From: a virus
IMG/VR virus record: IMGVR_UViG_3300034061_000981
Coordinates: 43,620 to 107,619 of that record
DNA: 64,000 bases
Direction: 5' to 3' (one strand)
Shown: in pieces, positions 1 through 64,000 of the stretch
Layout of the letters: every line of letters starts with the position of its first letter
How positions within the stretch are numbered: the stretch's first letter is position 1
The notes under the pieces: model-generated
Told to the model about the DNA's origin: nothing
Databases searched by the model: none
Seen by the model: only the letters and a program-made list of their open reading frames with translations
Made by a program: the position numbers and the translations under genes

Positions 1-453
1 AAAACAGTAATGCCAAACTATTTCTTAGAATGGACTCCGTTGTTTGATGAGATGAGTGTTAATGCAGGTCCATGGCAATATAAAGATTCTGCGAAAGAAG
101 CATGGTTGCGTGAACACACTACTGAGATTCAACAAACTAAGCGTAAGCCTATGAAAAGAACAACACTTACTGTTAGTTACAATAAATACGATGATAACAG
201 TACAGAAGTATGTAATAGTAATGAAGTTATTGTTGCAGGTAACAATTTCTTCAGTGGCTGGAATTGTAACGTAGGTGATGCTATCTTTATCAATCCAGTA
301 GGAGAAATGAGTTTAGCAAGTTGCGGTATGGGTGGTTATGTAGGTCACATATTGACTGATATTAACCGTGTAGGACCAAAACAAATTGTTTGTGAAAAAG
401 AACACTGCCATTGCGGTACTGATATTATTATACCAAAGTTTTTAGAAGAATAA
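1..453 (+). CDS. Radical SAM protein, C-terminal Cys-rich (SPASM/twitch-like) part; probably begins upstream of the window
   Basis: GWNCNVG...CG.GG..G...CEKEHCHCGTD resembles the C-terminus of the radical SAM protein at 41027-42007; frame is open to the window edge. Confidence 0.65.
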   Translation, partial: KTVMPNYFLEWTPLFDEMSVNAGPWQYKDSAKEAWLREHTTEIQQTKRKPMKRTTLTVSYNKYDDNSTEVCNSNEVIVAGNNFFSGWNCNVGDAIFINPVGEMSLASCGMGGYVGHILTDINRVGPKQIVCEKEHCHCGTDIIIPKFLEE

Positions 454-454
454 A

Positions 455-1774
455 ATGAGTGATAAAAAAATTAATTTAGTATATAATTGGCTTGGTCCTA
501 AAGGTCCTATTCCAAACACAGAGGTACCTAATGTATTACATTTAGCTGCCGTAGGAGAATCAACTACTACTAATAGCCCAAACTTTTGGTGTGACAGTAT
601 ATGGCATTTAATGTTTTGCAACAAACCAGGATATGGTATTAGTAGTGCTGTATTCTTAGGTCTAGATGATGTGTTCATTTATCCTTTTTCTATTACATGG
701 AGAATAAATTTTACTTCTTATTTTCATAAAGGTGGAGGGATTTTAGAGTACTCACATACCAATGGTCAACTTAAACATTTAGTTGCAACTGGCAAAGGGT
801 TTATTTTAATTGAAGATGCCGCAGAAGCTCACATTGAACCATCTCAAATACAAGCAATGCATACATATTTTAATGAGAGTCATATTCCCATGAATAAGAT
901 AATATATGTTACTGGCTGTATGAATGCACAAGCATTGTATGATGAGTGGTGTCTAATAAATGGAATTAATCATCCTAGGGATAAAATGAATATATTATCA
1001 TATCCCACTTCACAAAATAGTTTAGCAACATATTTTAACGTATGGAACCCTCAAGTTCCTGAATATGATACTGAACGTGTTCCTGAAAAATTATTTTTAT
1101 CCTGGAATCGTAGATTTAGACCACATAGAACTGCAATGGCATTTGGTTTAGATAAACTAGGATTAGTAGATAGATCATACTTAAGTATAGGATTAGTAGA
1201 CCCGGAAAATTCTGCAATGCACATAACACATACGTTGCAGGATCATTTACTTTATCAACTGGACATACAACCCGAAGATAAAATTCGTTTTGTAAACAAA
1301 TTACCATTAGTATTAGATGGTGAAAACGATGTTAATCAAATGTGTCAGGATTTCAATGATGCTACTAGACCCTTTTATCAGAATAGTTTAGTGAGTCTTG
1401 TATCCGAAACAAATTTTTTGGAAAACGAAGTATCATTAACTGAAAAATCATTTAAACCTTTTAAAGAAAAACACCCATTTATTACTGTAGGGGTCAACGG
1501 TACATTACAAGCATTAAGAGATATGGGATTTATAACGTTTGGAGCCTTTTGGGATGAAAGTTATGATAACATAATTAGCCCAATAGAGAGAATGGCAGCA
1601 ATTCTAAATGTATGTAAAGACATTGCTACTTGGGATAGTGAAAAAATTAAAGATTTTAGACGCAGAGTTAAACCTATCTTAGACCACAATTATGAAATAT
1701 TAAAAATAGAATATTCATATGTACTTGCGGCTAAGATAAAAGATAGAATATTTGAAATAATAAATAACAAATGA
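455..1774 (+). CDS. Putative glycosyltransferase, GT10-like paralog 1
   Basis: FLSWNRRFRPHR, SLVSETNF, TEKSFKP, HPF, GF.TF..FWDESYD motifs shared with seven other ORFs. Confidence 0.55.
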   Translation: MSDKKINLVYNWLGPKGPIPNTEVPNVLHLAAVGESTTTNSPNFWCDSIWHLMFCNKPGYGISSAVFLGLDDVFIYPFSITWRINFTSYFHKGGGILEYSHTNGQLKHLVATGKGFILIEDAAEAHIEPSQIQAMHTYFNESHIPMNKIIYVTGCMNAQALYDEWCLINGINHPRDKMNILSYPTSQNSLATYFNVWNPQVPEYDTERVPEKLFLSWNRRFRPHRTAMAFGLDKLGLVDRSYLSIGLVDPENSAMHITHTLQDHLLYQLDIQPEDKIRFVNKLPLVLDGENDVNQMCQDFNDATRPFYQNSLVSLVSETNFLENEVSLTEKSFKPFKEKHPFITVGVNGTLQALRDMGFITFGAFWDESYDNIISPIERMAAILNVCKDIATWDSEKIKDFRRRVKPILDHNYEILKIEYSYVLAAKIKDRIFEIINNK

Positions 1775-2748
1775 AAAAAATATTAGTATGCGGTGCAGGA
1801 GGATTCATTGGATCACACCTGGTAGAAAAATTGAAAGAACAAGGTCATTATGTAATAGGTTCTGACCTTCATTATCCGTTATACAATGAAACTCCAGCAG
1901 ATGAGTTTTATATTATGGACTTGCGTGAACAAGAGAATGTTCGTAGATTAATCACTAGTGACATTGATGAGATATACCAACTAGCGGCTGATATGGGAGG
2001 CGCCGGCTATATCTTTACAGGTGAGCATGATGCTGACATTATGCATAACAGTTGTCAAATCAATTTGAACATATTAGATTCAATGGTTAAATCCAAGGTT
2101 AAAAAAGTTTTCTATAGTTCAAGCGCATGTATGTATCCAAGTCATAATCAGGAAGATCCTGATAATCCTTTATTAGCAGAAGATAGCGCATATCCTGCAA
2201 ACCCTGACAGCGAGTATGGTTGGGAGAAACTGTTCTCAGAACGTTTATATATGACATATGGGCGTAACTATAACTTGGACGTTCGTATCGCACGTTTTCA
2301 CAACATCTTTGGCCCAAGAGGTTCTTGGGATAATGGTAAAGAAAAAGCACCAGCGGCATTGTGCCGCAAAGTAGCACTATGCAAAGATGGTGGTGTTATT
2401 GACGTATGGGGCCCGGGCAATCAAACACGTTCATTCTTGTTTATTGATGAATGTGTTGAAGGTATGCAACGTATTATGACTAGTGAGTATACTAAGCCAG
2501 TCAATCTAGGTAGCACTAGAATGATTAGTATCAATAACTTAGTTTTACTGATTGCAAAATTAAATGGAAAAAATGTTAATATTCGTAACATTGATGGGCC
2601 ACGCGGTGTTATGGGTCGTAATAGTGACAACAGATTAATTAAAGAAACAATTAATTGGGCACCAGATGAAGATTTAGAATCAGGCTTAATTAAAACATAT
2701 AACTGGATTGATGAACAAATTAGTAGAGGCATCAAAGACAACAAATGA
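1771..2748 (+). CDS. NAD-dependent epimerase, GDP-mannose 3,5-epimerase-like
   Basis: GAGGFIG, LAADMGG, SSACMYP, YGWEK, EKAPAALCRK motifs. Confidence 0.9.
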   Translation: MKKILVCGAGGFIGSHLVEKLKEQGHYVIGSDLHYPLYNETPADEFYIMDLREQENVRRLITSDIDEIYQLAADMGGAGYIFTGEHDADIMHNSCQINLNILDSMVKSKVKKVFYSSSACMYPSHNQEDPDNPLLAEDSAYPANPDSEYGWEKLFSERLYMTYGRNYNLDVRIARFHNIFGPRGSWDNGKEKAPAALCRKVALCKDGGVIDVWGPGNQTRSFLFIDECVEGMQRIMTSEYTKPVNLGSTRMISINNLVLLIAKLNGKNVNIRNIDGPRGVMGRNSDNRLIKETINWAPDEDLESGLIKTYNWIDEQISRGIKDNK

Positions 2749-3770
2749 TTACATGTTATTTTGTAAATCACGTATCTTTACGAGGTAGAGAACATATAGT
2801 TGTTAATGAAATAGAAAATATAAATCCTGATATAATTATAGGATTGTGTTTAGAAGAATTTGATTACCACTATATTTTTGAAAAATTCTTCAAGGTAATT
2901 CAACCATATTTAATACGTACAAACAAAATAATGAAACTTATTGCACCGTACGTTGATTCTAAACCTGTACCTAATAATATAATAGTTGAAAAGTCATATG
3001 GATATTATCATTGGTCATGTGGTTCAATAGAGAATTGCATAGAAAATAAAATAGAGTTCAACTTTACTGATACTACTAAACTGTTTACAAATTATAATAA
3101 CAATAACAAATATCAACGTGCTATGTTGGTAGATGAGTTTGTAAAAAATGATTTATTGAAAGACGGGATTGTAACATTAAATAAACCCGAAATGAGACTA
3201 GCCGACGGCCGCCCATATATTTATAAATATCACGATGGTTCAAAAATAGTTGATGAGACAGATTTTGTGTTAAATGCAAAGTATGAATACAATGCTGGAA
3301 TGTTTCCAAAAAGTTATTTTAATGGATTTATAGATATAGTTTCAGAATCTACATATGATGCTGGTGAGTTTTTTATTACTGAAAAAACAGCTAAACCAAT
3401 TGGTGCCCTTAAACCTTTTTTAGTTTTTGGTCCACCACTAGTGCACCAACATTTATATAATAATTATGGCATTGAATATTATAATGAATTGTTTGACTAT
3501 TCATTTGATATAGAAGAAGATATTGAAAAACGTATTGATGGAATAGTTCAAAATTTATTAAGGTTAAGACAACTTTCAAATGCTGAACTTATATCTATGT
3601 ATAAATCTATTAACGATAAATTAATATGTAATAGAAAAAACTATTTACAAATTAAAACAGATCGAGTTTATATACCCGAATCTTTAAAATTTTTAGAACA
3701 GTATGACAATGGTGTTAAATGCTACGGTGATACTAAAGCGAGTATATTACATATGATAGGAATAAAATGA
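2745..3770 (+). CDS. Putative glycosyltransferase, GT10-like paralog 2
   Basis: DIVSEST..FFITEKTAKP..KPF..ELFDYSFD. Confidence 0.5.
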   Translation: MITCYFVNHVSLRGREHIVVNEIENINPDIIIGLCLEEFDYHYIFEKFFKVIQPYLIRTNKIMKLIAPYVDSKPVPNNIIVEKSYGYYHWSCGSIENCIENKIEFNFTDTTKLFTNYNNNNKYQRAMLVDEFVKNDLLKDGIVTLNKPEMRLADGRPYIYKYHDGSKIVDETDFVLNAKYEYNAGMFPKSYFNGFIDIVSESTYDAGEFFITEKTAKPIGALKPFLVFGPPLVHQHLYNNYGIEYYNELFDYSFDIEEDIEKRIDGIVQNLLRLRQLSNAELISMYKSINDKLICNRKNYLQIKTDRVYIPESLKFLEQYDNGVKCYGDTKASILHMIGIK

Positions 3771-4651
3771 CAAAAAAATATATTATTGGTTTAGGATGTA
3801 GCTGGACACAAGGTGAAGGTGGTTATCCTGAAGAAATATGGAAACAATATAACGGCAGCCCTCAACGTGCATTAAGATGTAAAGATGATTACGCTATACG
3901 ACACTATGAACATGAAAATAGTTGGGTTAACGTATTATGTCGTGACCACTTCCCTGAATATGAACCTGTTAATCTAGGTGTCAAAGGTATAGGTAATCGT
4001 GCGGCGGTAGGACAATTACATTTTTGTGATAAAGTAGACTTTAACAATAGTACTGGTATTATTGTATTAATGTTAAGTGGTTTTGAAAGATTAGATTTGT
4101 TCCAGCAATATCCACATACTAGTGACGGGCAGAATGATTTTTATTCTAAGAATGAATTTCGTCATTATAAATGGAGAACAGCATGGCCAATTCCAAATCA
4201 TAGTACAGGCGATACATCATACTGGGATGTGTATGCTAGAGAATTATGGAGTGAACAGTTTGTCTCCGCACATCAAATGTGTAATTTATTAGAACTACAA
4301 ACGTTTGCAAAAGCATATGGGTATAAAGTTGTTGTGGCTAATGGATTTAATCAACGGCAAGAGGGTATTAAACAATACCTACGTGATAATGCAGGTTATT
4401 TAGTTGATAAATTTGATTGGTCAACGTATATACATGATACTACTCCATATTCCGCTTTTGTACAAAAGCTAGTAGAACTTGATGGACTAATTCAACCTGA
4501 GCATTGGGGTGGATTCCATCAATATTATAGTCAGCGTGATTGGCCTGCTAAATACTTGACAAACTGTGACGGAGCACATCCTACAGTAGATGGTTATAAA
4601 GCAATAGGAAGTGAACTTGCACGGTTTATCAAATTACGCGGATATGTCTAA
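3767..4651 (+). CDS. SGNH/GDSL hydrolase-like protein
   Basis: N-terminal GCSWTQG, NLGVKGIGN, C-terminal DGAHP. Confidence 0.6.
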   Translation: MTKKYIIGLGCSWTQGEGGYPEEIWKQYNGSPQRALRCKDDYAIRHYEHENSWVNVLCRDHFPEYEPVNLGVKGIGNRAAVGQLHFCDKVDFNNSTGIIVLMLSGFERLDLFQQYPHTSDGQNDFYSKNEFRHYKWRTAWPIPNHSTGDTSYWDVYARELWSEQFVSAHQMCNLLELQTFAKAYGYKVVVANGFNQRQEGIKQYLRDNAGYLVDKFDWSTYIHDTTPYSAFVQKLVELDGLIQPEHWGGFHQYYSQRDWPAKYLTNCDGAHPTVDGYKAIGSELARFIKLRGYV

Positions 4652-6581
4652 ACGAAAAATTAGTTTTGTAAACCCAAACTTTTCACAAGGACCCAGAGAG
4701 TTTAACGCATATTACTTGCCTTATACTCCTGCCGTTCTTTGGGCATACAGCCAGCAATTCCCTAAAATATCAAACAATTATGAGCTAGGTGATTTCATTT
4801 GGCGCAGAGATTTAATTGAAGAAGCAGTTGAATTATTGAAAGATAATGACGTTGTTGGCTTTAGTACATATGTTTGGAACCGTAGCTATAATGCAGTGCT
4901 TGGTCGTGAATTAAAAAAGGCCAACCCAAACATATTCATTATTGCTGGTGGACCTGAATACCCCATAGAGAAACCAGACTTTTTTGTAAAGTACCCCTTC
5001 ATTGATATATGTGTGAAACTTGAAGGTGAAATTTCAATGAAAAAAATACTCATTGAAAGATTAAAAGATAAACCAGACTATACAACTATTCCAGGACTGT
5101 TAATTAATGACAACGGCAACACAATTGATACGGGTGATAGTAAACGCATTGAAGATTTAGATAGTATTCCTAGTCCATATCTATTGGGTATATTTGATAA
5201 ATTGATGAAGAAGCATCCCGAAGTACGTTGGAATGTAACACTAGAAACAAATCGTGGTTGTCCCTATGCTTGTACATTCTGTGACTGGGGTAGTTTAACA
5301 TACAACAAAGTTAAGAAATTTGGACTAGAACGTGTTTACCATGAACTAGAATGGATTGGTAAAAATGGTTGCGACTTTGTAAGTATTACCGATGCAAACT
5401 TTGGTATCTTTGCTGAACGTGATAGTTTAATTGCTGACAAACTAATTGAAGTGCAAAAGAAGTGGGGTAACCCACGTGCTTATACAATTGCATGGGCAAA
5501 GAATCAAAAACAAGAAGTTGTTGATATTGTACATAAGTTGATTTACGAAGGTGGAAGCAAGATGGGTCTTAATTTATCTGTACAGTCAATGGATGACGAT
5601 GTATTAGATATCATTAAGCGCAAGAACCTTGAAATGAATAAGATTGAAGAAGTATTTAAACTGTGTGAGGAATATAATATTCCACTATACACAGAACTAA
5701 TTCTAGGATTGCCCGGCGAAACTATGAGAAGTTGGAAAGAAAACTTTTATAAACTATATAAGAGTGGCAACCATACTGGCATTACTGTATATCAAGCACA
5801 ATTACTTGAGAACGCAGAGATGAATTTAACTCAGCGTAAGATGTATAAACTAGAGGGCAAGATTGTTTATGACTATCTAGTTGGTACATACAATGAACAT
5901 GAATTAAAAGAGGGTATTGAAGTAATTGTTAGTACCCGTGACTTACCACGTGAACAAATGATTGAAGCACAAGTGTTTAGTTGGTTTATGAATACTTTTC
6001 ATATTAATGGCATAACCAATTATATCTCACGTGTGTTGTATAAAAAACACAATATTGAATACAGTGACTTCTATGATAAACTATGGAAGTATGTTGCAGA
6101 AGATGAATGGTTAGCAAGCGAAGTTAAACGTATTGAAGATCATTACGAGAAGTGGACTACTGACGGGTTAATCAATCATACTCCAATTGAGGGTATGGAG
6201 ATTCATGGCTGGAATCTAATTCACAGTACAGTAATTAATTTGCACAGCGCAAGCAAACATAATCATATCTTTAATGTAATTGAAAAGTTCCTACGTAGTG
6301 AGTATGATATTGAAGAAAGTCTATTACAAGACTTAATGACATTCCAGCGTACATTCTTAATTGACTATAACGAGATTCAGAACTATACAAAAACTATTAC
6401 GTTTAAGCATGACATTCCTGGCTATGTGCAGAATACACATGATTTAAATACTGAATCTACATATGAGTTTGAATTCCCGGAAGATCATAACATGTCATTA
6501 CAACGTTTCTGCGAACAGATTTTCTTTGCACGTAGAAGAAACTTTGGTAAAGCGTGGATAACTAAAAATGGCACTAATTAA
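4644..6581 (+). CDS. B12-binding radical SAM protein (class B methyltransferase-like)
   Basis: GFSTYVWN and GGPE cobalamin-domain motifs; RGCPYACTFC (CxxxCxxC); start placed at ATG 4644. Confidence 0.85.
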   Translation: MSKRKISFVNPNFSQGPREFNAYYLPYTPAVLWAYSQQFPKISNNYELGDFIWRRDLIEEAVELLKDNDVVGFSTYVWNRSYNAVLGRELKKANPNIFIIAGGPEYPIEKPDFFVKYPFIDICVKLEGEISMKKILIERLKDKPDYTTIPGLLINDNGNTIDTGDSKRIEDLDSIPSPYLLGIFDKLMKKHPEVRWNVTLETNRGCPYACTFCDWGSLTYNKVKKFGLERVYHELEWIGKNGCDFVSITDANFGIFAERDSLIADKLIEVQKKWGNPRAYTIAWAKNQKQEVVDIVHKLIYEGGSKMGLNLSVQSMDDDVLDIIKRKNLEMNKIEEVFKLCEEYNIPLYTELILGLPGETMRSWKENFYKLYKSGNHTGITVYQAQLLENAEMNLTQRKMYKLEGKIVYDYLVGTYNEHELKEGIEVIVSTRDLPREQMIEAQVFSWFMNTFHINGITNYISRVLYKKHNIEYSDFYDKLWKYVAEDEWLASEVKRIEDHYEKWTTDGLINHTPIEGMEIHGWNLIHSTVINLHSASKHNHIFNVIEKFLRSEYDIEESLLQDLMTFQRTFLIDYNEIQNYTKTITFKHDIPGYVQNTHDLNTESTYEFEFPEDHNMSLQRFCEQIFFARRRNFGKAWITKNGTN

Positions 6582-7704
6582 TAAAGACAATACATGGTTT
6601 CTTGGAGTTAACGAATATCATCATCGTCCTATATCATATACAAGAGATATACATAACTTTGAAGATACTGATTATTGGTACGCTGAATTCTTTGGTCCTG
6701 AGTCGATTAATTATTTATTAAACCCCGATGTATTGTCAATAGACGCATTAACTAGAATACAAAATAAAACGTGTGTATTAATGTTGAATAATGCACATGA
6801 AGCGTTTCACACAGTGGTAAAATCAATATATGATATTGCTGTAATACAATTGAGTATTCCCCCGGAACAAATTATATTGATAAGTGAATCAGCCATCATT
6901 GACAAAGAAGTAGAAAAAATAGCAAACGAATATAATTTAGGAAAAATTAAAACTGAATGGATGCGAATGTTTGAACGTGCTGTTTCAACGATAAACCATA
7001 AACCGTTAGAAACATTAAAATATAAACATTACGATAAGAAGTTCGTTAATTTTAATAGACGTTGGAGATTGCATCGTCCTGCATTGGTTGCGTTATTAGA
7101 AATAAAAAGTTTATTAGATAAGGGTTATGTTAGCCTTGCAAAGACAGAAGAATATAATGACACATGGGATGTATTCTTTGAACATATGTCTTGGACGTTA
7201 AGACATAATCCTAATTTTGTTGATACTTTTGTTCGTAATAAAGAAAAAATTAGTAATATTCCAGCAATGATATTGGACCAAACTGATATGACAATCAACC
7301 ATGCACACAAACTAACAGACTCAACCGACATATATTATGAAAATACATACTTTAGCGTAGTATCCGAAACTAATTTTTTTAAAGCAATTGCTGAAGGGAT
7401 ATTTGTTAGTGAAAAGATTTTTAGACCAATACTAAAAAAACATCCATTTATTTTAGTGTCCAGACCACATACGCTAAGTATAATGAGAAATATTGGATAT
7501 AAAACATTTGATTCTATTATCAATGAGGATTACGACAAAGAAGAAGATGATTGTAAACGTATGTTAATGATAGTAGATGAAATAGATAGGTTATGTCATT
7601 TAAATGATGATCAATTACGTGTGTTTTTACATAAGGCAAAAATGATCACGGAGTATAATTATATGATACTTTTTAGTAAAAGGGAGTTTTTAACAAAATT
7701 ATGA
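6568..7704 (+). CDS. Putative glycosyltransferase, GT10-like paralog 3
   Basis: FVNFNRRWRLHR, SVVSETNF, SEKIFRP, HPF. Confidence 0.55.
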   Translation: MALINKDNTWFLGVNEYHHRPISYTRDIHNFEDTDYWYAEFFGPESINYLLNPDVLSIDALTRIQNKTCVLMLNNAHEAFHTVVKSIYDIAVIQLSIPPEQIILISESAIIDKEVEKIANEYNLGKIKTEWMRMFERAVSTINHKPLETLKYKHYDKKFVNFNRRWRLHRPALVALLEIKSLLDKGYVSLAKTEEYNDTWDVFFEHMSWTLRHNPNFVDTFVRNKEKISNIPAMILDQTDMTINHAHKLTDSTDIYYENTYFSVVSETNFFKAIAEGIFVSEKIFRPILKKHPFILVSRPHTLSIMRNIGYKTFDSIINEDYDKEEDDCKRMLMIVDEIDRLCHLNDDQLRVFLHKAKMITEYNYMILFSKREFLTKL

Positions 7705-8522
7705 TTACAGATTTAACAAAATACAAAAGAATATTTGCGTTTGGATGTAGTTTTACGTCCTACATTTACCCTACATGGGCTGACATTATATATAAATCAA
7801 TGTCACCTGATGTTGAATTTTATAACTTTGGCAAATCAGGTGGCGGTAATGTCTTTATTGCAAATAGAATTACAGAAGCAAATAGAAAGTATAAATTTAC
7901 AGAAACTGATTTAGTGGTAGTATTATGGTCTACCCATGCTAGAATTGATTTTTTTAAAACAGACAGTGGTTGGAAAACCCCCGGTAATATATATACTCAA
8001 GGAATGTTGAGTGAACATTCAGTTCGTGAGTTAGAAGATTTAAATTGGTTTTTGCTTAGAGATTTATCTATGATTGATTTAACTACATCATATTTAAATA
8101 ATCTACCATGTGGTTCAATCAAATTAATGTCAGTTCCATTTAATTATGAAAGCAGATATAAAAATAAAGTTTTGTTGAATAAGTATCTTACAACTTCTAT
8201 AATAGAAACATACAGTGAACTACTTAAAGAATATCCTAACCCATCATTGTATGAATTTATGAATTATAAATGGTCATCATCTATAAAATATAAACATCAT
8301 CATCATCCGGAACAAGATGTTTTTATTGATTATCATCCCACTCCGGTTGATTACGCAAACTATTTAATTAAGTGTAATGTACCAATAACACAAGAGGCAA
8401 TTAATTACGCACATGAATCATTGGATAAAATGTTAGTTGAGGGAATAACACATCCTGACATAGTTACTATGTTCCCTGATTGTGACGAAAGAGTTAGTAA
8501 TGCATTTAAACAACTATGGTAA
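7701..8522 (+). CDS. SGNH/GDSL hydrolase-like protein
   Basis: GCSFT, NFGKSGGGN, DYHP. Confidence 0.6.
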   Translation: MITDLTKYKRIFAFGCSFTSYIYPTWADIIYKSMSPDVEFYNFGKSGGGNVFIANRITEANRKYKFTETDLVVVLWSTHARIDFFKTDSGWKTPGNIYTQGMLSEHSVRELEDLNWFLLRDLSMIDLTTSYLNNLPCGSIKLMSVPFNYESRYKNKVLLNKYLTTSIIETYSELLKEYPNPSLYEFMNYKWSSSIKYKHHHHPEQDVFIDYHPTPVDYANYLIKCNVPITQEAINYAHESLDKMLVEGITHPDIVTMFPDCDERVSNAFKQLW

Positions 8523-9517
8523 AATTATGTTATAACCCAGTTGATGGCATTGAGACAGATAAAATTATAGCTGATATCAATAAGTTTAATCCTTCAAAAA
8601 TCATTATTTTTAATGAATTAGAATGGGAATTAAAACATATTAATTTCGAATTTGTTCAATTATTAAAAGACAGAAATATTGAAATAGAAATAATATATGG
8701 AAGTTTCTATGACAATTCTTATGATAAGTATTGCAACCGAATGGGATTGGATAATAGTAATCTGACATTCTGGCCTACATATTGGATAAATTGGACGGAG
8801 ATATGTTTAAAAGGCGAAATAGATTATACTAAACACACAGTTAACACTGATTTTAAATATCCATTTATCTGTTTAAACAACAAAAATCATAAGCATAGAG
8901 CCGCATTGATTGATCATTTAGCAAAGTATAATTTACTTAATAAAGGAGTAGTAACTTGGCACAAATTTGCTAATTGTATGCATGGATATGAATTTAAATA
9001 TTATGATGATAGTATTAGATTAATTGATGATGACTTTGTGACTAAATTAGATTCATTCTTAATACCTAAACAATGGCATGAATCGTTTTTGCATGTCGTG
9101 GGTGAGGCTACAATCAATACACATTTTATTACAGAGAAAACAATTATTCCCATATTAATGAAAAAGCCATTTGTTTGTATTTCTAAACAAGGATATAATC
9201 AACGATTATTAGATTTGGGTTTTGTTTTGTACGATGAAATAATTGATTATTCATATGATAATTTAGAAGATGTAGGTGATAGAGCAGATAAACTATGTGA
9301 AAGCATTAGTAAAATTCCTACAAACTATTCAAAATTGTATGAGATACTAAAACCAAAAATAGAACATAATTATAATAGATGCTTAGAGATTATCAGGGAT
9401 AAAAAATATATTCCTAAATCTGCAATCGACCGTGTCGCTAATATGAAAGATAGTGATTATATACCAATGCATACTGACCTTAGGTATGAAAGAATGTTGA
9501 AAGAATGTAATGATTAA
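8516..9517 (+). CDS. Putative glycosyltransferase, GT10-like paralog 4
   Basis: FICLNNKNHKHR, HVVGEAT, FITEKT, KPF, DEIIDYSYD. Confidence 0.55.
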   Translation: MVKLCYNPVDGIETDKIIADINKFNPSKIIIFNELEWELKHINFEFVQLLKDRNIEIEIIYGSFYDNSYDKYCNRMGLDNSNLTFWPTYWINWTEICLKGEIDYTKHTVNTDFKYPFICLNNKNHKHRAALIDHLAKYNLLNKGVVTWHKFANCMHGYEFKYYDDSIRLIDDDFVTKLDSFLIPKQWHESFLHVVGEATINTHFITEKTIIPILMKKPFVCISKQGYNQRLLDLGFVLYDEIIDYSYDNLEDVGDRADKLCESISKIPTNYSKLYEILKPKIEHNYNRCLEIIRDKKYIPKSAIDRVANMKDSDYIPMHTDLRYERMLKECND

Positions 9518-10553
9518 GATTACTAACGTTTGGACAAATACATTTAAAGAATTTGTAGATGATGTTAGTGACAAAATTTCAGGAGTTACTTTGGTAATTC
9601 TTGATTGTTTGAATGAAGTTGATTACTATGACAAGGTATTTAAAAAACAGGATATCGATAGGTTATTAGAAATCACACAACAATATAATGTCCCGGTTAA
9701 AATACTAACACCAAACTTAAACAAAAATAAAAAACTTGATAAATTCACACATATAGAAATTATATGTTGGTCTACCTTTTGGTTTACTAGAACATATAGA
9801 GTTTGGACATATCCAGATACTATTGATTATAATCAAATAAAAGGTATTGATATTAAAAATGAAAATGTTTGTAAAAATTTTGAATTAACTTATCCATATG
9901 TATGTCTTAATAATATTAGAAAAAATCATAGAAGCAACCTAATGGATATGCTAGCAAAACATGATTTAATCAAACATGGGGCAGTATCATGGCGCGATGT
10001 ATGCCGAGCCGGCGTATCTGATAATTATTCTTATAAACATTGGAAACCTGAAATAATAATTTTAGATTTTGGTGTAAATGACATTTTTAAACAAGAAACT
10101 ATGCCGTTAGAATTTAATCATTCATTTATGCAAATAGTAACTGAATCAGATGATACGGAAACTTTTTTTAGTGAAAAAACAGCAACACCCATGTTTTTAA
10201 ATAAACCATTTTTAGTTGCAACTAATTGTGGGTTTCACACCGACTTAAAAAAGCATGGATTTGAATTATATGATGAGTTATTTGATTATTCATTTGATGA
10301 TGAACCTGATATGGAACTCAGATATGATAAATTGGTGCAGAATTTAAAATCATATATAGGATTAAGTCCGTCAGATTTACAAAAACAGTATGATAAGGTG
10401 GCTGATAAAATTACATATAACAGAAAACTGGCAATGAAATATGCGCTTCATGTACCAAAAGAAGTAATGGATTTGCACTTATTGGTAGAAGAAAAAGTTC
10501 AGGATTATACGGGCCCACTAAATAATATCAAATATATAGGTGAAGGATACTAA
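9510..10553 (+). CDS. Putative glycosyltransferase, GT10-like paralog 5
   Basis: VCLNNIRKNHR, QIVTES, FFSEKTATP, KPF, DELFDYSFD. Confidence 0.55.
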   Translation: MIKITNVWTNTFKEFVDDVSDKISGVTLVILDCLNEVDYYDKVFKKQDIDRLLEITQQYNVPVKILTPNLNKNKKLDKFTHIEIICWSTFWFTRTYRVWTYPDTIDYNQIKGIDIKNENVCKNFELTYPYVCLNNIRKNHRSNLMDMLAKHDLIKHGAVSWRDVCRAGVSDNYSYKHWKPEIIILDFGVNDIFKQETMPLEFNHSFMQIVTESDDTETFFSEKTATPMFLNKPFLVATNCGFHTDLKKHGFELYDELFDYSFDDEPDMELRYDKLVQNLKSYIGLSPSDLQKQYDKVADKITYNRKLAMKYALHVPKEVMDLHLLVEEKVQDYTGPLNNIKYIGEGY

Positions 10554-11746
10554 TGAAAAAAGTAGCAATGATTGGTGTTGGCAAATTAGGTCAAGATTGT
10601 GCCGAAGTTATGGCAGATGCAGGAAATGATGTAGTTGGATATGATATTGAAATTAGAAATCCAGCTTTCCCGATGTTACCTACAATAGCTGACGCAGTTA
10701 GAGATAGAGATATTATTTTTATTGCGGCACCTACGCCGCACGATCCTATATATGGTGGCGAAACTCCAACAAGTCATTTACCAAACAAAGACTTTGATTA
10801 TACAATCGTTACCAATATTCTACAAGAAGTTAATAAACACGTTAATAAAAGTCAATTAGTTGTGCTCATCAGTACCGTATTACCCGGAACAGTTCGCTCT
10901 TTACTTGAACCATGTATCACTAACGCACGGTTCATTTACAATCCATACTTAATTGCAATGGGGACTATCAAATGGGATATGGTTAATCCTGAGATGGTTA
11001 TCATTGGTACAGAAGATGGTAGTATTACTGGTGATGCTAGTGAACTAATTGACTTTTATAATGTGTTTATGCAAAACAATCCACGATATGAAGTCGGTAC
11101 GTGGGATGAAGCAGAATCAATTAAGATTTTCTATAACACATTTATCAGTACAAAACTTGCATTAGTTAATATGATTCAAGACGTTGCTGAAACAAATGGT
11201 AATATCAACGTAGATGTTGTTACTAACGCATTGGCTAAATCAACATATAGAATTATGGGTCCAATGTACATGAAGGCTGCATTGGGAGATGCGGGTGCTT
11301 GTCATCCAAGAGATAATATTGCACTACGTTATCTAGCAGAACGACTAGACTTGGGTTATGATTTGTTTGATAGCATTATGACCGCTAGAGAAAAACAAGC
11401 TGAACGTATGGCACAAAAATGCCTACAGTATGGTAAAAATGTTACTATCATCGGTAAAGCGTACAAGCCAGGTGTACCGTATTTAAATGGTAGTGCAAGT
11501 ATGTTAGTTGGTCACTATGTTGAAAAGCATGGTGGCACAGTTCATTATTATGATTTGAATACAGGTGATACTGATTTGCGTGAAGATTGGACTGAAGTTT
11601 ATCTAGTTGGTTACTGGGAAAATTGGGTGGATAGAATCTCATTGCATAATGCAGGATGTGTATTAATTGATCCCTGGAGAAAAGCAGAATCAAGACACCA
11701 CACTGGTGAGATTGTGTATTACGGTAATACTAGAAAGAAAACGTAA
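10553..11746 (+). CDS. UDP-glucose/GDP-mannose dehydrogenase family protein
   Basis: GVGKLG Rossmann motif, APTP, STVLPG, AESIKIFYN, GACHPRD catalytic Cys. Confidence 0.9.
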   Translation: MKKVAMIGVGKLGQDCAEVMADAGNDVVGYDIEIRNPAFPMLPTIADAVRDRDIIFIAAPTPHDPIYGGETPTSHLPNKDFDYTIVTNILQEVNKHVNKSQLVVLISTVLPGTVRSLLEPCITNARFIYNPYLIAMGTIKWDMVNPEMVIIGTEDGSITGDASELIDFYNVFMQNNPRYEVGTWDEAESIKIFYNTFISTKLALVNMIQDVAETNGNINVDVVTNALAKSTYRIMGPMYMKAALGDAGACHPRDNIALRYLAERLDLGYDLFDSIMTAREKQAERMAQKCLQYGKNVTIIGKAYKPGVPYLNGSASMLVGHYVEKHGGTVHYYDLNTGDTDLREDWTEVYLVGYWENWVDRISLHNAGCVLIDPWRKAESRHHTGEIVYYGNTRKKT

Positions 11747-13635
11747 TGAGAATCTCCCGGGAGTTAATGGCAGAGCATACGTTTGTTGCTTTCCCTGAAA
11801 TAAAACAATATGAAAATAATATACACTTTATTGATGCAACCATTGGTAGAAGAGAAATATTTTTAACTAGAGACACTGTTGAAATAGTAAATGAAATAAA
11901 ACAAGCATATAGTCAAGGAAAAACTAAATTTTTCTTTTATATGTTTACCGAAGCGGTGATGTCCCATATTGTTTTTAAAGTACACAGGATAGCTAAGTTA
12001 CTTCAAGATATTATACCTTCTGAAAATTTCTTTTATTTGTCTGGGGCAATTAACGGTGAAGAAGCGTATGAAAAGGTTGCACAACGACACAATTTTACTT
12101 TTAGAATAAGCATATTGTCTGCGTCAATGTTCCATCATTACTTAAAAAAAACAACATTAAGTTACGAAATTGATTACAACATATTTGAAGTTAAAGTAAA
12201 ACCTAAAAAGTTTCTTTGTTTCAATAAACTTGAACGAGAACAACGTTTAAGATTAATTGAACGAATGTTGAAAAATAATTATGTTGATTTGGGATATTAT
12301 TCATTTGAATCATCTAATAGTGATAATTTTAATATAATTGCAAACCGATTAGACCCAACACGATTTCCTTATATAAAAGCAAATAAACATAAGTTCCCGT
12401 TAAGATTAAATATAAAAGAAGATCGTACTAACCCAGTTAATATTATACCGGAAGACTTAGACTATTTTAAGAACAGTTATTTTAGTATTGTAAATGAAAC
12501 AATATTTTACGGTACTAGTAGCTCTAGGACAAATAATTTATCACATCAGCCCAATGCAGAGTATTCAAGTATATTTGTATCAGAGAAAACATTTAAGTGT
12601 TTGGCTCTAAAACATCCTTTTGTTGTTTTTGGCAGACCGGGTTTTATTAAAGGATTACATAAATTGGGATTCAAAACATTTAGTCCCTACATTGACGAAT
12701 CATACGATGATATCGTGGATGACGATGAACGATTTAATAAAATCTTTAATGAAATAGATAGACTAATTAATTTAAGTGATGACGAGTGGTTAGCTTTATT
12801 ACAACACTTAGAACCTATAGTTGAATATAATCACGGTTTATTTTTAGATAAAGAGTTTCACGGTATAACTGAAAATCCAACAAGGTTCTTTGCAGACATT
12901 AAACCAAAAAAACAATTAAAAACATTGAATGAAGTTCTATTAAAAAGTGATTATATAGAATTAATGCCAATTATTGAAATAAAAGATTGGTCAATGCAAA
13001 CTAGAACATTGAACAGTGGAATAGTAGTAGAATATCCAACATATTTAGATGGTGGCGGATTAGAGATGGTTAATGAGTTAGTTAATGTAATTAAAACTAC
13101 GGGTAAATCATCCTATGATAGGGGTTGTGAATGGTGTGCAGGTTTTGGTGTATTGGGCTTTGATGTTTTAGGACTAGGATTAGCAAAGCATATGGTCTTT
13201 ACTGATTACTTTGCAGCCGCAATAGAAAACTGTTTGGCTACTGCTAGTAAAAACAACATAAGTGATAAAGTAACCGGGTATATCTCAGGTACCATCAGGG
13301 GCATACCAAATGAAAAATGGGATTTAGTTATCAGTAATCCACCTCATGTATTTGATAAAGAATATTTTATAGAGACATTACCGGGCGGTAAAGAAAATAA
13401 TCATAACATAGATAATTCTTGTAGATTAATTGTTGACCAAAACTTTGCAATACATAAAGAATTCTTCAAAAACATTAAAGAAAAATTAACTAAAGATGCT
13501 GATGTATATCTCATTGAAGCATTAAAAGATGGTTTTATCAATGAATGGGCAGAACAGGGTGGATTATATGTACATGCAACCTATCCTATAACTGCACTAC
13601 CGCATGGACAAATATTCCATTTCAAGTTGAAATAA
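11746..13635 (+). CDS. GT10-like domain (paralog 6) fused to a C-terminal SAM-dependent methyltransferase
   Basis: FLCFNK..R, SIVNET, SEKTFK, HPF; C-terminal EWCAGFGVLG and DLVISNPPH. Confidence 0.65.
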   Translation: MRISRELMAEHTFVAFPEIKQYENNIHFIDATIGRREIFLTRDTVEIVNEIKQAYSQGKTKFFFYMFTEAVMSHIVFKVHRIAKLLQDIIPSENFFYLSGAINGEEAYEKVAQRHNFTFRISILSASMFHHYLKKTTLSYEIDYNIFEVKVKPKKFLCFNKLEREQRLRLIERMLKNNYVDLGYYSFESSNSDNFNIIANRLDPTRFPYIKANKHKFPLRLNIKEDRTNPVNIIPEDLDYFKNSYFSIVNETIFYGTSSSRTNNLSHQPNAEYSSIFVSEKTFKCLALKHPFVVFGRPGFIKGLHKLGFKTFSPYIDESYDDIVDDDERFNKIFNEIDRLINLSDDEWLALLQHLEPIVEYNHGLFLDKEFHGITENPTRFFADIKPKKQLKTLNEVLLKSDYIELMPIIEIKDWSMQTRTLNSGIVVEYPTYLDGGGLEMVNELVNVIKTTGKSSYDRGCEWCAGFGVLGFDVLGLGLAKHMVFTDYFAAAIENCLATASKNNISDKVTGYISGTIRGIPNEKWDLVISNPPHVFDKEYFIETLPGGKENNHNIDNSCRLIVDQNFAIHKEFFKNIKEKLTKDADVYLIEALKDGFINEWAEQGGLYVHATYPITALPHGQIFHFKLK

Positions 13636-13671
13636 ATTAAGTTTTATAGTATAATTTTAATAGATTAAATA
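13627..13671 (+). promoter_or_regulatory. sigma70-type promoter plus a late-type TTAAATA element
   Basis: TTGAAA-17-TATAAT (13627-13655); TTAAATA at 13665. Confidence 0.45.
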
Positions 13672-13695
13672 CTACTTGAAGTAAGGAGATATTGT

Positions 13696-15978
13696 TTGGA
13701 TTCAAACACCGATTCGAAGGTAGTTCTAAAAGAAAGACCCACAGCAGATGTTGCAGATGAACGTCATCAAGCGATGATGGATGCCATTGCGCCCTATGCT
13801 AAAAAATCTATACAGAAAAATTTAACTCCAGTATATGTAGATTATAAAACACGCAACACAAAAATGGTATTGGTATTGTGCCCTGAATGGTCACCTTACA
13901 TGCCTCCGTTTTCGTTAGCAAAACTATCCGGAATTGCTAAAGCTGCCGGATATGAAACAAATATTATAGATTTGAATGTTAGAGCATACAATGCTCATAA
14001 AAACGATTGGAGACCAAATAACAAATTACCCTTTAGGTTGTGGGATCCAGCCGCAAGTTGGCACTGGTTGGGTGACACGTATTCCAAAGATATTCACCCT
14101 GTACTAGAACCATTACTCTCACAAGCTATTGATGAAATTGTTGCAATGAAGCCTGACGTTGTTGGCTTTAGTGTTTATTACATTAGTGAAGAACCCACTA
14201 AGTGGATGTGCCAAGAGTTAAAGCGTAGACTACCTAATGTAAAGATTGCAGTAGGCGGCCCTAATGTACATAAACATTGGTTTGCAATTCACGATTACTA
14301 TGACTATGTTATTGTAGGTGAGGGTGAAAACAATCTATTAGTCATGCTTGATGAAATTGAAGAAAAGATTGAAGTTCAATATCCACGAGTATTAACACAA
14401 CCTGAAGACCAGCGTATCAATATTAACAATTTGCCGATGCCAGACTATGAAAGTATTGACTTCTCACAGTATGAGATGCCAAATGGTATCAACAGTGAAA
14501 TTAGTCGAGGTTGTACAGCTAAATGTACATTCTGTGAAGAAACACACTTCTGGAAATATCGTCAACGTCAAGCAGTTGATTTGATTACAGAGATTGAGTG
14601 GTTATATTACAATAAAGGTACTGATGTTATTTGGTTTATTGATAGTCTTATTAATGGTAATATCAATGAACTTAGAGCATTTGCATTAGCACTCAAAAAT
14701 AAAAATTTAGAGGTTAAATTTGCAGGTTATGCACGACATGATGGTCGTATGGATAAAGCATACTTGAAAGATTTAGCAGATGGTGGTTGTTTGCGATTTA
14801 ACTTTGGTAGTGAATCCGGAAGTCAAAAAGTATTAGACGATATGGCTAAGGGTGTGACTATTAAAGAGATGGAACAAAACTTTATTGATTGTAAAGAATT
14901 GGGTATAGGAAGCGATACTAACTGGATTGTAGGATTCTCCACTGAGGATTATCAAGACTACTCAGATACAATGACATTACAATGGCGTATGCGTGAAAAT
15001 ATTAGTAACATGGGTTTAGGGGTAGGCTTTGCAGTAGGTCCAGAAACTATTGTAGGACAGAATCCACATAGATTTAATGTTAGCTATCATAAGTATCAGA
15101 ATCATTGGATTACTAATGATTTATCTAAAGGTGGTACACACATTATGATGCGTGTGAAAAATATTCACATATGGGCTGACTTAATATCACATTGCAAAGA
15201 AGGTCCGGCAACCACATATCCAGTTCGTTTCGCACTAGCACAAAAGCATTATAAGATTAAATTTAATGATCCGCTATGCCGTAAAGAGATGAATTATGAA
15301 AAATTTGATTATGATATCATTCCACCGGTAGATCCTAACAATAAATTTGCAAATCAGCTTGTGAATGAAATATGGCCATTATTAAGAAATATTTGGAGAG
15401 CAAGAGGCGGATATGAAGCAGAGATACTTTTTAATCCTGAACTTGATTTAGTAGAATTTGGATCGCAATTTGGTCCGGGTATGTTTAATGCCGTATATAA
15501 GTTTAAGATTAGTGATGATGGAAAGTGGGAAGCAGACTTTGATATGCACTTTAATCAACATATTGATAACCCAGAAGATAATAGATTACCTCCTCCAGAA
15601 GGTCGTAGGGGTCCTTTCTATGCACAAGATTATTCAAGGGCACAATCTAATACAGTTAAACGTGCTAGAAGATTAGCAAAACCAAAATGGTCAGATGAAA
15701 AAGGTCGTAGTGGTCAAGACTTTACTGATTTATTAAATGAAGAAGAATATTTAAATAAAAATATAGATTTTACCTTTGACCTACATTATGTAGGCACTGG
15801 TGATTGGGGTAACTATGCTGATTATGAAGTAAAAGTATCTGATAAGAAACGTGATGCTATTCCTGAAAAAGAAGTAATGTATATACCTAAAGTACCTGTG
15901 TCCCCAGTAGTTCCTGAAATTGCTACAATTGATATTTCTCAGATTAAAAAAAGTAGAAGACCATTGTTTCCAGTATGA
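13696..15978 (+). CDS. B12-binding radical SAM protein
   Basis: PPFSLA, GFSVY, GGPN, RGCTAKCTFC, ESGS; TTG start with AAGGAG SD. Confidence 0.85.
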   Translation: MDSNTDSKVVLKERPTADVADERHQAMMDAIAPYAKKSIQKNLTPVYVDYKTRNTKMVLVLCPEWSPYMPPFSLAKLSGIAKAAGYETNIIDLNVRAYNAHKNDWRPNNKLPFRLWDPAASWHWLGDTYSKDIHPVLEPLLSQAIDEIVAMKPDVVGFSVYYISEEPTKWMCQELKRRLPNVKIAVGGPNVHKHWFAIHDYYDYVIVGEGENNLLVMLDEIEEKIEVQYPRVLTQPEDQRININNLPMPDYESIDFSQYEMPNGINSEISRGCTAKCTFCEETHFWKYRQRQAVDLITEIEWLYYNKGTDVIWFIDSLINGNINELRAFALALKNKNLEVKFAGYARHDGRMDKAYLKDLADGGCLRFNFGSESGSQKVLDDMAKGVTIKEMEQNFIDCKELGIGSDTNWIVGFSTEDYQDYSDTMTLQWRMRENISNMGLGVGFAVGPETIVGQNPHRFNVSYHKYQNHWITNDLSKGGTHIMMRVKNIHIWADLISHCKEGPATTYPVRFALAQKHYKIKFNDPLCRKEMNYEKFDYDIIPPVDPNNKFANQLVNEIWPLLRNIWRARGGYEAEILFNPELDLVEFGSQFGPGMFNAVYKFKISDDGKWEADFDMHFNQHIDNPEDNRLPPPEGRRGPFYAQDYSRAQSNTVKRARRLAKPKWSDEKGRSGQDFTDLLNEEEYLNKNIDFTFDLHYVGTGDWGNYADYEVKVSDKKRDAIPEKEVMYIPKVPVSPVVPEIATIDISQIKKSRRPLFPV

Positions 15979-16565
15979 ACTCGGTAGAACATTTTGAGAA
16001 AATAGTTGCAGAATATTACAATGCACCATATGCGATAGCAACTGATTGTTGCACACATGCAATTGAATTGTGTTTGCGACTTACTGAGCCTGTGTATGTT
16101 AAATGCCCTAATCATACATATCTCAGTATTCCAATGACGTTCAGTAAGTTAAAACTTCAGTGGAATTTCACTGACGAAAAATGGCAAGACTACTACACTA
16201 TTACCAATACTAATATTATAGATGCCGCCGTTTATTGGAAAAAGAATAGCTATATCAGAAACACATTGATGTGCTTGAGTTTTCAATATAAGAAACATTT
16301 GAACATTGGTCGTGGTGGTATGATTCTACTTGACAATACAGAACAGTATGAACAATTACTAAAGATGCGATATGACGGTAGGTTAGACAACATACCCTGG
16401 GCAGAGCAAGACATTGATATAATAGGATATCATTATTACATGACTCCTGAAAATGCTGATATCGGTATTGAGAAATTTAAGACAGCAAGTATAACAGAAC
16501 CTAAACAATGGTCATATAAAGATTATCCTGATTTAAAGAAAATGAAAGTGTTCAATGCTAAGTAA
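15975..16565 (+). CDS. Shortened DegT/DnrJ/EryC1/StrS-family PLP aminotransferase
   Basis: FEKIVAEY, CTHAIEL, IIDAA, SFQYKKHL..GRGG, GYHYYM. Confidence 0.75.
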   Translation: MNSVEHFEKIVAEYYNAPYAIATDCCTHAIELCLRLTEPVYVKCPNHTYLSIPMTFSKLKLQWNFTDEKWQDYYTITNTNIIDAAVYWKKNSYIRNTLMCLSFQYKKHLNIGRGGMILLDNTEQYEQLLKMRYDGRLDNIPWAEQDIDIIGYHYYMTPENADIGIEKFKTASITEPKQWSYKDYPDLKKMKVFNAK

Positions 16566-17526
16566 AAACGAATGGGATCCACTACAATCAGTTATTGTAG
16601 GTATTGCTGATGATGCTAAGATTCCTAAACTTGATACTAGTTTACGTTGTGTAAACTATGCAGACTTACAGTCTACAATACAAGTTGGTAACTATCCGCA
16701 ACAAGTTATTGACGAAGCAAACGAAGATTTAAATAATTTAGTATCATTCTTAGAGGGTGAAAGTGTCACAATATACAGACCTAACACAAAGTTTGTGCCT
16801 GAGTATTATAACTACTGCCCACGTGATACTGTGTTAGTGCATGATGACTTAATATTAACTACACCTAATCCTTTACGAGCAAGACAAACAGAACATCTTG
16901 CTATGTTAGATACACTAAAAGAACACGGTAGTGTTATTACTAAATTGCATTCTGGTCATGAAAGTCTGTACAATACAAATTGTGTAGGTAATCCAAATAT
17001 ACTTGCATTGAATGAGACTGAGCCTGCGTTTGATGCGGCAAACATATTGCGTTCAAATGATGATTTGTTTTATCTAGTAAGTAATAGTGGTAATAAAGCT
17101 GGCGCTAAATATCTGCAAGAATTATATCCTGATAAGAAGGTTCATACGATTGAAGGTGTGTATAGTTATATGCACTTAGATAGTACAATTGCATTATTGC
17201 GTGAGGGATTGATGTTACTGAATCCTGCACGTATTAAGAGTATTGAACAACTACCCAAACCATTGCAATCATGGGATGTTATTTGGGCGCCCGAGCCAGT
17301 TGATATTGGTCATTACCCGGGATACTGCAATGCTAGTACATGGGTAAGTATCAATTTGTTTAGTGTTAATCCTAACTTAGTTATAGTTGAAGAACACCAA
17401 AACAACTTGCGTAGTGAATTAGAAAAATATAATATAGAATGTGCTATGTTACCAATGCGTCACGCACGAACACTGGGAGGATGCTTTCATTGTGTAACAC
17501 TAGATTTAATTAGGAATCATGTATGA
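16555..17526 (+). CDS. Amidinotransferase (glycine/inosamine-phosphate, StrB1-like)
   Basis: NEWDPL, CPRD, FDAAN, HLDST, GGCFHCVTLD. Confidence 0.9.
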   Translation: MLSKNEWDPLQSVIVGIADDAKIPKLDTSLRCVNYADLQSTIQVGNYPQQVIDEANEDLNNLVSFLEGESVTIYRPNTKFVPEYYNYCPRDTVLVHDDLILTTPNPLRARQTEHLAMLDTLKEHGSVITKLHSGHESLYNTNCVGNPNILALNETEPAFDAANILRSNDDLFYLVSNSGNKAGAKYLQELYPDKKVHTIEGVYSYMHLDSTIALLREGLMLLNPARIKSIEQLPKPLQSWDVIWAPEPVDIGHYPGYCNASTWVSINLFSVNPNLVIVEEHQNNLRSELEKYNIECAMLPMRHARTLGGCFHCVTLDLIRNHV

Positions 17527-19295
17527 AAGAAAAATGGAAAAGAGGTCATTTTGGAAGATTCTGGGACCTTAATGAGTTTAAAAAATTTGATTATGTTCGT
17601 CAACCCATTACTGCTGAAGAAGTAGCTGAGTGGGAATCACAGGGCTATGACCATGTTAAAAGTTTTACTGGTCAAATGTATGACAATAGAAACCCTATGC
17701 CTGATTGGATACAAACCTTTAAGGGTCTTTTTCTTACGTATAAAAATATGACATTTACTTTCTATAAGATGAGTACATTAGAAATAATGCCAGAGCACTC
17801 AGATCATTATAGAACGTATATAAAAATGTTTGATGCTAAAAGTGAAAATGTTCATCGTATTTTAGTAATGCTTGAAGATTGGAAACCGGGTCATTATTTA
17901 GAAATTGATGGGGTTGGGATTACCAATTGGATTGCAGGAGATTACTTTATGTGGCGCGCCGATTGTAAACATGCCGCCGCAAATATAGGCATAGAAGATA
18001 GGTATACATTACAAATAACATGTGAAGAAGTTGAAATTACTGACACATGGAATACGTTACATTGGTATAATATTCCCGATATGATCTCTAGGGATAGTTC
18101 TTATCTATATTATATGGATCGCATTTTAAGTTTTATACCAAAGGATATTAGTACTAATCCAATGTTCATTTATATGTTTAACGAAAACATAAATGAATTA
18201 GAAAATATAACACATGATGACTTTGCTATAAATGAATTAAACAATAAAGGTTTAACAATTTATTTAACGGAACCTTTATGTAGCTATCTAGTAGGAGCCC
18301 CACAATGGCATCCACCTAAAGGAACTAAACATAATATGATGTTTTACTCTGAGTTTGAAGGTTTTGAACGCCCCCAACAATTTAGAGCAGATGAATTGGA
18401 TAGCATTGAAAGATATGTAATTAGAAATCAATTAACAAATGTAAAAGTTTATACATGTGACTATGATGCAAAAAAATGGTATCCGTACTATTCAGATTTT
18501 ATGCAAATTGGTTATGATGATTTGTTTGTAAAATCTGTATTACCTAAAAAGATTTACAATCCAGAAGTAGAACCTAATTTTACTAAAAAATTTATTTGTT
18601 TAAATTGGAGATATACTCCACATAGACAAATGCTAGCGGCATATGTCGCTCCCCTATCAAGTCATGTCAGTTGGTATTTTAGAGGCGAGTTGGGAATTGT
18701 GGGACGGCAATATTGGTGTGATATATTTAACATTCAAATGCGTGACCCGGAAGTGTTTGGTAAATTAATAGCCGGTGTCGAATATTTAAATATACATTCT
18801 CCTATGAATGTTGATTTAAATCTTACAGAACCAGTTACTATATTACATTCATATTTTAGACATTGCATGCCTAATGGCACACTATTTGACCATACTAAAG
18901 GTGAATTAGATGAAAATAAGATGGAAGAATCATATAGAGATGTGTTTTGCGATATTGTTACTGAATCAAGATTTGCACAACCAACCGGCAATTATAGCGA
19001 AAAAACGTTTCACCCTATGTGGTTTAAGAAGCCCTTTGTGTTGGCTGCACCTCCTAACACATTAAAGTTATTAAAAGAGCATGGCTTTAAAACATTTAGT
19101 GATTTTTGGGATGAGTCATATGATTCAATTACTATACACGAAGAACGTTTATTAAAGATTTTTGAAGTAATTGATTTTATTAATAATAAATCAATAGAAG
19201 AACTACAAGAAATGTATGTTCAAATGAAACCAATATTAGAACACAATTACAATTTAATAAAAGAAAAATTACCACCAATTGGGATACAAAAATGA
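17523..19295 (+). CDS. 2OG-Fe(II) oxygenase-like domain fused to GT10-like domain (paralog 7)
   Basis: PEHSD...HAAANIG..RYTLQIT; C-terminal FICLNWRYTPHR, DIVTES, SEKTFHP, KPF. Confidence 0.65.
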   Translation: MKEKWKRGHFGRFWDLNEFKKFDYVRQPITAEEVAEWESQGYDHVKSFTGQMYDNRNPMPDWIQTFKGLFLTYKNMTFTFYKMSTLEIMPEHSDHYRTYIKMFDAKSENVHRILVMLEDWKPGHYLEIDGVGITNWIAGDYFMWRADCKHAAANIGIEDRYTLQITCEEVEITDTWNTLHWYNIPDMISRDSSYLYYMDRILSFIPKDISTNPMFIYMFNENINELENITHDDFAINELNNKGLTIYLTEPLCSYLVGAPQWHPPKGTKHNMMFYSEFEGFERPQQFRADELDSIERYVIRNQLTNVKVYTCDYDAKKWYPYYSDFMQIGYDDLFVKSVLPKKIYNPEVEPNFTKKFICLNWRYTPHRQMLAAYVAPLSSHVSWYFRGELGIVGRQYWCDIFNIQMRDPEVFGKLIAGVEYLNIHSPMNVDLNLTEPVTILHSYFRHCMPNGTLFDHTKGELDENKMEESYRDVFCDIVTESRFAQPTGNYSEKTFHPMWFKKPFVLAAPPNTLKLLKEHGFKTFSDFWDESYDSITIHEERLLKIFEVIDFINNKSIEELQEMYVQMKPILEHNYNLIKEKLPPIGIQK

Positions 19296-20050
19296 AAGAA
19301 AAAATATTATTAATTGCAGGCTGTAGTCATGCCGCCGGAAGTGAGATTGACGGGAGTGAGGATAGTGAATACAATAGACACCACTGTTTTGGTAGTGAGT
19401 TAGCATCAAAATTAGGTCGTAAACCTATCAATATGTCAATTGCAGGCAATACTAATAGTGGTATAGCAAGAAGTATACTTAAGTGGTTTTCTGCAAATTA
19501 TAACCCTAAAAAGATAGATGTTATAGTATTAGTAGCTTGGACTGACAGTACACGAATGGAAGCCCCTGTAACAGAATTATGTAATCCTCCCCAGCCTTGT
19601 TACGCTAATTGGCTCGATATAACCTGTTCTAACTTTTTTAGGTCAACTATGGGTTATGAAGGTGATAAAAACAAACCCGGCGAAGTTGAAAGAATAAAAA
19701 GCATACAAAGATTTATAGCAGAAAATGAACAAATGGTTGAAATTATGTCTATAAACTATGTATTACAAATACAATATTTTTTACAATCAATAAAAGTAAA
19801 TTATTTGATGTGTAATACAATGCCTATATTTATGGACCATACCAAGCATTTGGGATATTATTTAAATCTTATTGATGCGACTAAATATTATGGTATATAC
19901 AACAGTGAAGAAGCATTTTTTCCTAAATATAGAAAAGAAGGCTATGTCAATCCAAAAGCAAAATATTGGCATCACGATGAAATCCCACATCAACTGTTTG
20001 CAGAAGAATTATACAACTTTATACAGGAGAACAAAAATGTTCATAGTTAG
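19292..20050 (+). CDS. SGNH/GDSL hydrolase-like protein
   Basis: GCSHAAG, NMSIAGNTN, C-terminal WHH..PH. Confidence 0.55.
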   Translation: MKEKILLIAGCSHAAGSEIDGSEDSEYNRHHCFGSELASKLGRKPINMSIAGNTNSGIARSILKWFSANYNPKKIDVIVLVAWTDSTRMEAPVTELCNPPQPCYANWLDITCSNFFRSTMGYEGDKNKPGEVERIKSIQRFIAENEQMVEIMSINYVLQIQYFLQSIKVNYLMCNTMPIFMDHTKHLGYYLNLIDATKYYGIYNSEEAFFPKYRKEGYVNPKAKYWHHDEIPHQLFAEELYNFIQENKNVHS

Positions 20051-20135
20051 ATGGTTTAAAAATTTAGTTAGAGAATACAAGTACCGCAAGCGCATTAAAG
20101 AATTACGCAAACGAGATCCATTTATTTACAAATGA
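20037..20135 (+). CDS. 32-aa basic peptide ending DPFIYK, coupled to the carbamoyltransferase
   Basis: AGGAG SD at 20025, ATG 20037, ATGA overlap with the next gene. Confidence 0.65.
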   Translation: MFIVRWFKNLVREYKYRKRIKELRKRDPFIYK

Positions 20136-21625
20136 ACTATATCGGTATAAGTGCAGGCTTCCATGATGCGGCCCTAAGCGTCATAGATAGTAACGGCAAT
20201 ATTGTCTTTGCTGGTCATAGTGAACGCTACAGCAAACAAAAACATGACAAACATTTGTCAATGGGTATTGTTGAGGATGCGTTAACTTATTGTAACGATG
20301 AAGTTGAGATTCACTATTACGAACGTCCAGGGATGAAGTTTTTGCGACAATTACGTTCAGGTGAAAAGCCTAAACTATCTAGTTTATCTGTTAAAGAAAC
20401 AATAGGCACAGGCTTATTGCATAAACTACAAGATGGTCGTGGTGGCAAAGTGCATACACATAATCATCACTTGAGTCATGCCGCCGCCGGCTTTCAAACA
20501 AGCCCCTACGATGATGCTACTGTAGTTGTTATCGATGCTATCGGTGAGTTTGATACTATTAGTATCTGGAACGCATGGTATGATAAGAACGGTAAGGCAC
20601 AATATAAAAAGTTGTGGGGGCAAAAGTATCCAGACAGTATTGGCTTATTCTATTCAGCAATGACTGAAAGAGTAGGCTTACGCCCACTAGATGAAGAATA
20701 CATACTGATGGGTATGGCAGCTTACGGTAAATCAAATCCAGTAGATAAAATGTCTACTGAATTAATAGAATCATACAAAGACATTACATTCAAAGACAAT
20801 TTACATACAGGTGTACCAAATACTTTCTTAGAAGGTGTTGACGAAATGAGTATTGCTACTAGCGCACAATTGATTGCTGAACAACTAATAATGAATGTTA
20901 TTAGCAAAGCAAAAAGTTTAGGTGGTAGTAAAAACCTAGTATACGGTGGCGGTGTAGCATTAAATTGTTTAGCAAATAGATTGCTAGGAGAGTATTATGA
21001 CAACATTTGGATTATACCTAATCCCGGTGACGCTGGTTCTAGTCTCGGAGCAGCCTGTATCGGTTATGGTAAACGTGTTAATTGGACTAATGCTTTCCTC
21101 GGCTATGATATTACTGGGCCTTATCCTGCTAATCGTATCATTGATTGTTTGGTTACTGATAAGATTGTGGGGGTTGCTAGTGGGAGGGCGGAATTCGGCC
21201 CGAGAGCATTAGGCAATAGAAGTTTATTAGCTGATCCAAGAGGAACAGAAATTAAGGATAAAGTAAATGAAATTAAACGTAGACAAAAGTTCAGACCTTT
21301 CGCCCCGGTCATTCTGGAGGAGTATGCTGATGATTATTTTGATATGCCTCCTGGCTTCAATAATAGTAGGTATATGCAAGTCATCGCTCGCTGTAGGCAT
21401 CCTGACTTATTTCCTGCTATCGTTCACGCTGACGGGACTAGTAGGGTACAGACTGTTCCGAAAGATGGAAGTGGAATAAGAGAACTATTAGAGAAGTGGT
21501 ATGTATTAACAGGTTGCCCAATGCTACTTAATACAAGTTTAAATATTCGAGGAGAGCCAATGGTAAATGACCGAAAAGATGCGGATCGCTTTGAATTAAT
21601 GTATAATGTAAAAGTTATATCATAA
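20132..21625 (+). CDS. O-carbamoyltransferase (NodU/CmcH/TobZ family)
   Basis: HDAA, HHLSHAA, MGMAAYG, GGVALNC, EFGPRALGNRS, FRPFAP, LLNTSLN. Confidence 0.95.
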   Translation: MNYIGISAGFHDAALSVIDSNGNIVFAGHSERYSKQKHDKHLSMGIVEDALTYCNDEVEIHYYERPGMKFLRQLRSGEKPKLSSLSVKETIGTGLLHKLQDGRGGKVHTHNHHLSHAAAGFQTSPYDDATVVVIDAIGEFDTISIWNAWYDKNGKAQYKKLWGQKYPDSIGLFYSAMTERVGLRPLDEEYILMGMAAYGKSNPVDKMSTELIESYKDITFKDNLHTGVPNTFLEGVDEMSIATSAQLIAEQLIMNVISKAKSLGGSKNLVYGGGVALNCLANRLLGEYYDNIWIIPNPGDAGSSLGAACIGYGKRVNWTNAFLGYDITGPYPANRIIDCLVTDKIVGVASGRAEFGPRALGNRSLLADPRGTEIKDKVNEIKRRQKFRPFAPVILEEYADDYFDMPPGFNNSRYMQVIARCRHPDLFPAIVHADGTSRVQTVPKDGSGIRELLEKWYVLTGCPMLLNTSLNIRGEPMVNDRKDADRFELMYNVKVIS

Positions 21626-21635
21626 GTAAGAGTCT

Positions 21636-24600
21636 ATGCTAAGAGATGTATTTTATTACGGTAAAAAGCCCAACGTTCACCCAAGAGAAAAATTTGCAAC
21701 TTCATTAGAAGATGCAAGACAGCAATCAACTACAGAACATTTTTGGATAATCAATGAATACTGTGATTATCGCAATTTTGATTGGGACTTTGATTTTGAT
21801 TTTTTACCTGACGAAGATGTATGGGCAGAAGCACATATTAACGTGTGGCCTAGCCAACATCAAAAAGATAGTGGCACCTGGCTAGTTAATACTGATAACA
21901 CATCATCACTAATAATCTATCGTGCAGATGTTGACGTTGTTAACCGTAAGAAAATTAAAACAGATGAATGGGTTGAGTTAGATTCAATTGACAACTCTAA
22001 GTTTGATTTTAGTTGGCATCCTGATCCGACAGATCCTCCTTATATCTATAAATGGGGTAATAAATTCGCACCTGTACGATTTAAACCATGCTTAGAATAT
22101 CATACACCGGGCGCTACTCAAATTAAGTATATGGATCAGATTGCTGAATTGTTGCCCAACGACTGTTGGGTTGAAGTTCAACAAATAGATAAAGATAAAT
22201 TTGACATGTCATGGAGACCTGATCCAATGGAACCTCCTATGATATATATATGGGGTAATAAGTATGTACCTGCAAAAACAGCATCTACATTAGAGTATCA
22301 TGTTCCCGGTGCAACGGAAAAGAAATTCATGCCGGAAAAGCTAACATTAGTAGCTAACATGAATAATTGGGATCTATTAGAAAACGTTGATAAAAATAAT
22401 TTTGACTTTGCTTGGATACCTGATCCAACTAGTCCTCCATATATCTATGTATGGGGTAATCAATGGAATAAGCCAGAAGATAAAATCTCTATTCAATATG
22501 TAGTAGAGGGCGCAACCGAATACAAATACATGGAAGCACGTACTACACGCAAGCCATGCATGGACAACTGGATAGTACCTGCTAATGTTGATGTAAGTAA
22601 TTTTGATTTTAGTTGGGAACCTAGTCCAGCTGACCCTGCGTTTATCTACCAGTTTGGTACGCAATGGCAAAAGACTAATGGCCCTCGTTATATAGTAGAA
22701 GATGCAACAGAAGTTAAGTTTGTATCAACAATGTCTGCTAAAGCGTTACCTACAAAAGATAATTGGACATTACCTAGTAATATTGATATTGCTGATTTTG
22801 ACTTCAGTTGGCACCCAGATGATACTAGCCCTCCATACATTTATGTATTTCCTACACAGTGGGCATTAAGCGGTGGACCAATATATACAGTTGACGGCGC
22901 CACAGAAATTAAGTATGTAGAAGACATGGTTGCTAAAGCAATCCCCGATAAAACTAACTGGGAAGTCCCTACATACATTGATAGTGAATCATTTGATTTC
23001 TCATGGCATCCATATGCACAAGATGAACCATACATTTATCAATTTGGTACACAATGGCAAAAGACAGGTGGTCCGGTATATAATACACCTGGTGTTCATA
23101 AGAATAGTGCAATCAAATATATTGATACACGTATTATAAAGTCAAAACGTTTACCTTCTAAAAGGGGATTTGCTACGCTAGGTAACTTACAAATCAAAGA
23201 TTTTGATTACTCATGGCATCCAGATACAACTGACGAGCCATACATCTATGTGTTCGGCAACAACTTCTACTCAGGTGAGTTCATGCCTACAATTGAATAC
23301 GTTGTACCGGGTGCAAAACAAATTAAGTATGTACATGACATTGTTGCTACGCTAGCAGTTGATATGACAAACTGGGAAGTACCGGAGAACGTTGATGTTA
23401 CAGGAATTGATTTCAGTTGGAAACCTAATCCCAAAGATCCTCCATTCATCTATCAGTTTGGTACACAACATCAAAAAACAGGTGGGCCTAGATATGTTGT
23501 GCCAAGCGCAACAGAAGTCAAGTACGTTGAAGAACCTAAAGCAAAGGCGTTTGCCTCAAAAGATAACTGGGAAGTTCCTACTAATATTGATGTAGCTGAA
23601 TTTGATTTCTCTTGGCACCCGGATTATAGCGAACCACCATACATATATGTGTTTGGAACACAGTGGGCGTTAACTGGTGGACCTAAGTATATTGTACCTG
23701 GCGCAACAGAAGTCAAGTACATTGATACTATTGTTGCAAAGGCTGCCCCCAACAGAACGCACTGGTCAGTACCTGATGATATTGATTCTACTACGTTTGA
23801 CTTCTCATGGCACCCATATGCCGAAGATGAACCTTATATCTATCAATTCGGTACTCAGTGGCAGAAAACAGGCGGTCCGATATACATGCCACCTGAAGCT
23901 GACGCAACCTGCTTTACAAAATATATTGACACACGTATTCTTAAAGCAACTAAGTTGCCTCATAAGAAATATTGGTCAGTCGCTGAGGGTGTTAAAGTAG
24001 CAGAGTTTGATTACTCATGGCACCATGATGAGACAGAAGAACCATATATCTATGTGTTCGGTAATAATCTCTATTCAGGTGAGATTATGCCTACTGTAAT
24101 TTATACTGTTCCGAGCGCAACAAAAACAAAATACATTTCTACTGTTCTTGCTAAGTTAGCTAACAATATGGACAACTGGGATGTACCCTCTAATTTAGAT
24201 ACAAGTGACTTTGACTTTAGCTGGGTACCTAATCCCAAAGAACCTGCATACATATATCAGTTCGGCACACAACATCAACGTACAGGTGGACCTCGTTACA
24301 TAGTCCCGGGCGCCACTGAAGTTAAGTATATTGATGTTAAAGCTAAACGATTGCATACTAGAGACAACTGGATCGTCCCTGATAACATTGATGAATCAAG
24401 TATTGATTTCAGTTGGCATCCAGACGATACAGAATCTCCATACATATATCATTTTGGAACACAATGGAATAATAGGGGAGGCCCGGAGTATCATGTTCAG
24501 GGAGCTACTGAATTAAAATATTCATCTAACATTGTCGGTAAAACTAAAAAGTCTAAGCAAGGTTGGAAATCATTAATTCAGATTGAAGAAGATAAGTTTG

Positions 24601-27326
24601 ACTACAGTTGGGTACCTCATCCGTACGATCCACCTTACATTTATGTATTTGGCAATCAGTGGAACGTTGCTGAGTTAGAACCTACTGTTGAATATGTTGT
24701 TGAAGGTGCTACTGAAAAGAAATATATACATGATATTGTAGCAACTGTTGCTCAACGTAAACATGATTGGAACATACTTGAAGATGTTGAGAGTTTCGAT
24801 TATTCATGGAGACCTAATCCAACTGATCCAGCATATACTTACGTGTTTGGTAATAAACAATATCCCGGCAACATCATGCCTACTGTCACCTTGACTATCG
24901 AAGGTGCAACACAAGAAAAATTTGTTGATGATATTGTTGCTACCTTGGCACAAGATATTAGTAAGTTTACTAACACAAAATTAATTAAAGAGTTTGATTA
25001 TTCATGGAGACCGAATCCTAAGGATCCCCCGTATATATACCAGTTTGGTACACAATGGGCAAAGACACATGGTCCACAATATATCATTGAAGGTGCAACA
25101 GAAACAAAATATGTTGAAAGTGTAAAAGCAGTTATTGCACCAAACATGACTCATTGGGAAGTTCCTTCTGGTGTCAATGTGAGCAAATTTGATTTCTCTT
25201 GGCATCCAGATGCTAACAGCCCACCCTACATCTATCAGTTTGGTACTATCAGTGATCCTAGCGATGGTCCTAGATATGTTGTTCCCGGAGCAACAGAAGT
25301 TGTTAACATGGAAAGAATTGAAATTGTAGGAAACGTATTTGTTGATTATCCTAAATACTTTATTGAGACAACACTAGAGGCATTGATTGAGCAACATAAA
25401 GGTGAAGTATTCTGGGCATTGAATAATGAGATTGATTACACTAACTTTGATTTCAACTGGAGACCTGATATTCAACAGGCTCATTATGTACACGCATTTG
25501 GTTCAAGTGAGAGTGAAACAACACAAACTTACTTTATCAATAGTAACATGTGGGTGAACGGATACAGAGAACTAAATTGGGTCAAAGATGAAAAACTTGA
25601 CGACCAAACACTTGCTAAGTTGTTTAAGAAACCAGATATGTTCTTTGTTGATAAGGGTAATAGTGAAGCACAAGACCGTTTTGATAAACTAAAACAACGA
25701 TTCCCTACTATACAAAAAACAAGATATTTAAATACGTGGGTTGATACTATCAACCGTTGTATTAATCGTGCAACTACTAACTTGTGCTGGATATTAAATT
25801 CAGAATTAAATTACGATCACTTTGACTTTGAATATTATCCTAATCCTTGGCAGATGAAAATGGTTCATGTGTTCGGGACTCAGTGGAGTCACTGGGGTAC
25901 AACGTTCATGGTTAACCGCGAAACGTTTACTACTGATACCAAGTATGTCAAAATCATTGAACATTTGAATAATATTAACTTTGTCAAAGATCGTACAGCT
26001 ATAGCAACAAATATATTATATGACACAGTTTACATTGACCATGGAAACAAACCAGTTCCAATGAACACATTGGTCATTGAATATGATGAAAGTTATCTCA
26101 AAACGTTTAAAAAGTTACTAGAAAAGTTACCTAATAAAAAAGAACATTTTGTTTGGGTTATTAGTTCTATATGTGATTACAATGGTTTTGACTTTACATA
26201 CATTTGTGATCCATTTGCACGTGACCAACTACATGTATTCCCTAGCGACAAACAAAAGTTTGGTGATACATTCTTAGTTAATGTGAACAAACTACGTGAG
26301 TTAATTGATAATGTTGAAGAATTAAAAGATATTAAGGTTAACTACAATCAACACATGCGAGTAAAACGTTTACCCGCGCCAACTATTATTACAGAAGGTG
26401 ATACACATGTCTCTGCTATTCATATTGATTTTGATTTCCCTTATGCTACGTTTCAAACGATTGACAACCAAGAAATAAAAGTTGTTGATGTTGAGCCAAT
26501 GAATCTTTGGAGTAAAGAAACAAAAACTATTCAAATTACTAGTGTCGGTGGAACAAGAATTGTTGTTCCTAAAGAAACAAGAGATCATGTAAAGCGTGAA
26601 TTGTATGATTATCCATACATTCAAACTAACAAAACATTAGCCAAGTCTACTCCAATGGACATTGTATTCTTAAGCAATGGCGAGACTGGTGCAGACGAAA
26701 ACTATGAACACTTAATAAGGACAACACAGGGGTTATCTAATCGTGTTGTGCGTGTTGATGGGGTTAATGGTCGTGTGCAAGCATATCATGCCGCGGCAGA
26801 AGCAAGCAACACACCTTGGATGTTTACTGTATTTGCTAAGTTAAAAGTTAGTAATAAGTTTGATTGGAACTGGCAACCAGATAGATTACAGATACCAAAA
26901 CATTATGTATTCCATGCAAAGAATCCAGTTAACGGTTTAATATATGGTCACCAAGCTATGATTGCGTATAATAAGAAACTAACACTTGCTAACAAAGGTA
27001 AGGGTCTTGACTTTACAATGGATGATGAGCATGAGGTTGTAGAAATTGTTTCGGGTACAGCTAATTTCAATACTGATGAATGGAGTACATGGCGTACTAG
27101 TTTCCGTGAAGCACTAAAGTTACGTGCCAATAATGATGAGATTAGTAAGAATCGCTTAGAGTTTTGGTTGACAGTTGGGTCAGGCAAGTTTTCCCAATAC
27201 AGTATAGATGGTGCGGCTGATGCGGTAGACTACTATGAATCAGTCAATGGTGATTTTGAGAAGTTAAAGTTGTCATATGATTGGCCGTGGTTAAACCAAA
27301 TGTTCAATAAAAAATATAAGAAATGA
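21636..27326 (+). CDS. 1896-aa repeat protein with about 17 tandem W/P-rich repeats and a C-terminal glycosyltransferase-like region
   Basis: Repeated FDFSWHP..PPYIYQFGTQW..TGGP.Y.VPGATEVKY; C-terminal DIVFLSNGE...RVDGVNG..AYHAAA. Confidence 0.7.
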   Translation: MLRDVFYYGKKPNVHPREKFATSLEDARQQSTTEHFWIINEYCDYRNFDWDFDFDFLPDEDVWAEAHINVWPSQHQKDSGTWLVNTDNTSSLIIYRADVDVVNRKKIKTDEWVELDSIDNSKFDFSWHPDPTDPPYIYKWGNKFAPVRFKPCLEYHTPGATQIKYMDQIAELLPNDCWVEVQQIDKDKFDMSWRPDPMEPPMIYIWGNKYVPAKTASTLEYHVPGATEKKFMPEKLTLVANMNNWDLLENVDKNNFDFAWIPDPTSPPYIYVWGNQWNKPEDKISIQYVVEGATEYKYMEARTTRKPCMDNWIVPANVDVSNFDFSWEPSPADPAFIYQFGTQWQKTNGPRYIVEDATEVKFVSTMSAKALPTKDNWTLPSNIDIADFDFSWHPDDTSPPYIYVFPTQWALSGGPIYTVDGATEIKYVEDMVAKAIPDKTNWEVPTYIDSESFDFSWHPYAQDEPYIYQFGTQWQKTGGPVYNTPGVHKNSAIKYIDTRIIKSKRLPSKRGFATLGNLQIKDFDYSWHPDTTDEPYIYVFGNNFYSGEFMPTIEYVVPGAKQIKYVHDIVATLAVDMTNWEVPENVDVTGIDFSWKPNPKDPPFIYQFGTQHQKTGGPRYVVPSATEVKYVEEPKAKAFASKDNWEVPTNIDVAEFDFSWHPDYSEPPYIYVFGTQWALTGGPKYIVPGATEVKYIDTIVAKAAPNRTHWSVPDDIDSTTFDFSWHPYAEDEPYIYQFGTQWQKTGGPIYMPPEADATCFTKYIDTRILKATKLPHKKYWSVAEGVKVAEFDYSWHHDETEEPYIYVFGNNLYSGEIMPTVIYTVPSATKTKYISTVLAKLANNMDNWDVPSNLDTSDFDFSWVPNPKEPAYIYQFGTQHQRTGGPRYIVPGATEVKYIDVKAKRLHTRDNWIVPDNIDESSIDFSWHPDDTESPYIYHFGTQWNNRGGPEYHVQGATELKYSSNIVGKTKKSKQGWKSLIQIEEDKFDYSWVPHPYDPPYIYVFGNQWNVAELEPTVEYVVEGATEKKYIHDIVATVAQRKHDWNILEDVESFDYSWRPNPTDPAYTYVFGNKQYPGNIMPTVTLTIEGATQEKFVDDIVATLAQDISKFTNTKLIKEFDYSWRPNPKDPPYIYQFGTQWAKTHGPQYIIEGATETKYVESVKAVIAPNMTHWEVPSGVNVSKFDFSWHPDANSPPYIYQFGTISDPSDGPRYVVPGATEVVNMERIEIVGNVFVDYPKYFIETTLEALIEQHKGEVFWALNNEIDYTNFDFNWRPDIQQAHYVHAFGSSESETTQTYFINSNMWVNGYRELNWVKDEKLDDQTLAKLFKKPDMFFVDKGNSEAQDRFDKLKQRFPTIQKTRYLNTWVDTINRCINRATTNLCWILNSELNYDHFDFEYYPNPWQMKMVHVFGTQWSHWGTTFMVNRETFTTDTKYVKIIEHLNNINFVKDRTAIATNILYDTVYIDHGNKPVPMNTLVIEYDESYLKTFKKLLEKLPNKKEHFVWVISSICDYNGFDFTYICDPFARDQLHVFPSDKQKFGDTFLVNVNKLRELIDNVEELKDIKVNYNQHMRVKRLPAPTIITEGDTHVSAIHIDFDFPYATFQTIDNQEIKVVDVEPMNLWSKETKTIQITSVGGTRIVVPKETRDHVKRELYDYPYIQTNKTLAKSTPMDIVFLSNGETGADENYEHLIRTTQGLSNRVVRVDGVNGRVQAYHAAAEASNTPWMFTVFAKLKVSNKFDWNWQPDRLQIPKHYVFHAKNPVNGLIYGHQAMIAYNKKLTLANKGKGLDFTMDDEHEVVEIVSGTANFNTDEWSTWRTSFREALKLRANNDEISKNRLEFWLTVGSGKFSQYSIDGAADAVDYYESVNGDFEKLKLSYDWPWLNQMFNKKYKK
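21990..25310 (+). repeat. About 17 tandem 65-70 aa coding repeats with a four-unit higher-order period
   Basis: Equivalent units begin at 22602, 23406 and 24210 (804-nt spacing). Confidence 0.85.
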
Positions 27327-28348
27327 ATTACGCATGTATTAATCAATGGAACAGGCCATCATGGTCTAGTTTCAAAGAAAAAGTAATGAACGGTAACTAC
27401 GAGAAGGTCATCTTGTTTGGTCAAAATGAGTGGGCATGGTTCTATCAGGGACCTGAGTTTTATGAACTAGTGGATTATTGTAAAGAAAAAAACATACATT
27501 TTGAGATTGTGACTGGCGCCAATGAAAAAAACTATCCATTTCAAATGGATCACGTTAAAATTAATTGGTGGGATACACATTGGATAGGTAAAACATATCA
27601 GGACTTGATATGCAATAATAAACCTACTGGATTGCCTCTTAGAGTCATTGATCCGTATAAAGATATTCAGTATGATCATCATTTTATATCAATGAACAAT
27701 AGACTACATAAACATAGATGTTTGTTCCTTGACTATATGGCTAAGCACGATTTGATGAAATATGGTGCAGTGTCAATTCACTATGGTGAACATTCTGTAA
27801 ATTATAAATGGCAATATCTTGACTATAAACCCATGTATCTATCAGATGGGGTAGAATTTAATCAGTATAAATTACCTGACCAATATTTTAATTCATTTGC
27901 ACAATTAATTAGTGAAAGTACAAACAAGGCTTTGTTTTTAACCGAAAAAACTGCAACTCCTTTGATAATAGGCAAACCATTTTTGGTTGCTAGCCAAATG
28001 AACTTTCATAAGATGTTACGTGAAATGGGGTTTCAGTTATATGATGAAATCTTTGATTACGAATTTGACAGTGAACCAGCTGTAAATAAACGTTATGATA
28101 TGATAATGCAAAACTTTGTTAGATTATGTAATATACCACTTAGCGAATTAAAATATTTACAACAACAGTTGGCACCGAAGATTATGCATAATAGAAACAG
28201 AGCTAAAGAGATTGCATATGATTTGAATCTCTACCCAAAAATTGTATTGGAAGTCATTGACCACTACAAAAAAACAGGAATCAATTTGGACAATAATACG
28301 GTGTATTTTCACTTGAATTTAGAAAGACACCGAGATTTAAAGTTCTGA
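27323..28348 (+). CDS. Putative glycosyltransferase, GT10-like paralog 8
   Basis: FISMNNRLHKHR, QLISEST, FLTEKTATP, KPF, DEIFDYEFD. Confidence 0.55.
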   Translation: MNYACINQWNRPSWSSFKEKVMNGNYEKVILFGQNEWAWFYQGPEFYELVDYCKEKNIHFEIVTGANEKNYPFQMDHVKINWWDTHWIGKTYQDLICNNKPTGLPLRVIDPYKDIQYDHHFISMNNRLHKHRCLFLDYMAKHDLMKYGAVSIHYGEHSVNYKWQYLDYKPMYLSDGVEFNQYKLPDQYFNSFAQLISESTNKALFLTEKTATPLIIGKPFLVASQMNFHKMLREMGFQLYDEIFDYEFDSEPAVNKRYDMIMQNFVRLCNIPLSELKYLQQQLAPKIMHNRNRAKEIAYDLNLYPKIVLEVIDHYKKTGINLDNNTVYFHLNLERHRDLKF

Positions 28349-28354
28349 ACAGGC

Positions 28355-28383
28355 TTGACATAAATACAGAAAGATAATATAAT
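28355..28383 (+). promoter_or_regulatory. Consensus sigma70 promoter for the tmRNA gene
   Basis: TTGACA-17-TATAAT; an ATAAATA late-type motif overlaps the -35/spacer. Confidence 0.8.
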
Positions 28384-28389
28384 TAGTTA

Positions 28390-28750
28390 TATTAATATTG
28401 CTGTATGAAGCAAAGAGAAAAGTGTCTTGGACGGGGGTGCGAATCCCCCCAGGTCCACCAATAAGGATGATTATGAACGTTGCACAAACATTAAAAGTTA
28501 CAGGCTATCTAGTAGGTGCGTACATTGCTTACAAGTTAGGTCTTGAAGTGTGGTGTGTTGTTTATGGACTACTTTATTGATGGGCCTGACCTAGATTCGA
28601 CAGGGCAACAAGTAAATTAGTGGACAGCTCGGCAAAGCAGAAGCCGTTAGGGTTGGGGGAACTCGGCCAAAGAAGCAAAAACCATAAACGCAAACGATAG
28701 CGTATATTCCTTGGCCGCTTGAGGTTAAGGTGCAGTAGGACTTACTGTAT
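28390..28750 (+). ncRNA. ssrA: Circularly permuted (two-piece) tmRNA: acceptor piece about 28390-28460, coding piece from 28582; tag ANDSVYSLAA*
   Basis: 3' end GGGGG-TGCGAAT-CCCCC-CAGGTCC-A-CCA precedes 5' end GGGCCTG-ACCTAGATTCGAC; acceptor stem has G3.U70; tag GCAAAC...GCCGCTTGA at 28690-28722. Confidence 0.92.
28473..28580 (+). CDS. 35-aa hydrophobic peptide inside the tmRNA intervening segment
   Basis: TAAGGA SD just after the CCA; MNVAQTLKVTGYLVGAYIAYKLGLEVWCVVYGLLY; stop ends 1 nt before the tmRNA 5' G. Confidence 0.6.
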   Translation: MNVAQTLKVTGYLVGAYIAYKLGLEVWCVVYGLLY

Positions 28751-28765
28751 TAAATAAAAAACCAC

Positions 28766-28792
28766 AATAGGAGCTTCGGCTCCTATTTGTTT
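28766..28792 (+). terminator. Intrinsic terminator with C(UUCG)G loop
   Basis: AATAGGAGC-TTCG-GCTCCTATT followed by T-rich sequence. Confidence 0.75.
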
Positions 28793-28908
28793 GGGTATTC
28801 CCAAGTCCATGAACCATCGGGTAATACTTTTTTCCTTCTACCAGTAACAGTAGATGACAACTTACTTGCTCCTTTTTTACCAAATACTCTTACTTTTTGT
28901 GTAAACAA
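28783..28908 (-). pseudogene. Possible remnant of a homing-endonuclease C-terminal DNA-binding tail
   Basis: Minus-strand frame ...GASKLSSTVTGRRKKVLPDGSWTWEYPNK*, no good start or SD. Confidence 0.3.
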
Positions 28909-29011
28909 ATAGTATACTTTGCTACATGAACTATTTTATTGGGTTGATGTTAGCTCAATAAATATTAGTCTAACTTGTTGAGAGACAGGTTTATTTTTAA
29001 AGGAAAATCTT

Positions 29012-29893
29012 ATGAAAAAAATCGCATTAGCGACATTATTGGCCGCAACTACAATGGTTGCAACAGCACAAGTATCAATCTCTGGTAAAGTTGCTCAATT
29101 TGCAGACAGCACTAAAACTGGTGTAGTTCGCAATACTGGTATCGTAGGTGAGCCTACAAACAACATCACTATTTCTGCTACAGAAAATTTAGGTGGTGGT
29201 TTAAGAGCACGTGTTGTATTAGATACAAGCCTTGGTCCAAACACTATCAACGGCGGTGGCACACAATTGGGTGATCGTCAAGGTACAGTTGGTCTAGCCG
29301 CCAAAGTTGGATCAATTGATATTGGTCGTAACGTTCACAGTCAGTTTTTGTCAATCACTAACAACGATGTATTCGGAACTATGTATGGTTCAGTTGCCGG
29401 TGATGTACATAACTTACGTGGTCTACGTGTAAGCAATGGTGTATTCGCTACAGTTAACCCAATGAAAGGTGTAACAGTTTCTTATGACCGTACACAGGGT
29501 GCAACTGGTCAAGATGCAACTAGTTATGGTGCAGTTGGTTCATTTGCTGGTTTTACAGCAACAGCCGCACGTTTTGAACAAGGCGCTGAAGTTAGCACAG
29601 TAGTTGGTTTGAATACTAAAATTGCTGGCACACGATTGACATACACTCATAGTGATAACACAGGTGCTGTAAACAGCAAAGGTGATTTAATTGGTGCAAG
29701 TCAATCAATTGGTGCATATACTGCTAAGGCAAGTTTTGGTCGTACAAACAAAGATGTTAGAGCCTATTCTGTAGGTGTTGACTATGCTTTTAGTAAGAGA
29801 ACAGACGCGGGTATTGCATACCGTAGCGTTAATAAAGTTGGTGCATCACATGATGTAGCACAAGTTGGAGTTGGTTTAACACACCGCTTCTAA
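29012..29893 (+). CDS. Gram-negative outer-membrane porin (betaproteobacterial type)
   Basis: Signal peptide MKKIALATLLAA..A-Q, ENLGGGLRA, YAFSKRT, C-terminal GLTHRF. Confidence 0.88.
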   Translation: MKKIALATLLAATTMVATAQVSISGKVAQFADSTKTGVVRNTGIVGEPTNNITISATENLGGGLRARVVLDTSLGPNTINGGGTQLGDRQGTVGLAAKVGSIDIGRNVHSQFLSITNNDVFGTMYGSVAGDVHNLRGLRVSNGVFATVNPMKGVTVSYDRTQGATGQDATSYGAVGSFAGFTATAARFEQGAEVSTVVGLNTKIAGTRLTYTHSDNTGAVNSKGDLIGASQSIGAYTAKASFGRTNKDVRAYSVGVDYAFSKRTDAGIAYRSVNKVGASHDVAQVGVGLTHRF

Positions 29894-29909
29894 TTATTAA
29901 TTAGATAAC

Positions 29910-29934
29910 AAAAGGGGCTTTAAGCCCCTTTTTT
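29910..29934 (+). terminator. Bidirectional intrinsic terminator
   Basis: AAAAGGGGCT-TTA-AGCCCCTTTTTT. Confidence 0.8.
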
Positions 29935-30023
29935 ATTTTCTGTAAAATTAGTTACCCTTTTAGTTATATAAATATGTATGAGTATGTTATACTTACACAG
30001 ACTATTACACATAAGGAGATAAT

Positions 30024-30563
30024 ATGAAAACAGTTGGTGATAAATTAGAAGCATTTGTAGTAACAGGTGTTAAGCCAGGACAACCGGAAGATGCATTCTT
30101 CCCAATTACAGAAGAAAGTTTTGCAGGTAAATGGAAAGTTATCGTTTACTATCCAAAAGACTTCACATTCGTTTGCCCTACAGAAATCGTAGCGTATGAT
30201 AAATTACGTAGTGATTTTGAAGACCGTGATGCAGTATTGTTGACAGGTTCTACCGATAACGAATTCTGTAAACTAGCATGGCAAAAAGCACATCCAGACT
30301 TAGCAAAGATTAGTCATAATCAATTTGCTGACACAGCCCGTGATGAGCGTAGTTTGATTAATCAACTAGGAGTGTTCTATGCTCCGGCAGGTGCGGCACT
30401 ACGTGCAACATTTATTGTTGATCCACAGAACGTTATTCAACACATTACAGTTAATAACTTAGATGTTGGTCGTAGCCCAGAAGAAACATTGCGTGTATTA
30501 GACGCATTGCAAACTGGTGAACTATGCCCATGTTCACGTCCAATCGGCGGAGCAACATTATAA
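30024..30563 (+). CDS. ahpC: Peroxiredoxin AhpC
   Basis: YPKDFTFVCPTE, ALRATFIVDP, GRSPEE, GELCP. Confidence 0.95.
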   Translation: MKTVGDKLEAFVVTGVKPGQPEDAFFPITEESFAGKWKVIVYYPKDFTFVCPTEIVAYDKLRSDFEDRDAVLLTGSTDNEFCKLAWQKAHPDLAKISHNQFADTARDERSLINQLGVFYAPAGAALRATFIVDPQNVIQHITVNNLDVGRSPEETLRVLDALQTGELCPCSRPIGGATL

Positions 30564-31102
30564 TGCAACCAATTACAATTAACGGAGATTGGGTACAGTC
30601 CGTAAAAGACAGCATCCCGGACCACTCAAAAGATATCAGATTAAACATTGACGCTGTTATCAATCGTTCAGGTCTAGATCCAGTTGATACACATGCTATT
30701 GCCTATGTATCAGCACTTGCCGCCGGCAATGGTGGATTAGCATTTGAGATTGAACACAATGGTCCTTTGTTTATGGCAGAAGCTGAACGTGAAGCCGCAA
30801 AGACTGCCGCAAGTTTGATGGGTCAAAACAACATTTGGTATCCATTTGTTGAAATGACAGGTGACGAATCAATGAAGGGTTTACCTGCAGGATTGCGTAT
30901 GAATGCTTATGCTACTCACGGTGGTGTATCTAAGAAGAAATTTGAAATGTATTCATTAGCCGCAAGTATTATTGGCAAATGTCATTTCTGTGTAAAAGCA
31001 CATTATGATACATTAAAGAAAGAAGGAATGTCCACACAAGAGTTAATGGCAATTGGTCGCATCGCGGCTGTTGTTAACTCTATTGGTAAGATTGCTATTT
31101 GA
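30563..31102 (+). CDS. ahpD: Alkyl hydroperoxide reductase AhpD
   Basis: AASLMGQNNIWY, LRMN, ASIIGKCHFCVKAH; TAATG overlap with ahpC. Confidence 0.9.
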   Translation: MQPITINGDWVQSVKDSIPDHSKDIRLNIDAVINRSGLDPVDTHAIAYVSALAAGNGGLAFEIEHNGPLFMAEAEREAAKTAASLMGQNNIWYPFVEMTGDESMKGLPAGLRMNAYATHGGVSKKKFEMYSLAASIIGKCHFCVKAHYDTLKKEGMSTQELMAIGRIAAVVNSIGKIAI

Positions 31103-31131
31103 TTGACATAAATGCCTAACTATGTTATACT
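31103..31131 (+). promoter_or_regulatory. sigma70 early promoter, likely leaderless transcript
   Basis: TTGACA-17-TATACT with ATG 6 nt downstream. Confidence 0.7.
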
Positions 31132-31137
31132 GTAAGT

Positions 31138-31392
31138 ATGAAAATAGAACGTGCAATCGATTGGGATCAAGTTAGTATTGAATTGTCAAAACAAATGGTC
31201 GGGATTGGATACAATCCCGACCTAGTTCGTATGCATTTAAACATTGGTAAAATGGTTACTGAATTAAGCAAACTTGAAGTTAATTTGCGTAGAACGGGCA
31301 AATACAATATGCTTGATGATAGAGTAGCCGAAATAAACAATGCAATCAATCACTTAGAGAAGCTAGTATTAATGGCTAATCTGATGAAGTGA
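31138..31392 (+). CDS. Hypothetical protein
   Basis: ORF with its own promoter. Confidence 0.7.
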   Translation: MKIERAIDWDQVSIELSKQMVGIGYNPDLVRMHLNIGKMVTELSKLEVNLRRTGKYNMLDDRVAEINNAINHLEKLVLMANLMK

Positions 31393-31395
31393 AAT

Positions 31396-31424
31396 TTGAC
31401 AATAAATCAATTTGGTACTATAAT
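31396..31424 (+). promoter_or_regulatory. Early promoter, TTGACAATAAAT family
   Basis: TTGACA-ATAAATCAATTTGGTAC-TATAAT. Confidence 0.8.
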
Positions 31425-31452
31425 AGTCTCTCACTTTACTAAAGGACCTATT

Positions 31453-31749
31453 ATGAAGATAGCAAATTATGTATTGAAGTATACAAAATCAGTCGATGGA
31501 CCACTAATGATCCCTAAGAAAAAGATTGATAGCACAATGAAATGGGTAGAGTACAGTTTAGACATTGTAGATATGCAGAAAATGCTTATGGGTACACGTG
31601 ATCTAAAAGACAAGTATCAATTAATGGACCTACTAGAAATTGCAGAGCGTAAGAAAAAATGGCACTATCGTCAAGAAAACTTTGATGTGAGTCGGGCCAG
31701 TACTCTCTTGCAAGCTATGCTCAGTCGAGCTTACAAGAGTATTGCTTAA
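31453..31749 (+). CDS. Hypothetical protein
   Basis: AAGGA SD before ATG 31453. Confidence 0.7.
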   Translation: MKIANYVLKYTKSVDGPLMIPKKKIDSTMKWVEYSLDIVDMQKMLMGTRDLKDKYQLMDLLEIAERKKKWHYRQENFDVSRASTLLQAMLSRAYKSIA

Positions 31750-31751
31750 AT

Positions 31752-31791
31752 TTGACAATAAATGGACCCTGTGCTATAATACTTGTATTGA
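31752..31791 (+). promoter_or_regulatory. Early promoter, extended repeat copy 1
   Basis: TTGACAATAAATGGACCCTGTGCTATAATACTTGTATTGA. Confidence 0.85.
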
Positions 31792-31806
31792 ATTAATTAA
31801 AGGTTA

Positions 31807-32220
31807 ATGATGGAATACAAAGTTGAGGGCAGTCGCCGCAACAAAAAATTCGTTGAAGCAATATTGCCCTCAATGATATCTCAATTAAAACTTGAAAACT
31901 GCACAAAGGCAGTTGTAATTCGTATTGCCGATGAGTGTGAAGGCAATCAAGGTATTACTGTAGATTTATCTGAACTTACAGGATGCTATATGGTTGTCAT
32001 CAAACCAACTCGCAAACTCAAAGATATTGGATTGACACTTGCCCACGAAATGGTCCACGTCAAACAATTAGCAAAGGGTATTCTTAAAAATAAACGAAAC
32101 GGAGTGAACATTTGGGCAGGTAAAGCATACAGTAAAAAGACCGCATACTTAGACATGCCTTGGGAGATTGAAGCATTCTCAAAACAAGAATTAATTCTAC
32201 GCCGGGCATTTGAAGAATAA
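31807..32220 (+). CDS. Putative zincin metallopeptidase
   Basis: LAHEMVHVKQ and PWEIEA. Confidence 0.7.
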   Translation: MMEYKVEGSRRNKKFVEAILPSMISQLKLENCTKAVVIRIADECEGNQGITVDLSELTGCYMVVIKPTRKLKDIGLTLAHEMVHVKQLAKGILKNKRNGVNIWAGKAYSKKTAYLDMPWEIEAFSKQELILRRAFEE

Positions 32221-32228
32221 CATAGCAC

Positions 32229-32257
32229 TTGACAATAAATCAAGTTTCATATATACT
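32229..32257 (+). promoter_or_regulatory. Early promoter, TTGACAATAAAT family
   Basis: TTGACA-17-TATACT. Confidence 0.8.
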
Positions 32258-32296
32258 AACATCTGTTTCTAAACAAGCCATTTCAAAGGAGATATT

Positions 32297-33400
32297 ATGG
32301 CATCGCAAATTTCTGACAATCTGACAATCACTAGCGTACAAACTCGCAAAGCATTGTTGACAGCTTTTAAAGTAAAACGTCCCGTATTCTTGTGGGGACC
32401 TCCCGGTATCGGCAAAAGTGAAGTTGTTGCCGAAGTTACTGAAGAACTCGGTGGCCATATGATTGACTTGCGTATGGCACAAATGGAACCTACAGATATT
32501 CGTGGTATCCCATACTTCAATAAAGATATTGCTAAGATGGATTGGGCGGCACCTGTTGACTTGCCCGATGAAGAACTTGCAAGCAAGTACCCAATTGTTG
32601 TTCTATTCTTAGATGAGATGAACAGTGCATCACCTGCAGTACAGGCAGCTGGCTATCAGTTGATTTTGAATCGCCGTGTAGGTAAATATGTATTGCCCGA
32701 TAATGTTGTTATCGTTGCGGCAGGTAATCGTGATAGTGACAAAGGTGTTACATATCGTATGCCGATGCCCCTCGCTAATCGTTTCTTGCACTTAGAAATG
32801 CGAGCCGACTTTACGTCATGGCAGAACTGGGCTGTTGACAAAGGTATTCACAAAGACGTTGTGGGTTACTTGTCATTCGCTAAACAAGATTTGTACGAAT
32901 TTGATAGCAAATCTAGTTCACGTGCGTTTGCTACTCCTCGTAGCTGGTGCTTTGTGTCTGACTTGTTGAATGATGAAGATAACATTGATACTGATACAAT
33001 GTTCAACTTGGTGTCAGGTGCAGTTGGTGAAGGTCTTGCTGTTAAGTTTATGGCACATCGTAAGATTGCAGGTAAGATGCCCGCACCAAGCGAAATTCTT
33101 TCAGGTAAAGTGAAAGACTTGTCTGTGAAAGAAATTTCGGCAATGTACTCATTGACAATTTCTATGTGCTATGAATTGCGTGATGCACTTGAAGCTAAGA
33201 AAGTTGATAGCAAGAAGTTCCACGAAATGGCTGACAATTTCTTTAGCTACATTATGACTAACTTTGAGACTGAATTGGTTGTGATGGGTGCTAAGATTGC
33301 ACTTAAGACATACAAGTTGCCGATCGAGCCGAGTCAGTTGAAGCACTTTGATGACTTCCACAAGAAATACGGCAAGTACATTGTTGAAGCAGGTAACTAA
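32297..33400 (+). CDS. MoxR-like AAA+ ATPase
   Basis: GPPGIGKS, LFLDE, AAGN, PLANRF, TPRSW. Confidence 0.88.
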   Translation: MASQISDNLTITSVQTRKALLTAFKVKRPVFLWGPPGIGKSEVVAEVTEELGGHMIDLRMAQMEPTDIRGIPYFNKDIAKMDWAAPVDLPDEELASKYPIVVLFLDEMNSASPAVQAAGYQLILNRRVGKYVLPDNVVIVAAGNRDSDKGVTYRMPMPLANRFLHLEMRADFTSWQNWAVDKGIHKDVVGYLSFAKQDLYEFDSKSSSRAFATPRSWCFVSDLLNDEDNIDTDTMFNLVSGAVGEGLAVKFMAHRKIAGKMPAPSEILSGKVKDLSVKEISAMYSLTISMCYELRDALEAKKVDSKKFHEMADNFFSYIMTNFETELVVMGAKIALKTYKLPIEPSQLKHFDDFHKKYGKYIVEAGN

Positions 33401-33402
33401 AC

Positions 33403-33428
33403 AGAGGGGTGCTAGTCACCCTTCTTTT
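33403..33428 (+). terminator. Intrinsic terminator
   Basis: AGAGGGGTG-CTAGT-CACCCTTCT-TTT. Confidence 0.6.
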
Positions 33429-33442
33429 AACTAAGGATTATT

Positions 33443-33595
33443 ATGACAGGTAAGAAATATTTTTACGCATTGGGTCAACGTGCTAGAGCAAAAGGAATGA
33501 CCAAGGACCAAGGTATGGCCTTCTATTCTATTGAATCGGCACACGATTATGCCCGAATTGCGTTTGACGCAGGATATCGTGGATTGTCACATTGA
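33443..33595 (+). CDS. 50-aa hypothetical protein (not in the ORF track)
   Basis: TAAGGA SD; MTGKKYFYALGQRARAKG...AFDAGYRGLSH. Confidence 0.65.
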   Translation: MTGKKYFYALGQRARAKGMTKDQGMAFYSIESAHDYARIAFDAGYRGLSH

Positions 33596-33620
33596 CAATA
33601 AATATAAGGTCTGCTATAAT
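33592..33620 (+). promoter_or_regulatory. Early promoter, TTGACAATAAAT family
   Basis: TTGACA-17-TATAAT. Confidence 0.8.
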
Positions 33621-33650
33621 ACATTTTTTACATTTACAAAGGGACATATA

Positions 33651-34004
33651 ATGCAATTGACTTTTAGAGCATATCGTGGTAAAACAATTCTCAAAATGAT
33701 TGAAAATCTTCTCAAAGAAGGTAATGTTATTCGTGCTCCCGAATATGGTAATGTAGTAGATGGAATTCACGGCGGTTCACCTGAAGGTATTAAGATTGAC
33801 CCTCCTGCTAATATTCGTGGTATTGGTATGGATAGACTAGCAGGTTCTTGTGGCTATAAAACTTCTTTTACTAAGAAGCAACAAGAAAAAATTGTATTGA
33901 TTCATTTAGGTACAAAATACTTTGAATTGTATAGTGATGAAAAAGAACTCAATAAAGCATCATTCCCTAGTGAGGCTTGTGAATTTATTGCAGTTGACAA
34001 TTAA
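33651..34004 (+). CDS. Hypothetical protein
   Basis: Start moved to ATG 33651, downstream of the promoter and AAGGGA SD. Confidence 0.7.
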   Translation: MQLTFRAYRGKTILKMIENLLKEGNVIRAPEYGNVVDGIHGGSPEGIKIDPPANIRGIGMDRLAGSCGYKTSFTKKQQEKIVLIHLGTKYFELYSDEKELNKASFPSEACEFIAVDN

Positions 34005-34022
34005 TACAATCTCTGTTACAAT
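33994..34022 (+). promoter_or_regulatory. Early promoter
   Basis: TTGACA-17-TACAAT. Confidence 0.7.
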
Positions 34023-34048
34023 AGACGCATAAACAATAAAGGACTATT

Positions 34049-35329
34049 ATGAGTGAAGTACTAAATCCCACTAAGCGAACACGTAGTAAGAAGTATGAGA
34101 ATCTTATCGGACCTACTGATAAGAAAGTTGACTTTGACGCACGTGAACGTTTGGTAACAGCACGTATTGGTTTGCTACTACGTCATTCATTCTTTGGTAA
34201 TCTTGCTACACGTTTGCAGTTGATTAATGCTGATGAATGGTGTGGCACAGCGGCAACTGATGGTCAGAAGTTTTATTACAATAGCCGCTTCATTATGATG
34301 TTGAAGCCCAAAGAAGTTGAATTTTTAGTAGCACATGAAGTGTTACACGTTGTATACGATCATATGGGTCGTAGAGATCACCGTGACCCGCAAATCTGGA
34401 ATATTGCTGATGACTATGCAGTTAACGCAGACTTGAAACGTCACAAAGTTGGTCAATTTATTACATCAGTACCTTGCTTGTATGAGCAAAAGTATGATGG
34501 CAAAGCCGCTGAAGTTATCTATGATGACTTGATGAAGAACGTACAAAAGATTGATATCAATGACCTTATTGATCAATTGCTTGACGATCACATGGATGGT
34601 GATGGTGAAGATGGTGAGAGTGATAGTGATGGTAACAAGCAAGGTAAAGGTAAAGGTCGCCCTAAATTGTCTGATGAAGAAAAAGAACGTATTCGTCAGG
34701 AAGTTAAGCAAGCAATTATCAATGCCGCACAAAGTGCAGAAGCAGGTCAATTGCCACTTGGTGTTGAACGATTGATTAAGCAAGCAACTAACCCAGTCAT
34801 GCCCTGGCGTGAACTGATTCAAACTAACTTGACTAGTGCTATTCGTACAGATTATAGTTGGATGCGCCCTTCTCGTAGAGGCTGGCACATGGATGCAATC
34901 ATGCCCGGCATGACACCGGGAGAAGAGATTGATGTTGTTGTTTCTATTGATATGAGTGGTTCTATCAGCAACAAACAAGCACAACAATTCTTAGGTGAGA
35001 TTGGTGGCATGATGGATTCGTTCGATGGCTACAAGGTCCATGTATTCTGTTTTGATACTGACACATATAACCCACAAGACTTTTCTAGTGAGAATATGGA
35101 ATCTATTGAAGAATATCAGCCAATGGGCGGTGGTGGTACTGACTTTGATTGTATCTTTACATACTTGAAAGAGAACGCTATCGATCCGAAACGATTGATT
35201 GTATTCACTGATGGATATCCCTGTGGTTCATGGGGTGACCCTGACTATTGTGATACTACTTGGATCATTCATGGTGACCCTAATCCGAATCCCCCATTCG
35301 GTACATATGCGATATATGATGAGAAATGA
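34049..35329 (+). CDS. Metallopeptidase plus VWA domain protein (DUF2201-like), partner of the MoxR ATPase
   Basis: TAATDG, AHEVLH, WNIADD, DMSGS MIDAS, GGGGTDF, FTDG. Confidence 0.85.
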   Translation: MSEVLNPTKRTRSKKYENLIGPTDKKVDFDARERLVTARIGLLLRHSFFGNLATRLQLINADEWCGTAATDGQKFYYNSRFIMMLKPKEVEFLVAHEVLHVVYDHMGRRDHRDPQIWNIADDYAVNADLKRHKVGQFITSVPCLYEQKYDGKAAEVIYDDLMKNVQKIDINDLIDQLLDDHMDGDGEDGESDSDGNKQGKGKGRPKLSDEEKERIRQEVKQAIINAAQSAEAGQLPLGVERLIKQATNPVMPWRELIQTNLTSAIRTDYSWMRPSRRGWHMDAIMPGMTPGEEIDVVVSIDMSGSISNKQAQQFLGEIGGMMDSFDGYKVHVFCFDTDTYNPQDFSSENMESIEEYQPMGGGGTDFDCIFTYLKENAIDPKRLIVFTDGYPCGSWGDPDYCDTTWIIHGDPNPNPPFGTYAIYDEK

Positions 35330-35454
35330 TTATGGAAATCTTACTTGATATTTTAGGATATGGTTTTATTGCTGTAGTTATCATTGGTGCATTATATATC
35401 TTTGTCAGATTATTGACAACAAGCCTTGATACATTAACCAAAAATGATGATTAA
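35326..35454 (+). CDS. 42-aa single-TM membrane protein
   Basis: MIMEILLDILGYGFIAVVIIGALYIFVRLL...; ATGA overlap. Confidence 0.55.
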   Translation: MIMEILLDILGYGFIAVVIIGALYIFVRLLTTSLDTLTKNDD

Positions 35455-35704
35455 GTCTAGTGAGGAAATAATCATTTATGAATCACCGGATGGTGGCAAA
35501 ACAGTCTACTCCCGCAAGATGGGAGAGCCTCATAACTCTCGCACACTACATAGTGTAGACCCTGCTTGGCAAAAAGAACAAGAAATAAAGTTACGATGGG
35601 CTAATCTTAAAGAAGCCGTATATATGGCTGACAGTAACCCAACACTTAATGATGCAATAAGTAAAGTAGAAACATTATATGTCCTCCTCAAGAAAGAAAA
35701 CTAA
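35444..35704 (+). CDS. Hypothetical protein
   Basis: IYESPDGGKTVYSR, a common phage small-protein motif. Confidence 0.7.
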   Translation: MMIKSSEEIIIYESPDGGKTVYSRKMGEPHNSRTLHSVDPAWQKEQEIKLRWANLKEAVYMADSNPTLNDAISKVETLYVLLKKEN

Positions 35705-36050
35705 ACACTATCTTGCAATGTGGGATATGCAGGGCCTTGAAAGTCTACACGATGTTGACTATCATATGGATAGGTACAATGAATGGGAGAGACAACAAGT
35801 TATTGCTATTCTTAAAGAAGAACAAATCCCAGCAAGACCCACAGGTATCCCATTACAAATGTTGCTCCTTCGTGCTAAGGTAAACAGTCAACGTGCGTAT
35901 GAGATTTATGAATTCAATAGTACTTTAAAGTATGACGAACTTAAGGAAGCGTTCAATGATAATCCACAACCTGTTGTTGAATGGATTAGAGAGAATGGTA
36001 AGAAAGTCTATAGTGACTATGTTAAACAAGAAAGAAAGATGATTGTATGA
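35679..36050 (+). CDS. Hypothetical protein
   Basis: Operonic ORF. Confidence 0.7.
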   Translation: MSSSRKKTKHYLAMWDMQGLESLHDVDYHMDRYNEWERQQVIAILKEEQIPARPTGIPLQMLLLRAKVNSQRAYEIYEFNSTLKYDELKEAFNDNPQPVVEWIRENGKKVYSDYVKQERKMIV

Positions 36051-36478
36051 TGTATATTGGTACAAGCCTTGGTCGTTGTTTACTTAGCTTGATGGCAGGT
36101 GAAGTGTCCGCAGATGAGGTTATGTTCATTGTAACTCGCACATTGTGTCCTGACTATGAATCCTTTATGCAAGTAGTAGAACAATATCACGCAGAGGGCA
36201 ATCCTCATGCTCTTAATCCTGCACAATATGGTTTAGGTGACTATGACTTTACTGAAGTAAAAAATCTAGCTACTAGATTATATTTCTCAGGTAGGATACA
36301 TCAACCTAGAGTATTTGATTATGAAGGCAGAACATCCGGTCATTATTTCCACTATGATCATCCTGCTAAATTAGGTAATGGGTTGTGGATGCAAGTTGTC
36401 CCTACTAATGACAATAGTACGCCTGCTGTAGTAGAAGCCTACGAAAAATACAAGATGTTGGATAATTTAACCAAATGA
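36047..36478 (+). CDS. Hypothetical protein
   Basis: Operonic ORF, ATGA overlap. Confidence 0.7.
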   Translation: MMYIGTSLGRCLLSLMAGEVSADEVMFIVTRTLCPDYESFMQVVEQYHAEGNPHALNPAQYGLGDYDFTEVKNLATRLYFSGRIHQPRVFDYEGRTSGHYFHYDHPAKLGNGLWMQVVPTNDNSTPAVVEAYEKYKMLDNLTK

Positions 36479-36729
36479 CAGAATATCAGATTAATCCTAT
36501 TGGCTGGTTTAGCGAACGTGAATTAAAATACACACCCAAACACTTTGTTATATCTAAAACACGCTTAACTGATGAGGGTAAGATATGGATATTGAATAAA
36601 CTTAAGGGAAGGTTTTCTATTACATATATAGATGATGATACAGATGACTTTCTTGTATTTTATACAATGGGAAATCCTGCATTTGAAGATCCAAAAGAAG
36701 CAATTTTTTATGAATTGACTTGGTCTTGA
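36475..36729 (+). CDS. Small protein of the F-x-L-x-W C-terminal family
   Basis: Ends FEDPKEAIFYELTWS. Confidence 0.7.
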   Translation: MTEYQINPIGWFSERELKYTPKHFVISKTRLTDEGKIWILNKLKGRFSITYIDDDTDDFLVFYTMGNPAFEDPKEAIFYELTWS

Positions 36730-36809
36730 TGCCCAAAAACATTACTACATAAAAAATAAGTGGTATAATAAAAAGATATTAAATATCTATAACACTCAAG
36801 GAGAATATT

Positions 36810-37487
36810 ATGAGTTTTTTAAAACACGTCGGTAAACATGGTGATCGCAAGGTTGCAATCATATTCCGCGAAGTTCCAGGTGAACCACACATGTGTTTAG
36901 TAACATATACTGAAACACTTAACCAACATATCCATGACCCGCTTATCAAATGTATTGAAAGTGATATCGGACAACATGCAGAATCATTATCTGATGCGCT
37001 TAATCGCACATTGGGTATGGATGGTCAACCGATATTATTCACGTTACACCGTGAAGGTTTACTAAAGAAAGTACAAACAGAGAACATCGTTGTTACCCCC
37101 AATTCAAATACTAAAATTAAATTAAATGAACTTAATAAGATTTTAACTGAAATGAAACAAGGTGAAGATGCTGTTAAGCGTATGGCTGAATTAGATAAGA
37201 GCCGCGGCTTGCAGGATCCAGTTGATGTAGCACGTAGAGTACGTGAAAACAAAACACGTGATGCCAAAGTACCAGCAACAGTACCACTAACCGCATCTAC
37301 AAATGACGCATTGGGAGACAATGTTATAGCAAATAACTTAAGACAACAGGCTCAGAAAATGGAAACAGAAGCAAAAGGCCTACTAGCCGAATCTGCACGA
37401 TTAATGTCTGAAGCGGCATCAATGGATCCAGTCAAGCCGGTTGCAAAGAAAACAACTAAGGCAAAAAAAGCAAAAGTTAGTGCATAA
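36810..37487 (+). CDS. Hypothetical phage protein with C-terminal coiled coil and basic tail
   Basis: AAGGAG SD; TTAAATA at 36779. Confidence 0.75.
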   Translation: MSFLKHVGKHGDRKVAIIFREVPGEPHMCLVTYTETLNQHIHDPLIKCIESDIGQHAESLSDALNRTLGMDGQPILFTLHREGLLKKVQTENIVVTPNSNTKIKLNELNKILTEMKQGEDAVKRMAELDKSRGLQDPVDVARRVRENKTRDAKVPATVPLTASTNDALGDNVIANNLRQQAQKMETEAKGLLAESARLMSEAASMDPVKPVAKKTTKAKKAKVSA

Positions 37488-37783
37488 TGAGTCCAGAGTT
37501 CATTGAGAAATGGGAACATATTCTTGAGGATGTTGAGAAAAACAAAATACCAGTACAGTTTATCAAAAAACTAATTGTTAAACTTCAAGGTAAGCGACAA
37601 CAAACTATTAATATTGAAAAATTCTTACAACAAGGATTAGAACCCGATCAAATAGAAGATGCAGTAAGTAGAAAACTTAATGAATTAGATGACCAAATTG
37701 TCAGTGTTGAGTTTATACTTAATGTGCAAAATATTGCCGACACGGTACAACCTGAAACAGATAGACTTTTAGGTAAACTTTAA
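37487..37783 (+). CDS. Hypothetical protein
   Basis: TAATG overlap. Confidence 0.7.
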   Translation: MSPEFIEKWEHILEDVEKNKIPVQFIKKLIVKLQGKRQQTINIEKFLQQGLEPDQIEDAVSRKLNELDDQIVSVEFILNVQNIADTVQPETDRLLGKL

Positions 37784-37789
37784 CAATCA

Positions 37790-37815
37790 AAAAGCCCTGA
37801 TCATTCGGGGCTTTT
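37790..37815 (+). terminator. Intrinsic terminator
   Basis: AAAAGCCCTGA-TCAT-TCGGGGCTTTT. Confidence 0.75.
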
Positions 37816-37839
37816 CTCATTACATGATATAATATAACT

Positions 37840-38739
37840 ATGAAACAATACTTAGATTTATTACAAGATATTTTAGATAACGGAGAACTTAAAGATGATA
37901 GAACTGGTGTTGGCACCTATAGTGTTTTTGGCCGTAATCTTCGCTTTGATTTGCGCCGAGGTTTTCCCGCCATCACTACTAAAAAACTTGCATGGAAGGC
38001 TTGCGTCGGTGAGCTTCTATGGTTTATTGAAGGCAGTAGTGATGAGCGTAGACTGGCAGAGATTACTCACGGTACATCAGAAGGAACGGTTACTATCTGG
38101 ACACCAAATGCGCTTGCACCGTATTGGAAACCGAAAGCAAAGTTCGAAGGCGATCTCGGTCGTGTCTACGGAGTTCAATGGCGTCACTGGAACAAAGACA
38201 CGGTTGAAAAAGACATGGGTCCAGCGCACAAAGGTGGCACAAGGCTTGCAGTAGATAGAACCGAAGTAGACCAATTGGCAAATCTCATTAAAGGATTAAA
38301 TGAAGATCCTAATGGGCGCAGACACATATTAAGTGCCTGGAACGTGAGTGAGTTAGACCAAATGGCATTGCCCCCTTGTCACGTTATGAGTCAATTCTAT
38401 GTCAACAAAAATAAAGAACTATCTTGCCATATGTATCAGCGTAGTGTTGATGTGTTCTTGGGTCTACCTTTTAACATTGCTTCTTATGCACTACTTACAC
38501 ATTTATTGGCACATCACTGTGGTCTAAAAGTAGGTGAGTTGATTATCAGTACAGGCGACACTCATATATATAAAGACCATGTTGAACAAGTCAAAGAACA
38601 ATTAACACGTGAACCATATCCATTGCCTACATTGATGTTAAATACACAAAAGAATAACATCTTTGAAATGACAATACAAGATATACATTTAGAAAACTAT
38701 ATAAGTCATGGCCCAATCAAAGCAAACATGGCAGTCTGA
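37840..38739 (+). CDS. thyA: Thymidylate synthase
   Basis: DRTGVGT, ELLWF, YGVQWR, LPPCH, YQRSVDVFLGLPFN, HIY. Confidence 0.97.
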   Translation: MKQYLDLLQDILDNGELKDDRTGVGTYSVFGRNLRFDLRRGFPAITTKKLAWKACVGELLWFIEGSSDERRLAEITHGTSEGTVTIWTPNALAPYWKPKAKFEGDLGRVYGVQWRHWNKDTVEKDMGPAHKGGTRLAVDRTEVDQLANLIKGLNEDPNGRRHILSAWNVSELDQMALPPCHVMSQFYVNKNKELSCHMYQRSVDVFLGLPFNIASYALLTHLLAHHCGLKVGELIISTGDTHIYKDHVEQVKEQLTREPYPLPTLMLNTQKNNIFEMTIQDIHLENYISHGPIKANMAV

Positions 38740-39043
38740 TACTGCTACAATAAACAAACCCAAATATAAAATTGGTATGGATAAAGATGGTAATGAAGTT
38801 ATAACGACCAACTATCTAGTTCATACAATAAAGATGGGTGACGTTGAAGATCCTGATCTATTTGTAGCAGAACCAATATGGAAATGGCAACAAACAGAAG
38901 CCGGTCAATGGATAATGGAAAATGCAATAGATAGGCCTAGTTGGCATCGACACATAGATCATGCATCATATGGATATATCTACGCAATCAGAGCAGATTT
39001 GACACCAGAACAATTAACATATTATAAGTTGAAATTCGAATGA
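38708..39043 (+). CDS. Hypothetical protein
   Basis: MGDVEDPDL...; ends YYKLKFE. Confidence 0.7.
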   Translation: MAQSKQTWQSDTATINKPKYKIGMDKDGNEVITTNYLVHTIKMGDVEDPDLFVAEPIWKWQQTEAGQWIMENAIDRPSWHRHIDHASYGYIYAIRADLTPEQLTYYKLKFE

Positions 39044-40008
39044 AAATATTAGTAACAGGTGGTCTCGGCCTTATCGGACATCATGTAGTTAATAAATTAG
39101 AATCATTGGGGCACGATGTTGTCATTACTGACACTCGCACTACCTATGGAATTATCCCACAAGATGAAATTGATTACCTAATGACTGAACGTCTTAAGAA
39201 GATTAAGACAGAACAAATATACAATATTGATATAAGCAATGGCGATAGTATTGATTGGTTGATACAAAAGCATCAGCCTGCAATTATTATTCACATGGCT
39301 AGCTTCCCTCGTCAGAAAGTTGTTAACGCTAATCCAGCAATGGGTGCAAGAACAATGATGGAAGGATTAATGAATCTATGTGAATCAGCAAAGAGTCACA
39401 AAGTATCTAAGTTCTTGTATATTAGTAGTTCAATGGTATATGGTGACTTTACTGACGATGTAGTTGAAGATTATAACTGTAAACCACAAGGTCAGTATGG
39501 TATTATGAAATTATCAGGTGAGCATATTGTTAAAGACTACAGCCGTCGCAATTGTTTCAGTCATACTATCATTCGTCCAAGTGCAGTATACGGTCCATTA
39601 GATGTTGAGGATCGTGTTATTGCTAAGTTTATGTTAACTGCTATGCGTGATGGCACTCTTAAAGTTAATGGTGCAAGTGAGACACTAGACTTTACATATG
39701 TAGAAGATGCGGCAGATGGTATTGTTGCAGCCGCACTAAGTAATAATACTAATAATAAAACATACAATATTACAAAGAGCCATAGTCGTAGTTTGTTAGA
39801 TGCCGCAAACTTAGCAGTTAAGATTGCTGGCAAAGGCTCTATTGAAGTTAAAGACAAAGACGCAGACTTCCCAAGTCGAGGCGCATTAAACATTGATGCG
39901 GCACGTAGAGACTTTGGATATGATCCTAGGGTAGATGTAGAAGAAGGCTTTCAAAAGTATTATGAGTGGCTTAGTAGTTCCCCATTTTGGTCTAGCAAGA
40001 CAGTATAA
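39040..40008 (+). CDS. NAD-dependent nucleotide-sugar epimerase/dehydratase
   Basis: TGGLGLIG, SSSMVYG, YGIMK, DFTYVED. Confidence 0.9.
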   Translation: MKILVTGGLGLIGHHVVNKLESLGHDVVITDTRTTYGIIPQDEIDYLMTERLKKIKTEQIYNIDISNGDSIDWLIQKHQPAIIIHMASFPRQKVVNANPAMGARTMMEGLMNLCESAKSHKVSKFLYISSSMVYGDFTDDVVEDYNCKPQGQYGIMKLSGEHIVKDYSRRNCFSHTIIRPSAVYGPLDVEDRVIAKFMLTAMRDGTLKVNGASETLDFTYVEDAADGIVAAALSNNTNNKTYNITKSHSRSLLDAANLAVKIAGKGSIEVKDKDADFPSRGALNIDAARRDFGYDPRVDVEEGFQKYYEWLSSSPFWSSKTV

Positions 40009-41047
40009 GAACATCGGTGAAGAGTTGCTTGATGCAACTCACCGTGCCCTTAAAGACGGACAACTTGTGGGTGGACATTATACCCGCTCGTTTGAAGAAT
40101 GGTTGAAGCATCGTACTAAAACAAAGTATGCTGTTACTGTTCATAGTGGTACACAAGCATTAGAAATTATTGCACGATGGAAAAAGATTAAACATATTGA
40201 ATCTGGATTACAAGGTAACCCAATCATACATATACCTAATCTAACGTACCCTGCAACATTAAATAGTTTTCTATCTGCGGGTTGGGATGTTAACCTAGTT
40301 GATACAGACAAAAATGGTATCTTTGATTTTGATACAAAAATCGATGAGTCTTCCGGCACGTATGATTGTTTAATGGGCTTTGCTGGTCGCAAACCCTGGC
40401 CAAGTGCTAGTTATTCAAATGCATTTGGAGTGATAGTTGATGGTGCACAACATTGGTTAGTATCTGATGGTGATGTTGGGTCTGGCATGTCAATCAGTTT
40501 TGACCCTACAAAGAATTTACCTAGCTCAGGTAACGGTGGTGCAATTGTAACCAACAATGAACAACTATATCTATATGCAGTAAAATATAAAGATAACAAC
40601 AAACCCTATTTCCATGATGTTGGGACTAACACAAAGATGAGTGAGCAGGATTGTGCCCAAATATTAGTCAGAGCAAAGTACATTGATGAATGGCAAAAGC
40701 GCAGAAGTGAGATAGCAAAGTATTGGTGTGACAAGTTTAGAGAATTACCGTTAACTTGTTTAAGTGATACCAAAGATCCTCATGCACATCAAAAATTTGT
40801 AATGTATTTACCTGATCGTAACTCGCTACATACTCATTTATTAACGAATGGTATTGATAGTAAAGTACATTATGAATATGTTATCGGTGACTTACCTACA
40901 GCAAAAAGTTTATCAAAGCCAGATATGCTAAGTACAAGTGTGATGTTAAGTCGCGGTGTGATTAGTTTACCTATGTATCCTGAACTTACGGATGTTGAAG
41001 TAAACTATATTTCTGAAAAAGTAAAGTTATTTTTTGATAACATTTAG
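39962..41047 (+). CDS. DegT/DnrJ/EryC1/StrS aminotransferase
   Basis: SGTQAL, DGAQ, SFDPTKNL..GNGG, SLPMYP. Confidence 0.9.
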   Translation: MSGLVVPHFGLARQYKNIGEELLDATHRALKDGQLVGGHYTRSFEEWLKHRTKTKYAVTVHSGTQALEIIARWKKIKHIESGLQGNPIIHIPNLTYPATLNSFLSAGWDVNLVDTDKNGIFDFDTKIDESSGTYDCLMGFAGRKPWPSASYSNAFGVIVDGAQHWLVSDGDVGSGMSISFDPTKNLPSSGNGGAIVTNNEQLYLYAVKYKDNNKPYFHDVGTNTKMSEQDCAQILVRAKYIDEWQKRRSEIAKYWCDKFRELPLTCLSDTKDPHAHQKFVMYLPDRNSLHTHLLTNGIDSKVHYEYVIGDLPTAKSLSKPDMLSTSVMLSRGVISLPMYPELTDVEVNYISEKVKLFFDNI

Positions 41048-42007
41048 AAATGGCGATGATTTAGTTTCAAAAAATTCACCACCACATACGCATATTCTTT
41101 TAGTACAAGTCACTGGAGTAGTAATTGGATTAAAATCATCATAAATTGATGACACATTGCCTCCTACTCCACATCTACCCCGTTGTATTTTATCAACAAG
41201 AATGACTAAACGTTCTATTCCAATATCACATTTCCATCCTAGAAATTTATTTTGACCTCTAACAAGAATTTCTTGCGGGTCATACAATTTTTCAACTGAA
41301 CCATCATCATAAAATAAATTTCCATAATGCTCAAAATTATTAATTTTAGATTTTTTCTTTTTTGTACTTGATAATTTTCCATCTTTTATTCTTGATTGTT
41401 GTAATATCTCGGTTTGGTCATCATCATAATTATTAAGAATAGGTCCGTGTATCTTTTTTAGATGACATGGGATGCCCACTTTTTCTGCAACATAGTTGAA
41501 TTTTTTTAAATTATCTTCAAAATCTATGTCTGTGCATGTAAAAAATATTAATCCATCTATCTCGGTGTCATGGATAGTATTCACTATTTCTACAAACTTA
41601 TCAACATCTTTAACTTGAGAATTATGGAATGTAAAATAAATGTTATCTATAACTGGAACTTTAAGAAATTCGTCCCACCAACGCAGTGTTCTACTACCAT
41701 TTGTGAACATTGAAATGTAATGGTTTTCATTTTTTTGTTTTATGTAGGCAAATAACTCATGTAAATGAGGATACAACGTAGGTTCTCCTCCAGTAAAATT
41801 AAATAGAATTTTCTCACCGGCATATAATTCACATAATTTATCCACTACATTTTTGTTAATCTGAATGTCAATAAATGGTGAAGAACCATCTTTTTCTGCA
41901 GGATAACAATAGTCGCAATTGTAATTACAAACATTACTTAATTTCCAAGCAATTCTTTTAAAAGGTTCTGGTTTGACTTCTTCAATTTTTATCAGTATTT
42001 TAGACAT
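41027..42007 (-). CDS. Radical SAM protein
   Basis: CNYNCDYC, TGGEPTL, TNGS; Cys-rich C-terminus. Confidence 0.88.
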   Translation of the reverse strand: MSKILIKIEEVKPEPFKRIAWKLSNVCNYNCDYCYPAEKDGSSPFIDIQINKNVVDKLCELYAGEKILFNFTGGEPTLYPHLHELFAYIKQKNENHYISMFTNGSRTLRWWDEFLKVPVIDNIYFTFHNSQVKDVDKFVEIVNTIHDTEIDGLIFFTCTDIDFEDNLKKFNYVAEKVGIPCHLKKIHGPILNNYDDDQTEILQQSRIKDGKLSSTKKKKSKINNFEHYGNLFYDDGSVEKLYDPQEILVRGQNKFLGWKCDIGIERLVILVDKIQRGRCGVGGNVSSIYDDFNPITTPVTCTKRICVCGGEFFETKSSPFLNVIKK

Positions 42008-42047
42008 AAAGTATTTAGTTTAACAACTCAGAATGATAAATAACGTT

Positions 42048-42551
42048 ATGTGGATACTATCAATACTACCAGAAGCCGCAATACATATAATCTTTGGATT
42101 AGGTATTTTGGGCACAATAGCAGGATTCGTCCTAGGATTCATTCCCTTCATCAAAACATATAAACTAGCAATACAAATTATCAGTATTCTTGTCTTAGTC
42201 TTAGGTGTTTATCTTGAGGGCGGTTTAGCCGACTACAAAGAGTGGGAACTCAGAGTCAAAGAAATGGAAGCTAAAGTCGCACAAGCTGAAGCACAATCTG
42301 CTAATAAAAATGTAGAGATACAGGAAAAAGTTGTAGAAAACACTAAAGTGATCCGTGAAAGGGGTCGTGATATTATCAAGTATGTTGATAGATGGAATAC
42401 AAAAGAAATAGTTAAAGAAGTAGAAGGACCTGAAAGAATTAGGAGAGAAGAAGTAATCAAGTATATTGAAAACTGCCCTGTACCTAAAGAAATGATAAAC
42501 ATACATAATCAGGCAGCAGAATTAAATAAGGCAGCGGAGACAAAGAAATGA
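42048..42551 (+). CDS. Membrane protein with coiled coil, i-spanin (Rz)-like
   Basis: N-terminal TM segments, coiled coil, C-terminal CPVP; followed by a lipoprotein. Confidence 0.5.
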   Translation: MWILSILPEAAIHIIFGLGILGTIAGFVLGFIPFIKTYKLAIQIISILVLVLGVYLEGGLADYKEWELRVKEMEAKVAQAEAQSANKNVEIQEKVVENTKVIRERGRDIIKYVDRWNTKEIVKEVEGPERIRREEVIKYIENCPVPKEMINIHNQAAELNKAAETKK

Positions 42552-42811
42552 GATATCTCTTAATTGCTCTATTATTAGCTGGATGCTCCACTACAGTTCC
42601 TGTTACTCAAAAGTTTCCTAATGCTACTCCTGAACTAATGAAGAAGTGTGAAGACCTCAAAAAGATTGAGGGTGACAAGGTAGCTATTACTGAAATGATG
42701 AAAGTCGTTGTTCACAACTATTCATTGTATTGGGAATGTAGTGCTAAAGTAGATGGATGGCAAGATTGGTATAACGCACAAAAGAAGATTTATGATGGTA
42801 TCGCAAAATAA
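42548..42811 (+). CDS. Lipoprotein, o-spanin (Rz1)-like
   Basis: Lipobox LLAGC; FP..PELMKKC..L; later Cys. Confidence 0.6.
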   Translation: MRYLLIALLLAGCSTTVPVTQKFPNATPELMKKCEDLKKIEGDKVAITEMMKVVVHNYSLYWECSAKVDGWQDWYNAQKKIYDGIAK

Positions 42812-43067
42812 TAGTATATTATTAGCACTATGCTTATTGTTGACGGGATGTGCTAGCACAGACCATTATAGCACTTATGTAGAAGCGCAAAAGTCACTAA
42901 GTAGAGATGCTACAGTAGCAGAAGCCGCACGTATTGCAGCCTTAACCGAAATGGTTAAGAGTTCAGACAATGAAGTAAAGATACAGGCTATCAGAGCATT
43001 ACAAGAAATCCAACGCAGTAAGCGTCAAGTTATCATACAGCAACCCAAAGGTCTGTTTGGTAACTGA
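42792..43067 (+). CDS. Putative lipoprotein
   Basis: Lipobox LLTGC. Confidence 0.6.
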   Translation: MMVSQNNSILLALCLLLTGCASTDHYSTYVEAQKSLSRDATVAEAARIAALTEMVKSSDNEVKIQAIRALQEIQRSKRQVIIQQPKGLFGN

Positions 43068-43095
43068 TAAATACTATATAGGCTAGGATTTACAA

Positions 43096-43629
43096 ATGAC
43101 ACAAGAAATTATCAATATTGGCGCGGCGCCTAATGATGGCGAAGGTGATCCGTTACGAACGGCTTTCCAGAAGATTAATAATAACTTTACGCAATTATAT
43201 AGCACTGGTGTATTTACATATGATGCATACTCATTTGGGGATACTGCTGGTCAAGTCATATTTGAAACTCCTGCTAACTTATTTACACAAGGTAATTTTC
43301 AAATTAATTCAAATAATCCAGACACCGATGATAGTCAAAACATTACATTAACTGTTAGTATTTCTAATGATATTACTGATGTTAAATGGTCAGGACATAG
43401 TACGTTATTTTTCAATGGCCCAGTTACTAGATATAATGTAGATTTAGTAAGTGGAAACGTTCGTATATTAGTAAATCCTTTAGTAGATGAGACTCTATAT
43501 CATTTTATTTCCGCACAAATTTCGTTCAACAATAATGTTCCTGGTATGGAACTTGCACTTGAGGGATTATCAGATGATATATTAGGTACAGAAAATCTAA
43601 TTCCTATAACAACAGAACAATCGGCATGA
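43096..43629 (+). CDS. Virion structural protein with a T4 gp9/gp10-like N-terminus
   Basis: INIGAAPNDGEGDPLRTAFQKINNNF. Confidence 0.7.
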   Translation: MTQEIINIGAAPNDGEGDPLRTAFQKINNNFTQLYSTGVFTYDAYSFGDTAGQVIFETPANLFTQGNFQINSNNPDTDDSQNITLTVSISNDITDVKWSGHSTLFFNGPVTRYNVDLVSGNVRILVNPLVDETLYHFISAQISFNNNVPGMELALEGLSDDILGTENLIPITTEQSA

Positions 43630-44030
43630 GAGCAAAAGAATTTATTATTGAAACTTCATTGAGTAAAGTTCATGATGGTTTGGAAGTAGCATCTGTGTCT
43701 CTTCCGAACACATATGTTATTCCAGATTTAAAAAACAATGACTTCTATGAGTTATATCGTTTCGGTGTAGCAATTGCCGCAGTAAGAGGTGAAAGCGGAA
43801 ATGATGATGTTCAAAATAATTATAAACCCGAGTTTAGAGCAGAAACTAGTTGGGGAGAACAACAAGTAGTTTCTTCAGAGTTTGATAGAGACATTGGTAA
43901 AACTATTGACCAAGCATTAAAGAAGGTTGGAAAATCCGGCAAGAAATCAGTAAGTGCATTCGGAAGTAATGAGATGGATGATACATTAACTCAGTCACCG
44001 ATTAAAGGATTCAAAGGATATAAAAGATGA
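43626..44030 (+). CDS. Putative internal head protein (MRAKEFIIE paralog)
   Basis: N- and C-termini shared with 44027-44404. Confidence 0.55.
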   Translation: MRAKEFIIETSLSKVHDGLEVASVSLPNTYVIPDLKNNDFYELYRFGVAIAAVRGESGNDDVQNNYKPEFRAETSWGEQQVVSSEFDRDIGKTIDQALKKVGKSGKKSVSAFGSNEMDDTLTQSPIKGFKGYKR

Positions 44031-44404
44031 GAGCAAATGAATTTATATCCGAATCTAAGATGGGTAAAATATCCGACCACCAACAACAATCAACTCGTGG
44101 CTTAAATATTTTTTCAAAAAAGATAGACAGCTATGATAGACAATATGATTTAAATCGTTTAATGATGGCTGTCGCAAGTAGTGATGGAATAAACCCAATC
44201 GAAATGCCTGCAGAAAGTTGGATAGGCAAACACAACTCTGCACATCCTTATACCAAAGAAGAACAAGATATGCTTAAATTAGCATATAAAGCAGCCGGCT
44301 TAGAGTATATAGATTTAAATAGTGGTGATTTAGATAGTGAAGAACTAGAAAACACTAATACTCAAAGTATCGTAAAGCCTTTTAAAGGTTACAAAAGAAA
44401 ATAA
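44027..44404 (+). CDS. Putative internal head protein (MRANEFISE paralog)
   Basis: N- and C-termini shared with 43626-44030. Confidence 0.55.
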   Translation: MRANEFISESKMGKISDHQQQSTRGLNIFSKKIDSYDRQYDLNRLMMAVASSDGINPIEMPAESWIGKHNSAHPYTKEEQDMLKLAYKAAGLEYIDLNSGDLDSEELENTNTQSIVKPFKGYKRK

Positions 44405-44456
44405 TTTAATACATATCAATCTGAATAAGTAATTATATCAAATTACAGGATTCAGA

Positions 44457-45149
44457 ATGATTGATATTAATAACACGCTTGACCTAGTCAAATTAAAATT
44501 CTACAACGAATGGTTATATACTGCCCACATCTATGATGAGGGTAATAGTCCAATGCACGACACACTTACTAAACAAGTTGTTACGCAATATATTGACCCG
44601 CTTAATCTACCAAAAGATGCTAAGATTATGGATTTAGGTTGTGGCCCCGGTTACTTCTTAAACGCAATGAGAGAACGTGGTTATACTGACTTAGTTGGTG
44701 TTACATTAAGCCCCGGTGATATTAAGATTTGTGAAGATAATGGTCACAAAATTGCAAAGTATGACTTGAGCTTCTTGCCACAAAAAGATGGTTACTACGA
44801 TGAAAGTGTTGACTTTATTTTCTTGCGTCATGCATTAGAACATAGTCCATATCCTATCTTTAGCTTGATGGAATACAATCGTGTATTGAAGCAAGGTAGC
44901 AAGATGTATATTGAAGTACCTGCACCCGACTGTGAACGTAAACATGAGTGGAATGTTAATCACTATAGCATATTAGGTGAGCAACAATTAGCCGCATTAT
45001 TAGTGCGTACAGGCTTTGATATCGTTAAGTTTGAAAAACTAGATTTTGATATTGGTGGGAAAGATCCAGCAACCGGAGCAGAATTCACTGCCAAAGAGAA
45101 GTTTTACTGCGTTCTAGTTACTAAACAAAGACCTTTGGATATCAAATAA
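44457..45149 (+). CDS. Class I SAM-dependent methyltransferase
   Basis: MDLGCGPG, RHALEHS, RVLK.G...YIEVP. Confidence 0.85.
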   Translation: MIDINNTLDLVKLKFYNEWLYTAHIYDEGNSPMHDTLTKQVVTQYIDPLNLPKDAKIMDLGCGPGYFLNAMRERGYTDLVGVTLSPGDIKICEDNGHKIAKYDLSFLPQKDGYYDESVDFIFLRHALEHSPYPIFSLMEYNRVLKQGSKMYIEVPAPDCERKHEWNVNHYSILGEQQLAALLVRTGFDIVKFEKLDFDIGGKDPATGAEFTAKEKFYCVLVTKQRPLDIK

Positions 45150-45194
45150 GTTTTGTAATCTAAGATAAATATTCTCATTAATGAGAGTATTTTT

Positions 45195-46850
45195 ATGGCT
45201 ACACCAGATCCAGCAAACGTTGCACCGTGGTATTTACGCAACATCAATCAAGCGTTAGAACTCAACGAGGACACGGGGCAAGTATTTGTCCGTACTGGAT
45301 TTGAAGGTAACATTATTATTAGTGGTAATGTTGTTATTCCAGGCAATGTTGATGCACACGTTTCACAAATAGGAACTAGTGGGGAACTAACAGTTCCTTG
45401 GATGCCTGTCAGTATCGACGGCAATAGTGCTGTCACAATTACTAGCGGTAACATTACAGTTGCTCAGGGTACAAGTCCATGGGTAGTATCAGGTAATGTA
45501 AACGCTAATGTATCTGGTAACGTGGGTGTTACAGGTAATGTTAACATCGGTACGATGCCAGCAATCACCGGCAATGTCAACGCTAACATCACAGGTGGCA
45601 ATGTAACAGTAACTCAGGGCACAAATCCTTGGGTCGTATCAGGTAATGTCAACACTACAATAACAGGTGGCAACTCAAATGTAGCACTTGGTGGAACAAA
45701 TTTAGATGCATTCGGGCGTTTAAGAGTAAGTGAACCCTACACATTGTTTGACAGCCAAAATCGTTATATTGACGGTGACCAATTTAGTAGTATCACTGCT
45801 ACGGGTGGCAATGTAGTTTATGTTCAAAACGAAAGTTCATTTAATTTAAATGTTTCTTCCGCTAGTGGTAGTAGTGTAATTAGACAATCTAAGACTGTCC
45901 AAGCATATCAGCCCGGCAAAAGTTTATTAACAATGAACACATTTGCAATGGCTACTCTTAAAGCAAACCTAAGACAACGAGTTGGTTATTTTACAACTGA
46001 TAATGGTGTGTATTTTGAAGCTGTAGGTACTACACTTAATCTTGTTATTCGTAGTAGCACAACTGGAGTAGTAGTTGAAGAACGAATACCTCAAGCTAAT
46101 TGGAATGGAAATACCTTATTATCAGGTATTGTGTTAGATCCAACATTGACACAAATATTTTGGTGTGACATTGAATGGTTGGGTGTAGGTAACGTTCGTG
46201 CAGGTTTTGTAATCAACGGTCAATTCATCGTATGTCATACATTCCAACACGCTAATCAGCCTGGCAACACAACTGTTTATATGACCACTGCGTCATTAAA
46301 CCCAAGATATGAAATAACAAATACTGGCGCAACAACTGGTAATAGCACAATGAAACAAATATGTAGCACTGTTATTAGTGAAGGAGGATTTACGCCAAGC
46401 ACTAAAATAGGATATGTTACTAACAATACATCTCCTACAAGAGTAGGTTCAGCAAATACAGTAATCTCATTATGTTCAATAAGATTAAATCCTGCATATC
46501 CGGACGCGGTTGTGGTTCCTGCTCAAATTGATTTGTTATTACTTGATGTTCGTTATGGTCAGTTTCAGTTAATTGAAAACGCAACTATTGCAAATGCCTC
46601 ATTTAGTAATGTGGCAGGAACAGTAGTTCAAAGTGCCATACATACTGATACTATAACAAATGGTACAGTTGTTTATGCAGGATTAACTAGTAGCCGTGAT
46701 GAAGTAGAAATTAGTGAAGATATTAAGAAACGAATTCAATTATGGAGATATGCTAATGGTACACCCAGCACACTAACACTTGCCGTAGCGTACACATCTA
46801 CCAATGCAGATTTGTTGTGGAAAATGGGCTGGGAAGAACTTACTAACTAA
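45195..46850 (+). CDS. Putative virion structural/fibre protein with G-N-V repeats
   Basis: Two copies of TV.QGT.PWVVSGNV; DAFGRLRVS; ATAAATA motif at 45165. Confidence 0.6.
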   Translation: MATPDPANVAPWYLRNINQALELNEDTGQVFVRTGFEGNIIISGNVVIPGNVDAHVSQIGTSGELTVPWMPVSIDGNSAVTITSGNITVAQGTSPWVVSGNVNANVSGNVGVTGNVNIGTMPAITGNVNANITGGNVTVTQGTNPWVVSGNVNTTITGGNSNVALGGTNLDAFGRLRVSEPYTLFDSQNRYIDGDQFSSITATGGNVVYVQNESSFNLNVSSASGSSVIRQSKTVQAYQPGKSLLTMNTFAMATLKANLRQRVGYFTTDNGVYFEAVGTTLNLVIRSSTTGVVVEERIPQANWNGNTLLSGIVLDPTLTQIFWCDIEWLGVGNVRAGFVINGQFIVCHTFQHANQPGNTTVYMTTASLNPRYEITNTGATTGNSTMKQICSTVISEGGFTPSTKIGYVTNNTSPTRVGSANTVISLCSIRLNPAYPDAVVVPAQIDLLLLDVRYGQFQLIENATIANASFSNVAGTVVQSAIHTDTITNGTVVYAGLTSSRDEVEISEDIKKRIQLWRYANGTPSTLTLAVAYTSTNADLLWKMGWEELTN

Positions 46851-46874
46851 GTTTTTGGCACATAAATACTCACT

Positions 46875-48422
46875 ATGAGTAATGCACCTTCGTTAGTAAA
46901 GAATCCTTATACTAAAACAGTTTTCAAGACTGACAAAGAACTACAGGATTTTATCAAATGCTGTGATCCAGATACGGGTTATCTATACTTCATGGATAAC
47001 TTCTTTTACATACAACACCCTACTAAAGGTAGTATGGTATATCACCCTTGGCCCTATCAAGAACGATTGATTGATACATATCATCGATATCGCTATTCAA
47101 TCAGTCTGATGCCACGACAATCAGGTAAGTCTACTTCAGCCGCAGGATACTTACTCTGGTACGCAATGTTTGTTCCAGACAGTACTATCTTAGTTGCGGC
47201 ACACAAGTATACAGGTGCACAAGAGATTATGCAACGTATACGTTACGCATATGAAAACTGCCCTGATCATATCAAAGCAGGTGTCACTACATACAACAAA
47301 GGCTCATTAGACTTTGAGAATGGTAGTCGTATTGTATCAGCAACAACTACTGAAAATACAGGTCGTGGTATGTCTATTACACTATTATATCTGGACGAGT
47401 TTGCGTTCGTTCGACCAAGTATTGCTAAAGAATTCTGGACAGCGATTACACCAACATTATCAACTGGTGGTAAAGCGATTATAACAAGCACACCAAACAG
47501 TGACGAGGATCAATTTGCGTTCATATGGAAAGGTGCTAACAAAACTGAAGATGATTTTGGTAACACAACTGAATTAGGTATAAACGGCTTTAGAGCATAC
47601 AGAGCACATTGGAGTGAACAACCAGGTAGAGATCAAAAGTGGGCGGATGAAATGAAAGCACAATTAGGTGAGGATCGTTTCAACCGAGAGATTGGTTGTG
47701 AATTCATTATTGCTGACGAAACGCTTATCAACCCTAATACATTATTGATGATGGAAGGTATAGAACCTATCAATCGTATGGGACAAGTTCGTTGGTATCA
47801 GAAACCTAAGAAGGGTAATATCTATTGTGTGGGACTAGACCCAAGTCTTGGTACAGGTGGTGACCCAGCTGCCATACAGATTTTTGAAGCAAATACAACG
47901 ACACAGATCGGCGAATGGAAACACAATAAAACTGACATCCCTAATCAGATTAAACTATTAGCACAGATTAACAAATATATAACAGAATGTACAGGTGAAC
48001 CCAACAGTATCTATTATAGTATTGAATGTAATGGTATCGGTGAAGCCGCTATTGTATCATTAAACGAATACGGGGAAAGTAATATTCCGGGTATCTTTAT
48101 CAGCGAAGCAGGAAAAGGTCGTAGAGGATTCAATACGACAAATAAGAGCAAACTAGCCAGTTGTGCTAAGTTCAAAACATTAGTTGAAAGTAAGAAAATG
48201 ACTGTAAATAGTCGTAGTCTTATAACTGAACTAAAAGCATTTGTAGCTCATGGTGGTAGTTATGCCGCTAAAATTGGTGATACGGATGACTTGATAATGG
48301 CTAGTTTGTTAGTAACACGCATGTTACAGCAATTAGGGGACTATCACTTTGATTTAGAGAATCAAATACGTGACCACGATGAAATGATAGCGCCCTTGCC
48401 ATTTTTTGCCGTGATAAGTTAA
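46875..48422 (+). CDS. Terminase large subunit (gp17-like)
   Basis: PRQSGKST, YLDEFAF, TSTPN, GLDPSLG, DDLIMA. Confidence 0.95.
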   Translation: MSNAPSLVKNPYTKTVFKTDKELQDFIKCCDPDTGYLYFMDNFFYIQHPTKGSMVYHPWPYQERLIDTYHRYRYSISLMPRQSGKSTSAAGYLLWYAMFVPDSTILVAAHKYTGAQEIMQRIRYAYENCPDHIKAGVTTYNKGSLDFENGSRIVSATTTENTGRGMSITLLYLDEFAFVRPSIAKEFWTAITPTLSTGGKAIITSTPNSDEDQFAFIWKGANKTEDDFGNTTELGINGFRAYRAHWSEQPGRDQKWADEMKAQLGEDRFNREIGCEFIIADETLINPNTLLMMEGIEPINRMGQVRWYQKPKKGNIYCVGLDPSLGTGGDPAAIQIFEANTTTQIGEWKHNKTDIPNQIKLLAQINKYITECTGEPNSIYYSIECNGIGEAAIVSLNEYGESNIPGIFISEAGKGRRGFNTTNKSKLASCAKFKTLVESKKMTVNSRSLITELKAFVAHGGSYAAKIGDTDDLIMASLLVTRMLQQLGDYHFDLENQIRDHDEMIAPLPFFAVIS

Positions 48423-48444
48423 TAGTTGAGATAAATATATTATC

Positions 48445-50895
48445 ATGCCAATTAATACAGAAACCCTAAACCGACAACTTTACAAAAGACTATCAAAATA
48501 CAAGCCAAAACCATTAGATGCTGAAGGAAACGTTACTCCAGTAGAAGATGAAGCTGATGTATTCAAATTCATCTTTACTAAGGACGGAGAAGATTACGGA
48601 ACTGTTTTTGCTACGATTGATGATAATCATGCACTAACTATATACTATAGTGATGATGTAACAGAAAGCCCAGCTGGATCAACTCCTGATATAGGATATG
48701 ATGATAGTTGGACTGGATTACTTAAACAATTAAAATCTTGGGCAATGCATAATCAACTTAGTTGGAAATTAAAAGATAGATCCCATTTAGAGGGCGATAT
48801 GGCACGGAGAAACCACATGAACAAAAAAGACAAAATATCAGAAGGCTACCACGCAATGGGCAAGAGCCGCAGTTACAGCGACAATATACCTAGCGTTAAG
48901 ATTGTTATTGAACACAGTCGTCAAATTGAAGAAGGTGAACAACGTTATCGTAACATCAACAAGATTTTCTTAGAGAATCAAATGGGTGAGAGATTCTTGC
49001 TTGACACCAAGAAGCCTGGAATTGCACGTGTATATGCTAGACACATTGCCGAAGGTGGCAAAGTTAACGATGAGCGTTGGGGACACATTCAAAGTCTATG
49101 CGAAGAATATCAAAAGATGGCAGGATTCGTTCGTGCTACACGTAACAACCAATTCAATGAATCAGCACAGAAATTAGTTAATGAAGCAATCAATCACTAT
49201 CAAGGTTTGCGTGAGTCATTAAGTAAGATGACTGGCAAGCGTGGCTATGAAGCATACTTTGAATCATGGACACCTACATTGATGGAAGATGAAGTAGAAG
49301 AAACAAACTTAAATGAGTTGTTTGTGCAAGAGACATTAGATCCACGCATTGAAAGTGTAATGCCAATATTAAGTAAGTTACAAAAGAACTTAGGTGAGAT
49401 GAAAGAAGTTAATGCATTAGCTGAATGGGCTGATAGTTTAATTGAAGGTGAAGGCGGACCAGAAGCTAGTGAAGAACCAGTAGATGATGATATGGGTAAC
49501 GACACTTTCGGCGGTGAAGATGGAAATGACGCACCGGCTGACGATTTATCTGAAGATGAAAGCCTAACAAGCAACAATCCAATTGGCATTCCTGAAGGTG
49601 AGGATCACAATCCAGTAGCCGGTGCTATCACTCGCAGAATACTAATGCAACGCCAAGATTTGTTACAGAAGTTTGGTCCTGTTAAAGTTATGCAAGCAAT
49701 TGATGACGTTGCTGATTTTGTTGGTGATACTGATGAGATTGGTTCTAGTGATGTTAGTGGTTGGATCAAACAAGTAGAACGTTCATTGGGTGGTGTTGAT
49801 GAAGGTATGTTGGACACAGTTAAGAAAGTTGGAAGTAAAGTATTTGATAAATTAGGCGGCGGAAGCGAAGAAGATTTGTTAAAAGACTTACAGAAGAAAG
49901 CTGGTATCCCATCACACGCACAACATGGTAAACCAAATATGGCTAAGCCAAATGAAAAAGAAGTAGATGAAAGCGCACTACAAGCATACTTAGGCGATAA
50001 GAAGTATGGCAAAGATGGCATGGACGCATTACGCAAAGCTGGACAAGAACATGCTAGCGAAAAGACAATGCAAAACATTCGTGCTAAATTTAGTGATAAA
50101 GAAAAAGAAGTTGAAGAAGGCTTTGTTGGTAATATGATTAACAAAGCTAAAGGTATGTTTACAAAACCCGGACAACCAGCGGCAGCACCTGCTACGGCAG
50201 CTCCAGTAGTTCCAGATGCGGCAACTAAAGCAAGAATTGCGGCTGCACCACAAGGATATGATCCAAACACTGGTAAGCCACAAGTTGCCATGGGGTTAAG
50301 GCCAGGCGTTGTGAAAAAAGGTGGCACGATGGATATGACTAAAAAGGTTGTAGCACCGGCAGCAAAGCCAGCAGTTGCTCCTACTAAGTCTGGAAATTAC
50401 GATGGCGTAACCGGCGAACCTATTAGTGATAAAGCCAAAGCTGATGTGGCTTCTACGGCGGCCTGGAAAGCTAGCCCTGAAGGACAAGCCTTTAAAGCGT
50501 GGTCGGCTGCTCAACGAGCAGGCACCTTTAAAGGAACATTAAGACAGTGGCAACAAGCACAACAACCAACAGTAGCAGAAGATTTAGATGCTGACCAAAA
50601 GCGTGTAGGTCAATTAGGCCCTACTGAGAAAGTTAAGAATAACAACATCGGTAAACTAGTTGGTGCTAATGAAAACTTTATTAACACTGATGCCCAAGCT
50701 GTTGTTACTGAAGTAGACACTGGTGAATATGATGCTCGTAAATCAAGTTCCAAAGGCGAGACTACTCCAGAACAGGAAAAAGACTTCCGTAAGAAAGTAC
50801 AAGCATATGGTAAAGAGTTAGAACAGAGACAAAAAGAAAAAGTCAAAGAAGGACAAGATGACCTAAACGCTATCAAGCGACTATTGGGTAAATAA
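48445..50895 (+). CDS. Large late protein with a modular low-complexity C-terminus, probably protease-processed head protein
   Basis: ATAAATA at 48431; recurring [VLI]-x-E-[GSD] motifs. Confidence 0.6.
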   Translation: MPINTETLNRQLYKRLSKYKPKPLDAEGNVTPVEDEADVFKFIFTKDGEDYGTVFATIDDNHALTIYYSDDVTESPAGSTPDIGYDDSWTGLLKQLKSWAMHNQLSWKLKDRSHLEGDMARRNHMNKKDKISEGYHAMGKSRSYSDNIPSVKIVIEHSRQIEEGEQRYRNINKIFLENQMGERFLLDTKKPGIARVYARHIAEGGKVNDERWGHIQSLCEEYQKMAGFVRATRNNQFNESAQKLVNEAINHYQGLRESLSKMTGKRGYEAYFESWTPTLMEDEVEETNLNELFVQETLDPRIESVMPILSKLQKNLGEMKEVNALAEWADSLIEGEGGPEASEEPVDDDMGNDTFGGEDGNDAPADDLSEDESLTSNNPIGIPEGEDHNPVAGAITRRILMQRQDLLQKFGPVKVMQAIDDVADFVGDTDEIGSSDVSGWIKQVERSLGGVDEGMLDTVKKVGSKVFDKLGGGSEEDLLKDLQKKAGIPSHAQHGKPNMAKPNEKEVDESALQAYLGDKKYGKDGMDALRKAGQEHASEKTMQNIRAKFSDKEKEVEEGFVGNMINKAKGMFTKPGQPAAAPATAAPVVPDAATKARIAAAPQGYDPNTGKPQVAMGLRPGVVKKGGTMDMTKKVVAPAAKPAVAPTKSGNYDGVTGEPISDKAKADVASTAAWKASPEGQAFKAWSAAQRAGTFKGTLRQWQQAQQPTVAEDLDADQKRVGQLGPTEKVKNNNIGKLVGANENFINTDAQAVVTEVDTGEYDARKSSSKGETTPEQEKDFRKKVQAYGKELEQRQKEKVKEGQDDLNAIKRLLGK

Positions 50896-50903
50896 GTTCT
50901 CAA

Positions 50904-50928
50904 AAACCTCACTTAAAAGGTGAGGTTT
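50904..50928 (+). terminator. Hairpin, probable terminator
   Basis: AAACCTCACTT-AAA-AGGTGAGGTTT. Confidence 0.55.
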
Positions 50929-50940
50929 ACCATATCTGGC

Positions 50941-50979
50941 ATAAATACTATTGACAGGACGAGAAAGCAATGCTATACT
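50941..50979 (+). promoter_or_regulatory. Tandem late-type and sigma70 promoters for the ssb gene
   Basis: ATAAATA at 50941; TTGACA-17-TATACT at 50951-50979. Confidence 0.75.
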
Positions 50980-51059
50980 CTCTCATCGTGTTAGTCATTT
51001 CATAGGGAAGTGGCGAATATAAAAAACGAGACCATCTCAATTTATAAGGAAATAAAATC

Positions 51060-52058
51060 ATGGCATCATTAGCAGAAATTCGTGCTCGCATCTCAGCACA
51101 AGAAAACAAACAGCAAAAGGGTTCTAACACCCAATCTGATAACTCAATCTACCCCCACTGGAATATAGACGAAGGCACAACAGCCACAATTCGTTTCTTG
51201 CCAGACGGTAATACGAAGAATGAATTCTTCTGGGTTGAGCGTCAAATCATTAAATTGCCATTCAATGGCGTTAAAGGCGATCCAAACGTTAAGAAAATTG
51301 ACGTTCAAGTACCATGCGTAGAAATGTATGGCGACAGTTGCCCTATCTTGGCAGAAGTTCGTCCTTGGTACAAAGACGAAACATTGAAAGAAATGGCAAA
51401 CAAGTATTGGAAGAAGCGTAGTTACTTGTTCCAAGGTTTTGTAAAACAAAACCCATTAGGTGATGACAAAACTCCAGCGAATCCAATTCGTAGGTTTGTT
51501 ATCAGTCCACAAATCTTTACTATCATTAAATCTAGTTTGATGGATCCAGAGATGGAAGAATTGCCAACAGATTACTTGCGCGGTCTTGATTTCAACATTA
51601 AGAAAACAAGTAAAGGTGGTTATGCCGATTACTCAACAAGTAACTGGGCACGTAAAGAGTCTGTATTAACTGAAGCAGAGGCAGCGGCAATTGAATCACA
51701 TGGTTTGTTTAACTTGGCAGACTTCTTGCCTAAGAAACCCGGTGAAGCAGAATTGCGTGTTATCAAAGAAATGTTTGAGGCATCAGTAGACGGTCAATCA
51801 TATGACGTTGAGCGTTGGGGTGCATATTATCGTCCATATGGTGTTGAAGCACCTGCAGGAGCGACAGCGGAAAAACAAACAGCTACTACTGAAACTAGAG
51901 CACCCGCAACAGCACCCGTAGCAGAGACTTCTACTGCACCTTGGGATGAACCTGAAACATCAGTATCAAGTCCAGTTGTAGTTCCTGCTCAAGCAACATC
52001 AAGCGACAAAGCACAAGACATTCTAGCAATGATTCGTGCTAGACAAAACAAGTCTTAA
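51060..52058 (+). CDS. Single-stranded DNA-binding protein (T4 gp32-like)
   Basis: IRFLPD, CPI, YWKKRSY, DF.IKKTSKGGYADYSTS. Confidence 0.9.
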   Translation: MASLAEIRARISAQENKQQKGSNTQSDNSIYPHWNIDEGTTATIRFLPDGNTKNEFFWVERQIIKLPFNGVKGDPNVKKIDVQVPCVEMYGDSCPILAEVRPWYKDETLKEMANKYWKKRSYLFQGFVKQNPLGDDKTPANPIRRFVISPQIFTIIKSSLMDPEMEELPTDYLRGLDFNIKKTSKGGYADYSTSNWARKESVLTEAEAAAIESHGLFNLADFLPKKPGEAELRVIKEMFEASVDGQSYDVERWGAYYRPYGVEAPAGATAEKQTATTETRAPATAPVAETSTAPWDEPETSVSSPVVVPAQATSSDKAQDILAMIRARQNKS

Positions 52059-52063
52059 TCTCA

Positions 52064-52083
52064 ATAGGGGCTTCGGCCCCTAT
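52064..52083 (+). terminator. C(UUCG)G hairpin, terminator or stability element
   Basis: ATAGGGGC-TTCG-GCCCCTAT. Confidence 0.65.
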
Positions 52084-52097
52084 AATAGGAGAATAAT

Positions 52098-52325
52098 ATG
52101 ACATTACCAGACGAACGCTACCGTGCCCTTAAGCAGGGTAAAAAACTACTAGAGGAGTTGTGCGATCCAGGTCGCACTCCTCGTGTTCCTAGCCTTGTTA
52201 GGGACAGAGCAAGAGGTGCATTGCGACATTACCCATCTGATTATGAATTGGAGCGTATGGCAGAAAAATGCCCCGAATTACTTGATACACAACCATTTAG
52301 TGTGTACACTACAATAAACAAATAA
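52098..52325 (+). CDS. Hypothetical protein
   Basis: MTLPDERYRAL...TPRVP...LRHYP; AGGAG SD. Confidence 0.75.
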   Translation: MTLPDERYRALKQGKKLLEELCDPGRTPRVPSLVRDRARGALRHYPSDYELERMAEKCPELLDTQPFSVYTTINK

Positions 52326-52335
52326 GGAATATAAA

Positions 52336-52527
52336 ATGAAATACTTAGAAAAACTTACCAAGGTAAATGAATCATTTACTGTTAATCGCTATGACAACGG
52401 ATTTATGATTGAAGTAAGTGGAAGAGACACAGATAATGATTGGAAGAGTTGCAAGATTCTTTGCACTAGTGAAGATGAATTATTCGTTGTAATCAAAGAA
52501 GCACTCACTATGGAAATGGATAGTTAA
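52336..52527 (+). CDS. Hypothetical protein
   Basis: AAGGA SD. Confidence 0.7.
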   Translation: MKYLEKLTKVNESFTVNRYDNGFMIEVSGRDTDNDWKSCKILCTSEDELFVVIKEALTMEMDS

Positions 52528-52528
52528 A

Positions 52529-53596
52529 ATGGGAAAACCTTTTGACATTAGTAAGTTCCGTAAGGACATTACAAAAAGTATTGAAGGTCTATCAATAGGA
52601 TTTAACGATCCTACTGATTGGATCTCGACAGGAAATTATGCTCTCAACTATCTCATTAGTGGTGATTTTAATAAAGGCGTTCCTCTTGGTAAAGTTACTG
52701 TCTTTGCCGGAGAATCAGGAGCAGGAAAATCATTCATCTGCTCAGGAAACCTTGTTAGACACGCACAAGAACAAGGAATCTTTGTAGTCTTAGTTGACTC
52801 AGAGAATGCCCTTGACGAAGCGTGGCTACACGCACTTGGTGTATCAACTGACGACAATAAGTTGCTTAAACTTAATATGGCAATGATTGACGAAGTAGGA
52901 AAAACTATTTCTATGTTTGTTAAAGATTATAAAGCACTACCAGAAACAGATCGTCCCAAGGTATTGTTTGTAATTGATTCATTGGGTATGTTGTTAACAC
53001 CAACTGATGTGAATCAGTTTGAAGCAGGTGATATGAAAGGTGACATGGGTCGTAAGCCTAAAGCACTGACAGCACTTGTTCGTAACTGTGTTAATATGTT
53101 TGGTTCATTGGGTATTGGCTTAGTCGCTACTAATCACACATATGCTAGTCAAGATATGTTTGATCCAGATGATAAAATCAGTGGTGGTCAAGGTTTCGTT
53201 TACGCATCAAGTATCGTTGTTGCTATGAAGAAATTGAAACTTAAAGAAGATGAAGATGGTAATAAGATTAGTGATGTGCGAGGTATTCGTGCCGCATGTA
53301 AGATTATGAAAACACGTTATGCGAAACCATTTGAATCTGTTCAAGTTAAGATTCCTTATGAAACAGGTATGAGCCCTTACTCAGGATTACTAGATATGAT
53401 TGAGAAAGCTGAACTTGTTAAGAAAGAAGGCAACAGTCTTGTTTACACAACACTTGATGGTGAAATCATTAAGAAGTTTCGTAAAGCATGGGAAGCAAAC
53501 ACTGACGGTTGCTTAGACAAAGTAATGACTGAATATAGTCAAAAGGCAACAACAAAGATAAGTAATGTAACACCGGAGGGGGAGGTTACAGAATGA
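52529..53596 (+). CDS. uvsX: RecA-like recombinase UvsX
   Basis: STGNYALN, GESGAGKS, DSENA, IDSLG, TNHTY, SGG. Confidence 0.92.
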   Translation: MGKPFDISKFRKDITKSIEGLSIGFNDPTDWISTGNYALNYLISGDFNKGVPLGKVTVFAGESGAGKSFICSGNLVRHAQEQGIFVVLVDSENALDEAWLHALGVSTDDNKLLKLNMAMIDEVGKTISMFVKDYKALPETDRPKVLFVIDSLGMLLTPTDVNQFEAGDMKGDMGRKPKALTALVRNCVNMFGSLGIGLVATNHTYASQDMFDPDDKISGGQGFVYASSIVVAMKKLKLKEDEDGNKISDVRGIRAACKIMKTRYAKPFESVQVKIPYETGMSPYSGLLDMIEKAELVKKEGNSLVYTTLDGEIIKKFRKAWEANTDGCLDKVMTEYSQKATTKISNVTPEGEVTE

Positions 53597-53844
53597 GTTT
53601 AGATTTTGTTGCTGAAGTTTGGGACGCACTACGTTCTCATATAGATTTCAATGAGCGTAGTGACGCCGCAGACTCACTAATCAATTTATTAATTGATAAC
53701 AACTATGAAGCTGACGACATTAAAGATGCGTTTAGGGGTGACAAGGAAATGCTAAAAGCATTGAAAGGTTACGCGGAACAGAAAGATGTTGAAGAAGATT
53801 ACGAAGATTACGAAGAAGATATAGACACAGATGAATGGGATTAA
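53593..53844 (+). CDS. Acidic hypothetical protein
   Basis: GGAGG SD; D/E-rich tail. Confidence 0.7.
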   Translation: MSLDFVAEVWDALRSHIDFNERSDAADSLINLLIDNNYEADDIKDAFRGDKEMLKALKGYAEQKDVEEDYEDYEEDIDTDEWD

Positions 53845-54306
53845 ATGGCACATTGGTACAGCCGCATTACTGCGGATCTCTCAGTAATACCCGATTTCAT
53901 AACACACTATGAGACTGAATTAATTTCAGCTAAAAAAGAAGTAAAGGTATACGGCAATGTTGAAAAGAATATTGCCGCTATTCCCGGCATCACTGAACAT
54001 CGTTTCAATCAATTACAAGAGATTGAAGCGGTATTGAACTATCTTAATATTCAATTACGGAAAATTCGCCGAAAACATTTTCAAAAATACCTAGAGGCGT
54101 ATAATAGAGCATTGACAAGTCGTGATGCTGAAAAGTATGTTGATGGTGAAGATGAAGTAATTGACTTTGAAGTGTTAATTAATGAAGTCGCACTATTGCG
54201 AAACACATGGCTTGGTATATTAAAGGGACTCGAAGCCAAACAATGGCAGATGGGTCATATTGTTAAACTCCGTACTGCTGGTATGGAAGACATATCGATA
54301 GGATAA
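53845..54306 (+). CDS. uvsY: Recombination mediator UvsY-like
   Basis: Helical; DAEKYVDGE...KGLEAKQWQ..HIVKLRTAG; close to uvsX. Confidence 0.7.
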   Translation: MAHWYSRITADLSVIPDFITHYETELISAKKEVKVYGNVEKNIAAIPGITEHRFNQLQEIEAVLNYLNIQLRKIRRKHFQKYLEAYNRALTSRDAEKYVDGEDEVIDFEVLINEVALLRNTWLGILKGLEAKQWQMGHIVKLRTAGMEDISIG

Positions 54307-54308
54307 AA

Positions 54309-55124
54309 ATGTCAATTTGGAATAATCAAACAGCAATTGCCGGAGGTGGCATTACGCTACAATCGCCTGGTCGCCATCTCAACACAATTTCACTTGCCAA
54401 TATTGCCGGTGCTCAGGGTTCAGGTTATACCGGTACTCTTAGCTTTGATGAGTTTGCGTATAGACCTGATATTAAAAAATATGAAGTGTATGAAATTAGT
54501 CAAGACCTTCTTGCACTAAGTGTATGTTGGGCACGATATCGTAAAGTTAAGGATGACAATAAAGTACTTCCTACTATTACTAAACTATTAGATAGTGACT
54601 TGTTCCGTCTAGTTAGTGAAGATGACATTGCACACGCTAACGTTATACGTGATTACTATAGCAAGAAAATCATGGTATGGAAACTTAAGAATATTAATCT
54701 TACAAATTTCCGTCAAGATTTGAATACATTCATTCATAGTGATGGTAAAACGTTCAAAGAAACTATGATGCCATTAGCATATCGTTTACCTGAGTTTTAT
54801 GAGTATGATGTTGAATTTGAAAAAATGTCATTTGATTATAACAAAGAAGTTAAACGACAAGGATCAGTTCATGCAACTGATAAAAAACATTTGACTTATA
54901 TTAAATCATTGTCGGTTAATACAAAGCGTTTTAAGAAAATTGAATATTGGTTTAGTGATAGTCATAACAACTTAGTTCAAATGAATTTAGAGACTAACAA
55001 CCCACTGAATTCGTTATTAGAAAAAGTAATCACATCAGGTTCCGTTGACGTAGTAGGACGATATGGAACAGGCAATAGAGATGGCAACGAATTCTTTAGA
55101 GTAGAAAAATATAAGTTTGTCTAA
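54309..55124 (+). CDS. Hypothetical protein
   Basis: Long ORF; IRDYYSKK and YRLPEFY. Confidence 0.7.
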   Translation: MSIWNNQTAIAGGGITLQSPGRHLNTISLANIAGAQGSGYTGTLSFDEFAYRPDIKKYEVYEISQDLLALSVCWARYRKVKDDNKVLPTITKLLDSDLFRLVSEDDIAHANVIRDYYSKKIMVWKLKNINLTNFRQDLNTFIHSDGKTFKETMMPLAYRLPEFYEYDVEFEKMSFDYNKEVKRQGSVHATDKKHLTYIKSLSVNTKRFKKIEYWFSDSHNNLVQMNLETNNPLNSLLEKVITSGSVDVVGRYGTGNRDGNEFFRVEKYKFV

Positions 55125-55127
55125 AAT

Positions 55128-55156
55128 TTGACAATAAATGGGCATCCTGCTATACT
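55128..55156 (+). promoter_or_regulatory. Early promoter, TTGACAATAAAT family
   Basis: TTGACA-17-TATACT. Confidence 0.8.
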
Positions 55157-55184
55157 ATAAACATAGTAAAAGAAAGGAATCATT

Positions 55185-55397
55185 ATGCGTAGTTTTACTT
55201 TTGATGTAGTGGAAGTGATGAATGCTAATGGGTATTGCCGCAAGGTTGAGGGATCTAACTGGCTTAAGCTAGCAAAAAAGATGGTTCGTGAGGGCCGCGC
55301 TACTCTGGTAGAAAATAACTCACAATGGTCTGGTTATGGTAGCTCGCAATACGTAAGCTATAGACGCTGGAACTATACTGTAACTGAAGTTGTTTAA
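55185..55397 (+). CDS. Hypothetical early protein
   Basis: AAGGA SD and own promoter. Confidence 0.7.
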   Translation: MRSFTFDVVEVMNANGYCRKVEGSNWLKLAKKMVREGRATLVENNSQWSGYGSSQYVSYRRWNYTVTEVV

Positions 55398-55414
55398 AAA
55401 CAACAGGCCCAAAC

Positions 55415-55443
55415 TTGACGATAAATCAGTTTGGGTCTATAAT
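55415..55443 (+). promoter_or_regulatory. Early promoter embedded in an inverted repeat
   Basis: TTGACG-17-TATAAT; CCCAAACTTGA...TCAGTTTGGG. Confidence 0.75.
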
Positions 55444-55477
55444 AGAGGCTTAGATAGTCAAAAAGCAGGAGTTGTTT

Positions 55478-55690
55478 ATGGGTTATAAAGTTGTTGCTGA
55501 CAAGTATCAAATGGACGAAATGCGTACAAAATACGGTCCTCGTCCCGGTCTAGAAGGTCCTTTTAACTTCTCCGGAAGAGTGTTGTATTATGACAACAAA
55601 GAAGGCCAGTACTATGATCCTAGGTCCGATTTCTACGTAGAACAGTCGGAAATGAACGAAATTCATGCTAATTTAATTGCCAAAATTTGA
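55478..55690 (+). CDS. Hypothetical early protein
   Basis: AGGAG SD; GLEGPF..GRVLYYD.KEGQYYDP. Confidence 0.7.
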   Translation: MGYKVVADKYQMDEMRTKYGPRPGLEGPFNFSGRVLYYDNKEGQYYDPRSDFYVEQSEMNEIHANLIAKI

Positions 55691-55726
55691 CAATAAATGG
55701 GCCCTGTGATACAATACTTGTATTGA
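55687..55726 (+). promoter_or_regulatory. Early promoter, extended repeat copy 2
   Basis: TTGACAATAAATGGGCCCTGTGATACAATACTTGTATTGA. Confidence 0.85.
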
Positions 55727-55748
55727 AACTAATAAAGAGGACTTGAAA

Positions 55749-56126
55749 ATGACTACAGAATTCAAATCTTGGGACGAGTTGACACAATTGGAACAAGCCC
55801 GTGAACTTTACTGGGACATGTACAAGGATGCTTACGGTGTTCGCCCCCGTGGTATCGACACTTCAACTTGGACTTTGGAACAGTTTGAAGCTGAATTCCA
55901 AGGACTCGGAGTGGCTATTGAAGCTGAAGAAAAGGCCCGTGTTGCGGCCGAGCAAAATGCAGTTTTCTCTTTTGAGAAACGTATCAGTGACCTGATGTTT
56001 TCGGGTGCTAAGGACCGTGCAACAGCAATGCGCTGGATCCACGAAGCCGAGGACACTAATGGCGATGATGACTATTTGGCTTGGACACTAGGCTTGCCCT
56101 ATATGTATTTTCGCAAGGTAGCATAA
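55749..56126 (+). CDS. Hypothetical early protein
   Basis: WDMYKDAYGVRPR; GAGG SD. Confidence 0.75.
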   Translation: MTTEFKSWDELTQLEQARELYWDMYKDAYGVRPRGIDTSTWTLEQFEAEFQGLGVAIEAEEKARVAAEQNAVFSFEKRISDLMFSGAKDRATAMRWIHEAEDTNGDDDYLAWTLGLPYMYFRKVA

Positions 56127-56127
56127 T

Positions 56128-56167
56128 TTGACAATAAATGGCAATTGTGCTATAATACTTGTATTGA
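56128..56167 (+). promoter_or_regulatory. Early promoter, extended repeat copy 3
   Basis: TTGACAATAAATGGCAATTGTGCTATAATACTTGTATTGA. Confidence 0.85.
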
Positions 56168-56192
56168 TTGATTAACACACACAGGAGAAACT

Positions 56193-57218
56193 ATGTCTAC
56201 AATTCGCATTCTTTCAGGCTCTTATCGCAAACAAGCAGTAGTCAATACTGAGTTTACACTTGTCAAGGGTTTTCAGACAGGTAAAAAAGGTAGTTATGTG
56301 ACTGTTAAAAATGACGGTCAATTCGCAATCAACATCCCTGAAGTTAAGGTCCTTGTTGATAATATTAATGATATTGAATTTTTGAATGGAGAACAAGTGT
56401 TAGCAAATACAGTAGAATTTAAAAAAGAAGCAGTTAAAGAAACTGAAACAGAAGCAATGGACCGCATTGCGACACGTTTTGAGGTCCTTGATGAAATGTC
56501 ACGTGCATGTATCAACGGTGACATTCGTGCTATGATTGTGTCAGGCCCGCCCGGTGTAGGTAAGTCACACGGTGTTGAGACACAAATGGAAAAAGCAAGT
56601 ATGTTTGACAAACTTGCAGGTAAGAAAGTTCGCTTTCAAATTGTCAAAGGTGCTATGACAGCATTGGGTTTGTATACTCAATTGTACAAATATTCTGACA
56701 CAAAGAATGTTTTGATTTTTGATGATTGCGACAGTGTTTTTACTGATGACTTGAGTTTGAATATTCTCAAGGCCGCACTTGATTCAGGCAAGACACGTAG
56801 AATTTGCTGGAATAGTGATTCACGTTTGTTGCGTGACGAAGGTATCCCTAATACTTTCAACTTCAATGGTAGTGCTATCTTTATCACTAACTTGAAATTT
56901 AGCAATCTTAAATCTAAGAAATTGCAGGACCACTTAGAAGCATTGCAGTCACGTTGTCACTTTCTTGACTTGACTATTGATGGTGATCGTGACAAAATGT
57001 TGCGTATCAAGCAGGTACATCGTGATGCTGATGGTGGTCTGTTCAAAGACTACGATTTTACTGATGAGCAATCACAAACTGTAATTGACTTTATGTGGGC
57101 CAATCATACTAAATTGCGTGAAGTGTCCTTGCGTATGTGTTTGAAAATTGCAGACTTGGTTAAGATCAGCCCCAACAACTGGCAGAATCTTGCTAAGACA
57201 ACTTGTATGAAAGCATAA
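56193..57218 (+). CDS. P-loop/AAA ATPase
   Basis: GPPGVGKS, IFDDCD, FITN, ALQSRC. Confidence 0.82.
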   Translation: MSTIRILSGSYRKQAVVNTEFTLVKGFQTGKKGSYVTVKNDGQFAINIPEVKVLVDNINDIEFLNGEQVLANTVEFKKEAVKETETEAMDRIATRFEVLDEMSRACINGDIRAMIVSGPPGVGKSHGVETQMEKASMFDKLAGKKVRFQIVKGAMTALGLYTQLYKYSDTKNVLIFDDCDSVFTDDLSLNILKAALDSGKTRRICWNSDSRLLRDEGIPNTFNFNGSAIFITNLKFSNLKSKKLQDHLEALQSRCHFLDLTIDGDRDKMLRIKQVHRDADGGLFKDYDFTDEQSQTVIDFMWANHTKLREVSLRMCLKIADLVKISPNNWQNLAKTTCMKA

Positions 57219-57282
57219 CCCCTGCAGTGTGCGTAGAGGCAATGTCAATAAGTCCTCTCCGATAAATTTCTTCTTGACTTTC

Positions 57283-57306
57283 GGGGAACACATGTTCCCC
57301 TTTTTT
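57283..57306 (+). terminator. Intrinsic terminator
   Basis: GGGGAACA-CA-TGTTCCCC-TTTTTT. Confidence 0.75.
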
Positions 57307-57351
57307 GCCTTTATACTTGTAAATACGTTGAACAATCTATATAATATAAAA

Positions 57352-58365
57352 ATGGTAGAACTAAAAACAGCAGAACACATTGCCCACTTTATGATGGCTA
57401 ATATTAGTCTTAGCAGATTTGATAAAAAGTTTGTTGAAAGCCTACAAGTATTAAAACAAGTAACCACTAATCAAGTGGAATTGTTTTATAAAATTATATA
57501 CAAATATAGACGACAATTGAGTAAACATGAATTGGATGCTGATACATTAATTCATTTACCATGGACCATGCAGGTAATTGAAAGTGCCCCGCAATATACT
57601 GATGGACATATTTCTATTGAGAACGACAAGATTATTTTCAAGTGTCCATATAACAAGAATTTTATTGATGCGTTTAGAAAAGAAGATACAAACATATTTG
57701 TTTGGGATAAAGAACGTAAACAATATTCAGCCGACTTTAGCACACATTCATTGAAATTGGTAGTAAATACCTCGATTAAGTTTTTTAAAATTGTTCATTA
57801 TTGCGATATCGTTACTGGTTTGCTTGATTCATTAAAAGAATATGAAACGGTTAAATATTGGCAACCCACTTTAAAACAAATAAACGGCAATCTTTTTATT
57901 GTAGCAACTACCGAACAATTAGATGAAGCATTGGGTGATATGGTATTAGATACTAACCCAACAACAATAGCAAATTTGGTTTATTATGGGGTACATATTG
58001 ATGAGTCCCTCTATGACACTACTGATAAGAAACAACAGTTTATAGCTAATAGAATTTACAGTATGGAAGTAACTGATGTACTAAATATAGTACCCTGGTT
58101 AAAAGACATAGGATGTGACTATGTAGTATTCACTGGCAATAGAATATTAACAGATGTTATAAAAAATCTCAAAGCTAGCTTAATTAAAACAAATATAAAA
58201 GTTGATCCTGAACATAAATGGTCTATTCAACATAAATCTAATACTGGTAAATACAACTTTCCCGTAGTAATTAGATTTAGAACAGGAAGAGATATAGATA
58301 GTGAACCAACTAAGGTTGGTAAAGTAGTTCAACTAGTAAATTCCCAACCAATAGATATTAAATGA
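57352..58365 (+). CDS. Hypothetical protein upstream of the helicase
   Basis: Start moved to ATG 57352, 6 nt after TATAAT and downstream of the terminator. Confidence 0.7.
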   Translation: MVELKTAEHIAHFMMANISLSRFDKKFVESLQVLKQVTTNQVELFYKIIYKYRRQLSKHELDADTLIHLPWTMQVIESAPQYTDGHISIENDKIIFKCPYNKNFIDAFRKEDTNIFVWDKERKQYSADFSTHSLKLVVNTSIKFFKIVHYCDIVTGLLDSLKEYETVKYWQPTLKQINGNLFIVATTEQLDEALGDMVLDTNPTTIANLVYYGVHIDESLYDTTDKKQQFIANRIYSMEVTDVLNIVPWLKDIGCDYVVFTGNRILTDVIKNLKASLIKTNIKVDPEHKWSIQHKSNTGKYNFPVVIRFRTGRDIDSEPTKVGKVVQLVNSQPIDIK

Positions 58366-59840
58366 AACAATGTAAAATTATAGTTAAAGATGAAGTCAAT
58401 GTGAAAATTGAAGGACTCGAACTAAGTGAACGCAAACTACTTATGAAGATGTTTGAGTTTGAAGTTCCCGGCGCACGATATTTGCCAAGTGTCCGATTAG
58501 GCAGATGGAATGGTAAGACAAGTTATTTTAGTCTAAGTGGAAGCACTTATATCAATTTACTACCAGAAATTCTTCCAGTACTTGACCGAGCAGACTACGA
58601 TATTGAACTAGAAGATACTAGGGAATATTCAACTACTTTTTCATTCACAGAAGTAACCGAAGATACATTCAAACACAAAACATGGCCTGCAGGTCATCCG
58701 GTAGCAGGTGAACCTGTTATATTGCGTGACTATCAAATCGAAATTATCAATAACTATTTGAAGAACCCACAGTCATTGCAAGAGATTGCAACGGGCGCTG
58801 GTAAGACACTAGTTACGGCCGCATTATCAAGTTGTATAGAACAATATGGTCGTAGTATTGTTATTGTACCTAACACTAGTTTGGTTACACAAACAGAAAA
58901 AGATTACATCAACTTGGGATTAGACGTAGGTGTATACTATGGTGGACGCAAAGAATACGATAAGACACATACAATTTGTACATGGCAAAGTCTTGGTAAT
59001 ATGTTAAAGAAAACTAAAAATGATGAAGCAGAAGTTCCATTTCAAGACTTTATCGAAGGTGTAGTATGTGTGATTGTGGATGAGGTACACCAAGCTAAAG
59101 CAGATGTACTTAAATCATTGTTAACTGGAGTAATGAGTCAGATTCCATTACGCTGGGGCTTGACTGGAACTATTCCAAAAGCAAAAGCTGAATCAATGTC
59201 ATTGACTGTTAGTTTGGGTCCTGTCATTAATCAACTGTCAGCAAGCACACTACAAGAGATGGGCGTACTCTCACAGTGCCATGTAAACATCGTTCAACTA
59301 CAAGATAGTATGGAGTTTACTAACTATCAAAGTGAACTTAAATTCTTGACCAGTGATGGATTAAGAATGCAGAAAATTGCTGAGTTAGCAAATACAGTTA
59401 AAGATACAGGAAACACATTGATACTAGTTGATAGAATTGAAGCAGGACAATTGCTACATTTGAAACTAGAAGAATTGGGTGTACCCGAAGATAACGTAGT
59501 TTTTGTATCAGGTGGAACTAAAGGTACTACCAGAACAGAACACTATGAAGATATTGCTACCGCAACTAATAAGATTATTATTGCTACTTACGGTGTTGCC
59601 GCAGTTGGTATTAACATTCCTCGTATCTTTAACGTGATGCTATTAGAACCGGGTAAGAGTTTTGTTAGAGTAATTCAATCAATTGGTCGAGGCATTCGTA
59701 AGGCAGAAGATAAAGACTTTGTGCAGATTTGGGACATTACATCAAGCTGTAAATTTGCCAAACGACATTTAACACAACGGAAAGCATTCTATAAAGATGC
59801 GAACTACCCGTTTGATGTTGAAAAACTTAAATATAAATGA
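58362..59840 (+). CDS. uvsW: SF2 DNA helicase, UvsW-like
   Basis: LRDYQ, ATGAGKT, DEVH, GLTGT, QSIGRGIR. Confidence 0.9.
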   Translation: MKQCKIIVKDEVNVKIEGLELSERKLLMKMFEFEVPGARYLPSVRLGRWNGKTSYFSLSGSTYINLLPEILPVLDRADYDIELEDTREYSTTFSFTEVTEDTFKHKTWPAGHPVAGEPVILRDYQIEIINNYLKNPQSLQEIATGAGKTLVTAALSSCIEQYGRSIVIVPNTSLVTQTEKDYINLGLDVGVYYGGRKEYDKTHTICTWQSLGNMLKKTKNDEAEVPFQDFIEGVVCVIVDEVHQAKADVLKSLLTGVMSQIPLRWGLTGTIPKAKAESMSLTVSLGPVINQLSASTLQEMGVLSQCHVNIVQLQDSMEFTNYQSELKFLTSDGLRMQKIAELANTVKDTGNTLILVDRIEAGQLLHLKLEELGVPEDNVVFVSGGTKGTTRTEHYEDIATATNKIIIATYGVAAVGINIPRIFNVMLLEPGKSFVRVIQSIGRGIRKAEDKDFVQIWDITSSCKFAKRHLTQRKAFYKDANYPFDVEKLKYK

Positions 59841-59852
59841 TACAATACACAT

Positions 59853-60353
59853 ATGCGTATATTAACACTAGAAAACGAATTTTATAATTTAGAGACACTA
59901 CCCGAAGAAATTGATGACCTTCGTTTTGCGATACTAGACAATAGTAATCCATCGAATGTAGATTATCATTATATCCCACTTATCTTTTTAGAATCATTTA
60001 GTGCTCCTGCACTTGTATTGAAGATAGGTGAAAAAACAATTAAGATGCCTGTTGATTGGCAGATATTGATCGGTGAAAAAGAACATGGTGATTTAGAGAC
60101 ATTGCCTCTTACTAGTATCAATGACAGAGGGTTCAATGCGTTTGAATTTAACCCATTAACTAGTTTCAGTCCTAGCTTCTTGTCCATTGAGATTGTAGAC
60201 ATTTACCACGATGTAACATGGTATGCACCTCGATTAAAGAACGGACAATTCTTATGTGTACCCATTGATGATGGTCCTAGACCACGATGTGTATACTTTG
60301 TTAAAGAGATTAGTCGTAATTGTGAGATTGTAGATTATTCCCAGGCGTTCTGA
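59853..60353 (+). CDS. Hypothetical protein
   Basis: ORF after TTGAAA-17-TACAAT. Confidence 0.7.
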   Translation: MRILTLENEFYNLETLPEEIDDLRFAILDNSNPSNVDYHYIPLIFLESFSAPALVLKIGEKTIKMPVDWQILIGEKEHGDLETLPLTSINDRGFNAFEFNPLTSFSPSFLSIEIVDIYHDVTWYAPRLKNGQFLCVPIDDGPRPRCVYFVKEISRNCEIVDYSQAF

Positions 60354-60946
60354 TGGCAACTAAAAAACTCAATGTACCACAAGATGAAAAATTAGAAAGT
60401 CAAGACTTTGACTTATTTGATGCACTTGCGGCATTAGATAAGAAAGACTATGGTTACTATGATAGATTGAGTGAAAATCAGCGTAAGAAGTTTGTACCCT
60501 TTATGTTGATTCAATGGATGAGTGCAGTTAAAGGATCTAGTGATGTTCAGAACTATTACTTACAAAGCATTGATTATCATGCTAACAAGCATCTGTTTAA
60601 TGAGTATGTGTATAAGCATCCTAAACTACAATGGTTGATGTTATGTGCGGCTAGTCCTGGTGTAGGTAAACAGTTTCATCAATGGATACCTAACATCAGT
60701 CTTAAAGTAAGCAGATTGCAAGCACCTGCAAAGATTAAAGATATACGAGAATATTATAAGAAGATATATCCCAAAGCAAACACAAGTGACATTGAAGAAG
60801 TAAGTCAGGTCTTTGTAGAGAACCACAAGAAGAAATGTCGTTTAGCTGAATTGTTCCCAAACATGAAGCAAGCTGACATTGAAGTAATGAGCGAAGTTAT
60901 AACAGACGAACAGATACGGGAATATGAAAGAGACCTCGGCAACTGA
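60353..60946 (+). CDS. Hypothetical protein, possibly clamp-loader small subunit (gp62)-like
   Basis: FVPFMLIQWMS...N...HPKLQW; replication-gene context. Confidence 0.4.
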   Translation: MATKKLNVPQDEKLESQDFDLFDALAALDKKDYGYYDRLSENQRKKFVPFMLIQWMSAVKGSSDVQNYYLQSIDYHANKHLFNEYVYKHPKLQWLMLCAASPGVGKQFHQWIPNISLKVSRLQAPAKIKDIREYYKKIYPKANTSDIEEVSQVFVENHKKKCRLAELFPNMKQADIEVMSEVITDEQIREYERDLGN

Positions 60947-61628
60947 TGAGCCAATGAAGTTTGGTTGTGAGTTTTGTAAGCGTGTGTTCCTGCGGGAAAG
61001 CACTATAATGAAGCACATGTGTGAAACTAAAGATAGATATTTAAACAAAGACAAACAAGGTAATCGTATCGGCTTTCAAGCATGGGTGCAATTCTACAAA
61101 AAGAATACAGCAACTAAAAAACAAAAGACCTACGAAGAATTTATTAAGAGTGCATACTATATTGCATTTGTTAAGTTTGGTAATTACTGTGTCAATGTAA
61201 GCGCAATCAATATAAGTAGATTCGTTGATTGGTTACTGAAGAATCAAATTAAGATTGACACTTGGTGTAGTGATACTACCTATACTAGATATCTAGTTGA
61301 GTATCTTAAGATAGAAGATGCGTTTGATGCTATTCATCGTAGTGTAGAAACTACAATCGATTGGGCAGAAAAAGATAATATACAGCCCAAAGATTATTTG
61401 CGTTATGGCAATACAAATCGCATATGTTTATTGATAGCAACGGGCAAGATTAGTCCATGGATGTTATATTGTAGTGAGAGCGGCATACAATTCTTAGATA
61501 AACTAAACGAAGCACAAGTAAAAATAGTTATTGATTATATTAATCCTGAGTTATGGAAGATTAAATTTAACCGTGATGAACAACTTAAACAACAAATTAC
61601 AGACACACTCAAAACCGCAGGGTATTAG
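60924..61628 (+). CDS. Zinc-finger-containing hypothetical protein
   Basis: CEFCKRVF......HMC. Confidence 0.65.
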   Translation: MKETSATDEPMKFGCEFCKRVFLRESTIMKHMCETKDRYLNKDKQGNRIGFQAWVQFYKKNTATKKQKTYEEFIKSAYYIAFVKFGNYCVNVSAINISRFVDWLLKNQIKIDTWCSDTTYTRYLVEYLKIEDAFDAIHRSVETTIDWAEKDNIQPKDYLRYGNTNRICLLIATGKISPWMLYCSESGIQFLDKLNEAQVKIVIDYINPELWKIKFNRDEQLKQQITDTLKTAGY

Positions 61629-61809
61629 AGTTCGTATTTCATGGCAAGAAAATCACGACATACCTACATGGAATGAAACCTGTGCATGGGCAGTAGAACA
61701 ATTTGGATTGCCCGGTAATAGATATCTTACACACGCAACCGAGGAATATATGGATTTCTATTTTCTTGATGAACGTGATGCTATATTATTTGAGCTAAAA
61801 TGCGGTTGA
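61576..61809 (+). CDS. Small F-x-L-x-W family paralog (start uncertain)
   Basis: Ends FLDERDAILFELKCG. Confidence 0.6.
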   Translation: MNNLNNKLQTHSKPQGIRVRISWQENHDIPTWNETCAWAVEQFGLPGNRYLTHATEEYMDFYFLDERDAILFELKCG

Positions 61810-61810
61810 T

Positions 61811-62029
61811 ATGGTTAGTGTGAGACTTGATGAAATTACTGTACATAGACTTTTAGATATACTACAAGAGTTAAGAGAAATGGGCTGGGTAACAGGTGTT
61901 GATTTTGATTTTGCCTATCATAAACCTGTCTATGATAATTTTAGTTACGATCCTGTAGTCGGGAGACATGCAATTTTTACTTTTTATAATGAGAGTAATG
62001 CTAGTTATTTTATGTTGAGGTGGGGATGA
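61811..62029 (+). CDS. Small F-x-L-R-W family paralog
   Basis: Ends FYNESNASYFMLRWG. Confidence 0.7.
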   Translation: MVSVRLDEITVHRLLDILQELREMGWVTGVDFDFAYHKPVYDNFSYDPVVGRHAIFTFYNESNASYFMLRWG

Positions 62030-62274
62030 ACATATCAGAAGAAATTATCAGTCAAGCTAGTGACCATTTGGCAAAGGATATTGACACACAAGTGTTATTG
62101 TCTGCATTGGGTTGGACTAGTGTTAAATTGAAAAGATTTAGTAACGGCACTGAAGCAGTTGATATTATAGAATGGATAGATACTAATTGTACTGGTGAGT
62201 GGAAAAACTTAGGTACACGATTTATTTTTGAGAAAAAACAAGATGCCGAGTGGTTCAGTCTAAGATGGGAATAA
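62026..62274 (+). CDS. Small F-x-L-R-W family paralog
   Basis: Ends FEKKQDAEWFSLRWE. Confidence 0.7.
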   Translation: MNISEEIISQASDHLAKDIDTQVLLSALGWTSVKLKRFSNGTEAVDIIEWIDTNCTGEWKNLGTRFIFEKKQDAEWFSLRWE

Positions 62275-62507
62275 TGTTTGATCATTATGATGAGGTAAAT
62301 GGATGGGAGCACACTAAACCCGGTTGGTATGAATGCGCCGTACACGCAAAACATATTAACAAATACCTTGAAATAATCGATTGGGTATATGCTAACGTAG
62401 GTAAATGTGAACGACATTGTAGATGGTATGTAAGTGATACAAGTACAGTTAATTTTAAATTCAGATACGAGAGAGATTATATTATGTTTACCTTGAGGTG
62501 GTCATGA
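62274..62507 (+). CDS. Small F-x-L-R-W family paralog
   Basis: Ends FRYERDYIMFTLRWS. Confidence 0.7.
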   Translation: MFDHYDEVNGWEHTKPGWYECAVHAKHINKYLEIIDWVYANVGKCERHCRWYVSDTSTVNFKFRYERDYIMFTLRWS

Positions 62508-62731
62508 GTTATCCTAACTTCTATGAACGATTAAAGTTTTCAGCATACACTACACATGATTGGCCGGAAGTAGATCAATGGTGTAATGATAATATTGGTC
62601 TATGGAATGAAACTTGGTATAAATTGGGTACGGATCCATTGGCTGGAATAGTTGAAGGTATAGAAACCCGTAGTAGATATCTTTTTAAGAACGAACATGA
62701 TAGACTATTATTCATATTGAGGTGGAGTTGA
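62504..62731 (+). CDS. Small F-x-L-R-W family paralog
   Basis: Ends FKNEHDRLLFILRWS. Confidence 0.7.
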   Translation: MSYPNFYERLKFSAYTTHDWPEVDQWCNDNIGLWNETWYKLGTDPLAGIVEGIETRSRYLFKNEHDRLLFILRWS

Positions 62732-62997
62732 TGGCAACAATACCGCATATACAAGATTATGATGACGATGACCCAGAAATAGAAAGACGAAAGAATCGTT
62801 GGAACTATTGGGAAGCATTAAAGAAGGTTCGCAAAGAATACATGTCACAGAACAAACAGTTTGATGCATATGACTTTGAAGATTACCTAGTCGGACAATA
62901 TGGACTAAAGATGAACATTGTTAATGGTAACATAACAGATGGTTATGAGATTGTTGACGAAAAGAAGTACCTAATATTTTTACTAAAATTCCAATGA
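62731..62997 (+). CDS. Small protein related to the F-x-L-x-W family
   Basis: Ends IVDEKKYLIFLLKFQ. Confidence 0.7.
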   Translation: MATIPHIQDYDDDDPEIERRKNRWNYWEALKKVRKEYMSQNKQFDAYDFEDYLVGQYGLKMNIVNGNITDGYEIVDEKKYLIFLLKFQ

Positions 62998-63344
62998 ACA
63001 ATACACCCTTTCCCATAACCTCTTTACAAAAAGGTAAATTTATAGTATCATGGCCTAGCTGGGATAACATTAGACGTTTTGAAACAAAAAAGTTATTAGT
63101 AGACTTGTTGTTTAAAGATATGAAAGTGAAAGAAGCTGGATTTGTATTAGATATATCTGATGGTGAAATAGATATTATGTGGGTAGATGAATACTGGTGG
63201 ATGCGAGATAGTAACGGCGAATATGCTAGATACCTAGAAGATATGTATACAGTTAAAGGTGTAGCATTCAATAATAAAGATGAAGCAATTAAGTTACAAG
63301 ATTACTTAGAGAAGAAATATATTTGGAAAACGTTACAGGCATAA
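62994..63344 (+). CDS. Hypothetical protein
   Basis: ATGA overlap. Confidence 0.7.
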   Translation: MNNTPFPITSLQKGKFIVSWPSWDNIRRFETKKLLVDLLFKDMKVKEAGFVLDISDGEIDIMWVDEYWWMRDSNGEYARYLEDMYTVKGVAFNNKDEAIKLQDYLEKKYIWKTLQA

Positions 63345-63345
63345 T

Positions 63346-63909
63346 ATGGCAAATGATATAATGATTGACATTGAGAGTTTAGATACGACACCTAATTGTG
63401 TTATCTTAACTATCGGTGCAGTAAGATTCGACCCTAAAGGCAGTGGTGTAGTAGAACGATTAGAACTACGACCTACTGTTGAGGATCAAACAGAAATTTA
63501 CAATAGAAGTATCAATGAAGATACACTACGTTGGTGGAGTGAACAAAGTCCTGAAGCACTAGAAGAAGCAATGGGAGAAGATGGAAGAATCCCATTTAAA
63601 GAATGTATGGAGATACTTTATAAGTTTTGCTGGAACCGTCGTGCTGTGTGGAGCAACGGTGCTCCCTTTGACTTAGTTGTAATGGAACATGCTTGGAGAC
63701 AAACAAGTGATAAGCCTAATCCTATTCCCTGGCCTTTCTGGACAATGCGTGATACACGAACACTCTGGGAAATTGCAGGAGTCAGTCTTAAAGATGGCGG
63801 TCACACAACAAGTCACAAAGCAGTTGAAGATGCCGAAAGACAAGCTATTGTCGTACAAAAAGCGTATACTAAATTAATTAAAGCAGAACTAGTAGCACCA
63901 TCAAAATGA
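63346..63909 (+). CDS. 3'-5' exonuclease (DEDDh, Rv2179c-like)
   Basis: MIDIESL, WSNGAPFD, RDTRT, HKAVEDA. Confidence 0.85.
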   Translation: MANDIMIDIESLDTTPNCVILTIGAVRFDPKGSGVVERLELRPTVEDQTEIYNRSINEDTLRWWSEQSPEALEEAMGEDGRIPFKECMEILYKFCWNRRAVWSNGAPFDLVVMEHAWRQTSDKPNPIPWPFWTMRDTRTLWEIAGVSLKDGGHTTSHKAVEDAERQAIVVQKAYTKLIKAELVAPSK

Positions 63910-64000
63910 GAATAGATTCAGACATTGACATTGACTTTGGTAATCGTGATAGTTTACTAAAACTCATTCAACATACACGTGCGGCAATGCGTAATGTAAA
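63906..64000 (+). CDS. Partial ORF with a DnaE (Pol III alpha)-like DIDIDF motif
   Basis: MRIDSDIDIDFGNRD...; truncated by the window end. Confidence 0.5.
   Translation, partial: MRIDSDIDIDFGNRDSLLKLIQHTRAAMRNV

Follow-up and report, generated by a model that had tools for sequence, protein, structure and literature searches.

Gene content and extent of the locus

The stretch of DNA analysed here (64,000 nucleotides, referred to as the window) is derived from a 107.6-kb fragment of a T4-related jumbo phage. Between positions 455 and 28348, every gene lies on the + strand and overlaps its neighbours, forming one block. The overlaps amount to 1-14 nt, with the exception of 41 nt at 4611, and only two gaps occur, one of 60 nt ahead of 13696 and one of 10 nt ahead of 21636. 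An apparent 81-nt gap 5′ of 20132 is occupied by a micro-gene. The following features were identified:

1..453, +, 3′ part of the fifth radical SAM gene of the upstream block (whole gene at genome 43104-44072; Pfam Radical_SAM)
455..1774, +, GT-B paralog 1, 439 aa (BLASTP to the other paralogs; alignment)
1771..2748, +, NAD-dependent sugar-nucleotide epimerase/dehydratase, extended SDR (Pfam Epimerase, E 9e-43)
2745..3770, +, GT-B paralog 2 (BLASTP, alignment)
3767..4651, +, SGNH-like protein with GCS...GIGN...DGAHP (motifs; weak Lipase_GDSL match; hhalign)
4611..6581, +, B12-binding radical SAM protein, KedN5-like C-methyltransferase class (Pfam B12-binding and Radical_SAM)
6568..7704, +, GT-B paralog 3 (BLASTP, alignment)
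7701..8522, +, SGNH-like protein with GCS...GGGN...DYHP (motifs; hhalign)
8516..9517, +, GT-B paralog 4 (BLASTP, alignment)
9510..10553, +, GT-B paralog 5, the modelled member (AF2, VIA, Foldseek)
10553..11746, +, NDP-sugar (UDP-glucose type) 6-dehydrogenase (Pfam UDPG_MGDP_dh_N and central domain)
11746..13635, +, GT-B paralog 6 (N-terminal) fused to an MTS-type N-methyltransferase (C-terminal, NPPH motif; Pfam, BLASTP, motif)
13660..13672, +, TTAAATA late-type promoter-like motif in the sole sizeable gap of the island (sequence)
13696..15978, +, B12-binding radical SAM protein, 760 aa (Pfam; NCBIfam class-B radical SAM families)
15975..16565, +, short DegT-like PLP protein, 196 aa (Pfam DegT, E 8e-15; Lys and Asp motifs)
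16555..17526, +, StrB1-type amidinotransferase (profile against PDB 1bwd)
17523..19295, +, cupin/2OG-oxygenase-like domain (aa 1-170; motif, Atlas) fused to GT-B paralog 7 (C-terminal; BLASTP)
19292..20050, +, SGNH-like protein, DUF6071 (Pfam, 26.9 bits against a cut-off of 27; motifs)
20037..20135, +, conserved 32-aa basic micro-gene, its stop overlapping the carbamoyltransferase ATG (conservation, codon differences)
20132..21625, +, NodU/CmcH-type carbamoyltransferase (Pfam Carbam_trans_N/C; phrog_1601)
21618..21635, +, CATAAGTA-N5-ATG signal 5′ of the giant gene (sequence)
21636..27326, +, giant 1896-aa protein with N-terminal module, repeat array and tandem GT-A-like domains (repeats, AF2, GT-A matches)
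27323..28348, +, GT-B paralog 8, closing gene of the operon (BLASTP, alignment)

An original prediction for this DNA had described contiguous, coupled genes at 455-28348. The coupling was borne out, but the left boundary was not: the cluster extends about 9 kb upstream of the window's left edge, to genome position 34777, which adds five radical SAM genes and three GT-A-like genes. The block is best explained as the larger part of an operon of about 37 kb (genome 34777-71967), which takes up about one tenth of a 350-kb genome and comprises seven radical SAM and about 12 GT-like genes in total.

The cluster follows genes for the baseplate hub and wedge, a 6408-aa virion protein and fibre-like proteins. 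In a synteny comparison, a check that the original prediction had proposed, this order of baseplate and tail-fibre genes followed by the cluster recurs in two near-complete relatives (G002 and G003; 335 and 360 kb). Conservation of the island extends to at least 78 loci in IMG/VR. By analogy, the island is reminiscent of surface-glycan loci, as its core is conserved while the GT paralogs diverge and are swapped.

Both late-type motifs predicted earlier (TAAATA at 13665, TAAGTA at 21622) are conserved. TTAAATA is found at the same place, before the 13696 ortholog, in about 11 divergent relatives, and CATAAGTA-N4-6-ATG precedes the giant gene in 33 of 41 distinct relatives. The reading of TAAGTA as a late promoter is uncertain and it may not be a promoter, because the motif overlaps the upstream stop codon. 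Additionally, GATAAATA is located 15-30 nt 5′ of the start codon in six genes, most of them structural. Variants lie ahead of both the cluster start and 13696, and the one at 13696 is conserved in relatives. Eight sigma70-like TTGACAATAAAT promoters were found, none of them inside the island. Judged by these late-type motifs, the best explanation is that the operon is expressed with the tail genes.

Glycosyltransferases and tailoring enzymes

BLASTP found all eight of the GT-like paralogs counted in the original prediction (455, 2745, 6568, 8516, 9510, the N-terminal half of 11746, the C-terminal half of 17523, and 27323), a prediction that depended on these ORFs having a GT fold. The GT-B fold consists of two Rossmann-like domains, of which the C-terminal one holds the donor site, and the AF2 model of paralog 5 (pLDDT 94.1) has this fold. 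In a VIA comparison the best 50 rows were all GT-B enzymes, as were all top rows in Foldseek. R141, E212, E222 and K223 are conserved across 58 sequences of the family, and among the paralogs the donor-side C-terminal halves are conserved whereas the N-terminal halves are divergent. The eight paralogs are thus a family with a modelled GT-B glycosyltransferase fold and predicted transferase activity. Metagenomes contain about 14,000 sequence clusters of this family, and Pfam includes none of them.

The model is structurally nearest to the T4 DNA glucosyltransferases (BGT, Z 11.5; AGT, Z 10.6), which share the minimal GT-B fold and a similar size. However, sequence identity is 8-9%, and eight paralogs compare with one or two enzymes in T4. 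GT10 alpha-1,3-fucosyltransferases (FUT9, Z 9.8; FUT11; H. pylori FucT) have the same fold and reach Z 8.8-9.8, leaving the T4 enzymes a lead of less than 2 Z units. The paralogs carry an S/T-E...EKT...P...KPF motif, which we take to resemble the ENS..Y.TEK motif of GT10. Membership in GT10 was nevertheless rejected, since none of the eight matches Pfam Glyco_transf_10 (PF00852), even with E-values as high as 10 allowed, and the Z values are tied with those of many other GT-B families. A PDB sequence search with the paralog family gave no match.

The likeness to T4 enzymes raises the question of whether the transferases decorate modified phage bases as protection against restriction, like the T4 glucosyltransferases and the arabinosyl-hmC phages. 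Diverse DNA glycans made by viral GTs have been described (Pyle et al. 2024, as far as cited in PMC12619734), and the NPPH motif of the N-methyltransferase is of the kind used on exocyclic amines. On the other hand, no pyrimidine hydroxymethylase was found in the window or in four near-complete relatives (at least 92% complete). Each relative carries a single ThyA-family gene, and the only one in the window (37840-38739) encodes a canonical thymidylate synthase (265 bits against E. coli TS, 258 bits against T4 TS). A C5-cytosine methylase (PF00145) is absent from the same four relatives. A T4-type glucosylation system was therefore rejected for want of a source of hydroxymethyl-pyrimidine, and the earlier suggestion that the missing hydroxymethylase weakly favours a non-DNA target gained support. 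The search for Tet_JBP (PF12851) was silent, which counts as weak because its control was equally silent. With late-type rather than early signals and the small Z lead over fucosyltransferases, DNA hypermodification appears very unlikely.

Pfam also confirmed the two predicted enzymes of nucleotide-sugar synthesis. For the epimerase, the best NCBIfam matches are all under cut-off; the dehydrogenase matches TIGR03026 with 146 bits, again under cut-off, and is 78-80% identical to its counterparts in relatives. The two predicted B12 radical SAM enzymes each show the class B arrangement, with a B12-binding domain ahead of the radical SAM core. The 4611 protein scores 248 bits against NF033712, which has a cut-off of 700 bits, and the 13696 protein shows 69% median identity in 28 loci. 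Since all NCBIfam matches of both are under the curated cut-offs, no equivalog can be assigned. The predicted methyltransferase is the C-terminal half of the 11746 protein.

Consistent with the earlier naming of an amidinotransferase, the 16555 profile aligns with StrB1 (1bwd) at E 3e-82 over residues 4-321, the full length, compared with about 2e-47 for AGAT, and the catalytic-Cys motif GGCFHC (GGxxHC type) is invariant in 14 sequences; this places the protein in the StrB1/AGAT group of the pentein superfamily. Both domains of the anticipated carbamoyltransferase score above cut-off (Carbam_trans_N, E 2e-35; Carbam_trans_C, E 2e-48; phrog_1601, E 2.5e-97), as expected for the NodU/CmcH/TobZ family, and in 57 of 78 loci the gene is a direct neighbour of the giant one. 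Two calls had to be softened. The supposed aminotransferase belongs to the DegT family and retains the PLP Lys and Asp, but it is short and can be called DegT-like only; this short form is kept in 16 loci and in cyanophage S-SCSM2R. For the supposed 2OG oxygenase (cupin / Asp_Arg_Hydrox type), which occupies the first 170 aa of the 17523 protein, the call is at motif level: an HxD...H motif (HVDH...PHAAAN) is conserved in 20 sequences, and Atlas leads (score 0.90) to viral clusters at TM 0.78-0.79, of whose members about one fifth carry PF05118. A PDB sequence search with this domain gave no match.

StrB1-type amidinotransferase, TobZ-class carbamoyltransferase, GenK/KedN5-class B12 radical SAM C-methyltransferase, BtrN-class Twitch/SPASM radical SAM and DegT enzymes are also the tailoring classes of aminoglycosides, where the likely chemistry, on amino sugars, is alike. 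The operon might accordingly make a free, soluble aminoglycoside-like oligosaccharide with guanidino, carbamoyl and C-methyl groups that acts on the host (e.g. on translation) or on competitors; similar genes in S-SCSM2R were read by their authors as putative 'antibiotic synthesis genes' (PMC12801897). However, cyclitol synthases of the DHQ-synthase type (PF01761) and inositol-1-phosphate synthase (PF01658) were found neither in the phage's own contig nor in the four relatives, with positive controls. An aminoglycoside biosynthetic gene cluster was rejected on this ground, as the core synthase (DOIS/EEVS or inositol-1-phosphate synthase) is missing, and an amine acceptor other than inosamine-phosphate is likely for the amidinotransferase. 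Of the predicted likeness to a secondary-metabolite cluster, only the enzyme classes stand. The island also differs in its late-operon context, in the lack of any membrane-spanning, exporter-type protein and in its far larger number of GTs: a small molecule would hardly call for eight or more of them together with a repeat protein of 1896 aa. The island's family matches include no recognised resistance gene, and we regard a free metabolite as quite unlikely.

Giant repeat protein, SGNH-like proteins and micro-gene

The giant protein contains 17 repeats of about 66 aa each (pattern FDFSWxPxP..PYIYxFG), followed by 667 conserved aa with the tandem GT-A-like domains. Its C-terminus is 62-85% identical among the best 120 of 897 matching proteins. 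In an AF2 model (pLDDT 86.5), two domains match GT-A folds with Z 10-11.6 over 130-140 residues. The last of these has FAK at the DxD position, where its stand-alone paralog has DGD, which makes catalysis doubtful.

The proteins at 3767, 7701 and 19292 share GCS, GxGN and HP-type blocks and are mutual homologs (hhalign of the 3767 protein against the 19292 family, 86.6%); the 19292 protein is present in 32 loci. SGNH hydrolases are marked by blocks I (GDS), III (GxN) and V (DxxH), and the earlier designation of the three as SGNH proteins is a motif-level call. The 3767 protein matches Lipase_GDSL weakly (E 0.13), and a PDB search gave no match.

The micro-gene coupled to the carbamoyltransferase is newly recognised here. 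It occurs in 57 of 78 loci with 38 protein variants, and its last 17 codons show 5105 synonymous versus 1307 nonsynonymous codon differences, a pattern that indicates purifying selection. A selected peptide gene inside the cluster brings to mind RiPP-like maturation, in which radical SAMs, the 2OG oxygenase and GTs would modify a ribosomal peptide such as this one. RiPP pathways typically employ SPASM and B12 radical SAMs, RiPP C-methyltransferases head the NCBIfam matches of 13696 (all under cut-off), and the last GT-A domain of the giant protein aligns with the S-glycosyltransferases SunS and ThuS. Yet the peptide lacks Cys, Ser and Thr, and its gene is about 20 kb away from the SPASM genes. 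Neither a protease nor a recognition element is among the island's family matches, no island protein is membrane-spanning like an exporter, and sugar-nucleotide genes with about 12 GTs indicate a glycan as the main product. RiPP maturation thus seems highly improbable.

Proposed pathway and its target

The operon most likely builds a heavily decorated sugar chain, with chemistry that is unusual for a virus. The originally proposed cluster for a heavily modified glycan is real as to its GT fold, sugar-nucleotide and aminoglycoside-type tailoring enzymes.

From the observed gene content, folds and conservation we infer the following pathway. The dehydrogenase and epimerases would remodel host nucleotide sugars, and the eight GT-B paralogs would add sugars in succession, probably joined by several GT-A-like proteins. 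Twitch/SPASM radical SAMs may oxidise sugar positions of the chain, DegT-type enzymes may add amines, and the StrB1-type enzyme could convert an amine to a guanidino group. C-methylation by the B12 radical SAMs, N-methylation by the NPPH methyltransferase, O-carbamoylation by the carbamoyltransferase and addition or removal of acyl groups by the SGNH-like proteins would also be part of the decoration. The whole pathway would be cytoplasmic and would not use a lipid carrier.

None of the island proteins has predicted membrane segments. Additionally, the priming transferases Bac_transf (PF02397) and Glycos_transf_4 (PF00953) are absent from the four relatives, with positive controls. A phage-encoded undecaprenyl-phosphate dependent pathway was rejected for lack of these enzymes and of a membrane-spanning flippase or polymerase (host enzymes could serve). 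Peripheral GTs that act on host lipid-linked intermediates (LPS, O-antigen) likewise have no membrane segments. Soluble GTs could modify the host's lipid A-core or undecaprenyl-linked intermediates from the cytoplasmic side of its membrane, with host flippases exporting the altered glycan, and the changed cell surface might cause superinfection exclusion or aid progeny release. The phage does touch the envelope, as its porin gene (29012-29893) indicates, and the related S-SCSM2R carries kdsA/kdsB with its GT sets. Remodelling of the host envelope nevertheless seems unlikely to us, since the island lacks priming and membrane-spanning (flippase, polymerase, transporter) functions, has late-type rather than early promoter signals and keeps a constant position behind tail genes.

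We favour glycosylation of a phage (virion) protein, although with somewhat less than even confidence. This preference is drawn indirectly from the position at the tail genes, the late-type motifs, the soluble enzymes and the absence of hydroxymethylase, C5-methylase, cyclitol and lipid-carrier priming genes in the relatives. Candidate acceptors are the tail-fibre or baseplate proteins encoded immediately upstream, or the giant protein's own repeats; if the latter, its DxD-less GT-A-like domains might act as a scaffold or glycan-binding platform.

Mycobacteriophages provide a precedent for glycosylation of virion protein: their GTs are cytoplasmic and act on structural proteins of the same phage (Freeman et al. 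2023, Cell Host Microbe, as cited via PMC12619734). As far as that citation describes it, a few GTs place simple glycans on the C-termini of capsid and tail-tube proteins, whereas the island has about 12 GT-like genes, seven radical SAMs and amidino, carbamoyl and methyl tailoring. In Campylobacter phages CP220 and CPt10 (PMC2853527), a single block contains five radical SAM genes along with a gene for a pentein-type amidinotransferase and two GT-A-like ones; in CP220 it adjoins baseplate lysozyme and PAAR genes. That block is much smaller, its amidinotransferase is only 24-26% identical to that of the island, and it lacks the GT-B family, the carbamoyltransferase and a giant repeat protein. 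Cyanophage S-SCSM2R (PMC12801897) has a 195-aa DegT-like gene, radical SAM, GT, 2OG oxygenase, amidinotransferase and GT2 in the same order, with 57% identity for the amidinotransferase. There, the cassette is located in a hyperplastic region of a 244-kb T4-like genome, unlike the island behind tail genes. Purified S-SCSM2R virions were found to contain an amidinotransferase and a 2OG oxygenase (PMC12801897); these are paralogs, not the clustered copies.

In its most specific form, which we put forward as a doubtful though serious candidate, the proposal is that an abundant, uncultured jumbo phage clade assembles a hetero-oligosaccharide bearing guanidino, carbamoyl and C-methyl groups directly on tail or giant-repeat proteins of the phage, in the cytoplasm and carrier-free, with sugar editing by radical SAM enzymes. 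To our knowledge, phage-encoded glycosylation is known only in simple forms, namely DNA glucosylation, seroconversion and a few GTs acting on mycobacteriophage virions. If true, the proposal would mean a virion coat akin to a proteoglycan, produced by chemistry that is not known outside aminoglycoside antibiotics; it would also be the first case of a virus using radical SAM enzymes to edit a glycan. The operon combines an unannotated GT-B family, seven radical SAMs and guanidino and carbamoyl chemistry. Identification of its product would add a viral glycan and a GT family to those known, assign functions to the N-terminal-SPASM radical SAMs and reveal how large aquatic phages use surface chemistry, be it for adsorption, shielding or stability.

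Organization and extent of the cluster

Every gene between window positions 455 and 28348 lies on the plus strand. Adjacent genes share 1-14 nt (41 nt in the case of 4611), and gaps occur only at 13636-13695 and 21626-21635. Together with the matched enzyme families, this layout bears out the contiguous, coupled gene block of the original prediction. Three GT-A-like genes and five radical SAM genes begin at genome position 34777 and continue into the window, so that the cluster has a length of approximately 37 kb. The following features lie upstream of the window:

upstream of window, same strand as the island: baseplate genes (hub/lysozyme and wedge subunits), a virion structural protein of 6408 aa, and fibre-like proteins
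genome 11503-30729: phrog_10938, the 6408-aa virion structural protein, encoded between the genes for the baseplate wedge and those for the fibres
genome 37927-43119: four paralogous radical SAM genes

The 6408-aa protein is 48-54% identical among relatives. The fibre-like proteins are Thr/Ser/Asn-rich, and one weakly matches the Peptidase_G2 chaperone end, below cut-off. In at least three of the upstream radical SAM genes, SPASM is N-terminal to the radical SAM core, as assigned by Pfam for genome 39324-40598 and 41848-43119 and by 49% identity for genome 40586-41845. This domain order is unusual.

Two relatives keep the full gene order: G002, which is complete at 360 kb, and G003, which has 335 kb and is 95% complete; G002 is without the DegT/amidinotransferase/cupin-GT cassette. 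Core genes are 65-88% identical in these relatives, whereas the GT-B paralogs reach merely 38-51% and vary in number. The carbamoyltransferase gene adjoins the giant repeat gene in 57 of 78 IMG/VR loci, from a set of at least 78 that carry the island. Many of the related contigs (L005-L082) stop within or beside the giant gene, whose repeats probably break assemblies.

The terminase shares 49% identity with its counterparts in PA5oct and Phosso and 44% with those in GAP32 and a Vibrio jumbo phage. The window spans positions 43620-107619 of an IMG/VR contig (107.6 kb, estimated 30% complete, GC about 33-38%) and also encodes a virion structural protein, an SSB and a helicase. Relatives sharing the island are as large as 360-364 kb and have terminal repeats. 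The source is a T4-related jumbo phage of a clade recorded only from metagenomes. A 25-kb query had no megablast match among 50,697 phage records, and tblastn against phage isolates matched neither a GT-B paralog nor the micro-gene described below. A species-genome scan of low sensitivity (185,579 genomes, single peptide pattern) returned only 5 loci, mostly on short MAG contigs. The 'moraphage' lineage of PMC12619734 is a different clade.

Enzymes of the island

The following genes were assigned (window coordinates):

1771-2748, plus strand: extended-SDR epimerase (Pfam/NCBIfam)
4611-6581, plus strand: B12-binding radical SAM enzyme, nearest subfamily KedN5 C-methyltransferase
10553-11746, plus strand: NDP-sugar dehydrogenase (Pfam/NCBIfam)
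11746-13635, plus strand: MTS-type methyltransferase with NPPH motif, fused within this gene
13696-15978, plus strand: B12-binding radical SAM enzyme (Pfam/NCBIfam)
20037-20135, plus strand: highly basic micro-gene of 32 aa with a Shine-Dalgarno site; its stop overlaps the carbamoyltransferase ATG
20132-21625, plus strand: NodU-type carbamoyltransferase
21636-27326, plus strand: giant protein made up of an N-terminal module, a run of 17 repeat units (64-70 aa each) and, at its C-terminus, 667 non-repeat aa

A Pfam search of the ORF at 16555-17526 was without match. A profile of 14 orthologs matched the streptomycin enzyme StrB1 (1bwd) from end to end with an E value of 3e-82, and AGAT more weakly (about 2e-47); GGCFHC is invariant in the 14 orthologs. 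By sequence, the ORF is thus identified as a predicted amidinotransferase, in agreement with the original prediction. Three further enzyme calls are weaker. The proposed aminotransferase (15975-16565) is DegT-like and retains both the PLP lysine and the aspartate of IxDAA, but it has only 196 aa and is without the C-terminal domain. The same short version recurs in 16 loci and in cyanophage S-SCSM2R, so the gene is not broken. GCS, GxGN and HP-type sequence blocks recur in all three proposed SGNH proteins, which hhalign shows to be homologous to one another (86.6%, E 4.5e-6); for the SGNH fold itself, the matches are limited to a marginal one to DUF6071 and one to Lipase_GDSL at E 0.13, and PDB profile searches gave no match. 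The 2OG oxygenase call falls on a cupin/2OG-like domain in the first 170 aa of 17523-19295. Its HVDH...PHAAAN motif is conserved and an Atlas lead points to viral clusters, about one fifth of whose members have Asp_Arg_Hydrox, but a PDB profile search found no sequence match.

Similar enzyme sets are found in other phages. In the Campylobacter phages CP220 and CPt10, a gene set of unknown function combines five radical SAM genes with an amidinotransferase (PMC2853527). The CP220 block also has two GT-A-like genes and adjoins baseplate genes. S-SCSM2R carries the same cassette of short DegT, radical SAM, GT, 2OG, amidinotransferase and GT2, and its amidinotransferase is 57% identical. Purified S-SCSM2R virions contained paralogous amidinotransferase and 2OG proteins (PMC12801897).

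Of the 78 loci, 57 have the micro-gene. It occurs in 38 variants, whose C-terminus hardly varies and ends in RKRDPFIYK. Codon differences in the last 17 codons are 5105 synonymous versus 1307 nonsynonymous. It was not found next to the carbamoyltransferases of RsoM2USA or C48C1. The micro-gene appears to be translationally coupled to the carbamoyltransferase, under purifying selection and clade-specific.

Outside the island, a second sugar locus (39040-42007) carries an epimerase/dehydratase, a full-length DegT aminotransferase and an opposite-strand radical SAM gene, and may supply an NDP-amino sugar. Just after the island (29012-31102) are genes for a Gram-negative porin, a peroxiredoxin of the AhpC type and a CMD-family protein, apparently auxiliary genes derived from a host. 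Directly upstream of virion structural genes is a gene for a class I SAM methyltransferase (44457-45149).

Glycosyltransferase-like paralogs and the giant repeat protein

BLASTP connects all eight GT-like paralogs (455, 2745, 6568, 8516, 9510, the N-terminal half of 11746, the C-terminal half of 17523, and 27323). N134, R141, E212, E222 and K223 are invariant in all eight; in an alignment of 58 sequences the last four remain invariant and N134 nearly so. Pfam and PDB sequence searches gave no match. In a profile search of 1.84 billion proteins, 14,048 representative clusters matched the family, with member names that were either 'hypothetical' or evident mis-annotations. The AF2 model of one member, 9510-10553 (pLDDT 94.1, pTM 0.92), has a GT-B fold. 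All Foldseek matches, and likewise the best 50 VIA rows, are GT-B enzymes, so the modelled member supports the predicted GT fold. VIA is led by T4 beta-GT (Z 11.5, rmsd 4.5, 256 aligned), followed by T4 alpha-GT (10.6), FUT9 (9.8) and FUT11 (9.7). Because these leading rows are nearly tied, no CAZy family is assignable; GT10 membership fails at the sequence level. Paralog similarity in BLASTP is concentrated in the C-terminal (donor) half, which fits one donor class with differing acceptors.

The repeats of the giant protein have the core FDFSWxPxP..PYIYxFG and a super-period of four units. The length of homologs in the 78 viral loci ranges between about 840 and 3085 aa, which indicates that the number of repeats is free to vary. 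A PHROGs search gave no match. The C-terminus matches 897 proteins, of which the best 120 are 62-85% identical; by tblastn against phage isolates its sole match is RsoM2USA (29%), in an unannotated region. The AF2 model of residues 1085-1896 (pLDDT 86.5) matches the multi-GT-A enzymes K4CP, LH3, LARGE1, WrtF and SunS, with two GT-A-like domains (model residues 243-376 and 586-729) at Z 10-11.6 across 130-140 residues. The repeat core recurs within each GT-A-like module, which suggests that the repeats arose by amplification of part of the GT-A-like fold. A separate paralog encoded upstream (genome 36980-37933) aligns with the last GT-A-like domain and has DGD in place of the FAK of the giant protein. 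We infer that the giant protein is less likely to be a standard metal-dependent transferase than a scaffold, a binding array or an acceptor.

Predicted expression of the island and proposed acceptor of the glycan

The T4 late consensus TATAAATA was rejected as an enriched motif (3 copies versus 11 expected). The positionally informative motif is instead the variant GATAAATA, with 7 copies in the contig, 6 of them 15-30 nt upstream of start codons of mostly structural genes. Candidate promoter sites are as follows:

genome 8077, 30732, 31519; window 43066, 45164, 48430: GATAAATA, upstream of structural gene starts
window 31396, 31752, 32229, 33592, 55128, 55415, 55687, 56128: sigma70-like early promoter TTGACAATAAAT...TATAAT, before small genes

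GATAAATA is probably the late promoter of this clade, unlike the TATAAATA of T4. Variants of it are found ahead of 13696 and ahead of the gene that opens the cluster. The late-type motif noted ahead of 13696 reads TTAAATA and is kept in about 11 divergent relatives despite differing flanks. For the one noted ahead of the giant gene, CATAAGTA-N4-6-ATG is found in 33 of 41 relatives, but a promoter role is uncertain because CATAAGTA includes the upstream stop codon. None of the eight sigma70-like promoters is inside the island, which would be expressed late together with tail genes.

That the island builds a glycan, as originally predicted, is well supported. Works cited in PMC12619734 provide precedents both for virion glycosylation, in mycobacteriophages, and for DNA glycans made by viral GTs. 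The predicted absence of a pyrimidine hydroxymethylase from the window holds: an overlooked ThyA (37840-38739) is a canonical thymidylate synthase, equally close to E. coli TS and T4 TS. In four relatives at least 92% complete, just one ThyA-family gene each was found, to which the ThyA of the window is orthologous, and C5-methylase was absent, with positive controls that worked; a Tet_JBP search was silent, as was its control. The single canonical TS and the missing C5-methylase lower the probability of DNA as the target. With working positive controls, the same four relatives also lacked DHQ-synthase-type cyclitol synthase and inositol-1-phosphate synthase, which counts against an aminocyclitol product. 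Assembly on a lipid carrier by the phage autonomously is likewise made less probable, as Bac_transf and Glycos_transf_4 priming enzymes were absent from these relatives under the same controls and no membrane segments were predicted in the cluster proteins. These elimination tests, the promoter footprints and the micro-gene are new in this analysis. With the DNA, aminocyclitol and phage-autonomous lipid-carrier readings lowered, a cytoplasmic phage protein is the best-fitting and favoured candidate for the acceptor of the glycan.

Follow-up and report, generated by a model that had tools for sequence, protein, structure and literature searches.

A protein-coding gene nested in the intervening segment of a phage permuted tmRNA gene

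The permuted tmRNA locus and its spacer

The DNA analysed here, hereafter the window, is a stretch of 64,000 nt (positions 43,620 to 107,619) of IMGVR_UViG_3300034061_000981, a 107.6-kb IMG/VR virus contig with a completeness of ~30% according to CheckV. The source is a large freshwater phage; its genome is AT-rich and large, and its genes include those for UvsX, a gp32-like SSB, the large terminase subunit, a helicase and thymidylate synthase. ARAGORN makes a single call of a permuted tmRNA gene at 28368-28813 on the plus strand, with the tag ANDSVYSLAA, and the Rfam family RF04321 (tmRNA_permuted) matches 28399-28722 over model positions 1-213 of 213 at 115.9 bits, compared with a gathering score of 47. 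RF01850 (beta_tmRNA) is not listed for the window at its gathering score, while ten relatives with shorter spacers score 89-146 bits. A sigma-70 type promoter of the consensus form TTGACA-17-TATAAT (12/12 matches) lies at 28355-28383 (+) and is the sole promoter-like site upstream of the reading frame described below; as the gap between the CCA and the ATG of that frame is just 12 nt, there is no space for a second one. On the opposite strand, the region 28200-29100 shows no promoter except for a weak candidate (9/12 matches) at 29063.

From ARAGORN, Rfam and the sequence itself, the gene divides into three parts, all on the plus strand. The acceptor piece (28399-28460) holds the 3' half of the tRNA-like domain, including the T-arm and an encoded CCA at 28458-28460. 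It is followed by an intervening segment (IVS, here also called the spacer) of 121 nt (28461-28581) that is missing from the mature tmRNA, and then by the coding piece (28582-28790), which starts with the 5' acceptor strand at the mature 5' G (G1, 28582) and contains the tag reading frame with its stop (28690-28722, +) and a terminator hairpin (28766-28787, +). As expected for a permuted tmRNA, the tag ends in a hydrophobic LAA directly before the stop. A search for loci related to the upstream 341-aa protein gave no match. Downstream, the stretch at 29012-29893 and 30024-31102 encodes a Gram-negative porin (Porin_4, 73 bits) as well as an AhpC-type peroxiredoxin and an overlapping CMD/AhpD-like gene, and the porin and peroxiredoxin auxiliary genes fit a proteobacterial host. 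The closest relative of the window's tmRNA, on a 349-kb viral contig (L123), likewise has a porin-like gene right after the tmRNA, with 21 tRNA genes clustered ~4.5 kb downstream of the tmRNA (L123:9033-12296).

The spacer carries TAAGGA at 28462-28467, an ATG at 28473-28475 and, in frame with it, a TGA at 28578-28580, so delimiting an ORF of 35 sense codons (28473-28580, +); a single T (28581) separates the stop from G1. The distance from AAGGA (28463-28467), the SD-like core, to the ATG is 5 nt, and the TGA finishes 1 nt before G1. The first-pass annotation of this DNA had given positions for the spacer, CCA, SD, ATG, TGA and G1, and all of them are correct base for base. Its description of the ORF as hydrophobic stands in part, the peptide being only moderately so (Kyte-Doolittle 17-residue maximum of 1.46). 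A second in-frame ATG at 28467 abuts the SD, such that the product could be 37 aa instead of 35; free-standing homologues of the window peptide start M-I/F/N-M-N.

The same annotation had noticed that the ends of the spacer pair and extend the acceptor stem, which the folding confirms. In the minimum-energy fold, a closing stem of eight pairs, one of them G-U, stacks on the acceptor stem. Its 5' strand (28459-28466, +), also recovered by pairing across the family, overlaps the SD-like AAGGA, and its 3' strand (28572-28579, +) is formed by the Leu-Tyr codons that close the reading frame together with the TG of the stop, so that the SD and the stop lie in or beside the stem, as had been claimed. 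A second, weaker helix is predicted between the start-codon region (28471-28479) and 28559-28567, and in the predicted folded precursor the SD and the AUG are both paired, which would make translation dependent on a kinetic window or on unfolding. Within the CDS there was no sign of extra selection for structure, the stability being not significantly beyond that of synonymous recodings (z = -1.5).

Selection on the nested frame and the family of its peptide

The window's frame stays open in 6.8% of interior shuffles (p about 0.07), meaning that the open frame alone is insignificant and the case for a gene rests on comparative data. The same spacer was retrieved from viral and metagenome contigs by two pattern searches, one for a degenerate version of the peptide and the other end-anchored, giving nine distinct variants (loci L123, L124-L128, L138, L148, L182 and L217). 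All nine are 121 nt long and free of indels, with the ATG at +13 and the end of the TGA at -1. Compared with the window, dN/dS is 0.06-0.20 with pS reaching 0.4-0.6, except for the distant variant L148, where dN/dS is 0.66 and synonymous sites are saturated. The five closest variants differ at 22 columns, which distribute as 7/0/15 over codon positions 1/2/3, and none of their variable columns falls outside the CDS.

It could be argued that the ORF arose by chance in a structured, discarded spacer and is conserved through RNA structure only, as the frame is open in a measurable fraction of shuffles and the spacer folds as a long hairpin. Such an origin is extremely improbable in our view. Close variants change at position 3 and never at position 2, and carry no indels; peptides remain near-identical at pS of 0.4-0.6; homologous peptides are encoded outside any tmRNA; and, as described below, SD and ORF co-occur throughout the tmRNA family. 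Taken together, the comparative data indicate that the spacer ORF is a real, selected protein-coding gene, and they uphold the earlier proposal of such a gene through its kept frame, length and stop, its low dN/dS, its third-position periodicity and its homologues elsewhere.

The 3' strand of the closing stem adds to this picture. Among the close variants its columns, from the final sense codons through the TGA, show no substitution even though pS is about 0.4 elsewhere, and the one change seen in this strand, in L182, replaces a G-U pair by G-C. This combination is what a double constraint on peptide and stem would produce, and it points to joint constraint of both kinds on the final codons.

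Searching 1.84 billion representative sequences with phmmer, we found homologues of the window peptide of 34-49 aa at 59-80% identity, and the matches P0002-P0007 retain Y-K-L-x-L-E-x-W-C-x-x-Y-G. A degenerate scan for this motif uncovered 93 viral loci with YKLxLExWCxxYG. We define the family here by a length of 34-45 aa, a hydrophobic N-terminal half and a C-terminal YKLxLExWCxxYG, all of which the window peptide has; invariance in the family alignment (A1) is partly forced by the search pattern. The family has no match in Pfam or PHROGs, and the ESM Atlas gave no match to the peptide at 0.9 or above. By sequence relationship, then, the window peptide is a member of a large, unannotated phage family. 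AlphaFold (AF2, with an alignment of 49 sequences) predicts a single helix over residues 3-34 with a pLDDT of 88.7. On this model the peptide is probably membrane-associated, and the placement of conserved lysine, glutamate, tryptophan and cysteine in one helix suggests a specific partner.

Members of the YKL family are mostly free-standing genes. At 45 loci both the gene and a permuted tmRNA are visible; these come from related phages and hence are not independent events. The two always share a strand, with the gene upstream of the tmRNA at 34 loci, where 0 to ~1.5 kb separate them, and in the spacer at 11, and at none of the 45 is it downstream of the tmRNA or opposite to it. At six loci with diverse tags (L083, L196, L178, L133, L147 and L160) the ORF stops 1-7 nt before the acceptor piece, which places it in the 5' leader of the pre-tmRNA. 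L196 combines a near-identical peptide in the leader with an ORF-free spacer, and in L083 the leader encodes the peptide while the spacer is occupied by another ORF, arrangements which show that the gene has moved between two segments that are both removed at maturation. In L083 (1400-1700, minus strand) a lone promoter-like site, TTGACA-17-TTAAAT, lies very near the ATG, and the mRNA of this leader ORF may be leaderless. Given the free-standing YKL genes and the short, ORF-free spacers found in other members of the tmRNA lineage, residence in the spacer is dispensable for the tmRNA and for the peptide alike.

The spacer across the phage tmRNA lineage

The exact 32-nt sequence of T-arm plus CCA occurs in at least 119 viral contigs and in two of 185,579 species genomes, in both cases on contigs of metagenome-assembled genomes (MAGs), and on this distribution the tmRNA lineage appears essentially phage-only. 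The two species-genome matches are to a Crocinitomicaceae MAG (L121) and a Haliscomenobacter MAG (L122), both Bacteroidota; the latter has a spacer of 84 nt with a 23-aa transmembrane ORF related to that of the viral locus L034. Both are probably phage contigs that were binned into MAGs, and they could hint at the phage host. In the phage isolate collection, a tmRNA of the same lineage was found in two Xanthomonas phages only, with a spacer of ~127 nt and no ORF. These phages, BUDD (L129; ON758385.1 167485-167805) and X1 (L130), are cultured and have genomes of about 200 kb. Their permuted tmRNA is unannotated, has the tag VAANDADYSVARYA and a stem-closed spacer, and in BUDD a 'hypothetical protein' CDS (USV41083.1), probably mis-called, is drawn over the acceptor piece and the spacer.

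Among 108 related viral loci with both halves visible, the spacer is 25-491 nt long and takes 80 distinct sequences. We scored an ORF as filling the spacer if it starts at most 30 nt from the CCA and spans no less than 60% of the spacer length, considering spacers of at least 80 nt. Such an ORF is present in 33 of 50 distinct spacers, compared with 8.7 +/- 2.4 when spacer interiors are shuffled (maximum of 16 in 500) and 3 on the reverse strand. An SD-like motif, sought within the first 18 nt of the spacer, is strongly associated with a filling ORF (counts of 32/6/1/41; p = 3.7e-15, Fisher's exact test). Starts concentrate at +12 to +15; 14 stops lie at -1, in a conserved TGA opposite the CCA, and ten at -12/-13, before the 3' strand of the stem. 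Six of the 33 distinct ORFs overrun G1 and stop 13-39 nt within the mature 5' piece, and one family of this kind has a dN/dS of 0.11. The tmRNA halves are intact where the spacer bears an ORF (Rfam scores of 105-135 bits). At many loci with short spacers (25-90 nt), TAAGCA or TAAACA replaces TAAGGA and the ORF is absent.

The spacer ORFs belong to at least 25 unrelated families, eight of them clearly transmembrane-like, and most are 23-60 aa long. Five families that include diverged pairs show dN/dS of 0.06-0.14 (p from 9e-15 to 0.01). Two longer cassettes score above the Pfam cut-off, an 87-aa protein with a CxxCxxCC domain (PF03692) and a 111-aa protein with a GNAT domain, and no nuclease family or domain was matched among the spacer ORFs in Pfam or PHROGs. 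Whether a spacer ORF is conserved or replaced among relatives, a question raised in the first-pass annotation, thus has both answers: it is conserved within the window's own lineage, and elsewhere other ORFs take its place with the SD at the same position. From these sequence comparisons, we conclude that the spacer is a cassette slot for at least 25 gene families in this phage lineage.

Some of the longer spacers have features of their own. L015, L061, L079 and L115 (342-491 nt) and L116/L085 (382 nt) encode five otherwise unrelated proteins of 101-151 aa that have a common N-terminus, M-R/Q-I-N/K-E-I/L. Four of the five also have a common 5' region in which the T4-late-promoter-like AATAAATA lies just 5' of the ATG; this region could be an internal late promoter or a common recombination joint. 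In L087, L119 and L057 (215-256 nt), an SD and a 36-aa transmembrane ORF (dN/dS 0.08) stand at the start and occupy half of the spacer, with 90-130 nt remaining.

Hypervariable content between near-identical flanks is also what would be expected if the spacer ORFs were self-mobile, homing-type selfish genes that target the tmRNA gene. We consider this highly improbable, in view of the small size of most of the ORFs (23-60 aa), the lack of a match to any nuclease family, and the absence of Rfam intron families from the window and from 14 related loci. Ordinary homologous recombination suffices for the pattern: the tmRNA halves are highly conserved and would act as homology arms, allowing cassettes to be exchanged between co-infecting phages. 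Recombination through the halves is, in our assessment, the best explanation of the hypervariable content between them.

Pairing of the spacer ends was compared across the family in one register, the first ten spacer bases against bases L-13 to L-4 in the 80 distinct spacers. On average 9.27 of the ten positions are paired in ORF-bearing spacers and 9.30 in ORF-free ones, with many pair types at each position. The alignment thus supports a closing stem of about 10 bp that covaries and is retained with or without an ORF. The number of G-U pairs per stem is about double in the ORF-bearing group (1.9 vs 0.9), reflecting the purine-rich 5' strand, which holds the SD, opposite a U-rich 3' strand. 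With the SD inside the helix and the TGA just after it, opposite the ACCA end, a single helix would serve both as processing stem and as holder of the SD.

This geometry also lends itself to a cis-acting leader, in which translation would sense free ribosomes and thereby control how the pre-tmRNA folds and is processed, with the peptide of no importance in its own right: the SD lies in the closing stem, and a ribosome terminating at the stop opposite the CCA would cover the acceptor stem. An amino-acid sequence under strong purifying selection (dN/dS about 0.1) is difficult to reconcile with an unimportant peptide, as are cassettes that encode domain proteins (GNAT, CxxCxxCC) and members of the same peptide family that stand free, far from any tmRNA. 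Many tmRNA genes of the lineage, moreover, have ORF-free spacers of 25-90 nt. A leader of this type is very unlikely to explain the ORF.

Translation from the precursor and relation to known systems

Our preferred reading, to which we give a probability of about 0.66, is that the spacer holds a genuine small-protein gene that shares the tmRNA promoter, is carried in the pre-tmRNA transcript and is translated from this precursor. In a phage-specific lineage of beta-type permuted tmRNA, the spacer is closed by the ~10-bp stem stacked on the acceptor stem, and as the content of the loop is removed at maturation, changes in it would leave the tmRNA undisturbed. The loop would then have turned into a cassette slot, its 5' strand made purine-rich (AAGGA) and serving as the SD, with the ATG at +12 to +15 and the ORF typically terminated either by the conserved TGA that faces the CCA or a little upstream of the 3' strand.

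Translation, we infer, would take place chiefly while the precursor is being transcribed or before it is processed. Some 100 nt separate the SD and AUG from the later-transcribed sequences with which they pair, a delay that would open a brief window for ribosome loading, and a ribosome that reaches the TGA at -1 would hold the closing and acceptor stems open. After termination, the tRNA-like domain would fold, RNase P would cut at G1 and the CCA end would be trimmed from the 3' side; here both the enzymes and the precise site of the 3' cut are assumed by analogy with bacterial tmRNA and tRNA. Two observations favour the precursor over the excised piece as template, namely that six of the 33 ORFs need sequence past G1 for their stop and that copies of the peptide gene reside in the leader. 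The evidence therefore leans towards translation from the unprocessed precursor. A 208-nt freshwater metatranscriptome contig spans the T-arm, spacer and G1 of a variant of the window's family; it fits an RNA precursor, or could be carried-over DNA. The RNA data are at contig level, and in them coverage gaps and a higher summed depth over the conserved halves are uninformative on processing and expression.

Alternatively, the ORF could be translated mainly from the excised spacer, which maturation would release as a stable messenger closed by a hairpin, much like hok mRNA with its fold-back. With 14 of the 33 ORFs stopping at -1 and ten before the 3' strand, the excised piece would in these cases contain a complete ORF, and the closing stem would shield both of its ends. 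We judge this route unlikely. The ORFs that pass G1 would be left without a stop after RNase P cleavage; the start of the SD, 2-3 nt past the CCA, falls in the region in which the acceptor piece has to be cut or trimmed to form its 3' end; within the excised hairpin the SD and AUG are predicted to be still paired; and in other phages the gene functions from a position in the 5' leader.

A broader and doubtful extension of precursor translation is that the pre-tmRNA has a segment dedicated to expression, namely the stem-closed spacer and, in some phages, also the 5' leader, with a helix as timer, and that the YKL peptide works together with the phage tmRNA. If this is true, the closing helix would be a co-transcriptional timer that permits one or a few rounds of translation before commitment to tmRNA maturation, the peptide might modulate a membrane protease or another step after tagging, and peptide and tmRNA would act as one functional unit through which the phage takes over protein quality control in its host.

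For a precursor-translated gene, a supposedly disposable part of a stable RNA would also act as a messenger. Since tmRNA genes are annotated as pure RNA and their IVS is ignored, small phage genes of this kind are hidden from gene callers and from small-protein studies. For RNA biology, one tRNA-like domain would bound a messenger, and one helix would be processing stem, ribosome-binding site and stop codon at once, a compact system in which to study how translation competes with RNA folding and processing. For phage evolution, a conserved RNA gene would be a portable landing pad for gene exchange, and the recurrent linkage of one peptide family to tmRNA gives a testable clue to the reason for which phages have a tmRNA.

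Dual-function RNAs such as RNAIII/delta-haemolysin and SgrS/SgrT provide a structured RNA and a small protein from one transcript, and in mitochondrial tRNA punctuation it is tRNA-type processing that sets messenger boundaries. One transcript would likewise give a structured RNA and a small protein here; unlike in those systems, both ends of the coding segment are set by a single permuted tRNA-like domain. With type I toxins of the hok kind, 5'-3' pairing is the only likeness.

Permuted tmRNA genes themselves are familiar (Keiler 2000; Sharkady & Williams 2004, as cited in PMC9004378), and copies in phages, including aquatic phages, were already known (PMC9004378). The betaproteobacterial forms (RF01850; general model RF04321) have the same order of acceptor piece with T-arm and CCA, IVS, and 5' strand with the tag ORF, and their tag ends in LAA as it does here. 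In these known genes the IVS is regarded as discarded RNA, whereas here it carries a selected protein gene. As content of intervening sequences, a tRNA-Ala gene and a repetitive element are all that a 2025 paper on a tmRNA database notes (PMC11915505), and full-text literature searches yielded no account of a protein-coding gene located in the IVS of a tmRNA. The nested-gene arrangement is apparently undescribed.

The nearest analogue is the IVS of the Coxiella burnetii 23S rRNA, which carries the S23p ORF; according to PMC4990558, S23p was synthesised in vitro only with an engineered promoter and ribosome-binding site, and its natural production is doubted. As portrayed there, this too is an ORF in a stem-closed segment that is excised from a stable-RNA precursor without re-ligation. 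The host RNA is rRNA with one ORF family, in contrast to tmRNA with many families, and the S23p ORF has no natural ribosome-binding site and is apparently unexpressed, in contrast to a natural SD and purifying selection in the phage spacers. As its host RNA is a tmRNA and its peptide has no Pfam match, the window gene is an analogue of the S23p type and not a member of it.

Homing endonuclease genes in group I introns of tmRNA and tRNA genes (PMC11915505) are likewise protein genes inside a removed segment, in the former case of a tmRNA gene. They differ from the spacer genes, for which there is no ribozyme, no nuclease and no re-joining of the pieces, and whose ORFs are mostly tiny. A group I intron with a homing endonuclease was considered for the window spacer and rejected, as neither an intron family nor a nuclease domain was found. 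The PeSL cassettes of T4-type phages, in which novel small ORFs are shuffled via conserved promoter/stem-loop modules (PMC2839356; PMC4122927), resemble the spacer genes in that small ORFs are shuffled between related phages, and the replication and recombination genes of the window phage (UvsX, gp32-like SSB) form a T4-like set. What sets the spacer apart from PeSL is that it is flanked by the two parts of one functional RNA gene, and that its stem doubles as processing helix, SD and stop codon.
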